Shown here: positions 1-51,636 of the stretch, in pieces
Layout: the number at the start of each line of letters is the position of its first letter
Position numbering within the stretch: the first letter of the stretch is position 1
DNA from: Deltaproteobacteria bacterium
GTDB lineage: Bacteria; SAR324; NAC60-12
Direction: 5' to 3'
NCBI GenBank assembly: GCA_038150265.1
Contig: JAYOTF010000023.1
Coordinates: 1-51,636, forward strand
Length of the DNA stretch: 51,636 nucleotides
Notes under the pieces: model-generated
Databases searched by the model: none
Told to the model about the DNA's origin: nothing
What the model saw: the letters and a program-made list of their open reading frames with translations, nothing else
Position numbers and translations under genes: made by a program

Positions 1-279
1 GAAATGGGAACAGCCGCGGTTGTGGATGAATTGACAGGAGTGATTGTGGCGACTCATGGTGCCGGAGGGGGGATTTCATACTCAGATGACTTAGGAGCAT
101 CTTGGACCCGGGCCTACGAAACTGGAGGACGCCAAGTCAATGGCATTGCATTGGGAGAGGAAGGGTACGTGGTTGTCGGAGAAGCCGGTGTTATCTATAC
201 CAGCAAGGATGGGAAAAATTGGTCTGAAAATGAAGATTTTACTCATGTAGGCTGGATGAACAATGTCTACTCTCTTTAA
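1..279 (+). CDS. C-terminal part of an Asp-box/BNR (Ycf48/sialidase-like) beta-propeller protein, truncated by the window edge
   Basis: Open frame from the edge to TAA at 279. Asp-box motifs SDDLGASW and TSKDGKNW. GC is visibly lower than in the rest of the window. Confidence 0.7.
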   Translation, partial: EMGTAAVVDELTGVIVATHGAGGGISYSDDLGASWTRAYETGGRQVNGIALGEEGYVVVGEAGVIYTSKDGKNWSENEDFTHVGWMNNVYSL

Positions 280-307
280 TGGTGGCTGTTCAGGTTGAGG
301 TGGCCAA

Positions 308-457
308 GTGATCGGCTACTTGAAGGGCTTGCACAGGCGCAGCGTGAGTTTGGGAGGCATGCGGTTTGAGGAGCTGTTCGCTGCACGCCGAGACGAGCCC
401 GTGTTTGCTTTGGCCAACGGCGAACAGACCCAGCACCTGCGTCAGACCTTCAAGAAG
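308..457 (+). pseudogene. Internal fragment of a tyrosine recombinase/site-specific integrase
   Basis: VIGYLKGLHRR...FEELFAARRDEPVFALANGEQTQHLRQTFKK resembles, from recall, the segment just before the RTLYSLRH box of a proteobacterial integrase family. The catalytic C-terminus is absent and the frame runs into unrelated sequence. Confidence 0.55.
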
Positions 458-489
458 TCCCCACCCCAGAGTCAAAGTCCTGGGGCAGG
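458..489 (-). terminator. Possible terminator hairpin downstream of the peroxiredoxin gene
   Basis: On the minus strand CCTGCCCCAG-N10-CTGGGGTGGG forms a 10-bp stem with G-U pairs, just after the prx stop. The U-tract is weak. Confidence 0.35.
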
Positions 490-500
490 TCTTGCTTCAC

Positions 501-1142
501 TCAGAGGGACGTCTTGCAGAAATAGAAATCCACGTAGTCGTAACCAGCAGACTCTCGGGCATCCGCGCCTTCCAGCGTCGCCGCCGGAGGCACAATCACC
601 TTCTCGCCCGGTTGCCAGGCTTCCGGAGTTGCAACTCCGTGAGCATCGGAGGTTTGCAGTGCCTTGACCAGGCGCAGGATCTCGTCAATCGAGCGGCCAT
701 TGCTCATCGGATAGTAGACCATTGCTCGCAGGATGCTGTTCGGATCGATGATGAAGGTCGCCCGCACTGCCGAGGTGTCCGCTGCTCCCGGATGAATCAT
801 CCCGTAGGCCTTGGCGACATCCATCTTCAGGTCGGCAATGATCGGGAATCGGACCTCTACGCCAAACTTCTCACGGATGTTGCGGATCCAGGCGATGTGG
901 CTGTGGTGGCTGTCAATCGAGAGTCCAAGCAATTCCGTGTTCAGTTGCTGAAACTCCTCGTGGCGCTTGGCAAAGGCCATGAACTCGGTGGTGCAAACGG
1001 GCGTGAAGTCCGCCGGATGCGAGAACAGTACGAGCCACTTACCCGCGTAGTCACTGAGTTGGCGATTGCCTGCCGTAGTCGGGGCGTTGAAATCCGGTGC
1101 CGTCTCATTCAGGCGTGGAAGGGCTTGGGTCGTTGTTTCCAT
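501..1142 (-). CDS. Peroxiredoxin, Prx6 subfamily
   Basis: FSHPADFTPVCTTE peroxidatic motif, VATPEAWQPGEKV C-terminal region, AGGAGA RBS. Confidence 0.95.
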   Translation of the reverse strand: METTTQALPRLNETAPDFNAPTTAGNRQLSDYAGKWLVLFSHPADFTPVCTTEFMAFAKRHEEFQQLNTELLGLSIDSHHSHIAWIRNIREKFGVEVRFPIIADLKMDVAKAYGMIHPGAADTSAVRATFIIDPNSILRAMVYYPMSNGRSIDEILRLVKALQTSDAHGVATPEAWQPGEKVIVPPAATLEGADARESAGYDYVDFYFCKTSL

Positions 1143-1177
1143 TATCGTTCTCCTGTGTGGATGATCTGTTGAACCTG

Positions 1178-1201
1178 TAATATTTATTTATTTAAATATT
1201 A
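1178..1201. promoter_or_regulatory. AT-rich perfect inverted repeat, candidate operator upstream of prx
   Basis: TAATATTTA-N6-TAAATATTA lies 36-59 nt upstream of the prx ATG. Confidence 0.5.
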
Positions 1202-1282
1202 TGATAATAAAATACATGCTCTGCAGCGGGTTGGGAAATTGTTATTTTCAATGACTTTGATTGTTGTGGCCAATCAGTGTGA

Positions 1283-1581
1283 GACCCTGAGTTTCAGCCT
1301 GTGAAGCGGAAGTGGGCTTGAGATGAGGCAGGTGAGGACAAGCGGGTTGAGGGGCGCAAGCGTGTGCGCGAATGGTGGCGAGTCGGTGAGTCAGGCACGG
1401 TGACGCCGACAAGATGCTACGGCACAAGCTGATCGAGTTCGAGCCCGGCAAGAAGGCAATTGGGCTGAAGTCAACTGCAGAGTGGGTGCCCGTGCTGGAG
1501 CAGGTCAAGCGTGCAGTGCTGAGTGGTGAACGGGGTCAGCAGTTGGCAGCACAGGCTGACTCCGCCAAGGCACAGGCATGA
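1283..1581 (+). pseudogene. Disrupted DUF6641-like gene (mobile-element-associated small protein)
   Basis: Reads DPEFQPVKRKWA*DEAGEDKRVEGRKRVREWWRVGESGTVTPTRCYG with an in-frame TGA at 1319-1321. After a 1-nt frameshift near 1423 it continues KLIEFEPGKKAIGLKSTAEWVPVLEQVKRAVLSGE...TGA 1581. The KRVxxWW...YGxKxIEFxxGKxAI...AVxxGE pattern matches DUF6641 as I recall it. Confidence 0.65.
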
Positions 1582-1584
1582 AAG

Positions 1585-2655
<1,071 letters not shown>

Positions 2656-4851
2656 TTACTCCTTCACCCGAAAGAGCCGGGCGTAGGGGAAGCGATTGAA
2701 GACCTCTTCAAAACGGCTGCGGTCGTACCGTCCCAACAGGAACATCTGGTTGAAGTTGGAGGCAAAGACATCCCTCTCCAGCAGATAGACATCAGAGAAT
2801 TGCTGGCGGTTGGCCATGAGGATTTGCAGGTAGTAGCCGTCTTGCCGCCCGTACCCCTTTTGCCCAACCACTTCGCCACTCATGATCTGCACAACCTCCT
2901 TCAGGGGAAAGCGTCCGTTGATGGTCCCCTGATTGAGGTCGATCTTGGCATTTTCGCAGTTGAGGATGTTGTTCTCAATGTTGGCGCACCGCAGGTGCTG
3001 GAAGCCCTTCACCTGATTGCCCCCTTTGGCAAGGTCCCACGACCCAATGGAAGACAGGGCGGAGTACTTACCAATCATGTCCGCGGTATAGAGGATGTAA
3101 ACCGGATCCGGAGGCACGGTTGTCGGACTCAGGACGGCCTGCATCAGGGCTTCTGGAGAGGTGTTGTTGTCTTCAAGGCCTCGGTTCCCCTGACTTCCCA
3201 GAAAGTGGATGATGTGCTGCATCTCCTCCTGACTGGTTCCAATGAAACTCTTGGCGACAAAGTAGGTTTTCGGGCTGAACTGACTCCCTCCGTCATGAAA
3301 GACTGCTCGCTGGGTGGCGTCAGTGAGCGCATAGCCAAAGTCCCACCAGGTGTAAAGCGCCGCATTTTCCGGGGTCCGCTTTCGCACCTCCTCAAAGGTA
3401 CTGTAGAGCGGCGTCGGAATGGAAGGTCCGGGTACAAAACGGATGGCGGTGTTGCCCATCAGCGCCAAGCAGATCCCCAGGGCCCCTCCATACAGCACAA
3501 CGTCCCGGAGTTCCGGACGCTGCCACCACGCGGGTGAGGAGGACTCGGAAGCATCGGCCAAGGTGTCTTTCCGGGCCTCCTTTCGGGCTTCTTTTTTCGT
3601 CTTTTTGGTGGTTTCTGAAGGGGGGCTTTTTTGGGTGAGCCCTTCCCACACGATCTGAATCCCAATCGTCAGCAAGAATCCGAGCCCGACCCCAAGGAAG
3701 GGAGCAAGGAACATGAGGAACCGCCGGGCGCTCTGGAAGCCCAACAGCCCCAGCAGCAACATGGGCAACAGCGGCACGGCCTGCTTCCAGCGAAACACGG
3801 CCAGCATCGCAAATGCCAACAGTCCGACCCACCCGAGGGTGCTGCTGTTGAGAATGCCGGGCAGCACATCGCCAAGCGGAATCCGCTCAGCCTCCGAAAT
3901 GGTGGTCATGACATTCGGAAAGGTGGCCGGAGTCGCAGAGGTGTTGTCCTGCACTGCGTAAGGATCCACCGCTTCAATTTTGAAGTACCGCCCCAGAAAG
4001 CTTTCGACCGATCCGGCACTGGACACAAAGGTGGCTGGGCCGGCAAAGAGGATGAAGAGGAGGCTGCTCAGGACAATCCAGCGCGGCGCCACCTTGTAGA
4101 GCGCCTGTGTGACAATGAGGACCCCGAAAAAGGCGAGGGTAAACCCGGGTTTGCCGTACCACCACTGGAAGGCCCAGAGCGTGATTCCGGCCAGCGTGGC
4201 AAACCCCAGGATGGCCTGAGGCGTGCGAGATCGGGCGCTCCAGTAAATCCACACGGCGGCCAGCGCCGGGAAGAAGAGGTTGAGCATGTCCGTGTCGATC
4301 CGGCCAATGGACGACCGCATCAGGTACTCGGCACAAAAGGTCCCGACAAATCCCCCGATCAGTCCCCCCGCTGGGACCCCCATCAGGTAAAAGTAGTACC
4401 CCAGCGGCAGAATGAAGAGGCTTGCCAGAATCGGAATGAGGAGGGTCCCGGTCAGGTAATAGTTCCCTCCAAAGACCGGCGCAAACTGGGCAATCAGCCA
4501 GCTGAGAAGCGGCGGGGTCGAGGCGTCACTCACCCCCGGTTCGGGCTCCTGAAAGGCTTCCGGAGGAGTCTTGAAGTCTGTTTGATAGTCGGGGTAGTAG
4601 CGCAGCTCATCCGTGCCGTAGATGCCCTCGTTGTACTCTCGAGCCCACCGGAGCCAGAAAGGCGCATCCAGCGTGGTCATCATGGGACGCTCGCCCACAA
4701 AGTAGGCGCCGGGGTTTTGCTTCCAGCTCTCAAACTGCTGAAACCGGACGGTCGCGGACCAGGCAAAGAGGCCAAACAGCGCAACTAAAAAGATCCAGAG
4801 GTTGGCACGTGGAGTCTGAAGGAAACGGGTCAGGCCGGAAGAGTGTTTCAT
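2656..4851 (-). CDS. pglB: STT3/PglB-family oligosaccharyltransferase (protein N-glycosylation)
   Basis: Multiple TM helices. TTLD, DTDML, TISE, WWDFG and HDGG motifs in PglB order. Confidence 0.88.
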   Translation of the reverse strand: MKHSSGLTRFLQTPRANLWIFLVALFGLFAWSATVRFQQFESWKQNPGAYFVGERPMMTTLDAPFWLRWAREYNEGIYGTDELRYYPDYQTDFKTPPEAFQEPEPGVSDASTPPLLSWLIAQFAPVFGGNYYLTGTLLIPILASLFILPLGYYFYLMGVPAGGLIGGFVGTFCAEYLMRSSIGRIDTDMLNLFFPALAAVWIYWSARSRTPQAILGFATLAGITLWAFQWWYGKPGFTLAFFGVLIVTQALYKVAPRWIVLSSLLFILFAGPATFVSSAGSVESFLGRYFKIEAVDPYAVQDNTSATPATFPNVMTTISEAERIPLGDVLPGILNSSTLGWVGLLAFAMLAVFRWKQAVPLLPMLLLGLLGFQSARRFLMFLAPFLGVGLGFLLTIGIQIVWEGLTQKSPPSETTKKTKKEARKEARKDTLADASESSSPAWWQRPELRDVVLYGGALGICLALMGNTAIRFVPGPSIPTPLYSTFEEVRKRTPENAALYTWWDFGYALTDATQRAVFHDGGSQFSPKTYFVAKSFIGTSQEEMQHIIHFLGSQGNRGLEDNNTSPEALMQAVLSPTTVPPDPVYILYTADMIGKYSALSSIGSWDLAKGGNQVKGFQHLRCANIENNILNCENAKIDLNQGTINGRFPLKEVVQIMSGEVVGQKGYGRQDGYYLQILMANRQQFSDVYLLERDVFASNFNQMFLLGRYDRSRFEEVFNRFPYARLFRVKE

Positions 4852-4996
4852 GAAGCGTGATTCCTTGGGCGTCAGGCTGGTCTGGGTGCGGGGATGCGTT
4901 TAAAAGGCACTACCTTAGCACTCCCGGACGCTCAGAGAAAGCCCGGAACCAGGTTTGAGAGGTAGAAGGGAAGGGGCGAGGGGGCCACGAAGGCAG

Positions 4997-5018
4997 GCGA
5001 CTCTCCGAAGAGAGCCGC
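4997..5018 (-). terminator. C(UUCG)G tetraloop hairpin after the RND adaptor gene
   Basis: Minus strand GCGGCTCTC-TTCG-GAGAGTCGC, 8 nt past the stop codon, followed by a pyrimidine-rich tract but no poly-U. Confidence 0.45.
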
Positions 5019-5026
5019 AGGAGGCG

Positions 5027-5782
5027 TTACTGGATGAGGTAGACCTTGGCGCTCATGCCCGCCCGGAGCTTTAATTCCGGGTTGGGAGCCTTGAGGTAGA
5101 CGGGGAAGCGACCGGTTTGCGCATTCGAGGCCCAGCTGATGCGATCCAGGTTGCCGCTGAAGGTCTCTCCGGGAGCGCTGGGTGTGGTGAAAACGACTTC
5201 CTGACCAATTTGCAGATTCGGGATGTCCTCTTCCTCCACCTCCACGACGACTTCCACTTCGTCAATGTTGATGATCTCAAACAGCACCGATCCGGACCCC
5301 ACCACTTCGCCGACCTCGACATTCCGGCGGTTGACGATGCCGCCAATCGTGGACTTGAGGTAGGTGTCTTCCAGCGCAATCTTGGCGTTTTCCAAAGCGA
5401 TGCTGCTGCGGTCGTACTGCAGCTTGATGGCATCCAGCTGCGACCGCGTCGAGGTGCCCTGGTTGAAGAGCGTTTCTTCGTCTCGCAAACGGCGCTCCAC
5501 GTCCTGGAGGCTTGTCTCCAGGTCCCGGACGCTGTTCTGAATGGAGTCATTCTTGATGGTCAGCAGCAGGTCACCCTTTTCGACCCGGTCGTTTTCCTGC
5601 ACTTCAATTGCAACCACACGACCTCCGCCAGTGGGCTGCACCCTCAGGGTCTCAGAGGGCTGAATCATACCGGGCAGAGAAATCTGGGTGCGCAGGCCTC
5701 CAGTTTGAGCCCAGGCGGCAGTCGGCATCCAGGCGGCGACCAGTCCGGTCAGCCCCAGGATGAGAAGAGAGGCACGTTTCAT
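5027..5782 (-). CDS. Efflux RND transporter periplasmic adaptor (MFP/HlyD family)
   Basis: Signal peptide, GRVVAIEVQENDRVEKGDLL lipoyl half-motif, helical hairpin, C-terminal LRAGMSA. Confidence 0.85.
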   Translation of the reverse strand: MKRASLLILGLTGLVAAWMPTAAWAQTGGLRTQISLPGMIQPSETLRVQPTGGGRVVAIEVQENDRVEKGDLLLTIKNDSIQNSVRDLETSLQDVERRLRDEETLFNQGTSTRSQLDAIKLQYDRSSIALENAKIALEDTYLKSTIGGIVNRRNVEVGEVVGSGSVLFEIINIDEVEVVVEVEEEDIPNLQIGQEVVFTTPSAPGETFSGNLDRISWASNAQTGRFPVYLKAPNPELKLRAGMSAKVYLIQ

Positions 5783-5810
5783 TGAAACTCCTTGCATCAA
5801 AGGTTGGGGG

Positions 5811-8800
5811 TCAAGGGGTCACTTCCGCCTGAGCCTCTGGTGAAGAGGCCGAGATCGGGTGACGCAGTAATTCCGTCAACAGAGCCTGAGCGGGATGCTT
5901 GGGACGAAAACCATCAAAGCGCTTCACCTGGCTGCGGCATGAAAACCCAGTGGCAACCACCTGAAGGCGAGCGGGACCAGTTGCGGGCATCAGCTTGCCC
6001 CAGCTTTGTTCGTAAATGATGCGGGACGTCTCAAGGTGCTCCGTTTCGTGGCCGTAGGTTCCGGCCATGCCGCAGCATCCAACTGTCCGGAGCGTCAACT
6101 CGGCTCCCATCAGCTGAAAGACGCGCTTCCACTGCTCCTGCGAGGCCAGGGCGCCTGTCTTTTCCATGCAATGCCCCAGCAACTCGAAGGTCACCTGCGA
6201 GGAAACCGGACGGGCGCGCAAGCGCTTGGGCTGCTGAAGCAACAGCTCCTGGGGCAGCAGCACCTCAAAATTCAGGCTCCGTTGCCCTAAAATCTTGGGA
6301 TACTCATCACGGTACGTCAGGACCACGCTTGGGTCAATGCCAAAGAGTGGAACCCCCGTGGCCGCATACGGCTCCAGAAACGCGACATTCCGGCGGGCGA
6401 CCTTGCGGAAGGCATCCAGAAAGCCCTTGACGTGCAGGGGCTTGCCGTTGGGGAGGAAGGGCAGGGCCCAGACGCGATACCCCAGTTGCTGCAACAGCGC
6501 GCAGGTGTCTGCCACGACGTGGGCTTCATAAAAAGACGTAAAGGCATCCTGCACCAGCACCACCGTCCGCTTCTTCTCTTCCGGACTCAAGCCCTGCAGG
6601 GGCGCTGGCGAGTCCAGCACCTCCACTCCCAGCTGGGCCAGAGCATCTGGAAGGGGCTCGGCACTCAGCTCCGGGACGTCGGTCAGGCCCACGATTTTGC
6701 TGAGGAGGAACTGATTCGGCCCCCAGGTCATGAAGGCGTTGGCCAGCCGGGGCACCCGTGTCATCCAGGCGCCTGTCCACTCGGTGGAGGCGATGACGTA
6801 ATCCTTGAGGGGACGCAGGTAACGGCTGTAGTAGAGCGAGAGGAACTTGGACCGGAACTCCGGAACATCGACATGAATCGGGCATTGAGTGGCACAGGCC
6901 TTACACGCCAGGCAACCGTTCATGGCGTCATGAACCTCATGTGAAAAATCCGGGACCCCTCGCCACTTTTGGACCGTGTTCCACCCCTTCAGGCTCCACG
7001 TCTTGAGAAACCCCGGGCTGGACGCCTCCGGATTCTGGGAAATTTGACGGAGCCACTCCCGCATCAGCCCTGCTCGGCCTTTGGGCGTGTGCCGTCGGTC
7101 TCGGGTGGCCTTCCACGAAGGGCACATCACCGAGCTGGGCGCATAGTTGAAGCACAGGCCGTTGCCGTTGCAGGTGACGGCAGACTCAAACTCCTTGCGC
7201 AACTCCGGAAGGATCTGCCGATCCTGCTCGCCCCGCATGGGCGCTTCCACCTTGACGGGTTCGGTGTCACTCCCGAGCGGGGTGACAATTTTTCCCGGAT
7301 TGAAGCGGTTCTGCGGATCAAATGCCGCCTTGATCCGGCGGAGCTCCTGGTACAGCTCAGGGCCAAAGAACTCCTCGGTGTATTCACTCCGGAAGCCGCG
7401 TCCGTGTTCGGCCCACATCACGCCACCGTACTTTCGGACCAGGGCCACCACCGCATCAGACAGCTCCCGGATCCACTTCTGCTCCTGCGGGTCCTTCAGG
7501 TTCAGGGCTGGGCGGACGTGCATGCAGCCCACATCCACATGGCCGAACATGGCATACTCAAGCCCGTAACCTTCCAGCAGGCTCCGGAACTCCCGGATGT
7601 ACGCCGCCAGGTTTTCCGGAGGAACGGCGGTGTCTTCAAGAAAGGGAATGGGCCGGCGCTCGCCCTTCATGTTGCCGAGCAGCCCCACCCCCTTCTTCCG
7701 GAGGTTCCACAAGGCGCTCATCTGCGAGCCCTGATGCGTCCGGAAGTAGCCGGTGGCCTGTCCGCTTTCAGCTCGATGCGTGTCAATGATCTCGCAGAGG
7801 CGATCCACTTTTTCTGCCACCGCTTCCGGAGTTGCCCCTGAAAACTCGACCAGGTTCACGGTGCGGGTGGGGCGTCCGGGCTCATCGGTCAGGAAGTCCG
7901 ACACCTGATGCCAGATCTCATCTTCACGGGCGAGGGTGAGGATCTTTTCGTCAATGGTTTCAATGGCAGTGGGGTCGGACTCCACCAGCACTTCGGCGGC
8001 GCTCAGGGCATCGTCAAACGACTCATACTTGATGACCAGCAGCTCCTTGGCTTTCGGCAGAGGCGTGAGGACCAGCTTGGCCTCAGTGACAATGGCCAGG
8101 GTGCCTTCCGAGCCCGCCAGCAGGTAGTTCAGGTCGAAGTTTCCATGGGAATTGTTCCGGACCTTCCCCAGGTTGTAGCCCGTCAGGAAGCGGCTCAGCT
8201 GCGGCAGGTCCTTCTGAATGACCTCCGCCTTCTCGGTCACGACCTGATCGACCGTCTGGTAGATGCGTCCGGACAGCCCGTCGGTGTGCTTCCGGGCCTC
8301 GAGTTCCTCCGGATTCAGCCGCGAAGACTCCAGCAGGGTTCCGTCAGAGAGCACACACTGCAGCTCAAGGACGTGGTCGCTGGTCCGGCCATAGACGCGG
8401 GAGCCCTTGCCGCAGGCATCGGTGTTGATCATGCCCCCCAGCGTTGCGCGGTTGCTGGGCGAGAGGTTCGGGGCAAAGAAGACTCCTTCCGGAAGCAGCT
8501 GCTCATTGAGCTGATCCAGGACGACTCCCGGTTGCACCCGGACCCAGCCGGCCTCCAGGTTCACTTCCAGGATCTCGTTCATGTGCCGCGAGCAGTCCAG
8601 CACCACGCCTTCGCTCAGCGACTGCCCGTTGGTGCCGGTGCCTCCGCCGCGAGCCGTGAGGGAGAGGTGCTGAAAACGCGCCTCTGCCGCCACCCGGAGG
8701 GTGAGCTGGATGTCCTGCGTGTGCCTGGGATAGAGAACCGCCTGCGGAAGAATCTGGTAGATGCTGTTGTCCGTTGCCGTGATCAGGCGTGTGCCAAAAT

Positions 8801-8900
8801 CGTCCTGCAGTTCGCCTGCAAAGCCAGACCGGCGGAGGGTCTCCAGGAATTCACGGGTGGTGCTACGGGCGGCAGGAGCCGAGGCAAGCTGAGGGATCAT
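5811..8900 (-). CDS. ydiJ: FAD- and Fe-S-binding oxidoreductase, D-2-hydroxyglutarate dehydrogenase YdiJ-like
   Basis: RGGGTGTNGQS FAD motif, GSEGTL, EHGRG, CNGNGLC, CLACKACATQCP and GCCGMAG motifs. About 1029 aa. Confidence 0.9.
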   Translation of the reverse strand: MIPQLASAPAARSTTREFLETLRRSGFAGELQDDFGTRLITATDNSIYQILPQAVLYPRHTQDIQLTLRVAAEARFQHLSLTARGGGTGTNGQSLSEGVVLDCSRHMNEILEVNLEAGWVRVQPGVVLDQLNEQLLPEGVFFAPNLSPSNRATLGGMINTDACGKGSRVYGRTSDHVLELQCVLSDGTLLESSRLNPEELEARKHTDGLSGRIYQTVDQVVTEKAEVIQKDLPQLSRFLTGYNLGKVRNNSHGNFDLNYLLAGSEGTLAIVTEAKLVLTPLPKAKELLVIKYESFDDALSAAEVLVESDPTAIETIDEKILTLAREDEIWHQVSDFLTDEPGRPTRTVNLVEFSGATPEAVAEKVDRLCEIIDTHRAESGQATGYFRTHQGSQMSALWNLRKKGVGLLGNMKGERRPIPFLEDTAVPPENLAAYIREFRSLLEGYGLEYAMFGHVDVGCMHVRPALNLKDPQEQKWIRELSDAVVALVRKYGGVMWAEHGRGFRSEYTEEFFGPELYQELRRIKAAFDPQNRFNPGKIVTPLGSDTEPVKVEAPMRGEQDRQILPELRKEFESAVTCNGNGLCFNYAPSSVMCPSWKATRDRRHTPKGRAGLMREWLRQISQNPEASSPGFLKTWSLKGWNTVQKWRGVPDFSHEVHDAMNGCLACKACATQCPIHVDVPEFRSKFLSLYYSRYLRPLKDYVIASTEWTGAWMTRVPRLANAFMTWGPNQFLLSKIVGLTDVPELSAEPLPDALAQLGVEVLDSPAPLQGLSPEEKKRTVVLVQDAFTSFYEAHVVADTCALLQQLGYRVWALPFLPNGKPLHVKGFLDAFRKVARRNVAFLEPYAATGVPLFGIDPSVVLTYRDEYPKILGQRSLNFEVLLPQELLLQQPKRLRARPVSSQVTFELLGHCMEKTGALASQEQWKRVFQLMGAELTLRTVGCCGMAGTYGHETEHLETSRIIYEQSWGKLMPATGPARLQVVATGFSCRSQVKRFDGFRPKHPAQALLTELLRHPISASSPEAQAEVTP

Positions 8901-9006
8901 AAACAAACGGGGAATCAGGAGTCGACCCTATCGAGCATAGGGCGGTGCCTCCCTGAGAACATCTCAGGGCTGTTGCGCTTTGTATCGTTTTGAATCTCGT
9001 AGGGCG

Positions 9007-9810
9007 TCAGTCGCGAAACTGAGGCGGGTGCTGCTGCGTCATCGCGTCCAGCGCTGCATCCAGGTCTTCTGAAAACAGCAGGGCGGCATTGCGCAACGCA
9101 ATGTGCCGGAGCCCCTCTGAGACCGAGTGATCGCGGGAGTAGACCAGCGACTCCTTGGTGCTGTGCATGGCCAGCGGCGACTTCTGGGCCAGCTGCTGCG
9201 CCCGCGCCAACGCGCCTGCATGCAGGGCTTCCGGATCCTCGAACAGGCGGTTGACCAGTCCCCAGCGTTCGGCTTCGGCTCCCGAGAACGGCTCGGCGCT
9301 GAAAGCCAGCTCCCGGACCCGTCCCTGCGGGAGGGTGTGCAGGAGCCGTTGCAGAGAGCCGATGTCGGCAGCAATGGCGAGGTCAATTTCCTTGATCTGG
9401 AAGCGGGCCTCCGGAGTCGCATAAACAAAGTCACAGGCGGCGACGAGGTCCAGTCCGGCTCCCACGCAGCCTCCTTGCACCGCCGCCAGGACGGGTTTCG
9501 GGCAGCGCTCAATCTCGGTGAAGGCGTGCTGCAGCTCAAGGATCTTCTGCAGCAGCCGTTCACGCTGGCGACCGGGGCAGGCTTCCTGACGCAAGGCTCC
9601 GATTTCAGCCAGGAGGGAAAAGTCAATGCCCGCGCAAAAGTGCTTGCCGGCTCCCGTCAGAACGCAGGCCCGGACTCGTGAATCGTGGGCCAGCTCCCGG
9701 AAGGTCTTTCCGATTTCAAACCAGAGGCTGCCGTTGAGGGCATTGGCCTTTTCCGGGCGGTTGAGGGTGACCCAGGCCACCTGTTCGCGTACGTCAACAG
9801 TCAGTTCCAT
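9007..9810 (-). CDS. Crotonase/enoyl-CoA hydratase family protein (delta3,5-delta2,4-dienoyl-CoA isomerase-like)
   Basis: LNRPEKANAL, FCAGID, GGCVGAG and IKEIDLAIAADIGSLQRL motifs. TGATG overlap with the upstream gene. Confidence 0.9.
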   Translation of the reverse strand: MELTVDVREQVAWVTLNRPEKANALNGSLWFEIGKTFRELAHDSRVRACVLTGAGKHFCAGIDFSLLAEIGALRQEACPGRQRERLLQKILELQHAFTEIERCPKPVLAAVQGGCVGAGLDLVAACDFVYATPEARFQIKEIDLAIAADIGSLQRLLHTLPQGRVRELAFSAEPFSGAEAERWGLVNRLFEDPEALHAGALARAQQLAQKSPLAMHSTKESLVYSRDHSVSEGLRHIALRNAALLFSEDLDAALDAMTQQHPPQFRD

Positions 9811-10760
9811 CACCATCCTTCCATGAGGTGGGCTTCCCACTGAGCCCAGAGGGGCGCCGCTTGGTACGGTTCCGGAAGAGCAGCGTGGGCGTGTTTCCAG
9901 TAAGCCTGCACCCGCTGCTTCAGGGGCTCCCGGACGTCGGGCGTTTGCAGCAGCGCGATCAGCTCATCGTCACGCTGGGCGCTTTGCTGGATGTCGCTGA
10001 ACAGGCCCTCGGTGTCTCGCCGAGAGCGCTGGGCAAGGGTGAGCATCGGAAGCAGCAGGTCCTGACGCTGGATGCGGTTGCGGAGGCGTTCGCTCTGTTC
10101 ACAGTGCCGGACTTCCCGGCGGATGCGGACCGCCAGCCCCAGCCATTCTCCGAAGGCCTCCCACTGCGACCACTGAGCCTCTGGGGCTCGGGCGGCAATG
10201 GCGGCCATCTTGGCAGCCGCCGCAAACAGCGAGGCAAACTTGTGGCGAACCACGCCTTCCCACTCCTGTGGGGTGGCTTCAAGCCAGGGGTGCGACAGCT
10301 CCTGAATCTGCCCCCGTGAAATGCGCTGGGTGGCTTCCGAAATGGTCTCCAGCAGGTCGAGGTCTCCTAGCTGGGTCAGCGTGTGAAAGGAGATGGAGAG
10401 CAGGTAATCTCCCAGCAGGATGCTGGTTTCCGTGCTTTTGAAGTCCAGCTCCAGGCGCTTTCGGCGTGAAGCCGTGGCTTCCCGGACCCGATGGTGCAGG
10501 CCGGTGGCACAGCTCAGGTACTCCAGCACCGCCGCAAGGTCGAAGCGTGAGTCACTCTGTCCACCGAGCAGCTCAAACGGACGGATCAGGGCCGCGCTCC
10601 GGAGCGGCTCATGCTGACGCAAAAAGATCAGACGGGCGGTGTCTGGAATGATCGGAAGGTCCTCGCCCAGGTGACGCAGCAAGGCGGCTTCAGTGGCAGC
10701 CTGCTCCGTTGGGGTAAGCAGGGCCGGGGATCCGGAGTCGGGAGAATGGGAGGCGTTCAT
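9810..10760 (-). CDS. Polyprenyl synthetase (IspB-like) homolog lacking both DDxxD motifs
   Basis: Scaffold motifs AAVLEYL..ATGLH, RR, ILLGDYLL, GQIQEL, KFASLF, FGEWLGLA and LLPML are present. FARM reads HHRVRE and SARM reads RREVRH. True start is likely MNASHS; the 598-aa track ORF is over-extended. Confidence 0.8.
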   Translation of the reverse strand: MNASHSPDSGSPALLTPTEQAATEAALLRHLGEDLPIIPDTARLIFLRQHEPLRSAALIRPFELLGGQSDSRFDLAAVLEYLSCATGLHHRVREATASRRKRLELDFKSTETSILLGDYLLSISFHTLTQLGDLDLLETISEATQRISRGQIQELSHPWLEATPQEWEGVVRHKFASLFAAAAKMAAIAARAPEAQWSQWEAFGEWLGLAVRIRREVRHCEQSERLRNRIQRQDLLLPMLTLAQRSRRDTEGLFSDIQQSAQRDDELIALLQTPDVREPLKQRVQAYWKHAHAALPEPYQAAPLWAQWEAHLMEGW

Positions 10761-10783
10761 GAGCAAGGGGAAGGTCCAGTGCC

Positions 10784-11617
10784 TCAGGAAGGCATCAGCG
10801 AAGGATTGAGGAGGTGACGGATTTCCAGCACCAGGGACGCAAGAATCAGGACAAAACCAACAATGGGCCAAATCGTCACCCAGCGTCGACTCGTCAGGTG
10901 CAGCTGCAGGTTGATGAGCAGGAGCGCGTACACCATCCAGCTGACCAGCGAAAGCACCAGCCGCACCGAGGCTTCTCCCGAACGGACGCTGCCTCCCAGA
11001 ATGGCTCCCAGAATGAGACCGATGCTGAGGCTGGCGAATCCCAGGCGTGTGGCCTGGTGGCTCATCCGTTCCAGCGACCCCAGGGACGGAAACCGGCGTT
11101 GGAAGAGCAGAGCCAGTTTCGATTTCAACAGGTGCTCCTGGTAGAGCACCAGGATGCTGGCCACACAGGCCCCTCCAAAGAGGACGTACCCGGCAATGAA
11201 CCCGACAATGTGAATGATCAGGAAGGCGTGGTGCGGCCAGGACTCTTCCTCCAGAATGCCAAGCCCCGGGAGGTGGTACTGAGACACCGCCACCGAGACG
11301 CCAAGGAGGAGGACCGCAAACACCCGAACAATGGCCTGCATCATTGAGGTCTGACGCGTTGCACCAGAGAGGATCAGCCACGTTACTGCCCCCCAGGCCG
11401 TGAGGTTCAGCAGGTCTGGAACCAGGGTATGCGGCCAACTGGCCAGGATCGCAAGACCGTATCCGAGCAGCAGCGTATGCAGCCCCCATGCTCCGAGGAG
11501 CCCCCGGTTTCCAAGGGCTTCCTGCAGGTGCGGGTTGTGACGGCTGAGCGTTGCGCCCCAACTGACCAGGTAGAGGCTGAGGCTCAGCCAGATTCCAAGT
11601 TCCCACCAGGGGCTCAT
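10784..11617 (-). CDS. Cytochrome c assembly family (CcsA/YpjD/HemX-like) membrane protein
   Basis: About 8 TM helices, IIHIVGFIAGY and LYQEHLLKSK...FPSLGSLERM signature. Lacks the WGxxWxWD domain. Confidence 0.8.
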   Translation of the reverse strand: MSPWWELGIWLSLSLYLVSWGATLSRHNPHLQEALGNRGLLGAWGLHTLLLGYGLAILASWPHTLVPDLLNLTAWGAVTWLILSGATRQTSMMQAIVRVFAVLLLGVSVAVSQYHLPGLGILEEESWPHHAFLIIHIVGFIAGYVLFGGACVASILVLYQEHLLKSKLALLFQRRFPSLGSLERMSHQATRLGFASLSIGLILGAILGGSVRSGEASVRLVLSLVSWMVYALLLINLQLHLTSRRWVTIWPIVGFVLILASLVLEIRHLLNPSLMPS

Positions 11618-11627
11618 GAGGCCTCCG

Positions 11628-13385
11628 TCAAAGGGCCGGCCGGACTTCGAGGGCCCGGAACTGAATCGTCTGTTCCTGACAGGTCCGCCCATAGATCTGG
11701 GGGGACACAATCAGGTCCACAGGTCCTTGCACTGAAGAAAGCCAGTTGGCACGGTTCCAGGCCACGCACTCAATCTGCCGGGCCCCCTGGACCCAGAACT
11801 TGAGGTGCTGTCGCCCAAATACCTTGGATCGCTCGACATGGGCGTGGCGGACGCCAAAGACCGGCTCGGGGTTGTCCATTCCAAAGGGGGAAAAGGCCAA
11901 AAGCCCTTGGGCCAGGTCGCTGTTGAACTCATCCGGACGCAGCCAGGCATCAACCTGCAGGCTGTCGGGGGAGGCGGCAGAGCCGGGTTCTTCCACCTCT
12001 TCCACCATCTGGGTCAGGCGCTCCCGGAAGGAGTCGACGTTGTCATAAAACAGGCTGACGCCGGCCGCCGCCGGATGCCCTCCGAATTTTTCCAAGAGGT
12101 CCGCAAAGTTGGAGAGCAGCTCGCAGAGGTCCAGGTTCCCGGAAACACGGGCGGACCCCACAGCGAGCGGGTGATCGGCGTCTTCTGACGTCAACGGTGA
12201 AAGGGTCAGGGCAAACGTTGTTTTTTGGAAGGTATGGGCGGCTCGGGCCGCAATGGAGCCCATCACTCCCGGGTGCCAACTGGGATCCATCAGCACCAGA
12301 GCCGGGCTTTCTGACTGCCGCATGGCCTGATCCATGGCGCTGCGCCAGACCTCTTGCTCCACATTCTGACGCTCCCGGTTGAGGGTCAGGAGCATCTGCG
12401 CGTACCGCCGGGCTTCCGTCAGGGAGTGCGACAGCAGCAGCTTGGCGGCCAGGGCTGGGTTGTCCATGCGTCCCACCGAGTTGATCTTCGGCACCATCTT
12501 GTGGCTCAGGACGGAAGGCGTCACCGAGCCCCGCACCCCGCAGGCCTGAGCGAGCGCCTGCATGCCCGGGCGCTGGCAGGGGTTCATCAGCTTGAGGCCT
12601 TCCTTGACGAGGAAGCGGTTTTCATCCAGCAGCGGCATGCGGTCGGCGACGGTGGCAAAGGCGACCAGGTCGAGGTCGCGCTCCAGTTCCGGACGCAGGT
12701 ACCCGCTGGTCTGCCAGTAGTCGTCTTCATCCAGACTCTGAACCAGGGCCTGCCCCAGCTTGTAGGCGACTCCTGTTCCGGAGAGTCCCTTGAAGGGATA
12801 CGGACAGCCCGGCTGGATGGGGTTCACAAACGCGACGCACTCCGGAAGCTGCTCGCCGTGCCGGTGGTGATCGGTGATGATCAGGTCGATGCCCATCTCT
12901 CGGGCAATCTTCGATTCCTCGACAGCGGTGGAGCCGTTGTCCACAGTCACAATCAGCGTGGTGCCCCGTTCCTGAAAGCGGCGCAGCACCGGTTCGGACA
13001 AACCATACCCGCAGGTGAAGCGGTCGGGAATGAAGTAGTGGACCCGCATGCCAATGCGCTTGAACAGCCGGTACAGCAACACCGAGCCAGCGGTGCCATC
13101 GGCGTCATAATCGCCATAGACGACCACGCTCTCATGACTCGCCATCGCCTGCTCCAGGCGCCGGATGGCTGCCGACATGCCCTTCATCAGGTTGGGGTCG
13201 TGGCACTGCTGCACACTGGGATAGAGGAACTCCCACGCGGCCAGGGGGTCGGTGAATTGGCGTTGGACCAGCAACTGCGCCAGCACGAGCGGGAGGCTCA
13301 TCTCATGGCTCAGATGCTGTGCGGCTTGCTGCTCTTCAGCGCAGATGCTTCGGAAGGGAAAGCCTTGAGGGAACACGGGAGCCAT
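11628..13385 (-). CDS. recJ: Single-stranded-DNA-specific exonuclease RecJ
   Basis: YGDYDADG, TVDNG, ITDHH, GSAR and FGGHPAAAG DHH/DHHA1 motifs. Confidence 0.95.
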   Translation of the reverse strand: MAPVFPQGFPFRSICAEEQQAAQHLSHEMSLPLVLAQLLVQRQFTDPLAAWEFLYPSVQQCHDPNLMKGMSAAIRRLEQAMASHESVVVYGDYDADGTAGSVLLYRLFKRIGMRVHYFIPDRFTCGYGLSEPVLRRFQERGTTLIVTVDNGSTAVEESKIAREMGIDLIITDHHRHGEQLPECVAFVNPIQPGCPYPFKGLSGTGVAYKLGQALVQSLDEDDYWQTSGYLRPELERDLDLVAFATVADRMPLLDENRFLVKEGLKLMNPCQRPGMQALAQACGVRGSVTPSVLSHKMVPKINSVGRMDNPALAAKLLLSHSLTEARRYAQMLLTLNRERQNVEQEVWRSAMDQAMRQSESPALVLMDPSWHPGVMGSIAARAAHTFQKTTFALTLSPLTSEDADHPLAVGSARVSGNLDLCELLSNFADLLEKFGGHPAAAGVSLFYDNVDSFRERLTQMVEEVEEPGSAASPDSLQVDAWLRPDEFNSDLAQGLLAFSPFGMDNPEPVFGVRHAHVERSKVFGRQHLKFWVQGARQIECVAWNRANWLSSVQGPVDLIVSPQIYGRTCQEQTIQFRALEVRPAL

Positions 13386-13637
13386 TCAGGAAGAATTTCG
13401 AAAAAAACCAGCCTCCATCTTAGCGAGGGGCGGGTACAGCGTCAAGCAGCGCCCCTGCAGGGGAACCTTCGGTCAAATCGCAAGTTTCGGGCCTGAAGCG
13501 ACCCGCTCAACCGGATTCCGGAAGGAATGAACACCGTGATTCTTATAGAGAAATTCATCTTTATCGTGATTTTTCAACTGAAATACGCCATACTTTTCTG
13601 TTTTAGAGAAACCCTGCACCCTGGCCTTTAGGAGTTC

Positions 13638-14621
13638 ATGGCGAAGAAGCAGAAGCCCAAAAAAGCCGGAATGGTTCGGCGCAAGCAACAGAAGCAGCAC
13701 CAGAAAAATGCCCAGCGCCGCAAGAACCGTCTCAAGCGCCCTGCAAGCATCAACAGTCCCAAGCAGCTGGAAAAGCTCCTGGGCACCCTCCCGCTGATGG
13801 CCTTTGACCCAGCGTTGGACGACCTCCGCATGGACGGAGCCGCCTTCCTGCAACTGCAGTCGGAGGGCCTGGCAGAGCCGTTGATCTTTGCCTCGCTCCT
13901 GGATGAGGCGTTCCTCAATGAGATCAACAACCGCCTGAGCGACATGGAGGAGACCGCGGCACCGACCTCGGCCCGGGGCATGCTGATCCGGGCGACCCAG
14001 CACCAGCTTGAAAACAGCGAGGAGATCCCGCACCTGGCCAACCCGCTGCTGGTGGCCATCTACCTGCGGACCCAGGCCGAGGCCCGGGGCGAAACGCTGG
14101 AGCGCGACGGCGTCCAGGCCGCCATGGACGAGTTTGAGGCCCGCAACGAGGAGTTCATTGAGCAACTCAATGAGCATCCGGAGCTGCTCCAGAACCTTGC
14201 TGAGCAAGCAGAGCAGTCCGAATCGGACGAAGCCGAGGTGGCCGCAGCCGAGGAACTCCCCTCCCTGCCAGTCCGCGAACCGGCGGTGCAGCTGGAAACC
14301 CTGGAAGCCTTCTGGGAACAGCTGCAAACCGAGTCGGAAGACGAGCAGAGCCGAGTGGAGGAAGACCTGGAGCTGTTCCTGGACGACTTTGCCCCACCCG
14401 CTTCCAACGAGTGGACTCCGGAGTTGATCGAGTCCTACATGACCGACTGGTTCCTGCAGAATGCCAACCCGCTGGCGGAGGACCTGGAGAGCATGAAGGG
14501 GTCGCTGGCCCGCCTCCTTGAGTTTTTAGTCGCGCGTGGCGAGGCGCCGGAAAGCCTCCGCGACGTCATCTTGCCCCGCCTGGCCGATCCGGAACACTAC
14601 CGGGACGCGCTGAAAAGCTGA
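13638..14621 (+). CDS. Hypothetical protein with a Lys/Arg-rich N-terminus and an acidic body
   Basis: AGGAG RBS, 327-aa ORF with host-like codon usage, divergent from recJ. Confidence 0.8.
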   Translation: MAKKQKPKKAGMVRRKQQKQHQKNAQRRKNRLKRPASINSPKQLEKLLGTLPLMAFDPALDDLRMDGAAFLQLQSEGLAEPLIFASLLDEAFLNEINNRLSDMEETAAPTSARGMLIRATQHQLENSEEIPHLANPLLVAIYLRTQAEARGETLERDGVQAAMDEFEARNEEFIEQLNEHPELLQNLAEQAEQSESDEAEVAAAEELPSLPVREPAVQLETLEAFWEQLQTESEDEQSRVEEDLELFLDDFAPPASNEWTPELIESYMTDWFLQNANPLAEDLESMKGSLARLLEFLVARGEAPESLRDVILPRLADPEHYRDALKS

Positions 14622-14642
14622 ACCTCCAAATCGGGAGAGCCC

Positions 14643-15869
14643 ATGCGCATCGCAAGCTGGACCGTTGTTGCTTTACTCGTTGGCCTGCTGGTCGGGTGCA
14701 GTTCCACACCCGGCCCGCGGCAGCAGTCTGGAGTGCTGGACACCCCAGAGCATCATGCCACCAAGGGACTGAACCAGCTCGAAGCCAACCGCTGGCGGGA
14801 AGCCGGACGGAGCTTTGACCTCGCCCTGCAGCTTCAGGACGACCATCCGGAGGCTCTTTCGGGAAAAGCGCTGGTGGTGGCTCATGAGGCCACGGAGCCC
14901 GGACGCCCGGCGGAGCGCCAGCAGGCCCTCCGGGAGCAGGCCCGGGAGCTTCAGGAACAGGCCCAGGCGGGGGCTCGTCAGCCGAAAGCGTCGCTGCGGG
15001 TATGGATCAACCGCATCTGGCTGGAGCAGCTGCTTCAGGAGGAAGACTGGTTTCCAGAGGCCGAGCAGGCCTTTGCGCAGACTCAGGAACTCCTGCTGGA
15101 CCACCCCAACCTCCGGAACCTGCAGGCTGAGCCTCACTACCGACTGGCCCTCGCTGCCCAGACCGCCCTCGAGTTTGGGAAGGCCTCCGACCAGTTCCGC
15201 CAGGTCCTCTCCCTCAACCTGGGCTACACCCGGGAAGCCGACCAGGCGCTGGCTCGCCTGAATGACATCGTCCGGGCGCAACCGGGAAGCCGACAGGGCA
15301 AGGCGGTGGCTCTGGCAGAGCAACTGAGCCGGGCAGACCTGGCGGCGCTGCTGGTGGAGGAGTTCCGGCTGGGGGAGCTTTATGAGCGCTCACAGGTTCC
15401 AACCCCTCCAGGCTACAACGGCCCCTCTCAGCAGGAGTCCGGAAGTCAGCTCAACCTCAATGCGCCCGCCTCCGACCTCTCGGGGCACCCGCTGCAAGGT
15501 GACGTGGAAGAGGTGCTGGCGCTGGGCGTCCGGGGCCTCGAGGTCAACCCGCAGAAGCTCTTTCTGCCAGATGACGCTGTGACCCGGGCCGAGTTTGCTC
15601 TGGTTCTGGAAGACATCCTCATCAAGGTGCTGCAGGACCGGGCGCTCGCTGCGCGCTTCGTGGGGTCTCCTTCTCCGTGGGCCGATGTGCGGTCGGATGC
15701 CTACTACTACAATGCCGCCCGGACCGTGGTCGACCGCGGGCTCCTGGCCCCACAAAATGCGCTCCGGGGCGAGTTTGGCCCTGAGGCTTCCGTCACTGGG
15801 GCTGAGGCACTGCTCGGACTGCGCAAGCTCAAGGACGAACTGAATCGCTATGTCCGTTCACGAAGCTGA
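14643..15869 (+). CDS. Lipoprotein with TPR-like helices and C-terminal S-layer homology (SLH)-like domains
   Basis: Lipobox LLVGC. SLH-like motifs FLPDDAVTRAEFA, WADVRSDAYYYNA and FGPEASVTGAEA. Confidence 0.8.
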   Translation: MRIASWTVVALLVGLLVGCSSTPGPRQQSGVLDTPEHHATKGLNQLEANRWREAGRSFDLALQLQDDHPEALSGKALVVAHEATEPGRPAERQQALREQARELQEQAQAGARQPKASLRVWINRIWLEQLLQEEDWFPEAEQAFAQTQELLLDHPNLRNLQAEPHYRLALAAQTALEFGKASDQFRQVLSLNLGYTREADQALARLNDIVRAQPGSRQGKAVALAEQLSRADLAALLVEEFRLGELYERSQVPTPPGYNGPSQQESGSQLNLNAPASDLSGHPLQGDVEEVLALGVRGLEVNPQKLFLPDDAVTRAEFALVLEDILIKVLQDRALAARFVGSPSPWADVRSDAYYYNAARTVVDRGLLAPQNALRGEFGPEASVTGAEALLGLRKLKDELNRYVRSRS

Positions 15870-17307
15870 GGCGTTTCACGTCCTGGTGCTGGACGATGAA
15901 CGCAGCATCCGCTGGGTTCTGGAAAAGGCACTTGAGCAAAAAGGCCTCCGGGTGCATGCCGCCCGCGATGTTCCGGAGGCTCGCGACCTCCTCCAGCGCT
16001 TTCCCATCCAACTGGCGCTGGTGGACATCAACCTTCCTGGTGTCGACGGCATCTCCTTCACCCGTGAAATCACGGCGCGCCCGCAGCCCCTGGCGGTCAT
16101 TGTGATGACGGGGCAGAGCACCATGTTTCATACCATTGAGGCAATGAAGGCCGGGGCGTTCGACTACATCTCCAAGCCGTTCAACCTGGCAGAGGTGGAG
16201 GCGCTCGTGGACCAGGGGCTGGACCTGGTCCGGAATGCGGTTTCGGCCCCGGAGGGAACCGAGCCTGCGGCGCTGCGGCAGGAAGGCGACCTGCTGGTGG
16301 GGAACAGCGCCCAGATGCGAGAGGTGTACAAGGCGATTGGACGCGTGGCGCCCACCGACCTGACCGCCCTCATTCAGGGAGAGAGTGGCACGGGCAAGGA
16401 ACTGGTCGCCCGCTCCATTCACCAGCACTCGACCCGGGCGAGTCAGCCGTTTGTCGCCATCAACTGTGCGGCCATTCCTTCGGAGCTGCTGGAGTCCGAG
16501 CTGTTCGGACACGAAAAAGGAGCCTTCACCGGCGCACAGGATCGCAAGCGTGGGAAGCTGGAGCTGGCCAGCCGCGGGACCCTGTTTCTGGATGAGATCG
16601 GAGACATGCCGATCAAGCTGCAGAGCAAGCTCCTCCGGGTGCTGCAGGAGCGGAGCTTTGAGCGCATCGGCGGGCATGAGCTGATTCACACCGACATGCG
16701 CGTCATTGCGGCAACTCACCGAGACCTTTCTCAGCTGATTGAGACGGAGCAGTTCCGCTCCGACCTCTACTACCGCCTGAACGTCTTCCCCATCCGGGTG
16801 GCCCCGTTGCGAGAGCGGCGCGAGGACATTCCGGCGTTGGTGGAGCACTTTCTGCGCAAAGGCAGCCGCGAGATGGCCGTGAGCCGCAAGACGGTTTCCA
16901 GCGAAACCATGACGGCGCTCAAGGGGTACGTCTGGCCCGGAAACGTCCGGGAGCTGGAAAATGTCACCAAGAGCCTGATGATTACCAGCGTCACCGACGT
17001 CATCACCGCGAGCAGCCTGCCCCGGCACCTGCTGCAGCAACCGGAGGTGCCCAACGCGGAAGACGCTCTGGAGCCCCTTGTGGAGCAGCGCCTCCAGGGC
17101 CTGGTCCGAGACTGCCTGGAGCGAGGGCAGGAGGACCTGATGGATTTTGTCATGCACCAGGTGGAGCGCCCCCTCCTGAAGACGCTGCTGGAGCAAATGA
17201 ACTGGAACCAGCAACGGGCCGCCCGGGTGCTGGGCATCAACCGCAACACCCTCCGGAAGCGCCTGGAGCTGCTGGGCATCAGCCGCGACCGTAACGGAAA
17301 GTCATGA
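15850..17307 (+). CDS. Sigma-54-dependent response regulator, NtrC family (REC-AAA+-Fis HTH)
   Basis: VLDDE and LVDINLP receiver motifs, [22 protein letters not shown] and LGINRNTL. Confidence 0.95.
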
Positions 17308-17627
17308 ACCAACTGACTGAAGTCTTTGCCACCATCCAGGAACGTCAGGCCCATGGCACCCCGGACTCCTCGTATGTGGCCAAACTGCTCTCTCGGGGAG
17401 TGGACAGCATTCTGAAAAAAGTAGGCGAGGAAGCCACCGAAGTTGTCCTCGCAGCAAAAGGAGGCGATCGGCACGAACAGGTTCACGAAATTGCCGATCT
17501 CCTGTTTCATGTCTTGGTGCTGATGGCTCACCAAGGCCTTTCACCTGATGAGATTGATGCAGAGCTGCTACGACGCCATGGAAAGTCGGGTCTGCAAGAA
17601 AAAGCCGAGCGTGCTCAGCGTCACTAA
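17304..17627 (+). CDS. hisE: Phosphoribosyl-ATP diphosphatase
   Basis: SYVAKLL, KKVGEEATE and EIADLLFH motifs. Confidence 0.95.
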   Translation: MNQLTEVFATIQERQAHGTPDSSYVAKLLSRGVDSILKKVGEEATEVVLAAKGGDRHEQVHEIADLLFHVLVLMAHQGLSPDEIDAELLRRHGKSGLQEKAERAQRH

Positions 17628-17664
17628 TCTCTCCCAACCTCAGAACACTCGCCTGGAAATACCA

Positions 17665-18690
17665 ATGGCTGCTTCCGGAACACCCCCTTCCTCTTCCAAA
17701 CTGACGACCCTCTTTCAACCCGTCTCCGTCCTCAACATCCAGATGCCCAACCGCATCATGGCCACGCCGAGCATTGAAAATCAGGCGGATACGGACGGAA
17801 CCGTGACCCCGGCGCTGATCCGGCACTACACCGGACTGGCTCAAGACGGAGTGGGAACCCTGGTTGTGGAGTCCGCGTATGTGGCTCGGCAGGGCCGGGG
17901 TCATGCCACGCAGTTGGGCATTTCGGAAGAGGAGCACCTGGAGGGGCTGGCGAAGCTGGTCACTGCCGTCAAGAAGGAAGGCAGCGCCATTGGCATCCGG
18001 CTTTCGCATGCAGGCGCAAAGACCTCTGAGGAGGTCTGCGGAGAGACCCCGGTGGGGCCGTCGATTCTCAACTTTGGACGGGATTTTGATGTCAGCCGGG
18101 AGTTCGACCAGGACGACTGTGAGGAAATCATTCTGCACTTTGTCCATGCAGCTGAGCGGGCGCAGGAGGTGGGGATGGACTTCATCCAGATCAACGGCGG
18201 CGACCAGCAGTTGCTCGACCAGTGCCTGTCCCTCAAGTTCAACGGCCGCGATGACGAATATGGCCCCGGAGACATTGAGTCTCGGCTTCGGCTCGGACTC
18301 GACATCGTCCGGGCGATCCGGAAGCGGGAATCGGTGAAGATCCCCCTGGGGTACTACTTCACCATCATGGACAAGATTGAAGACGGCTTCACTCCGGAGG
18401 AACTGCAGGCCCTCTTTCAGCAGCTGGAACAAGCCGGCGTGGACCTCTTTCATCCGCTGGCCATTCATGCCATGAACCGCTGCTTTGATGGCGAGCTCTG
18501 CATGCTGCAGTGGGCGGGAAAGTTCACGAAGCGTCCGCTGATTTCTGAAGGAAACATCAAATCCCCACAGATCTTGCAAGAATCAGCAGAGCTGGACCTT
18601 GCCGAGTGGTATGCGCTTGAGCGGGGCATGTTCACGCGGCCACAGTGGTACAGCTTCCTCAAGCGCAAGCTGACCCCACCGAAACACTGA
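17665..18690 (+). CDS. Divergent NADH:flavin oxidoreductase/Old Yellow Enzyme family protein
   Basis: LFQP...NRIM, SHAG and NGRDDEYG...ESRLR scaffold. The catalytic HxxHxY segment reads NGGDQQ. Confidence 0.8.
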   Translation: MAASGTPPSSSKLTTLFQPVSVLNIQMPNRIMATPSIENQADTDGTVTPALIRHYTGLAQDGVGTLVVESAYVARQGRGHATQLGISEEEHLEGLAKLVTAVKKEGSAIGIRLSHAGAKTSEEVCGETPVGPSILNFGRDFDVSREFDQDDCEEIILHFVHAAERAQEVGMDFIQINGGDQQLLDQCLSLKFNGRDDEYGPGDIESRLRLGLDIVRAIRKRESVKIPLGYYFTIMDKIEDGFTPEELQALFQQLEQAGVDLFHPLAIHAMNRCFDGELCMLQWAGKFTKRPLISEGNIKSPQILQESAELDLAEWYALERGMFTRPQWYSFLKRKLTPPKH

Positions 18691-18730
18691 ATCTCTGCAC
18701 GATTCTCCTCCTCTCGTATCAAGGATCCTC

Positions 18731-20020
18731 ATGAAGCAGCCTTCTCTGAATGTGGTCATTGCTGGACTGGGCACTGTTGGAAGTGGCGTTGCCACCGTGA
18801 TCACGGACCATGCGGCCAAGGGCGCGCCGGTGCGTGTGGTGGGCGTCTTGGAAAAGAACCCCAACAGCCCCACTGCTGCCCCGTGGCGGGAAAGCCACCC
18901 GGAGTGGTTTCAGCGGAAGCGGGAAGACGTGCTGGCTGATCCGGAGGTGCATGCGATTGTGGAAACCGTGGGAGGGCAGACGTTTGCGAAGGACCTCATT
19001 CTGGAGGCACTGCGAGCAGGAAAGCACGTGGTGACGGCGAACAAGGACCTCATTGCCACCCATGGTCCGGAACTGCTGGAGACCGCCCGGACGCAAGAAC
19101 GCTACCTGCTGTTTGAAGCCGCGGTCGCAGGGGCGATTCCGGTCCTGAGGCTGCTTCAGGACTACGTTCAGGTGAGCGACGTGGAGCGGGTGCAGGGCAT
19201 CTTGAACGGGACCAGCAATTACATTCTCAGCAAGATGGAAACCGACAAGCTCTCCTTTGCGGAGGCGCTTCAGGAAGCACAGGACCTCGGATTTGCCGAA
19301 CAGGATCCGACCAACGATATCGCCGGGTACGATGCCCGCTACAAGTTGGTCATCCTCACCTACCTGGTCACCGGACACTGGCTTTCGCCAGAGCAGATTC
19401 CCCTTGAAGGCATCGACCACCTGGACCTGGCTGATTTTGAATACGCCGAGCGCGTGGGCCGACGGATCAAGCTCATTGCCTCCATGGAGCGTGGCCCCCA
19501 CGGCATCTCCGCGCATGTGCTGCCGATGATGCTTCCTGTGGAAGCCCCCATGGCCAACATCCACGGCTCCACCAATGTGGTGTCGTTGCAGGGGGCGTTT
19601 TCCGATGAAATCACCCTGGTGGGCAAGGGGGCCGGAAGCCTCCCGACGGCTTCTGCGATTGTTGCCGACCTCAACAAGCTCAGCCGCCCCTTTGCCTCCA
19701 ACCTTCCGGAGCCAATGGCGGACTTTTCGCTCCAGCCCTTTGCTGAGCAATCCTTCCGGCACACCCTGCGTTTTGAGGTGTGGGACTCCCCCGGAATCTT
19801 CGGACGCATTGGGCAGGTGCTTGCCGACGAGGGCATCAACATTTATGCTTTAGAGCAGCTTCCCCAGTATCACCGCATTGATCGGGAGGAGCGCCAAGTG
19901 GTGATCTTCACCATGTCGCTCGAAACCTGCCGGGAAGGCATCCTGCAACAGTCGGTGAAGCGCCTCAATGAGGAATCCTTCATGGCAAACCCGGTGGTGA
20001 TCCTGCGCGAACCTGCCTGA
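18731..20020 (+). CDS. hom: Homoserine dehydrogenase with C-terminal ACT domain
   Basis: GLGTVGSG, VVTANK, FEAAVAGAIP, GILNGTSNYIL and GAGSLPTASA motifs. Confidence 0.95.
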   Translation: MKQPSLNVVIAGLGTVGSGVATVITDHAAKGAPVRVVGVLEKNPNSPTAAPWRESHPEWFQRKREDVLADPEVHAIVETVGGQTFAKDLILEALRAGKHVVTANKDLIATHGPELLETARTQERYLLFEAAVAGAIPVLRLLQDYVQVSDVERVQGILNGTSNYILSKMETDKLSFAEALQEAQDLGFAEQDPTNDIAGYDARYKLVILTYLVTGHWLSPEQIPLEGIDHLDLADFEYAERVGRRIKLIASMERGPHGISAHVLPMMLPVEAPMANIHGSTNVVSLQGAFSDEITLVGKGAGSLPTASAIVADLNKLSRPFASNLPEPMADFSLQPFAEQSFRHTLRFEVWDSPGIFGRIGQVLADEGINIYALEQLPQYHRIDREERQVVIFTMSLETCREGILQQSVKRLNEESFMANPVVILREPA

Positions 20021-20057
20021 CTGTTGACCACCTCCGGGACCGCATGAAAGTGGCGCG

Positions 20058-20900
20058 ATGGCCGAGTTCCTGAAAAAATACCGCTTCCCCCTGGTGATTG
20101 GGGTGACCCTGCTGGTTTTGCTCCTGGCCATCCTGCAAAACCGGAATCAGCGCATCGAGTCGCGCTTCCAGTCGCTGGTGATGACCATCGCCTATCCTGC
20201 AGAAGTCGCCTTCCATTTTGTCACGCAATCGATTGGGGGGTGGCTCGACTCCTACATTCTGCTGGTGGGGCTTCAGGAGGAGAACCTGCAGCTTCGGGAG
20301 CAGGTGAAGGACCTGACGGAGGAACTGAACCGGACCCGTGAGGAAGCGATCCAGTTCCGGCGCCTCCGGAACCAGCTCCAGTTTGCTCAGCAGAATCCGG
20401 GAGAGAAGCTGTTTGCTGAAGTCATCAGCGAAACTTCCGACGGCCTCCACCAGATCCGCCTCATCAACCGGGGGACCCGCCAAGGCGTTCAGCGCAACTT
20501 TGCCGTCATTCTTCAAGAAGGTCTGGTCGGACGCATTCAGGCCGTCTCGCCCCTGCAGTCTCAGGTTCAGCTCCTGATTGACCAGCGGAGTCGGGTTCCT
20601 GCGCTGATTCAGCGGACGCGCTCCCGGGGGCTGGTTTTTGGCACCAACGGAGGCCTGGAGCTGCGTCAGGTGAACCGACGGGCAGACATTGAGGTGGGCG
20701 ACCTGATCGTCAGCAGTGGGCTGGGGCGCCTGTTTCCCAAAGGCACCCTCATTGGCAAGGTCACGGAGATCCGCAAGGAGCCCCACGAACTGTTTCAGTC
20801 TGCGGTTCTGGAGCCGGCAGTCGATTTCGGAAGGCTGGAAGAGGTGTTTGTTTTGCTGCGTCAGAGCAGTCCCACCATCCAGCCCCTCTTTTCTGAATGA
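20058..20900 (+). CDS. mreC: Rod shape-determining protein MreC
   Basis: N-terminal TM helix, coiled coil, GLVGRI, SSGLGRLFPKG and PAVDF motifs. Confidence 0.92.
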   Translation: MAEFLKKYRFPLVIGVTLLVLLLAILQNRNQRIESRFQSLVMTIAYPAEVAFHFVTQSIGGWLDSYILLVGLQEENLQLREQVKDLTEELNRTREEAIQFRRLRNQLQFAQQNPGEKLFAEVISETSDGLHQIRLINRGTRQGVQRNFAVILQEGLVGRIQAVSPLQSQVQLLIDQRSRVPALIQRTRSRGLVFGTNGGLELRQVNRRADIEVGDLIVSSGLGRLFPKGTLIGKVTEIRKEPHELFQSAVLEPAVDFGRLEEVFVLLRQSSPTIQPLFSE

Positions 20901-21400
20901 TCCGGACCTTCCTCATGTTGACCCTCAGTGGAGTCCTGGCCCTCTGGCTGCAGGTGGGGTTGGCGCCGGTGCTGAGCAACCTCGGGGTGCACCTGAGCTG
21001 GCTGCTGCTGGTGTCGCTGTTCTGGGTGCTTTATGATGGCAAGCGGGGGATTTCCTACTTTGCCCTGGTCATGGGGCTGTGTGCCGATTCGCTCTCTCAC
21101 GGAGTCCTGGGCGTGTACGGGTTCAGCTTCTTTGTGACGGCGTTGCTGGGACGGTACATGAACCGCTGGTTTTACACGAATCAGTCCATCTTTGTGGCCA
21201 TCGCGATCATCCTCCTCTCGACCCTGGAGCACACGATTTCCCTCAGCCTGTTTGTCTGGCTGGATCCGACGCTGGAAATCAGTGGGCTGCTGATGACCTA
21301 CTTTTTACCCTCGATTCTGGCGCAAGGCCTTCTGGGAGCCCTTCTGGCGCCGATCATGGACTGGTTTGAGAAACGGGAACCTCTGCAAGCATCCCCATGA
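20897..21400 (+). CDS. mreD: Rod shape-determining protein MreD
   Basis: Small hydrophobic protein with GLCADSLS motif, lying between mreC and mrdA with ATGA overlaps. Confidence 0.85.
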   Translation: MIRTFLMLTLSGVLALWLQVGLAPVLSNLGVHLSWLLLVSLFWVLYDGKRGISYFALVMGLCADSLSHGVLGVYGFSFFVTALLGRYMNRWFYTNQSIFVAIAIILLSTLEHTISLSLFVWLDPTLEISGLLMTYFLPSILAQGLLGALLAPIMDWFEKREPLQASP

Positions 21401-23340
21401 AGTTCAAGACCATTGACCCTCAGGAACTGAATCAGTTTCGACTGCGCATCTACATCATCAGCGCCGTCATTGTCCTCATCTTCTCGCTGCTGGCAACACG
21501 CCTGTGGTACCTGCAGGTCATCAGCGGCGACCTCTATGCCGATTATGCCAAGGGCAACCGCATCCGCCTGATTCCGGAGCCGGGGCTCCGTGGAGTGATC
21601 TTTGACCGTAACGGAGAGGTGCTGGCGGAAAATCGTCCTGCCTACAAGCTCCAGCTCATCCGCGAAGACACCCCCGACCTGGAGCAAACCCTGAAGCGCA
21701 TTGAGCGCATCCTGGGCTTCCCCTACAAGGAGCTGAAAGAGAAGGTGGACAAGAGCCGAGGCCTGGCTCGGTTTCGTCCGATTGTCCTGGAGGAGGACCT
21801 GGACTACCGCAAGGCCATGCTGGTGGAAACCTACCGCGATGATTTTCCAGGCATTTCGGTGGTTGTCCAGCCCCGGCGCTTCTACCCAAACCGCAACACC
21901 GCCTCCCACATCCTGGGGTACGTGGGGTTGACTGATGAGGAAGCGTCCAGCCTCGACTCCGATCGCCGCATGTCGAGCATGACGGTTGGCAAAGCCGGAG
22001 TCGAGCTGATCAGCAACCAGAACATGATCGGCCGAGACGGAGGACGCCAGATTGAAGTCGATCACCTGGGACGGGAAATGCGGGTGCTGGGGCAGGAGGT
22101 CCCCTCACGTCCGGGGACGGATGTCCACCTGACCCTTGACATCCGGATTCAGAAGGCGGTGGACCAGGCCATGGTCGGCGAGAATGGAGCGGTCATCGTC
22201 ATGGATCCACGCAACGGCGACATCCTGGCCATGGCAAGCTATCCGGATTTTGATCCCAACGCCTTTGCCGGAGGCATCGACATCCGGAGCTGGCAAGCGC
22301 TGCTGGAGAATCCGGAGCATCCCCTCGAAAACAAGGCCATCCAGGGCGTTTACCCACCGGGGTCGATCTTCAAGCTGGTGACCGCCTACACGGGCCTCAG
22401 CCACGGAGAGATCACCCTGGCCACCCGGCACTTCTGCGATGGCACTTACTTTGTCAAGGGGCGGACGACGCCCTTCCGGTGCTGGAAGAAGGGCGGGCAT
22501 GGCTCGGTCAATGTTGTGGAAGCCATTCAGCACTCCTGCAACGTCTTCTTCTACAACGTCGGGGTCGGGGTAGGCGTGGACGCCATTCATGAGACGGCTC
22601 AGCTCTTTGGATTGGGATCGGTGACGGGGCTGGGGTTGAGCGCCGAGAAGGCAGGGTTGGTTCCGAGCAGCGACTGGAAGGAACGTCAGTTTGGCGAGCG
22701 TTGGTACACCGGCGAAACGCCATCCTTTGCCATTGGACAGGGCTACCTGACCCTGACGCCGTTGCAGGTGCTGAACATGGTCAACATTGTGGCAAACAAT
22801 GGCACCTGGCACCGCCCTCGGCTGCTTCAGGAACAGGCCACGGAATCGCGGGATCTGGGCCTCAACAAGGAGTACCTGGGGCTTCTGCGTGAAGGCATGA
22901 TCGCCGTGGTGAATGCACCGGGTGGCACTGCCGGCAAGGTCCGTTTTGACGACGTGACCGTGGCTGGAAAAACCGCGACCTCGCAGGTGATCAGCCGGGA
23001 AACGCTGGAGAGCCTGGGAGAAGAGGAGCAGGATGCCAAGAACTTCCAGAACCACGCCTGGTTTGTTGCCTTTGCTCCTGCGGAAAAACCGGAAATTTCG
23101 GTGATTGTGCTGGTGGAGCACGGCGGTGGCGGCTCCCGGACGGCCGCCCCTGTGGCTCGGCGGATTCTGGAAAATTACTTCAACACGATCTACCTGCCCC
23201 GACAGCATGCTCAGCAGGTGACCCCCGAGACCCCGAGTTACGCCTGGATGGACCTGTCGGATGATTTCCAGATTCCTCAGCCTGAAGACGATGCCCCCTA
23301 TAGCCTGCGCCTGCAGTCGGCCTTTTTGACGGAGCGTTGA
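21397..23340 (+). CDS. mrdA: Penicillin-binding protein 2
   Basis: RGVIFDRNG, PGSIFK (SxxK), SCN (SxN) and KTA (KTG variant) motifs. Confidence 0.93.
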   Translation: MKFKTIDPQELNQFRLRIYIISAVIVLIFSLLATRLWYLQVISGDLYADYAKGNRIRLIPEPGLRGVIFDRNGEVLAENRPAYKLQLIREDTPDLEQTLKRIERILGFPYKELKEKVDKSRGLARFRPIVLEEDLDYRKAMLVETYRDDFPGISVVVQPRRFYPNRNTASHILGYVGLTDEEASSLDSDRRMSSMTVGKAGVELISNQNMIGRDGGRQIEVDHLGREMRVLGQEVPSRPGTDVHLTLDIRIQKAVDQAMVGENGAVIVMDPRNGDILAMASYPDFDPNAFAGGIDIRSWQALLENPEHPLENKAIQGVYPPGSIFKLVTAYTGLSHGEITLATRHFCDGTYFVKGRTTPFRCWKKGGHGSVNVVEAIQHSCNVFFYNVGVGVGVDAIHETAQLFGLGSVTGLGLSAEKAGLVPSSDWKERQFGERWYTGETPSFAIGQGYLTLTPLQVLNMVNIVANNGTWHRPRLLQEQATESRDLGLNKEYLGLLREGMIAVVNAPGGTAGKVRFDDVTVAGKTATSQVISRETLESLGEEEQDAKNFQNHAWFVAFAPAEKPEISVIVLVEHGGGGSRTAAPVARRILENYFNTIYLPRQHAQQVTPETPSYAWMDLSDDFQIPQPEDDAPYSLRLQSAFLTER

Positions 23341-23364
23341 GGTGAGTCACCGTGAAGGGCATCC

Positions 23365-23955
23365 ATGAAGCCCAGCGACTTTGCTCCTCCTCCGAAGGTC
23401 GGCAGCACCCTCCAGAAGGCTCGGCATGCCAAGCAGCTGACGCTTGACGAGCTGTCTGCACGCTCCGGAGTCTCCAAGGCCATTCTGTCTCAGATTGAGC
23501 GCGACAAGACCAACCCCACCCTGTCGACGATCTGGCGCATCACTCAGGCGCTGGAGATGCCCTTGGAAGACCTGTTGGCGTCAAGCGCTGAGTTGGCGCA
23601 GTTTGAGAAGCTTCCGGTTCATGCCACCCCGGAGGTCAGCAATCCGGAAGGCTCCTTCCGGCTCCGGATCCTGGGAACCCTGGGCAGTGTGGCAACGTTT
23701 CAGTGGTATGCGTTTGAGGCGGAGGTGGGCGCCGTTTTGGAATCCGATTCCCACGGCTCCGGAAGCCTTGAGAGCCTGACCCTGACGCAGGGCGCAATTG
23801 AGGTTTCGGTGTCTGATGAAACAGAGAGGGTTTCTGCCGGAGAGACCCTGCGGTATCAGACCAATGCCACGCATCGGCTCCGGAGCCTGGGCCCAGAGCC
23901 CGCCCAGGGCTTCATGGTCAACCTGCTCCGAGGCATGATCCCGCCCCAGTGGTAG
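23365..23955 (+). CDS. XRE-family HTH transcriptional regulator with cupin domain
   Basis: LTLDELSARSGVSKAILSQIERDKTNPT HTH followed by a cupin C-terminus. Confidence 0.9.
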   Translation: MKPSDFAPPPKVGSTLQKARHAKQLTLDELSARSGVSKAILSQIERDKTNPTLSTIWRITQALEMPLEDLLASSAELAQFEKLPVHATPEVSNPEGSFRLRILGTLGSVATFQWYAFEAEVGAVLESDSHGSGSLESLTLTQGAIEVSVSDETERVSAGETLRYQTNATHRLRSLGPEPAQGFMVNLLRGMIPPQW

Positions 23956-24366
23956 CTAGCGGATGTCCTCGTGGTTGATCGTTTCGCCATACGGCGTTGA
24001 CCGCACTGCCGTCCGCGCCTGAAACCGGGACTTGACCCACTCGCGGATCGGGTAACGGGTGAGTGGAAAGAGCAACGTCAGCCCTGCCAGATCCGTCAGA
24101 AATCCGGGAGTGATCAGCACCACGCCTGCGACCAGAATCAGCACCCCTTCAATCAACTCATCGGTCGGTACCTCTCCCACCTGAAGCGCCTCCCGGATCT
24201 TGTTCAGGGTGTTCAGCCCCTCCAACTTGGCGAGCCACGCCCCGAGCATGCCTGTCCCCAGAACAATGAAAATGGTGGCCAGCACTCCGATTCGAGCGCC
24301 CACCTGAACCAGCAGGTACAGCTCCAGCGTGGGGATGACGGTGAAGGCAAGAAAGAGTTTCAGCAT
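23956..24366 (-). CDS. fxsA: FxsA family membrane protein
   Basis: IPTLELYLL and LITPGFLTD motifs. Confidence 0.9.
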   Translation of the reverse strand: MLKLFLAFTVIPTLELYLLVQVGARIGVLATIFIVLGTGMLGAWLAKLEGLNTLNKIREALQVGEVPTDELIEGVLILVAGVVLITPGFLTDLAGLTLLFPLTRYPIREWVKSRFQARTAVRSTPYGETINHEDIR

Positions 24367-25058
24367 CAGGTTGCCTCCGGAGACGGATTCAGGTGAAGGA
24401 AGACCTCATCAAGCGTGGAGAGCTCAAAGTCGGGACCATCCGGAAGGCGCTCGGGGCGTTGGGCAAAGCGGTTGACCCACGCCACCCGGAACCCGAAGGT
24501 TGCCGCTCCCGCAACATCCCAGGAGTTGGACGAAAAGAAGAGGATTTCCTCAGGCTTGCAGGAAAAGCGCTCGGTTGCGAGGGCATACACGCGAGGGTCC
24601 GGCTTGTACACGCCAACGGCTTCCACCGAGAGAACCGCATCCAGCCGCTCAGTCAGGCGGGCACTCTGCACACCCGCCTCCAGCATGGCGGGGGCGCCGT
24701 TGGAAAGAATGGCTGTGTGAAGCCCCTGGTCCCGCAGCTTCTGGAGGGTCGCAGGCACTTCCGGATAGCACTGGAGGTGGGTGTAGGCCTCAAGCAGCTG
24801 ATTCCGCAGCACCGGCTGGTTCACCCCGTGGGTGTCGAGCGCAAAATCGAGCGCATCGCCTGTGATTTGCCAAAAATCCACATGACGCTGCATGAGGCTC
24901 CGGAGCCAGGTGTACTCCAACTGCTTGGTGCGCCAAAGTTGTGACACCAGAGGCGCCGCTGCACCAAGCTGATCCTGGTAGGCGCCCACGGCTGAGTGGA
25001 CGTCAAAGAGGGTTCCGTAAGCGTCAAAGACGGCGGCACGAAGAGGCGGTAGGGGCAT
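24366..25058 (-). CDS. Haloacid dehalogenase type II
   Basis: FDAYGTLFD, WRTKQLEY, LSNG, YKPDP and SSNSWD motifs. Confidence 0.92.
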   Translation of the reverse strand: MPLPPLRAAVFDAYGTLFDVHSAVGAYQDQLGAAAPLVSQLWRTKQLEYTWLRSLMQRHVDFWQITGDALDFALDTHGVNQPVLRNQLLEAYTHLQCYPEVPATLQKLRDQGLHTAILSNGAPAMLEAGVQSARLTERLDAVLSVEAVGVYKPDPRVYALATERFSCKPEEILFFSSNSWDVAGAATFGFRVAWVNRFAQRPERLPDGPDFELSTLDEVFLHLNPSPEAT

Positions 25059-25138
25059 CTGGGACTCCTGGGTAAATGGGGCCAAGCAGGGTTTCCTTCA
25101 AGCTTGGCGAAATTTTCCCAAAAGGCCAGACTTCCCGG

Positions 25139-27307
25139 CTAGGCCGGGTCGCGCTCTCGGTTGGCGTACCAGTCCAGCAGGCGGGTGTGCACGCAGGAAG
25201 CCTCTCCCGACTCCGGAACCCGCTGGTGAGTGCCATCGGTCTGCAGCAGAAAGGTCCGCTTGGAGTCCGTGATGCAGGCCTCTAGCACCACGGTGCGAAG
25301 TTGCTCCTTGAGTCCGGTATCAAGGATGGGGGCCAGCACCTCGACGCGGCGGTCAAGGTTGCGTTCCATCAAGTCGGCACTGCCGATGTAGATTTCCGGG
25401 GAGCCTCCGTTTTCAAAGAAATAAATCCGAGAGTGCTCCAGGAAGCGCCCCACGATGGACCGGACCTGGATGGAGTCGCTCACACCAGGAACTCCGGGAC
25501 GGAGGCAGCAGACGCCGCGGACGATCAGGTCCTGAGGCACCCCGGCCTGAGACGCGCTGTAGAGGGTCCGGATCATCCGGGGGTCGGCAATGGAGTTGAC
25601 CTTGAAGATGAGGCGAGCCGGACGTCCGGCGGCGGCGTGCTCCGCTTCGCGCTGGATGAGTTCCTCCAACCGGGAACGCAGGGTGACAGGCGCAACCAGC
25701 AAGCGGTTGAAGCTCCGCTTGTTGGAGTAACCCGTCAGGAAGTTGAAGACATGGGAAACGTCTTGTCCAATTTCCTCATTGGCGGTGAAGAGTCCCATGT
25801 CGGTGTAGATCTTGGCGGTGGAAGGGTTGTAGTTTCCGGTGCCAATGTGCATGTACCGCCGGACGCCATCGGCTTCTTGCCGGACCACGAGGCACAGCTT
25901 GCAGTGGGTCTTCAGGTTGAGCACGCCGTACACCACATGCACCCCCACAGCTTCCAGGCGCCGGGCCCAGGCGATGTTGTTGCGCTCATCAAAGCGGGCC
26001 TTCAGCTCCACCAAAACCGCCACCTGCTTCCCAGCCTCGGCGGCTTCAATCAGACGCTCCACAATCGGCGAATTGCTGCCCACTCGGTACAGCGTCATCT
26101 TGATGGCCACCACGTTCGGGTCCTGTACGGCTGCCAGCAGAAAGGCTTCCACCGGGACAAACGACTCATACGGCTGGTGGGTCAGCAGGTCCTGGTAGCG
26201 GATGCGTTCAAAAATGGTGTCCTGGCTCTGGGAGTCAAACAGCACTGGTGCCGCAAAGGGCGCATCCTTGAGCGCTGGTAACGGGAGCTTCATCAGCTCC
26301 ATCCAGTCACTGAAGTTGATGCGACTGTTGGTCCGGATGATGATGGAGTCACTGACCTCAAAATTCTCGGCCAGCACATCCAGAATGCGCTGGGGGATCT
26401 TTTCCTCCACATGGAGCCGTGAGACGTTTCCATAGCGGATCTCCTTGAGCCCCTGGTCCACCGTCTCCAGCAGGTCATCGGCTTCATCTTCCTGAATCAC
26501 CAGGTCGGTGTCTCGGGTGACATGAAAGACAAAGGCTTCCTCAATCTGAGTTCCGGGAAACAGTTCCTGCAGGTTGGCCTCAATCACATCCTCCAAGAAG
26601 ACAAAAGCGTGTCCGGAGTGCCCGGAGAGGGCTTCCGGGACCTCAATGAAGCGGGGGAGGGTGTCGGGGATCTTCACCCGGGCGAACCGAGGCTGCCCTG
26701 CCAGGTTCACGACCACCGCAAAGTTGAAGCTGAGGTTGGAGATGTGTGGGAAGGGGTGCCCCGGGTCAAACGCGAGCGGTGTGAGAACAGGAAGGATGTC
26801 CTTGAGGAAAAGCTCCCGCAGGTGCGCTTCCAACTCGGAGCTGCAGTCACTGGGTTCCAGAAAGTAAACCTGCTGCTCGGCCAGTTCGGCATGGAGCATG
26901 TCCCAGCAGGAGGAGAACTCGAGCATCATCCGGTCCACTCGACTCTGAATCGCCCGGTACTGGGCCTTCGGGTCCAGGCCGTCTGGTGTGGGAACCGTGT
27001 TGTCTTCCTTGATCTTCCGGAGGATGGTGGCGACCCGGACCATGTGAAACTCGTCCAGGTTGGTCGCGGCAATGGCGAGAAACTTGACGCGTTCCAGCAG
27101 CGGGTGCTCCTTGTCATAGACCTGCTCCAGCACCCGTTGGTTGAACTCGAGCCAGCTCAGCTCGCGGTTGATGTACAACGCCGGAGCTTCCAGGTTGGCC
27201 GGGTCGACCTGAAGCCAGGGAGAGGCCTCAGGGGCCGCGGGCGCCGTCGCAGGTTCGGGCGCCGTGGAGGCCTTGCGGGTTCGGGAACGAGACGGAGAAG
27301 TGGCCAT
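25139..27307 (-). CDS. ppk1: Polyphosphate kinase 1
   Basis: INRELSWLEFN, ELKARFDE, KTHCK, TGNYN and SADLMERNLDRRVE motifs. Confidence 0.97.
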   Translation of the reverse strand: MATSPSRSRTRKASTAPEPATAPAAPEASPWLQVDPANLEAPALYINRELSWLEFNQRVLEQVYDKEHPLLERVKFLAIAATNLDEFHMVRVATILRKIKEDNTVPTPDGLDPKAQYRAIQSRVDRMMLEFSSCWDMLHAELAEQQVYFLEPSDCSSELEAHLRELFLKDILPVLTPLAFDPGHPFPHISNLSFNFAVVVNLAGQPRFARVKIPDTLPRFIEVPEALSGHSGHAFVFLEDVIEANLQELFPGTQIEEAFVFHVTRDTDLVIQEDEADDLLETVDQGLKEIRYGNVSRLHVEEKIPQRILDVLAENFEVSDSIIIRTNSRINFSDWMELMKLPLPALKDAPFAAPVLFDSQSQDTIFERIRYQDLLTHQPYESFVPVEAFLLAAVQDPNVVAIKMTLYRVGSNSPIVERLIEAAEAGKQVAVLVELKARFDERNNIAWARRLEAVGVHVVYGVLNLKTHCKLCLVVRQEADGVRRYMHIGTGNYNPSTAKIYTDMGLFTANEEIGQDVSHVFNFLTGYSNKRSFNRLLVAPVTLRSRLEELIQREAEHAAAGRPARLIFKVNSIADPRMIRTLYSASQAGVPQDLIVRGVCCLRPGVPGVSDSIQVRSIVGRFLEHSRIYFFENGGSPEIYIGSADLMERNLDRRVEVLAPILDTGLKEQLRTVVLEACITDSKRTFLLQTDGTHQRVPESGEASCVHTRLLDWYANRERDPA

Positions 27308-27448
27308 GGTTCTTTTGGGCTGAAGAGTGGGTGGGCAGGATGCAGGTGCAAGGTCCACAGATTTAGCGAAACGCCCCCAAGAATCAAGCGTCAGCGGGGA
27401 CTGAACACAATCCGAACACACCGCCGCTGAAAAAAAGTGAAAAAGCTC

Positions 27449-27475
27449 TCAAGTTTCTCCCTCACCTTCCGATAA
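27449..27475 (+). promoter_or_regulatory. Sigma-28 (FliA) promoter of the flagellin gene
   Basis: TCAA-N15-TCCGATAA versus consensus TAAA-N15-GCCGATAA, 61 nt upstream of the flagellin ATG. Confidence 0.8.
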
Positions 27476-27536
27476 GAGGGGAAAGACTTCGGCCGCACAT
27501 TGAGCGTGCGTCACTTCAACCATTGAGAGTTGGGCC

Positions 27537-29150
27537 ATGAAAATCCGCAACAATGTTGCCTCACTAAATGCACTTCGCAATACCGAGAGCTCCTTCAAGA
27601 AGGTTCAGGGGTCTCTGGAGAAGCTCAGTTCCGGGCAGAAGATCAATCGGGGTTCGGATGGACCGGCCTCGCTGATCGCTTCTGAAGGACTGAGAAGCCG
27701 TGTCGCCGGCCTCCAGCAGGCGCATGAGAACAACCAGGTCTCCATTGCCCTGGTGCAGACGGCTGAAGGCGCCCTCAATGAAGTGAGCGACATCCTCATT
27801 CAGCTCAAGCAGCTCGCGGTTCATGCCATCAACGAGGCCGTGAATGACCCCACCATGCTCGAGGCCGACCAGCAGGAAGCCGAGTACCTCCTGAGCACCG
27901 TGGAGCGCATTACGCAGAACACCAGCTTCTCCGGAAAGAAACTCCTGGACGGCAGCATGGGCGTCAGCGGGGTCACGGTTGGAGACAACCTCCGCTTCGT
28001 CTCTGCAGAAGAAACCTCCAATCCCTCCCCGGAAAAGGGCTTCCCCGTCGACATCACCCAGGTGGCCACCCGGGCCAACCTCAAGGGCGACGTGCCACTT
28101 GGCGTGGACAACATCGGCGACGGGGCCTTCATCCTGGTCAATGAGGGCGGCAAGAACGTCACGCTGGACACCCGAAGCGGTGAGGTCAAGAACAGCATCG
28201 ACGAGATCCTGAAGAACCACGCGGAAAACCCGGAGCGCTTTCCGGCAGATGCCTCCTCTCAGGGCATCCGGGACGTGATCATGTTCCACATGCAGAAGGC
28301 AATGGACGATGTCGGCATCCAGGTGGAAGTGTTCCAGGCTCCTGACGAGACCCTGATGCTGCGCCACAAGGAGTATGGCGACGACCCCAGCTTCAGCGTG
28401 ACCTGCAACATTCCGGACATCCTCTCTGCCATTCCGAATGAGGCAGAAGTCTCAACTCCCGGAACCGACGTCGCAGGCACCATTGCTGGAGCCGTGGCAC
28501 AGGGACAGGGACGGCTGCTGACCGGCATCAGCGGCTCCCCGGCACAGGGCGTGACCGTGGAGTACAACCGGGACATCGAACTCAAGGAAGTGCCGGTCAT
28601 GAACGAGCAGGGCGAGCAGATTGGCTCTGAGTTTGTGGAAGAAACCCATGAGGAAGTGGTGGGCAGCCCGTCCAATCCGAAACTGGAAGGCTACGTCCAC
28701 ATCTCCCAGCAGTCCAAGCAGTTCAACCTGGGACCCGATGCCAAGGCCTGGTCTTCGGTCTCCCTCCAGGAAGTCCGCGCCAACAAGCTGGGCACGGGTG
28801 TGGACAACAACAGCAACATCAAGAGCCTGGCAGACATTGACTTCATGGAAATCCAGAGTGCTCGGGACTCCCTGAAGGTCATTGACCAAGCCATTGATGA
28901 TGTGTCCGGATACCGGGCCAAGTTGGGAGCCTTTGAGCGCAACACCCTGGAGCGCAACCTGGCGAGCCTGCAGGTGGGGGCCGAAAACAACCTTGCCGGT
29001 GAGTCCACGATCCGAGACACCGATGTCGCGGAAGAGATGTCCCGGCTGACCAGCAACCAGATCATGCTTTCCGCCAGCCAGTCCATGTTGGCTCAGGCCA
29101 ACCAGCTGCCTCGGAACGTCCTCAAGCTCATCGAGGGCGGTGGCGGTTGA
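27537..29150 (+). CDS. fliC: Flagellin
   Basis: N-terminal LEKLSSGQKIN and QTAEGAL, C-terminal RAKLGAF, IRDTDVAEEM and MLAQANQ motifs. Confidence 0.93.
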   Translation: MKIRNNVASLNALRNTESSFKKVQGSLEKLSSGQKINRGSDGPASLIASEGLRSRVAGLQQAHENNQVSIALVQTAEGALNEVSDILIQLKQLAVHAINEAVNDPTMLEADQQEAEYLLSTVERITQNTSFSGKKLLDGSMGVSGVTVGDNLRFVSAEETSNPSPEKGFPVDITQVATRANLKGDVPLGVDNIGDGAFILVNEGGKNVTLDTRSGEVKNSIDEILKNHAENPERFPADASSQGIRDVIMFHMQKAMDDVGIQVEVFQAPDETLMLRHKEYGDDPSFSVTCNIPDILSAIPNEAEVSTPGTDVAGTIAGAVAQGQGRLLTGISGSPAQGVTVEYNRDIELKEVPVMNEQGEQIGSEFVEETHEEVVGSPSNPKLEGYVHISQQSKQFNLGPDAKAWSSVSLQEVRANKLGTGVDNNSNIKSLADIDFMEIQSARDSLKVIDQAIDDVSGYRAKLGAFERNTLERNLASLQVGAENNLAGESTIRDTDVAEEMSRLTSNQIMLSASQSMLAQANQLPRNVLKLIEGGGG

Positions 29151-29180
29151 TCACCCCCCTTGAGAGCTCTCCTCGATCAA

Positions 29181-29207
29181 GGTGGCAGCCCTTCCCAGGC
29201 TGTCACC
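29181..29207 (+). terminator. Stem-loop downstream of flagellin (terminator or mRNA-stabilising hairpin)
   Basis: GGTGGCAGCC-N7-GGCTGTCACC 10-bp stem. No clear poly-U. Confidence 0.5.
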
Positions 29208-29234
29208 AGACCTCCCTTCCTCCTCAGTCATCCC

Positions 29235-30875
29235 ATGTCCAGTTTCAGCCGTAGCGGGGCTCAGGTGCTCGTGGACCAACTCCTGTTGCACGGAGTGGAC
29301 ACCGCCTTTTGTGTTCCCGGAGAAAGTTACCTCGCGCTCCTGGATGCCCTCCACGACGTCTCGGACCGCATCCGCCTCATCACCTGCCGTCATGAAGCCG
29401 GTGCCGCCAACATGGCAGAAGCCTACGGCAAGCTCACCGGAAAGCCCGGGCTCTGTTTGGTGACCCGAGGGCCCGGAGCCACTCAGGCCAGTGTCGGGCT
29501 GCACACGGCCTTTCAGGACTCAACTCCGCTGCTGCTGCTGGTGGGGCAGGTCCAACGCGAGGCTTTGGGGCGGGAAGCCTTTCAGGAGGTCCGGCATGAG
29601 AACCTCTTTCAGGAGGTCAGCAAGTGGACGCAGGAAATTCAGGATCCCCAGCGCCTTCCGGAATTCCTGGCGCGCGCGTTTCATGTGGCGCAGGCTGGGC
29701 GTCCCGGACCCGTGGTGCTGGCACTGCCGCAGGACATGCTGACGGAGTCCTGCACCGTGGCGGATGCTCGGCCGGTTCGGCAGACGGCTCCGGAACCGGG
29801 GGTGGCGGTGCTGCGAGAGTTGCGGGAACGTCTGGACGCCGCCCAGCGTCCGATGCTGATTGTGGGAGGCCCGCACTGGAGTGAAGCGGCTCGTGAGAAC
29901 CTGGAACAGTTTGCCTCACGCTGGAAGCTCCCGGTTGCCACGTCGTTCCGGTGCCAGGACCGGATCGACAACCGACACCCCTGTTATGCTGGCGAACTGG
30001 GAACCTCCGCCTCGGCCCGGCTCAACCAGCGAATTCAGGAAGCGGACCTGCTGCTGGTCCTCGGAGCACGGTTGGGTGAGATGACGACACAGGGGTACAC
30101 GCTGCTCCAGATTCCGGTTCCGGAGCAAACGCTGGTGCAGGTGCATCCGGATCCGGATGAGCTGAACACGGTTTATCAGGCCGACCTTCCGGTGGCCGTG
30201 AGCGCGCCCTCGATGGTGGCCGCCCTGGCGTCCTGGCGTCCGGACTCCACTCCGGTGTGGCAACCCTGGCAGGAGGAACTCCACCAAGACTATCAGGCGC
30301 ACGTGGCCGTTCCAGAACTGGAGACGCCGCTCAACCTGGCTGCTGCGGTGCAGACCCTCCGGAAGCAGCTTCCAGCAGACACGATCTTCACCAATGGGGC
30401 GGGAAATTATGCGGCGTGGGCCAATCGCTTCAGCCAGTTCTTTCAGTACCCCACGCAGGTGGCTCCCACCAGCGGCGCCATGGGGTATGGCCTTCCGGCT
30501 GCGTTGGCAGCAAAGGTGTGCCATCCGGACCGAGCGGTGGTCTGCTTTGCTGGAGACGGCTGCTTCCTCATGGCCGCCAACGAGCTGGCAACGGCCGTTC
30601 AGTACGACCTGGCGGTGGTGGTGGTGGTGGTGAATAACGGCATGTACGGAACCATCCGGGCGCATCAGGAGCGGCACTACCCGGGACGCGTGCATGGGAC
30701 CTCGTTGCGCAATCCGGATTTTGCCGCCCTGGCCACCGCGTTTGGCGCTCATGGAGAGGTGGTGTCGGCCACAGAAGAGCTGGCGCCAGCGCTTCAGCGG
30801 GCACTGGATTCCGGAAAACCGGCGGTGCTGGAGCTGCGCTTTGAACCCTCGATTCTGAGCCTCAAGGGCATTTAG
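29235..30875 (+). CDS. Thiamine pyrophosphate-binding protein (acetolactate synthase large subunit-like)
   Basis: VPGESYL, RHEAGA, TRGPG, SGAMGYG and GDG...NN motifs. Confidence 0.92.
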   Translation: MSSFSRSGAQVLVDQLLLHGVDTAFCVPGESYLALLDALHDVSDRIRLITCRHEAGAANMAEAYGKLTGKPGLCLVTRGPGATQASVGLHTAFQDSTPLLLLVGQVQREALGREAFQEVRHENLFQEVSKWTQEIQDPQRLPEFLARAFHVAQAGRPGPVVLALPQDMLTESCTVADARPVRQTAPEPGVAVLRELRERLDAAQRPMLIVGGPHWSEAARENLEQFASRWKLPVATSFRCQDRIDNRHPCYAGELGTSASARLNQRIQEADLLLVLGARLGEMTTQGYTLLQIPVPEQTLVQVHPDPDELNTVYQADLPVAVSAPSMVAALASWRPDSTPVWQPWQEELHQDYQAHVAVPELETPLNLAAAVQTLRKQLPADTIFTNGAGNYAAWANRFSQFFQYPTQVAPTSGAMGYGLPAALAAKVCHPDRAVVCFAGDGCFLMAANELATAVQYDLAVVVVVVNNGMYGTIRAHQERHYPGRVHGTSLRNPDFAALATAFGAHGEVVSATEELAPALQRALDSGKPAVLELRFEPSILSLKGI

Positions 30876-30888
30876 GCGACCCGCCTGT

Positions 30889-31029
30889 TCACGCGCGGCG
30901 TTGAGACCGGCAGCGCTCGCTGCAGTACTTGACTTCCTCCCAACACGACGCCCACTTCTTCCTCCACGCAAACGGACGCTGGCACACCAGACACATTTTT
31001 TCCGGAAGGTGGGGCTTGCGGTGTGGCAT
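30889..31029 (-). CDS. DUF2256 family small Cys-rich protein (46 aa, not in the ORF track)
   Basis: MPHRKPHLPEKMCLVCQRPFAWRKKWASCWEEVKYCSERCRSQRRA. TAATG overlap with the upstream stop codon. Confidence 0.88.
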   Translation of the reverse strand: MPHRKPHLPEKMCLVCQRPFAWRKKWASCWEEVKYCSERCRSQRRA

Positions 31030-31970
31030 TACTCCAGGACCGCCCACGCCAGCAGGGACTCCAGAAACTCCGCCTTGAACCGATTGGCATCGACCTCCAG
31101 GGCAACGTGCAGATTCGGAGGCTCCGAATGCCGCCCGCGTCGATCGACCACCGTCATGCCGCGTGTGAAGGTGCCCTGAACCTCAACGGCGGTATGTCGG
31201 AACTCCGTCTTGACGAGGTCCGGGTGAACCGCGACTCCTGCAGCCAGTGGATCGTGCAGCACACAGCGTGGCCAGCCCGAAAGCTCGCCATAGGCATTGG
31301 TGATGAAGCCGATGATCTGCAGCAGGAACCGCGCGCGGTCGGTGTCGAGGGTTTCCAGCGGCCCCAGGTCGGCCGGTTCGAGGTACGTCTGGTGGGTGAC
31401 ATCGAGGCCAACGAGGGTCATGTTGGCCCCGGATGCAAAGACAATCTGGGCGGCTTCCGGGTCGTTGGCAATGTTGGCTTCAGCAACCGGGGAGACGTTT
31501 CCGGTGAAGAGGGCGCCGCCCATGATGACGATGCGTTGAAGCCGCTGGGCGAGCCCAGGATCACGCAACAGAGCGAGGGCGACGTTGGTGAGGGGAGCGG
31601 TGGTGAGGAGGGTCAGTTCCCCTGCGTGTTCATGGCTCAGCCGGAGGATCAGGTCATCTGCGCTTTCCGGGACGGCCTCGCGCTGTGGCGGCTCGAGAAA
31701 GGTGTTGCCCAGCCCTTCTTCCCCGTGGACGTAAGGCGCCGGATTGAGCGGGGCCAGCAACGGCCGCTCTGCGCCGCGTGCGACCGGCACGTCCAGTTCC
31801 AGCAACTCCCACATCTTCAGGGTATTCCGGGTGGTCTGGTCCACATGGACGTTGCCTCCAACGGTGCTGCATCCCAGCAGCTGAACCCGTCCCTGGTGCT
31901 GCAGGTGGGCCAGGTACACCAGGGCCAGGGCATCATCAATGCCGGTGTCCACATCGGCGATCAGCTTCAC
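31029..31970 (-). CDS. Inosine/uridine-preferring nucleoside hydrolase
   Basis: DVDTGIDD, HGEEGLG, PLTN, MGG, AEAN and LHDP motifs. GTG start after GAGGAG. Confidence 0.92.
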   Translation of the reverse strand: MKLIADVDTGIDDALALVYLAHLQHQGRVQLLGCSTVGGNVHVDQTTRNTLKMWELLELDVPVARGAERPLLAPLNPAPYVHGEEGLGNTFLEPPQREAVPESADDLILRLSHEHAGELTLLTTAPLTNVALALLRDPGLAQRLQRIVIMGGALFTGNVSPVAEANIANDPEAAQIVFASGANMTLVGLDVTHQTYLEPADLGPLETLDTDRARFLLQIIGFITNAYGELSGWPRCVLHDPLAAGVAVHPDLVKTEFRHTAVEVQGTFTRGMTVVDRRGRHSEPPNLHVALEVDANRFKAEFLESLLAWAVLE

Positions 31971-31973
31971 AAG

Positions 31974-32117
31974 TTACTCCTCAACAGGTTGCGTGGCATC
32001 TTGAGCAGGCGGCGGAGGCTGCTCGGCTTTCATGCGTTGATCAATCCAGTCCACGACCAGCAGGATGGCTCCAATGATGGCAAAGCTGATCAGGTAATTC
32101 CGTAGAATGCGCGGCAT
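31974..32117 (-). CDS. Small single-TM hypothetical protein (47 aa, not in the ORF track)
   Basis: MPRILRNYLISFAIIGAILLVVDWIDQRMKAEQPPPPAQDATQPVEE. The ATG directly abuts the hsp20 TAA and the ORF fills the intergenic gap exactly. Confidence 0.7.
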   Translation of the reverse strand: MPRILRNYLISFAIIGAILLVVDWIDQRMKAEQPPPPAQDATQPVEE

Positions 32118-32552
32118 TTAGGTCTCTGATTCGGTCACTTCCGAGGGGTCAAGGGGAATGCGGATCTGCAGGATGCCGTGCTCCAGGTGCATCTCGGGAG
32201 GGCCACTGGTCTTCACCGGAAGGGCAAACTCGCAGGCAAAGGGGCCACTGGGGCGTCCCTGGTGCAGAAAATGGAATCCGTCCCCGCTGTGCTGAGGGAA
32301 CGAGCCGGTCACCCGGAAGCGGTGCTCCTGAAGTTCGAGCTGGACTCCATTGGGAAGCACCCCAGGCAGGTTGATGGCAAGAAGCAGCTCGTCAGCGCTC
32401 TGCAGAATGTCAAAATCGGGGTAGACCGTACTCCGGTCTGAAGCCGGTTCGGGCTCTGGAGGATGCTCCAGGAGCTCCTTCAGCCGTTGATCGTTTCGCT
32501 TTTTGCGCTCGAAGAGGTGCTCGAGTTCAGCAGGATCGGGTGTGCGACTCAT
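32118..32552 (-). CDS. Hsp20/alpha-crystallin family small heat-shock protein
   Basis: [14 protein letters not shown] and HGILQIRIP alpha-crystallin motifs. Confidence 0.85.
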
Positions 32553-32679
32553 TCGGGTGCTTTGTGTGCAGATGCAAAATGACACTTGCAAACATCAGCA
32601 TAACCCGATAAACCAAACAGTCAACTTGCACCACCCGTCCCCGTTTATCTCTGAAACCTCAGACTTTGCAGGAGAGCTC

Positions 32680-34251
32680 ATGGACCTGAGTTGGGAACAT
32701 TTTTGTCAGAATCATTTCGATTTTCCAGGCCTGACCCTCTCATTGGATACCTCCCGGGTGGGGTGGCCGCGTCCTGAAGACGCTCCTGCCTTTTCGGCGT
32801 TGGAGTCCGCGTTTGCGGCCATGCAGGCGCTTGAAGCAGGCGCCATGGCGAATCCTGATGAACAGCGTCAGGTGGGGCACTACTGGCTCCGGAGTCCGGA
32901 GTTGGCGCCAACCTCGGAGCAGCGTGCTGCCATTGAAGCCTCCCATGAGCAGATCCGGCAGTTTGTGGGCGAGGTTCACCGGGCAGAACTGGTGGGCTCA
33001 ACCGGGAAGCCCTTCACGCAGCTGCTCCTCATCGGCATCGGTGGCTCCGCGCTCGGACCGCAGTTGGTGGCCAATGCCCTCGGTGGCTCCAGCAACCCGA
33101 TGCAGGTGCACTTCTTTGACAACACCGACCCAGACGGCATGGACCGTGTGCTGGAAGCCCTGGAGGGCCAACTGCCACAGACGCTGGTGGTGGTGATTTC
33201 AAAATCCGGAGGAACCAAGGAAACCCGAAATGGCATGCTGGAGGCGCAGCATGCGTTCCTGAAGGCCGGCCTTGAGTTTGCCCGGCACGCCGTCGCCGTC
33301 ACCGGAGTCGGAAGCGCCCTCTCAGAAACGGCTGCTGCCGACGGCTGGCTGGAACGGTTCCCGATGTGGGACTGGGTCGGAGGACGAACCTCGGAAACCG
33401 CGGTGGTGGGGTTGCTCCCAGCCGCCCTGCAGGGCCTCGACTGGGAAGGAATGCTGGACGGGGCTCGTGAGATGGACGCGGTGACCCGGATTCCAGACGT
33501 GCGGCAAAACCCTGCCGCGCTGCTGGCCCTCGCGTGGCACACCCTGACGGAAGGCAACGCCCAGAAAGCGATGGTGGTGCTGCCGTACAAGGACCGCCTG
33601 GAACTCTTCAGCCGCTACCTGCAGCAGCTGGTGATGGAGTCCCTCGGCAAGGAGCAGGACCTCTCGGGCGCGACCGTGCACCAGGGCCTGACGGTTTACG
33701 GCAACAAGGGCTCAACCGATCAGCACGCCTACATTCAGCAGCTGCGAGAGGGCCCCAACGACTTCTTTGCCGTCTTTCTGGAAGTCCTGAAGGACCGGGA
33801 GGGCGTGACCATCGACGTGGAGCCCGGGGTGACCTCTGGAGACTACCTCCACGGCTTCTTTCAAGGAACCCGGACCGCCCTGGCAGAAAATGAGCGGGCG
33901 TCCTTGACCCTGACGCTGGAGCAGGTGAACGCCTTCAGTGTGGGAGCGCTGATTGCGCTGTTTGAGCGGGCGGTGGGGCTGTATGCCTCGCTGGTCGGCA
34001 TCAACGCCTACCACCAGCCTGGAGTGGAAGCCGGGAAGGTGGCGGCCGGTGCCGTGATTGACCTGCAGGGCAAGAGCCTCGGGTGGTTTCAGCAAAACAG
34101 CGGTCGCGCGGTGACGGCTCCGGAGCTGGCCCAAGAATTGGGTCAGGCCGCAGACACCGAGACGCTCTTCCGCATCTTGAGGCACCTGGCGGCCAACAAC
34201 CGCCTGACCCAATCCGGGACGGGTCCGGAGGCTCGCTTTCAGGTGGGCTAA
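32680..34251 (+). CDS. pgi: Glucose-6-phosphate isomerase
   Basis: [32 protein letters not shown] and QPGVEAGK motifs. Confidence 0.96.
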
Positions 34252-35024
34252 GGCGTGGTCAGAGAGGTGAGCCGGTGCCGCGTTTCGCCTTCTGTAAACT
34301 CCAGAATCCAGTGGGGGGCCGGCTTGGCGATCAGAAATCGAAAGTGTGTCTTGCTTTTCGGGAGCATCAACCGCAACATCGCGGACTCCGGATAGGCAAG
34401 GATTTGGTCGGCCTGAACGCGTCCCAGCTCCGAATCCACCTCCTGGGTGCCTTCTCGTACCACGACCATGCTGACCAGGCTCATGGAACGCGGGAGGTTG
34501 TTGCGCTCCAGCTCCAGAGCCAGCGCCGGAAGGTAGAGGGAGAACGTCAGGCGGGGGTGCTCATCAAAGGCCGACAGGTTCTTGCGGAGAAACAGCATCA
34601 GGGTTTCCAGAGGCACCACACCGGATTGAGGAACATCCAGGGTGAACTCTCGGACGTCTCCTTTCTCCGTCAGGCGGGTTTGGATCTGTCCGGAGGTGTA
34701 GGCATTTTCAATCCGTAGCTCCTTCCGCAGATCTTCTTCGACATAATGAGAGGGCTGCCAGGTCTGAGGATCCAGGCGGACCTGTTTGCGGGAAAAGACC
34801 TCGCCGTCGGGCTTGGTGTTCTCATTGAACTCCAGCAGGAAGGCGGCTTCGTCTCCGGTGCCCTGGGTGTAGCGGAAGACGCTCTGTCCCGTGACCTCCT
34901 GCCGTTGCAGGTGGAAGTGCTCATACACCAGTTCGGTCCCTGCCGAAAGCAAGGGAGCCGCGTGTCCGAGCGCCGGCGTCATTACCAGCAGCACCAGCCA
35001 CCCCATCAGGTGGTTTCGTTTCAT
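34248..35024 (-). CDS. Hypothetical secreted beta-rich protein
   Basis: Signal peptide [22 protein letters not shown]. Convergent overlap with the pgi stop. Confidence 0.7.
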
Positions 35025-35061
35025 CGTGTTCAACATCTTTCCTGGATTCATTCAACTGAAT

Positions 35062-36420
35062 ATGTCTCGACCTCCGGACCGTCCCCGACACTTTCGACGA
35101 CGCCCGTCTCCCTCGGGTTCTCAGCTTTCGGCGCGTTCGGCGGTGCTGCAAGCTTTTTCGCGGTTCGCTCAAGCGCAGGAAGCCTTGCCGGAGCCTCCGG
35201 AGGCCCTGTCTGACCGAGATCGGCGCCTCTACACCCAGATGCTGCAGGGGCTGCTGCGACACGACCGCTGGTTGTCGCAGCTGGTGCGTCAGCGTCTCCG
35301 GACCGGACGGCTTCCGGATCCGGAGGTGGAAGCGGTTTTGAAGCTGGGAGCCCTGGAGCTGTTGTTGCTGGAACGCCTCCCTGATCATGCCACGCTCAAC
35401 GAAGCGGTGCAATTGGTTCGTGAACGCGGGTGGGCCCGAGCAGCAGGTTTGGTGAATGCCGTCCTCCGGACGCTGCAGCGCGATCGAGACGCCGGACGCA
35501 TTGATCCGGCAGAGGGGACGCTGGCCGTTCGGACCTCTCATCCAGACTGGATGGTGGCGCGCTGGGAAGCCACTTACGGCCCAGACACGACCCGACAGAT
35601 CTGTGAGGCCAACAACACCTTTGAAGGTGTGACGCTGGTACCCGCTCCGGGTTGGGAGGGCGCTCGCCTGAAAGAAGCGCTGGAGGCGGAAGGCCTGACC
35701 CTTGAGCCCCACCCGGCGCATCCGGAGCTCTGGCGCGCGCCTCGAAGCGCTGGACTCTGGGACAGTGAAGCGTACCGCGCCGGAGGCTTTTGGGTGCAGG
35801 ATTCCTCATCGTTTCTGTTTGCTGAGGCCGTTGCTCCGCTCCTGACGGGGCAGGGGTTGGACGTCTGTGCCGCGCCCGGAGGCAAGACCCTCGGGCTGCT
35901 CCGTCAGCGTCCGGACCTCACGCTTCTGGCTGCCGATCGCTCCCTGGAGCGCCTGAAGGCCCTCCGCCGCAACTTCAGGAGGCTGAACCTGCCGCTTCCG
36001 GAGTTGCTGGTGGCCGATGGAACGGAGCTGCCGTTTGCGGCAGAGCGCTTTGATTGGATTCTGCTGGATGCCCCGTGTTCCGCGACCGGGACCATTCGTA
36101 AGAACCCGGACTTGAAGTGGCGCCGCTCTGCTGACACCTTATTGGGCCAATGTTCTCTTCAGCGCCACCTCCTGTTTGAAGCTGCCCGGCTGGTCCGTCC
36201 CGGGGGAACGATCGTGTATGCCACCTGCTCCCTGGAGCCGGAGGAGAACGAGCATCAGGCCCAGGCCTTCCTGGAGGCGCATTCCGATTTTGAAGCGCTG
36301 GCGTTTCCCCAAACCGCGGGCTCTGCCCGCTGGGTGACCCCTGAAGGCGCCCTCAAGATTGTGACGGATTCTGACCACATGGGCTTCTTTTCCCGGCTCC
36401 TGCGGAAAAAAAGCTCTTGA
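35062..36420 (+). CDS. rsmB: 16S rRNA m5C967 methyltransferase RsmB (NusB-like plus Sun/Fmu domains)
   Basis: LVNAVLR, SHPDW, DVCAAPGGKT, LLDAPCSATG and YATCS motifs. Confidence 0.9.
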   Translation: MSRPPDRPRHFRRRPSPSGSQLSARSAVLQAFSRFAQAQEALPEPPEALSDRDRRLYTQMLQGLLRHDRWLSQLVRQRLRTGRLPDPEVEAVLKLGALELLLLERLPDHATLNEAVQLVRERGWARAAGLVNAVLRTLQRDRDAGRIDPAEGTLAVRTSHPDWMVARWEATYGPDTTRQICEANNTFEGVTLVPAPGWEGARLKEALEAEGLTLEPHPAHPELWRAPRSAGLWDSEAYRAGGFWVQDSSSFLFAEAVAPLLTGQGLDVCAAPGGKTLGLLRQRPDLTLLAADRSLERLKALRRNFRRLNLPLPELLVADGTELPFAAERFDWILLDAPCSATGTIRKNPDLKWRRSADTLLGQCSLQRHLLFEAARLVRPGGTIVYATCSLEPEENEHQAQAFLEAHSDFEALAFPQTAGSARWVTPEGALKIVTDSDHMGFFSRLLRKKSS

Positions 36421-36423
36421 TTT

Positions 36424-36439
36424 TGGACCTGGTTTTGCA
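36424..36439 (+). promoter_or_regulatory. Candidate sigma-54 -24/-12 promoter of the dksA-fliR-flhB operon
   Basis: TGGACCTGGTTTTGCA has exact GG-N10-GC spacing with TTGCA, about 60 nt upstream of the ATG. Confidence 0.5.
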
Positions 36440-36499
36440 AGTATTACGTGCTTTTCTTATTAAACGCTCCTTGGCTTGGATCGTGGTTCTAGAGGATTT

Positions 36500-36889
36500 A
36501 TGAACGAAATCAAACAGCTACTACTTACCCGCAAAGAAGAGATCCTGGCTGGGTTGCGCGGACTCCGCGCAGAAGAGATCGACGATTCCCGTCGTGAGAT
36601 CGGGGACGACATTGACAACTCCGTGGAGTCTCAGGAGCACGAGATGCGGCTGCTCCTGCAAGACCGGGAGCGCCTGCAGCTTGAAGAGATCGAGGAGGCG
36701 ATCAACCGGATTGCCATTGGCGAATACGGGTTTTGTGAAGAGTGTGGGGATGAGATTGCCAAGAAGCGCCTGATGGTGATGCCCCTGGCGCGCATGTGCA
36801 TTTCCTGCCAGCAGGAGCAGGAGCGCTCCGGAGGCGGGGCCCTGAGCCGGGCGCCCTATTCCCAGTCCTACAACGTCCGGGAGGATTAA
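36500..36889 (+). CDS. dksA: DksA/TraR C4-type zinc finger protein
   Basis: Coiled-coil tip GDDIDNS and YGFCEECG...RL...P.ARMCISCQ zinc finger. Confidence 0.85.
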   Translation: MNEIKQLLLTRKEEILAGLRGLRAEEIDDSRREIGDDIDNSVESQEHEMRLLLQDRERLQLEEIEEAINRIAIGEYGFCEECGDEIAKKRLMVMPLARMCISCQQEQERSGGGALSRAPYSQSYNVRED

Positions 36890-36895
36890 GGCGCC

Positions 36896-37687
36896 ATGGC
36901 GGATCTGCTGAACTACGACGCGGCCCAGCTGCTCGGGTTCATTCTCGTGCTGATCCGCATTGGAAGCATGACCCTCACTGCACCGATCCTGAGCAGCAGC
37001 AACCTGTTTCCTCAGGCAAAGGTGGGGCTGTCGGTGGTGATGGCACTCATCATCTATCCGTTTGTGCCCGACCTTCCGGTGGCGCCGAATCAGCCCAGCC
37101 AGTACGTGCTCCTGATCTTTGGGGAGTTGCTGATTGGGCTGGTGCTGGGATTTTTGGGGCGGGCGATGTTTGCCGCCGTGGAATTTGCTGGCAGCATCAT
37201 TGGTCTGCAGATGGGCCTCAGCATGGCCAACGTCTTCGACCCGCAGTCGCAGCAGCAGGTGTCGCTGATTGGGCAGTTTGAGAACATCTTGGCGACCCTG
37301 GTCTTTTTGGTGCTGGACGGGCACCTGCTGATCATTCAGGCGCTCATCCGGAGCTACGACCTGCTTCCGGTGGGGGGCGCTCACATCAACAATGAGCTGA
37401 TGCAGATGATCACCCGGGTGACGGCTGGCGTGTTCTCGATTGGGTTCCAGCTGGGCGCCCCGCTGATCGTTTCGCTCTTTCTGGCAAACCTGATCATTGC
37501 CCTGCTGTCTCGAGCCGTCCCGCAGATTCAGGTTTTTGTGGTGGGCTTCCCCCTGACCCTGCTCCTGGGGTTCTTCTTCATCATGGTCGGCTTGCCGTTC
37601 TTCATCCCCGCGTTGCGGCAGATGTTTGGCATGCTGGACAACCAAATGCTGGACGCCTTGCGCGTCCTGGCACTTCCCAGCCCCTAG
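36896..37687 (+). CDS. fliR: Flagellar biosynthetic protein FliR
   Basis: AGSIIGLQMGLSMANVFDP, LDGHL and SRAVPQIQVFVVGFP motifs. Confidence 0.95.
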   Translation: MADLLNYDAAQLLGFILVLIRIGSMTLTAPILSSSNLFPQAKVGLSVVMALIIYPFVPDLPVAPNQPSQYVLLIFGELLIGLVLGFLGRAMFAAVEFAGSIIGLQMGLSMANVFDPQSQQQVSLIGQFENILATLVFLVLDGHLLIIQALIRSYDLLPVGGAHINNELMQMITRVTAGVFSIGFQLGAPLIVSLFLANLIIALLSRAVPQIQVFVVGFPLTLLLGFFFIMVGLPFFIPALRQMFGMLDNQMLDALRVLALPSP

Positions 37688-37690
37688 AGT

Positions 37691-38755
37691 ATGGCGGATC
37701 AAGGCGAGGAAAAGACTGAAGCCCCCACGGAGCGGCGCCGTCAGAAGGCGCGGGAAGAGGGGCAGGTGGCCAACAGCAAGGAACTGACTTCGGCGTTCAT
37801 GCTGGGGGGAGCCGCTCTGCTGCTGTATGCCACCGGATCCCTGTTTCTCGACTCCACCCGAGAAATGTTCCACAACAGCTTTTCAGAGATGGCGCCGGGG
37901 CAGGACTTTACGGTCTCGTTCATTTCCGGAAGGCTGGGGTCGGCTTTTTTGCCGATGCTGCCGATGATGGGGCTGCTTGCCGTGGTGCTGATCGGCCTGG
38001 CCATCTTGCTGTCGGTGGCACAGGTGGGGTTTCAGATCACAGGCAAACCGCTGGCGCCCAAATTTGAACGCATCAGCCCCCTCAGCGGCATCAAGCGCCT
38101 CTTCTCGAGTCAGGCGATTGCGGACTTCCTCAAGAGCCTGGCCAAGCTGACCATCGTGGGCGTCATCGGGTACCTGAGCTACCTGGACATGATCAACAAG
38201 ATGAACGGCCTGTCCGTTTTGCATCCGGAAGAGATTGTCTCGTTTAACTTTCAGGCAATTGCTGAAATTACAGGCAAAATCGTCCTGGCGTTGCTGGCAA
38301 TTGCCATCTTTGACCTGTTTTACCAGCGCTGGTACCACGAGCAGCAGCTGATGATGACGAAGCAGGAGACCAAGGAAGAGCACAAGGAAACGGAAGGGGA
38401 CCCGCAGCTGAAGTCGCGGATTCGTCAGATCCAGCGGGAGATGTCCAGCGCCCGGATGATGCAGGAAGTGCCGAAGGCAGACGCGATTGTGGTGAACCCG
38501 ACCCACTTTGCGGTGGCCCTGAAGTACGACCGCGAGATCATGGCGGCGCCTCAGGTGACGGCCAAGGGGGTGGACTTTTTGGCCCTGCGGATGAAAACCG
38601 TGGCTCGTGAGAGCAACGTCCCCATCATTGAAAAGCCGTCTCTGGCCCGTGAATTGTATGCTAACGTGGAGATCGGCGAGAACATTCCGGAACGTTTCTA
38701 CAAAGCCATTGCTGAAATTCTCGCCCAAATCTACCGCCTCCGGGGGCGACGCTGA
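37691..38755 (+). CDS. flhB: Flagellar biosynthesis protein FlhB
   Basis: EKTEAPT, EGDP and the NPTH autocleavage motif. Confidence 0.96.
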   Translation: MADQGEEKTEAPTERRRQKAREEGQVANSKELTSAFMLGGAALLLYATGSLFLDSTREMFHNSFSEMAPGQDFTVSFISGRLGSAFLPMLPMMGLLAVVLIGLAILLSVAQVGFQITGKPLAPKFERISPLSGIKRLFSSQAIADFLKSLAKLTIVGVIGYLSYLDMINKMNGLSVLHPEEIVSFNFQAIAEITGKIVLALLAIAIFDLFYQRWYHEQQLMMTKQETKEEHKETEGDPQLKSRIRQIQREMSSARMMQEVPKADAIVVNPTHFAVALKYDREIMAAPQVTAKGVDFLALRMKTVARESNVPIIEKPSLARELYANVEIGENIPERFYKAIAEILAQIYRLRGRR

Positions 38756-38869
38756 CGCCACGCGTAACCACCAATCAGCTTGAGATTTCCGGGAGGAACA
38801 AGAAACTCTTTCTTTTCGCTTTGAACAGGCTTTTGCCTCTAGCCACGTCATCCGATTCAGGAACCACCA

Positions 38870-40969
38870 TTGGCATCGAGCACAAGTAGCCCGCAAATCT
38901 CAACCTTCCGCAACTCGGATATTGCTCTGGCAGCCGGGGTGATCAGCGTCTTGCTGATCATGGTGGTCCCGCTTCCGGAGATCATCCTCGACCTGCTCAT
39001 TGCCATGAGCATCACGATGGGGGTGCTGATTCTGTTTGTGGCACTGTTCACGGGCAGCTCGCTTGACTTCTCATCCTTCCCCACCGTCCTCCTCATTTCG
39101 ACGCTGTTCAGGCTCTCGCTGAACGTGGCCTCTACCCGACTGATCCTCCTGAACGGAAACCAGGGGCCCTCTGCCGCGGGAGCGATCATCAAGTCGTTCG
39201 GAGAGTTCGTGGTTGGAGGAAACGTCATTGTCGGAATCATCGTCTTCCTGATTCTCGTCATCATCAACTTCGTCGTGATCACCAAAGGTACGGGCCGGAT
39301 CGCGGAAGTCGCGGCACGCTTTACCCTGGACGCCATGCCTGGTAAGCAGATGGCCATTGATGCCGACCTGAACGCCGGGCTGATTGATGAGACCGAGGCA
39401 AAAGACCGACGAAGCCGCATTCAGCGTGAGTCCGATTACTTCGGTGCCCTGGACGGGGCGAGCAAGTTTGTCCGCGGAGACGCCATTGCCGGCCTGATCA
39501 TCACATCGATCAACATCCTCGGAGGCCTGCTCGTCGGCATCACGCAGTTTGGCATGACCGCCGGAGACGCCTTTCAGTCCTACGCCACCCTCACGGTGGG
39601 AGACGGCCTGGTGTCGCAGATTCCGGCGCTGATCATCTCCATCGCCGCTGGTATCGCGGTGACCAAGGCTTCTGCGGAAAACAAGATTTCGGTCGACCTG
39701 CGGGCGCAGATCTTCGGAAACGTCCAGGCGCTTTATGTCGCTTCTGTGGTGCTGCTGGCGTTTGCCCTCATTCCGGGACTGCCGACAGTGCCCTTTTTGT
39801 TGCTGTCGCTGGTGACCTTCCTCCTGGCAAGATCGAGCAAGAGTCAGAGCGAACAAGCTGCCATTCAGATGGAGGCCGACTCCGAGCTGCAGCTGCAGCA
39901 GGAGCTTTCGGAAGAGCCGGAGGACATTGCCTCGTTGCTGCCGATTGATGTGCTGGGGCTTGAGTTGGGCTATGGTCTGATTCCGCTGGTGGATGAAGAG
40001 CAGGATGGCGAATTGCTCAAGCGCGTCAAGGCGATCCGGCGTCAGATGGCTCTGGATTTCGGTTTCATTGTGCCACCGTTGCACATCAAGGATAACCTCG
40101 AGCTCTCTCCAGGCGAGTACTCCATTACCATCAAGGGCATTGAAGTGGCCCGAGCGGAGCTGATGGTGGGGCACTTCCTGGCGATGAAAACAGGCGAGGT
40201 TGATGAGGAGATCCCCGGTGTGGATACCGTGGAACCCGCCTTTGGGCTTCCGGCCATCTGGATTGCAGCGGAAGATGAGGAACGGGCGCAGTTTGCCGGC
40301 TACACCGTGGTCGATCAGCCTACGGTGCTGGCGACCCACATCACCGAAATTCTGAAAACGCACGCCCACGAGTTCATTGGCCGTCAGGAGGCACAGAAGC
40401 TGCTGGATTCCTTTGCCAAGAGTGAACCGAAAGTGGTCGAGGAGCTGGTTCCGGGACTGCTGCCGTTGGGTGTGGTGCAGAAAGTGCTACAGAACCTGTT
40501 GCGGGAGCTGATCTCCATCCGCGACCTGCACACCGTACTGGAAACCCTGGCCGACGCCTCTTACGTCACCAAGGATCCGGACCTGCTGACGGAACACGTC
40601 CGTCAGGCCCTTGCCCGCCAGATCACCCGGCAGTACCAGACTCCGGATGGCATGTTGCCCCTGATCACGCTCTCGCAGGAGCTGGAGAATCAGATCGCCA
40701 ACTCCATTCAGGACTCTGGGCAGGGCGCCTACCTGGGGCTCAGCCCGGCAGTGGCTCAGATGATCATCAATGGAATTGACTCGATGATGGAGCAGTTCAC
40801 CTTGAACAACTACCAACCGCTGCTGCTGTGCTCCCCGTTGATTCGCCCTCACGTCCGTCGCCTGGTGGAGCGCTTCCTGCCCAACCTGGTCGTGCTCTCG
40901 CACAATGAAGTCGCCCAGGATGTCCGCATTGAAGCCCTGGGCATGGTGGAACTCGTCGGCAACGAGTAA
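38870..40969 (+). CDS. flhA: Flagellar biosynthesis protein FlhA
   Basis: RIAEVAARFTLDAMPGKQMAIDADL and DGASKFVRGDAIAG motifs. TTG start. Confidence 0.97.
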   Translation: MASSTSSPQISTFRNSDIALAAGVISVLLIMVVPLPEIILDLLIAMSITMGVLILFVALFTGSSLDFSSFPTVLLISTLFRLSLNVASTRLILLNGNQGPSAAGAIIKSFGEFVVGGNVIVGIIVFLILVIINFVVITKGTGRIAEVAARFTLDAMPGKQMAIDADLNAGLIDETEAKDRRSRIQRESDYFGALDGASKFVRGDAIAGLIITSINILGGLLVGITQFGMTAGDAFQSYATLTVGDGLVSQIPALIISIAAGIAVTKASAENKISVDLRAQIFGNVQALYVASVVLLAFALIPGLPTVPFLLLSLVTFLLARSSKSQSEQAAIQMEADSELQLQQELSEEPEDIASLLPIDVLGLELGYGLIPLVDEEQDGELLKRVKAIRRQMALDFGFIVPPLHIKDNLELSPGEYSITIKGIEVARAELMVGHFLAMKTGEVDEEIPGVDTVEPAFGLPAIWIAAEDEERAQFAGYTVVDQPTVLATHITEILKTHAHEFIGRQEAQKLLDSFAKSEPKVVEELVPGLLPLGVVQKVLQNLLRELISIRDLHTVLETLADASYVTKDPDLLTEHVRQALARQITRQYQTPDGMLPLITLSQELENQIANSIQDSGQGAYLGLSPAVAQMIINGIDSMMEQFTLNNYQPLLLCSPLIRPHVRRLVERFLPNLVVLSHNEVAQDVRIEALGMVELVGNE

Positions 40970-41009
40970 GCCCCCTCTGGAATTTTCTATAACGTAGATT
41001 GGATACCCC

Positions 41010-42284
41010 ATGAATCTTAAGCGTTACCGCGTCAATACCATTCAGGAAGCGTTGCAGATGATCAAACGCGACCTTGGTCCGGATGCTGTGATCGTCTCCA
41101 CCCGACAAGTCCGGGAGGGCAAAGGAACGTTTGGCCTGTTTGGGAAAACGATGCTTGAGGTGACCGCTGCCAAAGATGACCGCAAGAACGGAGGGGATGT
41201 CCTCACCAAAACGAAGCTTCCTGCGGCTTACAAGGCACCCGCGTCTTCCTCGGAGGAAGGACCACCGGCTTCGGCGCCCGCGGCGTCCGGAGGCTTCCAG
41301 GACCCTCAGAAGGCGCTGATGCCCATTCGGCAGGAGCTGCACAGCCTCCGGGAGCTCGTTCAGGAGCTGAGCAGCCGCAACACCGCTTATGAGGGCTATT
41401 CGGTGACGCAGCTCAAGCATGAGCTGGGAGAAATGCGGCACATGCTGCACCTGATGGCTTCCCGCAATAGCGTCCAGGAAGACCTGAACCTGCCGGAAAA
41501 CCTGATGGTCCTCTACCAGCAGATGAAGTTTGGGGGCATGGAAGAAAAATTTGCCCGCAGGCTGGTGCTGGAGGCGCAGAAGAACATCACTGAGGAAGAC
41601 CTCCAGAATTTCTCGTATGTGAAGATCTTCATTGCCCGGATGCTGATGAAGGTCCTCAAGACCTCTCGAGGCGTGGAGGGCGTCACGGGCTCCCAGAAGA
41701 TCATTGCGCTCATTGGGCCCACCGGGGTGGGCAAGACCACGACGGCGGCGAAGATTGCCTCGGAGCAGATGCTGCGTTACAAGCGCAAGGTGGCCCTCAT
41801 CACCATTGACACCTTCCGGATTGCCGCGGTTGAGCAGCTCCGGACCTATGCCAAGATCATCAATGTTCCGCTGAGTACGGTCTCCAACAAGGAAGAGCTC
41901 GACAAGGCCATTGAGAGCTACTCCGATTATGAAGTGATCATCATTGACACCGGAGGCTGCTCGCAGCGCGATGAGAACCAGATGTTTGAACTCCGCAACA
42001 TCTTTGATGAGCGGGGCCGGATTCACAACCTGCTGGTGCTGAGTGCGACGACCAAAGACAACGACATGAATGAGATCACCCGGCGCTTTGGGACGCTTCC
42101 CCTCGAGGGCATCGTCTTTACCAAGCTGGATGAAAGCTCGTCGTATGGCTCGCTGTTCAACCACGTGATCCGTTTCAAGAAGCCAATTTCCTTCCTGACG
42201 ACGGGACAGAAGGTTCCGGAGGACATTGAAATGGCCACCAAGGAACGCCTGGTGGATCTGCTGCTGAACATTTCCGGCTCATGA
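41010..42284 (+). CDS. flhF: Flagellar SRP-family GTPase FlhF
   Basis: GPTGVGKTTT, DTFRIAAVEQL, TKLDE and GQKVPED motifs. Confidence 0.95.
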   Translation: MNLKRYRVNTIQEALQMIKRDLGPDAVIVSTRQVREGKGTFGLFGKTMLEVTAAKDDRKNGGDVLTKTKLPAAYKAPASSSEEGPPASAPAASGGFQDPQKALMPIRQELHSLRELVQELSSRNTAYEGYSVTQLKHELGEMRHMLHLMASRNSVQEDLNLPENLMVLYQQMKFGGMEEKFARRLVLEAQKNITEEDLQNFSYVKIFIARMLMKVLKTSRGVEGVTGSQKIIALIGPTGVGKTTTAAKIASEQMLRYKRKVALITIDTFRIAAVEQLRTYAKIINVPLSTVSNKEELDKAIESYSDYEVIIIDTGGCSQRDENQMFELRNIFDERGRIHNLLVLSATTKDNDMNEITRRFGTLPLEGIVFTKLDESSSYGSLFNHVIRFKKPISFLTTGQKVPEDIEMATKERLVDLLLNISGS

Positions 42285-42300
42285 GTTTTTCCCAGTCGCG

Positions 42301-43188
42301 ATGAACATGGATCAAGCCAGCTCGTTGCGCCGCATTGTGCATGAGACCTCTTTGCCGCGCCGTCAGGCACGGGTTCTGAGTGTGACCAGCGGCAAGGGAG
42401 GCGTGGGAAAAACCAATGTCTCCATCAACCTCGCCTATGCGCTGGCCAGCCTGGGCCGTCGCGTGTACCTGCTGGACGCAGACCTGGGGTTGGCCAACAT
42501 TGACGTCATGCTCAACCTGACTCCCGACTACACCATTGAGCACGTGCTGTCTGGAGAGAAGCACCTCCGGGACATTGTCCTGGATGGCCCGGGAAACGTA
42601 AAAGTCCTGCCTTCGGGCTCCGGAGTGGTGGAGTTGGCTGAACTCGGAGAGGAGGATCAGGAAAACCTGATGCAGATGCTGGCCGAGCTGGAAGAGAGCA
42701 TTGACTACCTGATCATTGACACCGGCGCTGGCATCTCGTCCGGTGTGCTGCGCTTCAACGTCAGCGCTGACGAGGTGCTGCTCGTGGCCACCCCGGATCC
42801 GTCTTCCCTGACCGATGCGTACTCCACGATCAAGGTGATGGTCAACCGTTACAACGTCCGGAGCTTTAACCTGATTGCCAACTCTGTGGCCTCGCAAGCC
42901 GAAGGCCGGAACGTGTTTGAGCGACTCCAGAAGGTCACCCGCGACTTTCTGCAGGTGGAGCTGAACTACCTGGGCTTCATTCCGCGAGACACCGACTTGG
43001 CCAAATCAGTCCGGATGCAGCGTCCCTTACTTGAAGCTTTCCCCAACTCCCCAGCAGCCAAAAGCCTCCGTGGCATGGCCACTCGTCTGGAGGAGGCGAC
43101 CAACAACGCGGTTTCGCTTTCTGAGATGCCCTTTGAGGATCAACCTCGCTTCTGGGAGCGTTTCTTGCAGTGGAAGGAGCGGAAGTAA
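42301..43188 (+). CDS. flhG: MinD-like flagellar number regulator FlhG/FleN
   Basis: DQASSLR N-terminus, SGKGGVGKT, DADLGLAN and DTGAG motifs. Confidence 0.93.
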   Translation: MNMDQASSLRRIVHETSLPRRQARVLSVTSGKGGVGKTNVSINLAYALASLGRRVYLLDADLGLANIDVMLNLTPDYTIEHVLSGEKHLRDIVLDGPGNVKVLPSGSGVVELAELGEEDQENLMQMLAELEESIDYLIIDTGAGISSGVLRFNVSADEVLLVATPDPSSLTDAYSTIKVMVNRYNVRSFNLIANSVASQAEGRNVFERLQKVTRDFLQVELNYLGFIPRDTDLAKSVRMQRPLLEAFPNSPAAKSLRGMATRLEEATNNAVSLSEMPFEDQPRFWERFLQWKERK

Positions 43189-43247
43189 TGCTTTCGTCAC
43201 AACACACCGGGGCCACGCCCCCTGAACGCCCCGAGCCTTTATTTCGG

Positions 43248-43994
43248 ATGTCCCAAAAGACCAACCCTTACGCCGAAAAATCGCAGTACAGCCGGGAGGA
43301 CTTGGTGCTCCAGCACGCCCCGCTGATCAAGCGCATTGTCAGTCGGATGGCGGCTCGCTTTCCTCCAGGGGTCGATCAGGAGGAGCTGATTCAGGCAGGG
43401 ATGATTGGGCTGCTGGACGCGGTGGACAAATTTGACCCCAGCAAGGATGTCCAGTTCAAGACCTATGCGGAATTCCGCATCAAGGGGGCAATTCTCGACG
43501 AGCTGCGGTCCATGGACTGGGTGCCCCGTTCCGTCCGGAATGCTGCAACGGAATGGGACGAAGCGTGGCGCGCCAAGGCCTCGGAGCTAGGGCGGGAACC
43601 CTCGGACAACGAAATGGCGAACCAGTTGGGGTATTCGCTTTCGGAGTACCACGATTTCCTGGGGAAGGCACGGCCGATTCCATTGATTTCCTTTGAGGAA
43701 TTCAGCGCCGGGCTGGACGATGACGAGAGTGTGAGCCTGCTGGATGCGATCAGCGATCCGGATGCGAAGGATGCCTACGACTCCCTCTCCATGCAGCAAC
43801 TGCAGGACCAGGTGGCCCTGGCCATTGAGACCCTCACGGAGCAGGAGCAGATGGTTCTGGCTCTCTACTACAACGAGGAGCTGAACCTGAAGGAAATTGG
43901 GCAGGTCCTGGGAGTGGTCGAATCGCGGGTCTCGCAAATCCGGACCAAGTCCATCCTCAAGCTCAGGGCAAAGCTCAAGGAAGTGATCAACTGA
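43248..43994 (+). CDS. fliA: RNA polymerase sigma factor FliA (sigma-28)
   Basis: RIKGAILDELRSMDWVPRS and LKEIGQVLGVVESRVSQ motifs. An alternative start at 43188 (TAATG overlap) is possible. Confidence 0.95.
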   Translation: MSQKTNPYAEKSQYSREDLVLQHAPLIKRIVSRMAARFPPGVDQEELIQAGMIGLLDAVDKFDPSKDVQFKTYAEFRIKGAILDELRSMDWVPRSVRNAATEWDEAWRAKASELGREPSDNEMANQLGYSLSEYHDFLGKARPIPLISFEEFSAGLDDDESVSLLDAISDPDAKDAYDSLSMQQLQDQVALAIETLTEQEQMVLALYYNEELNLKEIGQVLGVVESRVSQIRTKSILKLRAKLKEVIN

Positions 43995-44218
43995 TGGCGA
44001 CCTTTGACGAAACCCTTGACCAAATGGTCACGCAGCAGCAGCAGAAATTGCTGCGCCTCGCACGTGAACTGGCTCCGGGGGTGACGCCGGAAGACATCCG
44101 CAACCCTCAGGATTTTCCGCAGCTGGTCAACGACCCGCTCTTCAACTACGAAGACGGCGTGCTGGCCGGTTACCTTTCGGTTCAGATGGCGTGGCGCGCC
44201 TCTCAGCGCCAGGCCTGA
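43994..44218 (+). CDS. Hypothetical 74-aa protein coupled to fliA
   Basis: TGATG overlap with the fliA stop. Contains TPEDIRNPQDFPQL..DPLFNYEDGVLAG. Confidence 0.75.
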   Translation: MATFDETLDQMVTQQQQKLLRLARELAPGVTPEDIRNPQDFPQLVNDPLFNYEDGVLAGYLSVQMAWRASQRQA

Positions 44219-44586
44219 AGGACCTGAGTCAGGGCCTCCTGCAGCTCTGCAGGAAACTCCGCCTCGCGTAACTGTGCCACCCGTGGCGCAAGTGCCTCCG
44301 CCTCCAATCCCTCTCCTACCGTCCGGGCGCCCTTGTTGCGTCCCACCTCAAAGAGCTGCTGGGCCTCCCGGTTGGTTGAGGAACAGCGAAAGCCTTGCCC
44401 CGCTTTCCATTCCAGCACTTGCTCGTCAAAGAGAAACTGCAGGTAGCGCAGGCCTCCGGCTTCATCGAACCAGAGGAAGCCATGAATGTCGGGATGCCCG
44501 TCGCAGGCCAGGCTGATTTGCCGGAGCCCATTCACCGACTCAGCGGATTTCCGGCTCCGGACCTGATAGAATTCAAGTGCCGGCAT
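44203..44586 (-). CDS. Hypothetical protein
   Basis: Protein-like 127-aa ORF (MPALEF...) divergent from dapB. The start is uncertain. Confidence 0.55.
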   Translation of the reverse strand: MPALEFYQVRSRKSAESVNGLRQISLACDGHPDIHGFLWFDEAGGLRYLQFLFDEQVLEWKAGQGFRCSSTNREAQQLFEVGRNKGARTVGEGLEAEALAPRVAQLREAEFPAELQEALTQVLQAWR

Positions 44587-44672
44587 CGTGGTGATTGTCT
44601 TGAGTTTCGTTAGGGATTCTCCTAGGTTCAACACCTTTATAGCGAATCTTTGGACCTTCAGCAAATGCTTCA

Positions 44673-45407
44673 ATGCCCTCCCTTCGTGTTTTAATCAATG
44701 GTGCTCAGGGACGCATGGGACAGGAGGCTTCTCAAGCCGTCTCAGCGGATCCGGAGTTGGAACTGGTCGCCACAACAGACCTGGGGGATGACCTCGCCGC
44801 CGCCCTGAAGGCGTCTCAGGCTCAGGTCGCGGTGGACTTCACCACCGCTTCTGCGGCCTATGCGAACACCCGGACGATTCTGGAAGCCGGTGTGCGCCCA
44901 GTCATTGGAACCAGTGGCCTGACGCCAGAGCAGGTGACGGAGCTCCAGGCCTTCTCCCGCCAGCAGGGAGTGGGCGGCATCATTGCCCCGAATTTTGCCA
45001 TTGGCGCCGTGCTGATGATGAAGTTTGCCGCCGAGGCCGCGAAGTACCTCCCACACGTGGAAATCCTGGAACTGCACCACGACCGCAAGGCGGATGCGCC
45101 TTCCGGAACCGCGGTCAAGACGGCCGCGCTGATTGCGGCAGCCCGTCAGGAGACCCCGGCCCCCCTGGAAGAACGCGAGCTGTACGAAGGCGCCCGAGGT
45201 GCCGAGGTGCAGGGCATTCCCGTTCACTCCGTCCGGCTCCCAGGCTTTGTTGCGCACCAGGAAGTCATCTTTGGCGGCCAGAGCGAGACGCTGACCCTCC
45301 GGCACGACTCGATCCATCGCGAGTCCTTCATGCCGGGAGTCTGCCTTGCCTGCAAGCGCGCCCTGACGGTGCCAGAATTGATCTATGGCCTGGAGCACGT
45401 GCTGTAA
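44673..45407 (+). CDS. dapB: 4-hydroxy-tetrahydrodipicolinate reductase
   Basis: GAQGRMG, DFT, APNFAIG and ELHHDRKADAPSGTA motifs. Confidence 0.96.
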   Translation: MPSLRVLINGAQGRMGQEASQAVSADPELELVATTDLGDDLAAALKASQAQVAVDFTTASAAYANTRTILEAGVRPVIGTSGLTPEQVTELQAFSRQQGVGGIIAPNFAIGAVLMMKFAAEAAKYLPHVEILELHHDRKADAPSGTAVKTAALIAAARQETPAPLEERELYEGARGAEVQGIPVHSVRLPGFVAHQEVIFGGQSETLTLRHDSIHRESFMPGVCLACKRALTVPELIYGLEHVL

Positions 45408-45467
45408 CCGCAGCCCACGCCCTGTTTTGTAACCCCATCACTCTTGTCCCTCGGGCACGCAGAATTC

Positions 45468-48143
<2,676 letters not shown>

Positions 48144-48207
48144 CCCCTGACGCTCCTCCCTGATCTCCCGCCGCCGTTTGTCAACCCACTGCTGCGTTGA
48201 GGTCGTG

Positions 48208-49086
48208 ATGTCTGCCAAGTACCTGCTTCCAGGGAGCCTGCTACTGCTGCTCCCTGCGGTCCCGCCTGTTTCTGTTTACGCCCAACCACCGAAGCCTCCT
48301 TCGGCTCCGTCAACGGCTCCCGCTTTTTCTCAACCACCGATGCTGGCGTCCTCTTGGGAGGCGGGGCAGGTGGTTTCCGGATGGTGGGTGAGTGAAAAGT
48401 ATGACGGCATCCGGGCTCTCTGGACCGGTTCCGTGTTGCAAACCCGTCACGGGAACCGCATCATGGCTCCGGATTGGTTTGTGGCCGGCCTTCCGAACTG
48501 GCCACTGGATGGAGAGCTGTGGAGTGGGCGAGGGCAGTTTGCCCGGACCCTAAGCATTGTGCGGGACCAGGTACCGAGTCCCGAGTGGCAGGACCTTCAG
48601 TTTCTGGTGTTCGATGCTCCGGCGGTTCCGGGAGGAGTGGAGCTGCGTTGGGCGGCTCTTCAGCAGTGGACGTTCCCTTCCCACGTGGTCCTGGTGGCTC
48701 AGGAGCGTCTGGCCAACGAACAGGAGCTGCACACCCGCCTGGACGCCATGGAGCGCAAGGGCGGAGAGGGGCTGGTGCTGCGTCGGCCACATTCGCCCTA
48801 CACCTCTGGACGCAGCAAGGACTGGCTGAAGGTCAAGCCCCATGAGGAAGGTGAGGCGGTGGTGGTCCGGCACCTGCCGGGCAAGGGCCAGCACACTGGG
48901 CGCCTGGGCTCACTGGAAGTGCAGCTTCCGGATGGCCGGCGCTTTCGTCTGGGCACCGGTTTCAGCAATGCCGAGCGCGAAGACCCGCCTCCGGTGGGCA
49001 GCACGGTGGAGTTCCGGTACTCCGGCTTGACCCGAACCGGCCTCCCCCGCTTTGCGGTCTTCCTCCGTGAGCGTGAAGACCTATGA
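48208..49086 (+). CDS. ATP-dependent DNA ligase, minimal LigE type with N-terminal signal peptide
   Basis: SEKYDGIRA (motif I), LDGELW, VFD, EGLVLR, LKVK and OB-domain GTGFS...TGLPRF. Hydrophobic leader ending VYA|Q. Confidence 0.9.
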   Translation: MSAKYLLPGSLLLLLPAVPPVSVYAQPPKPPSAPSTAPAFSQPPMLASSWEAGQVVSGWWVSEKYDGIRALWTGSVLQTRHGNRIMAPDWFVAGLPNWPLDGELWSGRGQFARTLSIVRDQVPSPEWQDLQFLVFDAPAVPGGVELRWAALQQWTFPSHVVLVAQERLANEQELHTRLDAMERKGGEGLVLRRPHSPYTSGRSKDWLKVKPHEEGEAVVVRHLPGKGQHTGRLGSLEVQLPDGRRFRLGTGFSNAEREDPPPVGSTVEFRYSGLTRTGLPRFAVFLREREDL

Positions 49087-49113
49087 ACCTCTGCCTGCTT
49101 TGAGGAACTACGC

Positions 49114-50031
49114 ATGATAACGTTTCTGATCCGTCGCCTCCTCAGCGGAGCGGCTTCGATGCTGGTGGTGGCCTTTTTGGTGTTTTTCCTGCTCCGGGCT
49201 CTGCCCGGGGGACCCTTTGACACGGAAAAGAGCCTTCCGCCAGAGATCATCAAGAACATTGAAGCCTACTACGGGCTCGACTTGCCCCCGTGGCAGCAGT
49301 TCCTGAATTACCTCTGGAACGCGGTTCGCGGCGACCTTGGGGTCAGCTACTCGCAGCGTGACCTTCCCGTGAGTGAGCTGATCCTGACGCGAGTACCGGT
49401 TTCAGCCGAACTGGGAGCGTACTCAATGGTGCTGGCGTTGGTGCTGGGGATTCCGTTGGGGGTGGTGGCGGCGTACTACCACAACCGGGCTCCGGATTAC
49501 ATTGCGAGCTTCATTGCCATTGTTGGCCGGAGCATTCCGAACATTGCGCTTGCGCCCCTGCTGGCGCTCACTTTTGGGCTTTACCTGAAGTGGTTGCCCA
49601 TTGCGCGCTGGACGCACTGGGATTCCAAAATTTTACCAACCCTTGCCCTGGGGCTGAGTTCTGCAGCACTGATTGCGCGTCTGACGCGTTCGAGCATGCT
49701 GCAGGTCATCCGAGACGACTTTGTCCGGACTGCCCGGGCGAAGGGGCTTTCCGAGGTCACGGTCATGTTCCGGCATGTGCTCAAAAACGCGCTGCTTCCG
49801 GTGCTGACGGTGTTCGGACCACTGTTTGCGTACACGCTTACCGGCACCCTGGTGGTGGAGCAAATTTTTGCGATTCCCGGCTTGGGGAGCTACTTCATCA
49901 CCAGCATCAGCAACCGGGACTATCCGGTGGTGATGGGCGTGTACCTGCTTTATGGGCTGCTGGTGATCGTGCTCAATGCGCTGGTCGACATCCTGTATGC
50001 CTGGATTGACCCGCGCATCCGCCTGAACTGA
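49114..50031 (+). CDS. oppB: Oligopeptide ABC transporter permease OppB family
   Basis: PGGPF, TARAKGL (EAA loop), EQIFAIPGLG and RDYP motifs. Confidence 0.9.
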   Translation: MITFLIRRLLSGAASMLVVAFLVFFLLRALPGGPFDTEKSLPPEIIKNIEAYYGLDLPPWQQFLNYLWNAVRGDLGVSYSQRDLPVSELILTRVPVSAELGAYSMVLALVLGIPLGVVAAYYHNRAPDYIASFIAIVGRSIPNIALAPLLALTFGLYLKWLPIARWTHWDSKILPTLALGLSSAALIARLTRSSMLQVIRDDFVRTARAKGLSEVTVMFRHVLKNALLPVLTVFGPLFAYTLTGTLVVEQIFAIPGLGSYFITSISNRDYPVVMGVYLLYGLLVIVLNALVDILYAWIDPRIRLN

Positions 50032-50040
50032 GAACGGGCC

Positions 50041-51387
50041 ATGAAGATCATCGACTCTGTTGCTGCGGTATTCTGTCAGGGAGGCGAGCTGTTTTCCGTC
50101 CGGAGGCAGTCGTACCTGGATGCGTTTCCCGGGTACGATTCATTTCCGGGAGGCAAGGTGGATCGCGGTGATGGCACAAAGCCTCGGGCGCTGAGCGAGC
50201 TTCCGGATCGTCCCCTCGCCGAGGTGAATGCCCTGGTCCGGGAAGTGGAAGAGGAGTTGCAGTTTTCTCTGCCGGAAGGAGTGGCCTCCGGGTCGGTCAC
50301 GTCGGTGAGCTACCTGGCTACTGCGCTTGCTCCCGCGTTAATGCCGGTCCGCTTCCGCCTGCACTTCTTCCGAATTGACCTCACGGAGCGGCCTTCGTTT
50401 GTCCCGGACACCGGAGAATTCAGTGAAACGACCTGGGCCACTCCGGAGGCCCTGCTGGAGCGTTTTGCTCAAGGGGACTCCCTGATGGTCCCTCCGATGC
50501 GCTGGGTGCTTCAGGCGCTGGTACAGGCTCCGGGCGCGACGCATCTGGGAGACCTTTCGCCCATCTATGACGAGGAGCGCTTTGTTCCGAAACTGGAGCC
50601 CCTCAAGGGCATCCAGCAACTGGCGGTGCCATCCAAGACGCTGCCCCCTGCGGACCGGACCAATGCTTTTCTGATTGGAGATGCCGATGCCCCGGGGCTG
50701 CTGATCGACCCGTCTCCTCAGTCGCACGCTGTGCTGGAGCGTCTCATCCAGACGCTCGACGGGACACCCGTATCGGCTCTGTTCCTGACGCATCACCATC
50801 CAGATCATCATCAGCTGGCCCCGGAGTTGGCGCGGCACCTTCAGGTTCCCATTCACCTCAGCGCAGACACGCAGGCCCGGATTTTGGAAAAACACGGCGC
50901 CGATTATTTTGCTGGAATTCCGTTGGTGCTCAGACAGGAAGGGGACGTTGTCACTCGCTGGATGGGAGAGGCGGTCCGCGTGTATGCGGTTCCAGGGCAT
51001 GATGCGGGACAATTGGCGCTGGCCCCGGAGTCCCTGCGCTGGTTCCTCGTTGGCGATCTGATTCAGGGGGTGGGAACCGTGGTCATTCAGGAACCGGAGG
51101 GCAACATGGCCGCGTACTTCCAGACCCTGAAGCGGGTCATTGCGCTGGGTCCGGCTGTGATTCTGCCGTCGCATGGTTTGCTGATGCGCAGCACCTTTCG
51201 GCTGCAGGCCACCCTGCAGCACCGGCAGGAACGGGAGGCTCAGATCCTGGCGCTGCACCAGGCTGGGCATGCGGAACAGGCGATTCTCCAGGAAGTGTAT
51301 CAGGGGTTGGATGAACGCCTCCTGCCCTTGGCTCGCCGCAACATCGACTCCCACCTGAAGAAGCTCCAGGAAGAAGGACGCCTCTGA
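50041..51387 (+). CDS. Nudix hydrolase / metallo-beta-lactamase-fold (LACTB2-like) fusion protein
   Basis: FPGGKVD...REVEEE Nudix box. THHHPDH, PGH, GD and PSHG MBL motifs. Winged-helix C-terminus. Confidence 0.85.
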   Translation: MKIIDSVAAVFCQGGELFSVRRQSYLDAFPGYDSFPGGKVDRGDGTKPRALSELPDRPLAEVNALVREVEEELQFSLPEGVASGSVTSVSYLATALAPALMPVRFRLHFFRIDLTERPSFVPDTGEFSETTWATPEALLERFAQGDSLMVPPMRWVLQALVQAPGATHLGDLSPIYDEERFVPKLEPLKGIQQLAVPSKTLPPADRTNAFLIGDADAPGLLIDPSPQSHAVLERLIQTLDGTPVSALFLTHHHPDHHQLAPELARHLQVPIHLSADTQARILEKHGADYFAGIPLVLRQEGDVVTRWMGEAVRVYAVPGHDAGQLALAPESLRWFLVGDLIQGVGTVVIQEPEGNMAAYFQTLKRVIALGPAVILPSHGLLMRSTFRLQATLQHRQEREAQILALHQAGHAEQAILQEVYQGLDERLLPLARRNIDSHLKKLQEEGRL

Positions 51388-51534
51388 GTTGTTTGAGCTG
51401 GGGATGACTGTTACTGACCGAGATGGACACGAGTTTTGGCACGTTCATGGAATGTGAAAAATGCAAAGAACACTTTGTGTGAGGTGCTTTCAAGTAAAAT
51501 ACCATTATCTGGATTGCAAGGGGCTCAATAAACG

Positions 51535-51636
51535 ATGGTAATTTTGATCACTGGAGGGGCAGGGTTTGTGGGCTCATACCTGGCGCTCGACCTCAAGTCT
51601 CGGCTTCCAAGTGCAGAAGTTGTGGCACTCGACAAT
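51535..51636 (+). CDS. NAD-dependent NDP-sugar epimerase/dehydratase, N-terminal fragment truncated by the window edge
   Basis: MVILITGGAGFVGSYLA...VVALDN extended-SDR Rossmann start. Confidence 0.85.
   Translation, partial: MVILITGGAGFVGSYLALDLKSRLPSAEVVALDN

Follow-up and report, generated by a model that had tools for sequence, protein, structure and literature searches.

The 51,636-nucleotide stretch of DNA analysed here, referred to as the window, originates from a bacterium of the phylum SAR324 and contains 139 copies of the palindrome TCCGGA, the first at position 622 and the last at 50442-50447 (Table 1). The FlhF-type GTPase gene of the window, recognized by a match to SRP54, adjoins a FHIPEP/FlhA gene. 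One hundred dinucleotide-preserving shuffles of the window contain 18.24 ± 4.25 copies with a maximum of 29, and none reaches 139, which bears out the original prediction of about 135-140 copies against some 17 expected. The palindrome ACCGGT, estimated previously at about ten sites, is indeed rare, with six copies counted and 10.3 expected. Coding sequences hold 135 TCCGGA copies (21, 41 and 73 by frame), compared with 31.3 ± 5.2 after synonymous-codon shuffling (maximum 47, n = 300). The 4,078 noncoding bases hold four, and 1.2 are expected. The three examples chosen earlier to illustrate the coding frames are all correct according to the codon check and domain matches. The foreign origin suggested for positions 1-1581 is not sustained, as the single copy there compares with 4.5 expected (Poisson P = 0.06) and the segment encodes a housekeeping peroxiredoxin.

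Table 1 Positions of TCCGGA copies and associated genes in the window
Feature	Position	Strand	Gene or context
139 TCCGGA copies, evenly distributed, 3-12 per 2.5 kb	622-50447		
Frame 0 example, TCC-GGA (Ser-Gly)	27930-27935	+	Ser-Gly-Lys context; flagellin gene 27537-29150, Flagellin_N and Flagellin_C
Frame 2 example, GAT-CCG-GAG (Asp-Pro-Glu)	18940-18945	+	Homoserine dehydrogenase 18731-20020, Homoserine_dh
Frame 1 example, CTC-CGG-ACC (Leu-Arg-Thr)	41839-41844	+	FlhF-type SRP54 GTPase 41010-42284
Pair at 41 bp (about 4 helical turns), favoured in-phase spacing	22242-22288		
In-phase pair, 42 bp	7697/7739		
In-phase pair, 32 bp	7583/7615		
In-phase pair, 40 bp	8268/8308		
Abutting copies, TCCGGATCCGGA	30146-30157		
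Second abutting pair	35313-35324		
Pair at 7 bp	32888-32900		
Densest gene of the window, 5 TCCGGA in 591 bp (8.5 per kb)	23365-23955	+	XRE-type HTH and cupin protein
Supposed island remnant, 1 TCCGGA, 55% GC	1-1581		
1-Cys peroxiredoxin gene within the supposed remnant	501-1142	minus	AhpC-TSA, 1-cysPrx_C

The whole source genome (G000) comprises 3,393,712 bp in 87 contigs, with 61.2% GC. TCCGGA occurs in it 9,711 times, once per 349 bp, which is 8.69 times the zero-order expectation. It tops the 4,096 hexamers in over-representation, and the next palindrome, CTGCAG, reaches 3.16-fold. The observed-to-expected ratio is 7.57, 3.95 and 2.39 under first-, second- and third-order Markov models, and 1.22 under the maximal (fourth) order. 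A low value at maximal order is no surprise: 54% of TCCGG occurrences sit within TCCGGA and inflate the sub-word counts that feed this null. Genes were called by a simple in-house caller, which returned 2,711 genes covering 87% of the genome and missed at least one real gene of the window. The called genes contain 8,634 copies, compared with 2,079 ± 40 under synonymous-codon shuffling, a 4.15-fold excess that divides into 3.9-, 3.25- and 5.1-fold by frame. The 458 kb of uncalled DNA contain 1,078 copies (7.5-fold), and each size class of gaps is enriched 6.8- to 7.7-fold. The ratio does not approach 1 under codon-preserving shuffling, and the enrichment extends over all three frames and noncoding DNA. 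No single dipeptide or codon habit accounts for the excess, which supports the core of the original prediction, a lineage-specific mechanism that creates or maintains the word.

TCCGGA occupies 41% of the positions at which the encoded protein permits it (8,632/20,936), and the log-odds of occupancy relative to codon usage is about 1.85. CTT-CCG-GAx spells 58% of Leu-Pro-Glu occurrences, whereas CTT makes up 10% of Leu codons. The genome commonly uses the codons TCC, GGA, CCG and CGG, and the permissive peptides themselves are over-represented 1.23- to 1.67-fold. The copies are spread evenly, with a mean of 14.5 and a minimum of 3 in 619 five-kb windows (variance/mean 1.14). Ribosomal-protein genes are poorer in TCCGGA, with 11 of 67 permissive positions filled. 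The flanks prefer T, C and G at -1, -2 and -3 symmetrically, also at 1,074 intergenic sites, and extend the word weakly to the 12-bp palindrome GCT-TCCGGA-AGC; a phased A/T pattern is not seen in them. The excess does not depend on GC content, with ratios of 7.2-9.9 across genome samples at 41-61% GC. In this SAR324-lineage chromosome TCCGGA truly qualifies as a highly iterated palindrome, and what maintains it at permissive and noncoding positions is a force on the DNA word itself rather than on proteins or codons.

The spacing of TCCGGA in the source genome was compared with a null in which occupancy was re-dealt among permissive positions (200 replicates). The spectrum has one peak, at 10.5 bp, with a power of 1.83 compared with a null maximum of 0.48. 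Pair spacings peak at 31, 41-42 and 51-52 bp genome-wide. The ratio of spectral power to noise is 57 for TCCGGA and at most 12.3 at any period for 40 other abundant hexamers; within the 10-11.2 bp band these reach at most 9.9, and the highest are words overlapping TCCGGA. The phasing amplitude is 0.33 for spacings of 12-100 bp and weakens to 0.15 over 100-200 bp and to 0.11 over 200-300 bp. At 11-17 bp, pairs occur at 0.26 of the long-range density, and spacings of 6-10 bp are mildly depleted (0.8-fold). Every spacer of the in-phase pairs has a unique sequence, and the copies form no arrays or repeats. A period of the 10.5-bp type recurs in G002, G013 and G067, with an amplitude in G013 of 0.16 compared with a maximum of 0.11 in a codon-aware null (300 replicates). 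Pairs on the same helix face are favoured in genera g1 and g11. In the sister genus g12 the period is the same as in g1 but the phase is opposite, so that same-face pairs are avoided. The low-GC marine g11, with 703 sites, has the expected density peaks but lacks a significant spectral peak. The spacing data show an interaction between TCCGGA copies 20-300 bp apart that depends on double-helix geometry, with a period of 10.4-10.5 bp.

Individual copies turn over between sister species. In 324 ortholog pairs of the source genome and G002 in which both proteins are permissive, 444 of 829 source-genome sites are shared, and G002 has TCCGGA at 243 of the 1,099 positions that are empty in the source genome. 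Codons with their third base in TCCGGA are conserved at 0.678 (1,231/1,815), whereas the same codons outside sites predict 0.526. Sister species gain and lose single copies, yet retention exceeds that of the same codons elsewhere. These results show a pressure that is weak at each site and genome-wide in reach. Either selection or biased repair can produce the greater conservation within sites.

TCCGGA is enriched in 36 of 88 genomes of the SAR324 phylum, the source genome and 35 others. Eleven of the 88 are nearly free of it, at 0.25-fold or less of a same-composition control and in some at 0.01-0.02-fold. The trait is old and patchy within SAR324, and TCCGGA is clearly under lineage-specific pressure of opposite sign in enriched and avoiding genomes.

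The TCCGGA-specific period and the near-exclusion at 11-17 bp favour the earlier idea of a binding site for a nucleoid or recombination protein; no candidate for the reader protein was found, and neither were SeqA, MutH and Vsr, known readers of iterated or methylated palindromes. We hypothesize that TCCGGA is a HIP-like word which owes its upkeep to a DNA-level force and which a putative DNA-binding protein reads in pairs, a proposal that we regard as evenly balanced between right and wrong. TCCGGA would form the core of the site recognized by a sequence-specific protein that is abundant and symmetric (dimeric), and the helix face would matter because reader molecules bound at adjacent sites contact or bridge one another. 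The density could be maintained by selection to keep the chromosome covered by the reader, in nucleoid architecture or self-marking, or alternatively by a reader-dependent repair bias; methylation may or may not take part. The opposite phase in g12 is awkward for one conserved reader, and binding alone leaves the creation of sites without account. It is also possible, if doubtful, that SAR324 has an undescribed chromosome-marking system in which a lineage-specific protein reads TCCGGA pairwise with a geometry flipped between genera (g1 and g11 versus g12). The word would then be a dense 'self' or architectural code, which reader-less sister lineages would restrict and purge and on which some marine phages would have converged.

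An orphan methyltransferase that marks TCCGGA or CCGG, with methylation-dependent mismatch-repair bias making and protecting the sites (Elhai's HIP1 model), seems unlikely. The data lend no positive support to this idea, which the original prediction also contained. The source genome encodes two N4/N6-type amino-methyltransferases with a TSPPY motif, P0001 and P0002, and presumably the S-P-P-Y motif marks the N4-cytosine type; both match solved N4-cytosine methylases weakly. A Type II MTase model matches P0002 at 1e-35, and a Dam-type family does so marginally and partially (27 bits). P0002 is solitary, has housekeeping genes as neighbours and is conserved throughout the order. Retention above the codon baseline fits the model, and the alternate HIPs of cyanobacteria are each reported to be paired with a matching methylase (PMC4390886). 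Neither enzyme, however, tracks enrichment across 31 genomes: P0002 orthologs occur in unenriched G003, G014, G006 and G010 and in TCCGGA-avoiding G023 and were not found in strongly enriched G018, and full-length P0001 is limited to the source genome and G001. Searches of the source genome for C5 (PF00145), Type I/IIG and Eco57I-type methylases and for Vsr (PF03852) found no match, and MutH and SeqA homologs were each found in 0/31 genomes, with a positive E. coli control. A search for the CCGG-family endonuclease fold gave no match in the source genome, and the controls of those searches were also silent. Depletion is seen neither for the deamination products TCTGGA/TCCAGA (2.58-fold zero-order, fourth-order Markov ratio 1.11) nor for outer-position variants, and the model predicts neither helical phasing nor the 11-17 bp exclusion. 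The phasing and exclusion likewise count against an uptake or recombination signal spread by molecular drive, in which transformation machinery or a recombination enzyme prefers TCCGGA-bearing DNA and the word spreads in the gene pool, as for USS/DUS or Chi. Uptake sequences are known for even spread, occurrence in all frames, turnover with maintenance and lineage dialects, and TCCGGA matches them in its even spread, its presence in all frames and noncoding DNA, its fast turnover with net upkeep, its lineage-specific 'dialects' and its over-represented permissive peptides. A 6-bp palindrome at one per 349 bp is shorter than known uptake sequences and has about three times their density, and it is without the orientation that Chi requires. 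The source genome encodes ComEC and DprA, but these occur in 31/31 and 30/31 genomes, enriched or not, and do not discriminate. Methylated HIP1 is reported to raise transformation (bioRxiv 10.1101/2024.09.10.611283), and HIP1 abundance to correlate with T4SS genes, with HIP1 proposed as an uptake sequence (PMC13756078). Neither an uptake nor a Chi-type signal predicts the inversion in g12, and we consider such a signal improbable.

A mechanical property of the DNA without a dedicated reader, with TCCGGA bending or twisting and phased copies setting curvature or a supercoil preference, would explain a period equal to the helical repeat, and the in-phase preference in g1 and g11 fits anisotropic bendability. 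One property of one word cannot also yield the anti-phase preference in g12, and a general need would not pick a single hexamer at 8.7-fold with its neighbours and same-composition words near 1. Together with the lack of phased A/T in the flanks and the near-elimination in sister lineages, this makes mechanics alone very improbable. A neutral by-product of context-dependent mutation bias, or of codon, codon-pair or dipeptide preference, is scarcely tenable and largely refuted, although the maximal-order Markov ratio is just 1.22 and the codons and permissive peptides involved are common. The excess over shuffles that preserve protein and codon usage, in three frames, and in noncoding DNA speaks against it, as do the recruitment of rare codons such as CTT, the conservation of codons within sites, the TCCGGA-specific phasing and the independence from GC.

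According to PMC13756078, the problem of highly iterated palindromes has stood open for some thirty years. These words have been studied almost only in cyanobacteria, and TCCGGA is a second, independent case with a different word, in an uncultured, marine and globally abundant phylum. Its properties narrow the possible mechanism: helical phase together with short-range exclusion requires a physical sensor of two copies at the same time. The inverted phase, and the enrichment, neutrality and near-elimination within one phylum, provide natural contrasts for phylogenetic profiling of the responsible genes. As a strong composition signal, TCCGGA can serve in binning SAR324 contigs and flagging foreign DNA. 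The word skews codon choice, and perhaps protein sequence as well, a bias that codon models ignore.

TCCGGA has its closest counterparts in HIP1 GCGATCGC and the alternate HIPs of cyanobacteria (Elhai 2015, PMC4390886; Xu et al. 2018, PMC5861425). Each is a GC-rich palindrome, hyper-abundant lineage-wide in all frames and noncoding DNA, scarcer in ribosomal-protein genes, patchily lost, and conserved above the same codons outside the motif in the test of Xu et al. 2018. TCCGGA differs in phylum, in being a hexamer rather than an octamer, in being about three times denser (HIP1 is reported at about one per kb) and in its smaller excess (8.7-fold versus 15- to 300-fold reported for HIP1). Its period is helical, whereas HIP1 periodicity is reported over tens of kilobases in a paper that does not use the word 'helical'. 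No methylase could be linked to TCCGGA, no C5 methylase was found in the source genome, and sister SAR324 lineages nearly eliminate the word.

In the Dam-SeqA-MutH system of Gammaproteobacteria, SeqA binds pairs of GATC on the same helix face. TCCGGA is likewise a short palindrome distributed genome-wide, and same-face pairing of the SeqA kind would give helical-phase dependence of neighbours; unlike TCCGGA, GATC is not hyper-abundant in E. coli, and the 31 genomes yielded no SeqA or MutH homolog. The USS of Pasteurellaceae and DUS of Neisseriaceae are oriented, non-palindromic words of 9-12 bp at about one per kb, and their copies are not known to be helically phased. TCCGGA resembles them as a short, evenly spread word in all coding frames with lineage dialects, which could persist by drive and not by per-copy function, but it is palindromic, spans 6 bp and has weakly conserved symmetric flanks, and ComEC and DprA do not track the trait. 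Chi is strand-oriented and skewed with replication direction, whereas TCCGGA reads identically on both strands. Very-short-patch repair of the Dcm/Vsr type differs in its components, PF00145 and PF03852 being without a match in the source genome, and the T-for-C variant is not depleted. TCCGGA, the BspEI/Kpn2I/AccIII site, resembles an avoided restriction site in the 11 of 88 SAR324 genomes that hold it at 0.25-fold or less, and the sign is reversed in the source genome and the 35 others.

TCCGGA occurs 139 times in the window, against 18.2 ± 4.3 times in dinucleotide-preserving shuffles, none of which came near the observed count in 100 replicates. The palindrome of the same composition, ACCGGT, occurs six times, with 10.3 expected. 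The assembly that contains the window (G000; window contig C23) comprises 87 contigs and 3.39 Mb, has a GC content of 61.2%, and is 97.8% complete. It carries 9,711 TCCGGA sites, one per 349 bp, which is 8.69 times the zero-order expectation. No other hexamer in the genome has a ratio as high, and the next palindrome, CTGCAG, reaches 3.16. The excess noticed in the original prediction is thus borne out, and the observation is real and strong. The ratio decreases from 7.57 in a first-order Markov model to 3.95, 2.39, and, at maximal order, 1.22, as expected if the hexamer itself is the enriched unit, because every TCCGGA also adds to the counts of its sub-words; 54% of the TCCGG occurrences in the genome fall within TCCGGA. 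Among the 16 NCCGGN words, the T...A combination alone is far over expectation, with each half-site preference strengthening the other. One-letter variants of TCCGGA, including the products of deamination, are not depleted. At the scale of 5 kb, the sites are distributed nearly as a Poisson process (619 windows, mean 14.5, variance-to-mean ratio 1.14). No foreign islands devoid of TCCGGA were seen, since every 5-kb window contains at least three sites, and metagenome binning may have stripped such DNA. The tetramer CTAG is extremely rare in G000, at 0.05 of expectation (0.03–0.06 for the hexamers containing it), and GAGCTC and TACGTA are well below the maximal-order Markov expectation, at 0.43 and 0.36, respectively.

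The enrichment is independent of codon usage. A self-trained ORF scorer delimited 2,711 genes covering 87% of G000, which contain 8,634 sites: 2,025 in the frame TCC-GGA, 2,376 in xTC-CGG-Axx, and 4,233 in xxT-CCG-GAx. Shuffling of synonymous codons within genes, which preserves protein sequence and codon usage, yields 2,079 ± 40 sites. The observed count is 4.15 times higher overall, and 3.9, 3.25, and 5.1 times higher in the three frames, respectively. Permutation of whole codons yields 1,280 sites. Outside the called genes, 1,078 sites in 458 kb correspond to 7.5 times the zero-order expectation, with all gap size classes between 6.8 and 7.7. The excess therefore neither approaches unity after codon-preserving correction nor is confined to one frame or dipeptide. 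The three examples of sites in different frames named in the original prediction are all correct, and its general proposal of a lineage mechanism that creates or maintains TCCGGA holds. Sites occupy 8,632 of the 20,936 positions (41%) at which the protein sequence permits them, and the log-odds of occupancy relative to codon-usage expectation is 1.85. Rare codons are recruited: Leu-Pro-Glu is encoded as CTT-CCG-GAx in 58% of cases, though CTT makes up 10% of leucine codons. Low occupancy (3–12%) is limited to contexts that need AGR arginine codons. Ribosomal-protein genes have 11 of 67 permissive positions occupied, fewer than genome-wide (Fisher P = 1.7e-5); no such depletion is seen in the genes of EF-G and EF-Tu (10 of 21). 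In G000 alone, site-permissive peptides are 1.23–1.67 times more common than in amino-acid-shuffled proteins (PE 1.65 versus EP 0.82), which is suggestive of an effect of TCCGGA on protein sequence.

The ValS loci closest to that of G000 are recorded as coming from metagenome-assembled genomes of the SAR324 cluster and of "Deltaproteobacteria", with identities of 61–86%. In all but one of the SAR324 ValS loci, TCCGGA is present at 1.7–9.8 times expectation, even at 38–48% GC. Of the seven loci from outside SAR324 retrieved alongside, six are at 0.6–2.2 times, and one, from an unclassified bacterial metagenome-assembled genome, is at 2.6 times. We compared whole-genome counts of TCCGGA with those of the reversed word AGGCCT in 88 genomes of the phylum; the ratios are rough, as AGGCCT is itself a palindrome that can be depleted. 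The ratio is at least 3 in 36 genomes, namely 26 of 45 in family f1, none of 19 in f2, 9 of 19 in f7, and one small genome of f4 (357 TCCGGA, 10 AGGCCT). All nine genomes of genus g2 have ratios of about 1. Zero-order observed-to-expected values are 7.2 in G002, which belongs to the same genus as G000, 7.6 in G013, 6.4 in G067, 7.8 in G031, and 9.9 in G050. It follows that the trait is old and patchily distributed, and that it does not depend on base composition. In 11 genomes the ratio is at most 0.25, in some of them 0.01–0.02; the pressure on TCCGGA runs in opposite directions in sister lineages. It is almost eliminated from G088, G089, G091, G092, G086, and G090 (f7), G023 (f2), G072, and G073, genomes of about 3 Mb with 15–267 TCCGGA sites versus 987–1,882 copies of the reversed control word. 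The near-elimination suggests active TCCGGA-specific restriction in these lineages.

Several IMG/VR contigs, including L305, L264, L241, and L298, are also very rich in TCCGGA; one example with 46% GC has 55 sites in 12.9 kb, and another with 68% GC has 75 in 20 kb. These contigs have essentially no genes in common with G000. Fourteen of the 80 fetched viral loci have at least 10 sites and an observed-to-expected ratio of at least 5, in a sample biased by a search pattern that required two copies. No link of these viruses to a host is established, because none of the 14 loci shares DNA with G000, and just two of them have even a single weak protein match.

The flanks of the sites in G000 show a weak symmetric preference: position −1 is T at 0.32 (background 0.19), −2 is C at 0.39, and −3 is G at 0.41. 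It recurs unchanged in 1,074 intergenic sites, and the extended word reads GCT-TCCGGA-AGC. The sites are not parts of a longer REP-like repeat, as the most common 12-mer containing a site accounts for 57 of 9,705 sites, and a perfect 10-mer palindrome encloses just 9.3% of them. Nor do they form operator-like arrays; the densest 500 bp of the genome contain eight sites. The distances between sites follow the helical repeat of DNA. In the null model, occupancy was re-dealt among permissive positions of each frame, so that all protein-level periodicity was kept. In the ratio of observed to null spacings, a single spectral peak dominates; it lies at 10.5 bp and has a power of 1.83 versus a maximum of 0.48 in 200 null replicates. 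Spacings of 11–17, 21–26, 34–36, and 44–48 bp are in deficit, and those of 31, 41–42, and 51–52 bp are in excess. Pairs 11–17 bp apart occur at 0.26 of the long-range density. The amplitude of the phasing is 0.33 at 12–100 bp, 0.15 at 100–200 bp, and 0.11 at 200–300 bp, and fades beyond. With simpler detrending, TCCGGA reaches a power over noise of 57 versus at most 12.3 for 40 other abundant hexamers, which rules out a general property of the genome; at 10–11.2 bp these hexamers reach at most 9.9, owing to words that overlap TCCGGA. Repeats are likewise ruled out as the cause of the phasing, since every checked pair at 18–63 bp has a unique spacer.

Period and phase are the same in G002 as in G000. 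In G013, a genome of genus g12 with 56.6% GC and 1,818 sites in 791 kb, the period is retained (power over noise 17.9), and the phase is shifted by about half a turn. The amplitude of 0.16 exceeds the maximum of 0.11 in 300 replicates of the codon-aware null, and at 29–33 bp, where G000 has a peak, G013 has three pairs versus 21 expected. A second species of g12, G067, matches G013 in its dips and in its phase (−2.4 rad), and the pooled g12 signal has a power over noise of 22. Two low-GC marine genomes of genus g11 share with G000 the density peaks at 29–33, 40–44, and 50–54 bp and the exclusion at 11–17 bp; no spectral peak is significant in the 703 sites of this pair.

The most likely reading, to which we give an even chance, is that TCCGGA is maintained as a DNA word and that its copies are recognized in pairs by a putative symmetric DNA-binding protein. 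Next in likelihood is methylation-linked repair, in which the site would be kept through its modification. G000 encodes two amino-methyltransferases with TSPPY motifs, P0001 and P0002, which match solved N4-cytosine methylases weakly. P0002 has the layout FxGxG followed by TSPPY and an N-terminal extension rich in Arg, Asp, and Glu. Its solitary position, its conservation in two families of the order, and its constant setting among housekeeping genes make it a candidate for a "housekeeping" orphan methylase. However, it is kept in genomes rich in TCCGGA, in neutral ones, and in those that avoid the word. In G023, which avoids it, two neighboring ORFs belong to no family and no endonuclease-like neighbor of P0002 was recognized, so that its gene neighborhood does not support a part in a TCCGGA restriction system. 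P0001 is ruled out as the writer of a family-wide trait, as it is full-length in G000 and one other genome (G001) only and adjoins a retron-type reverse transcriptase, the best PADLOC model of which is RT_XIII (6e-70); the cluster looks like a defence island. C5 methylases, Vsr, Type I and IIG N6 methylases, and Eco57I-type enzymes had no match in G000, with positive controls for each. CCGG-family endonuclease folds (Bse634I, NgoMIV) and MT-A70 had no match in G000 either, a result of little weight because the controls gave none as well. None of 31 genomes yielded a match to MutH or SeqA.

A drive through uptake or recombination ranks below methylation-linked repair. A role in uptake or transformation, as proposed for HIP1, the highly iterated palindrome of cyanobacteria, may be considered a live rival by analogy, and ComEC and DprA are encoded in essentially all of the 31 genomes, but this explanation does not predict the phasing. 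In the non-enriched genome G014, the ComEC and DprA matches each contain an in-frame stop (TAG and TAA), which could be an assembly error or a loss of competence; both genes are intact in the other non-enriched genomes. Less likely still is an intrinsic mechanical property of TCCGGA, against which the phase inversion between genera argues, as it argues for a putative reader with changeable geometry. Neutral bias comes last. We compared 324 ortholog pairs of G000 and G002 (median amino-acid identity 90.5%) at positions where both proteins permit a site. Of the G000 sites, 444 of 829 (0.54) are also sites in G002, and 243 of 1,099 positions empty in G000 (0.22) are occupied in G002. Codons with their third base inside a site are conserved at 0.678, whereas identical codons elsewhere give an expectation of 0.526 (CTT 0.70 versus 0.28, CGT 0.82 versus 0.40, GGA 0.64 versus 0.46). 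The CpG within TCCGGA is not hypermutable in this comparison.

The site-rich region 35052–36475 of the window is not gene-free, as it first seemed, but an RsmB-type gene missed by the gene caller because of its overlap with the convergent gene. The true start of this gene is probably downstream of that of the longest ORF.

Positions of genes in the window and of candidate genes elsewhere in SAR324-phylum genomes
Feature	Position	Strand	Remarks
Flagellin	window 27537-29150		apart from flagellar cluster
Convergent gene upstream of RsmB/Sun-type gene	window 34248-35051	-	
RsmB/Sun-type 16S rRNA methyltransferase gene	window 34891-36420	+	longest ORF overlaps convergent gene by ~160 bp
DksA/TraR-type zinc-finger gene	window 36476-36889		precedes flagellar cluster
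Flagellar export and regulation cluster	window 36896-43994		fliR-flhB-flhA-flhF-flhG(ParA/MinD-type)-fliA
Three-gene cluster of G000	L001:35-3159 on C45		retron-type reverse transcriptase, P0001 (258 aa), 311-aa protein without family
P0002 of G000, Type II-like DNA methyltransferase	L002:248-1387 on C51		solitary; orthologs in L226, L227, L228
ComEC match with stop, G014	C146:5513-6151		
DprA match with stop, G014	C55:6619-7224		

In the open-access literature searched, judged by titles and the openings of abstracts, we came across no account of abundant TCCGGA, whether in SAR324 or in other organisms. The mechanism is directly approachable through the phase inversion and the contrast between enrichment and avoidance. 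The signature resembles a known but unexplained phenomenon, the highly iterated palindromes of cyanobacteria, with which it shares the excess, the independence from codons, and the conservation within the motif, the last being the test used to argue for the maintenance of HIP1 in the consulted part of PMC5861425. HIP1 has been linked to a methylation-dependent enhancement of transformation (bioRxiv 10.1101/2024.09.10.611283, consulted in part) and to a possible role as an uptake sequence (PMC13756078, likewise). TCCGGA differs from the cyanobacterial palindromes in lineage, word, length, and density, and in that a matching methylase is not demonstrable. The scale of periodicity differs as well: the consulted part of PMC5861425 describes tens of kilobases for HIP1 and makes no mention of helical phasing, whereas the TCCGGA sites are phased at 10.5 bp.
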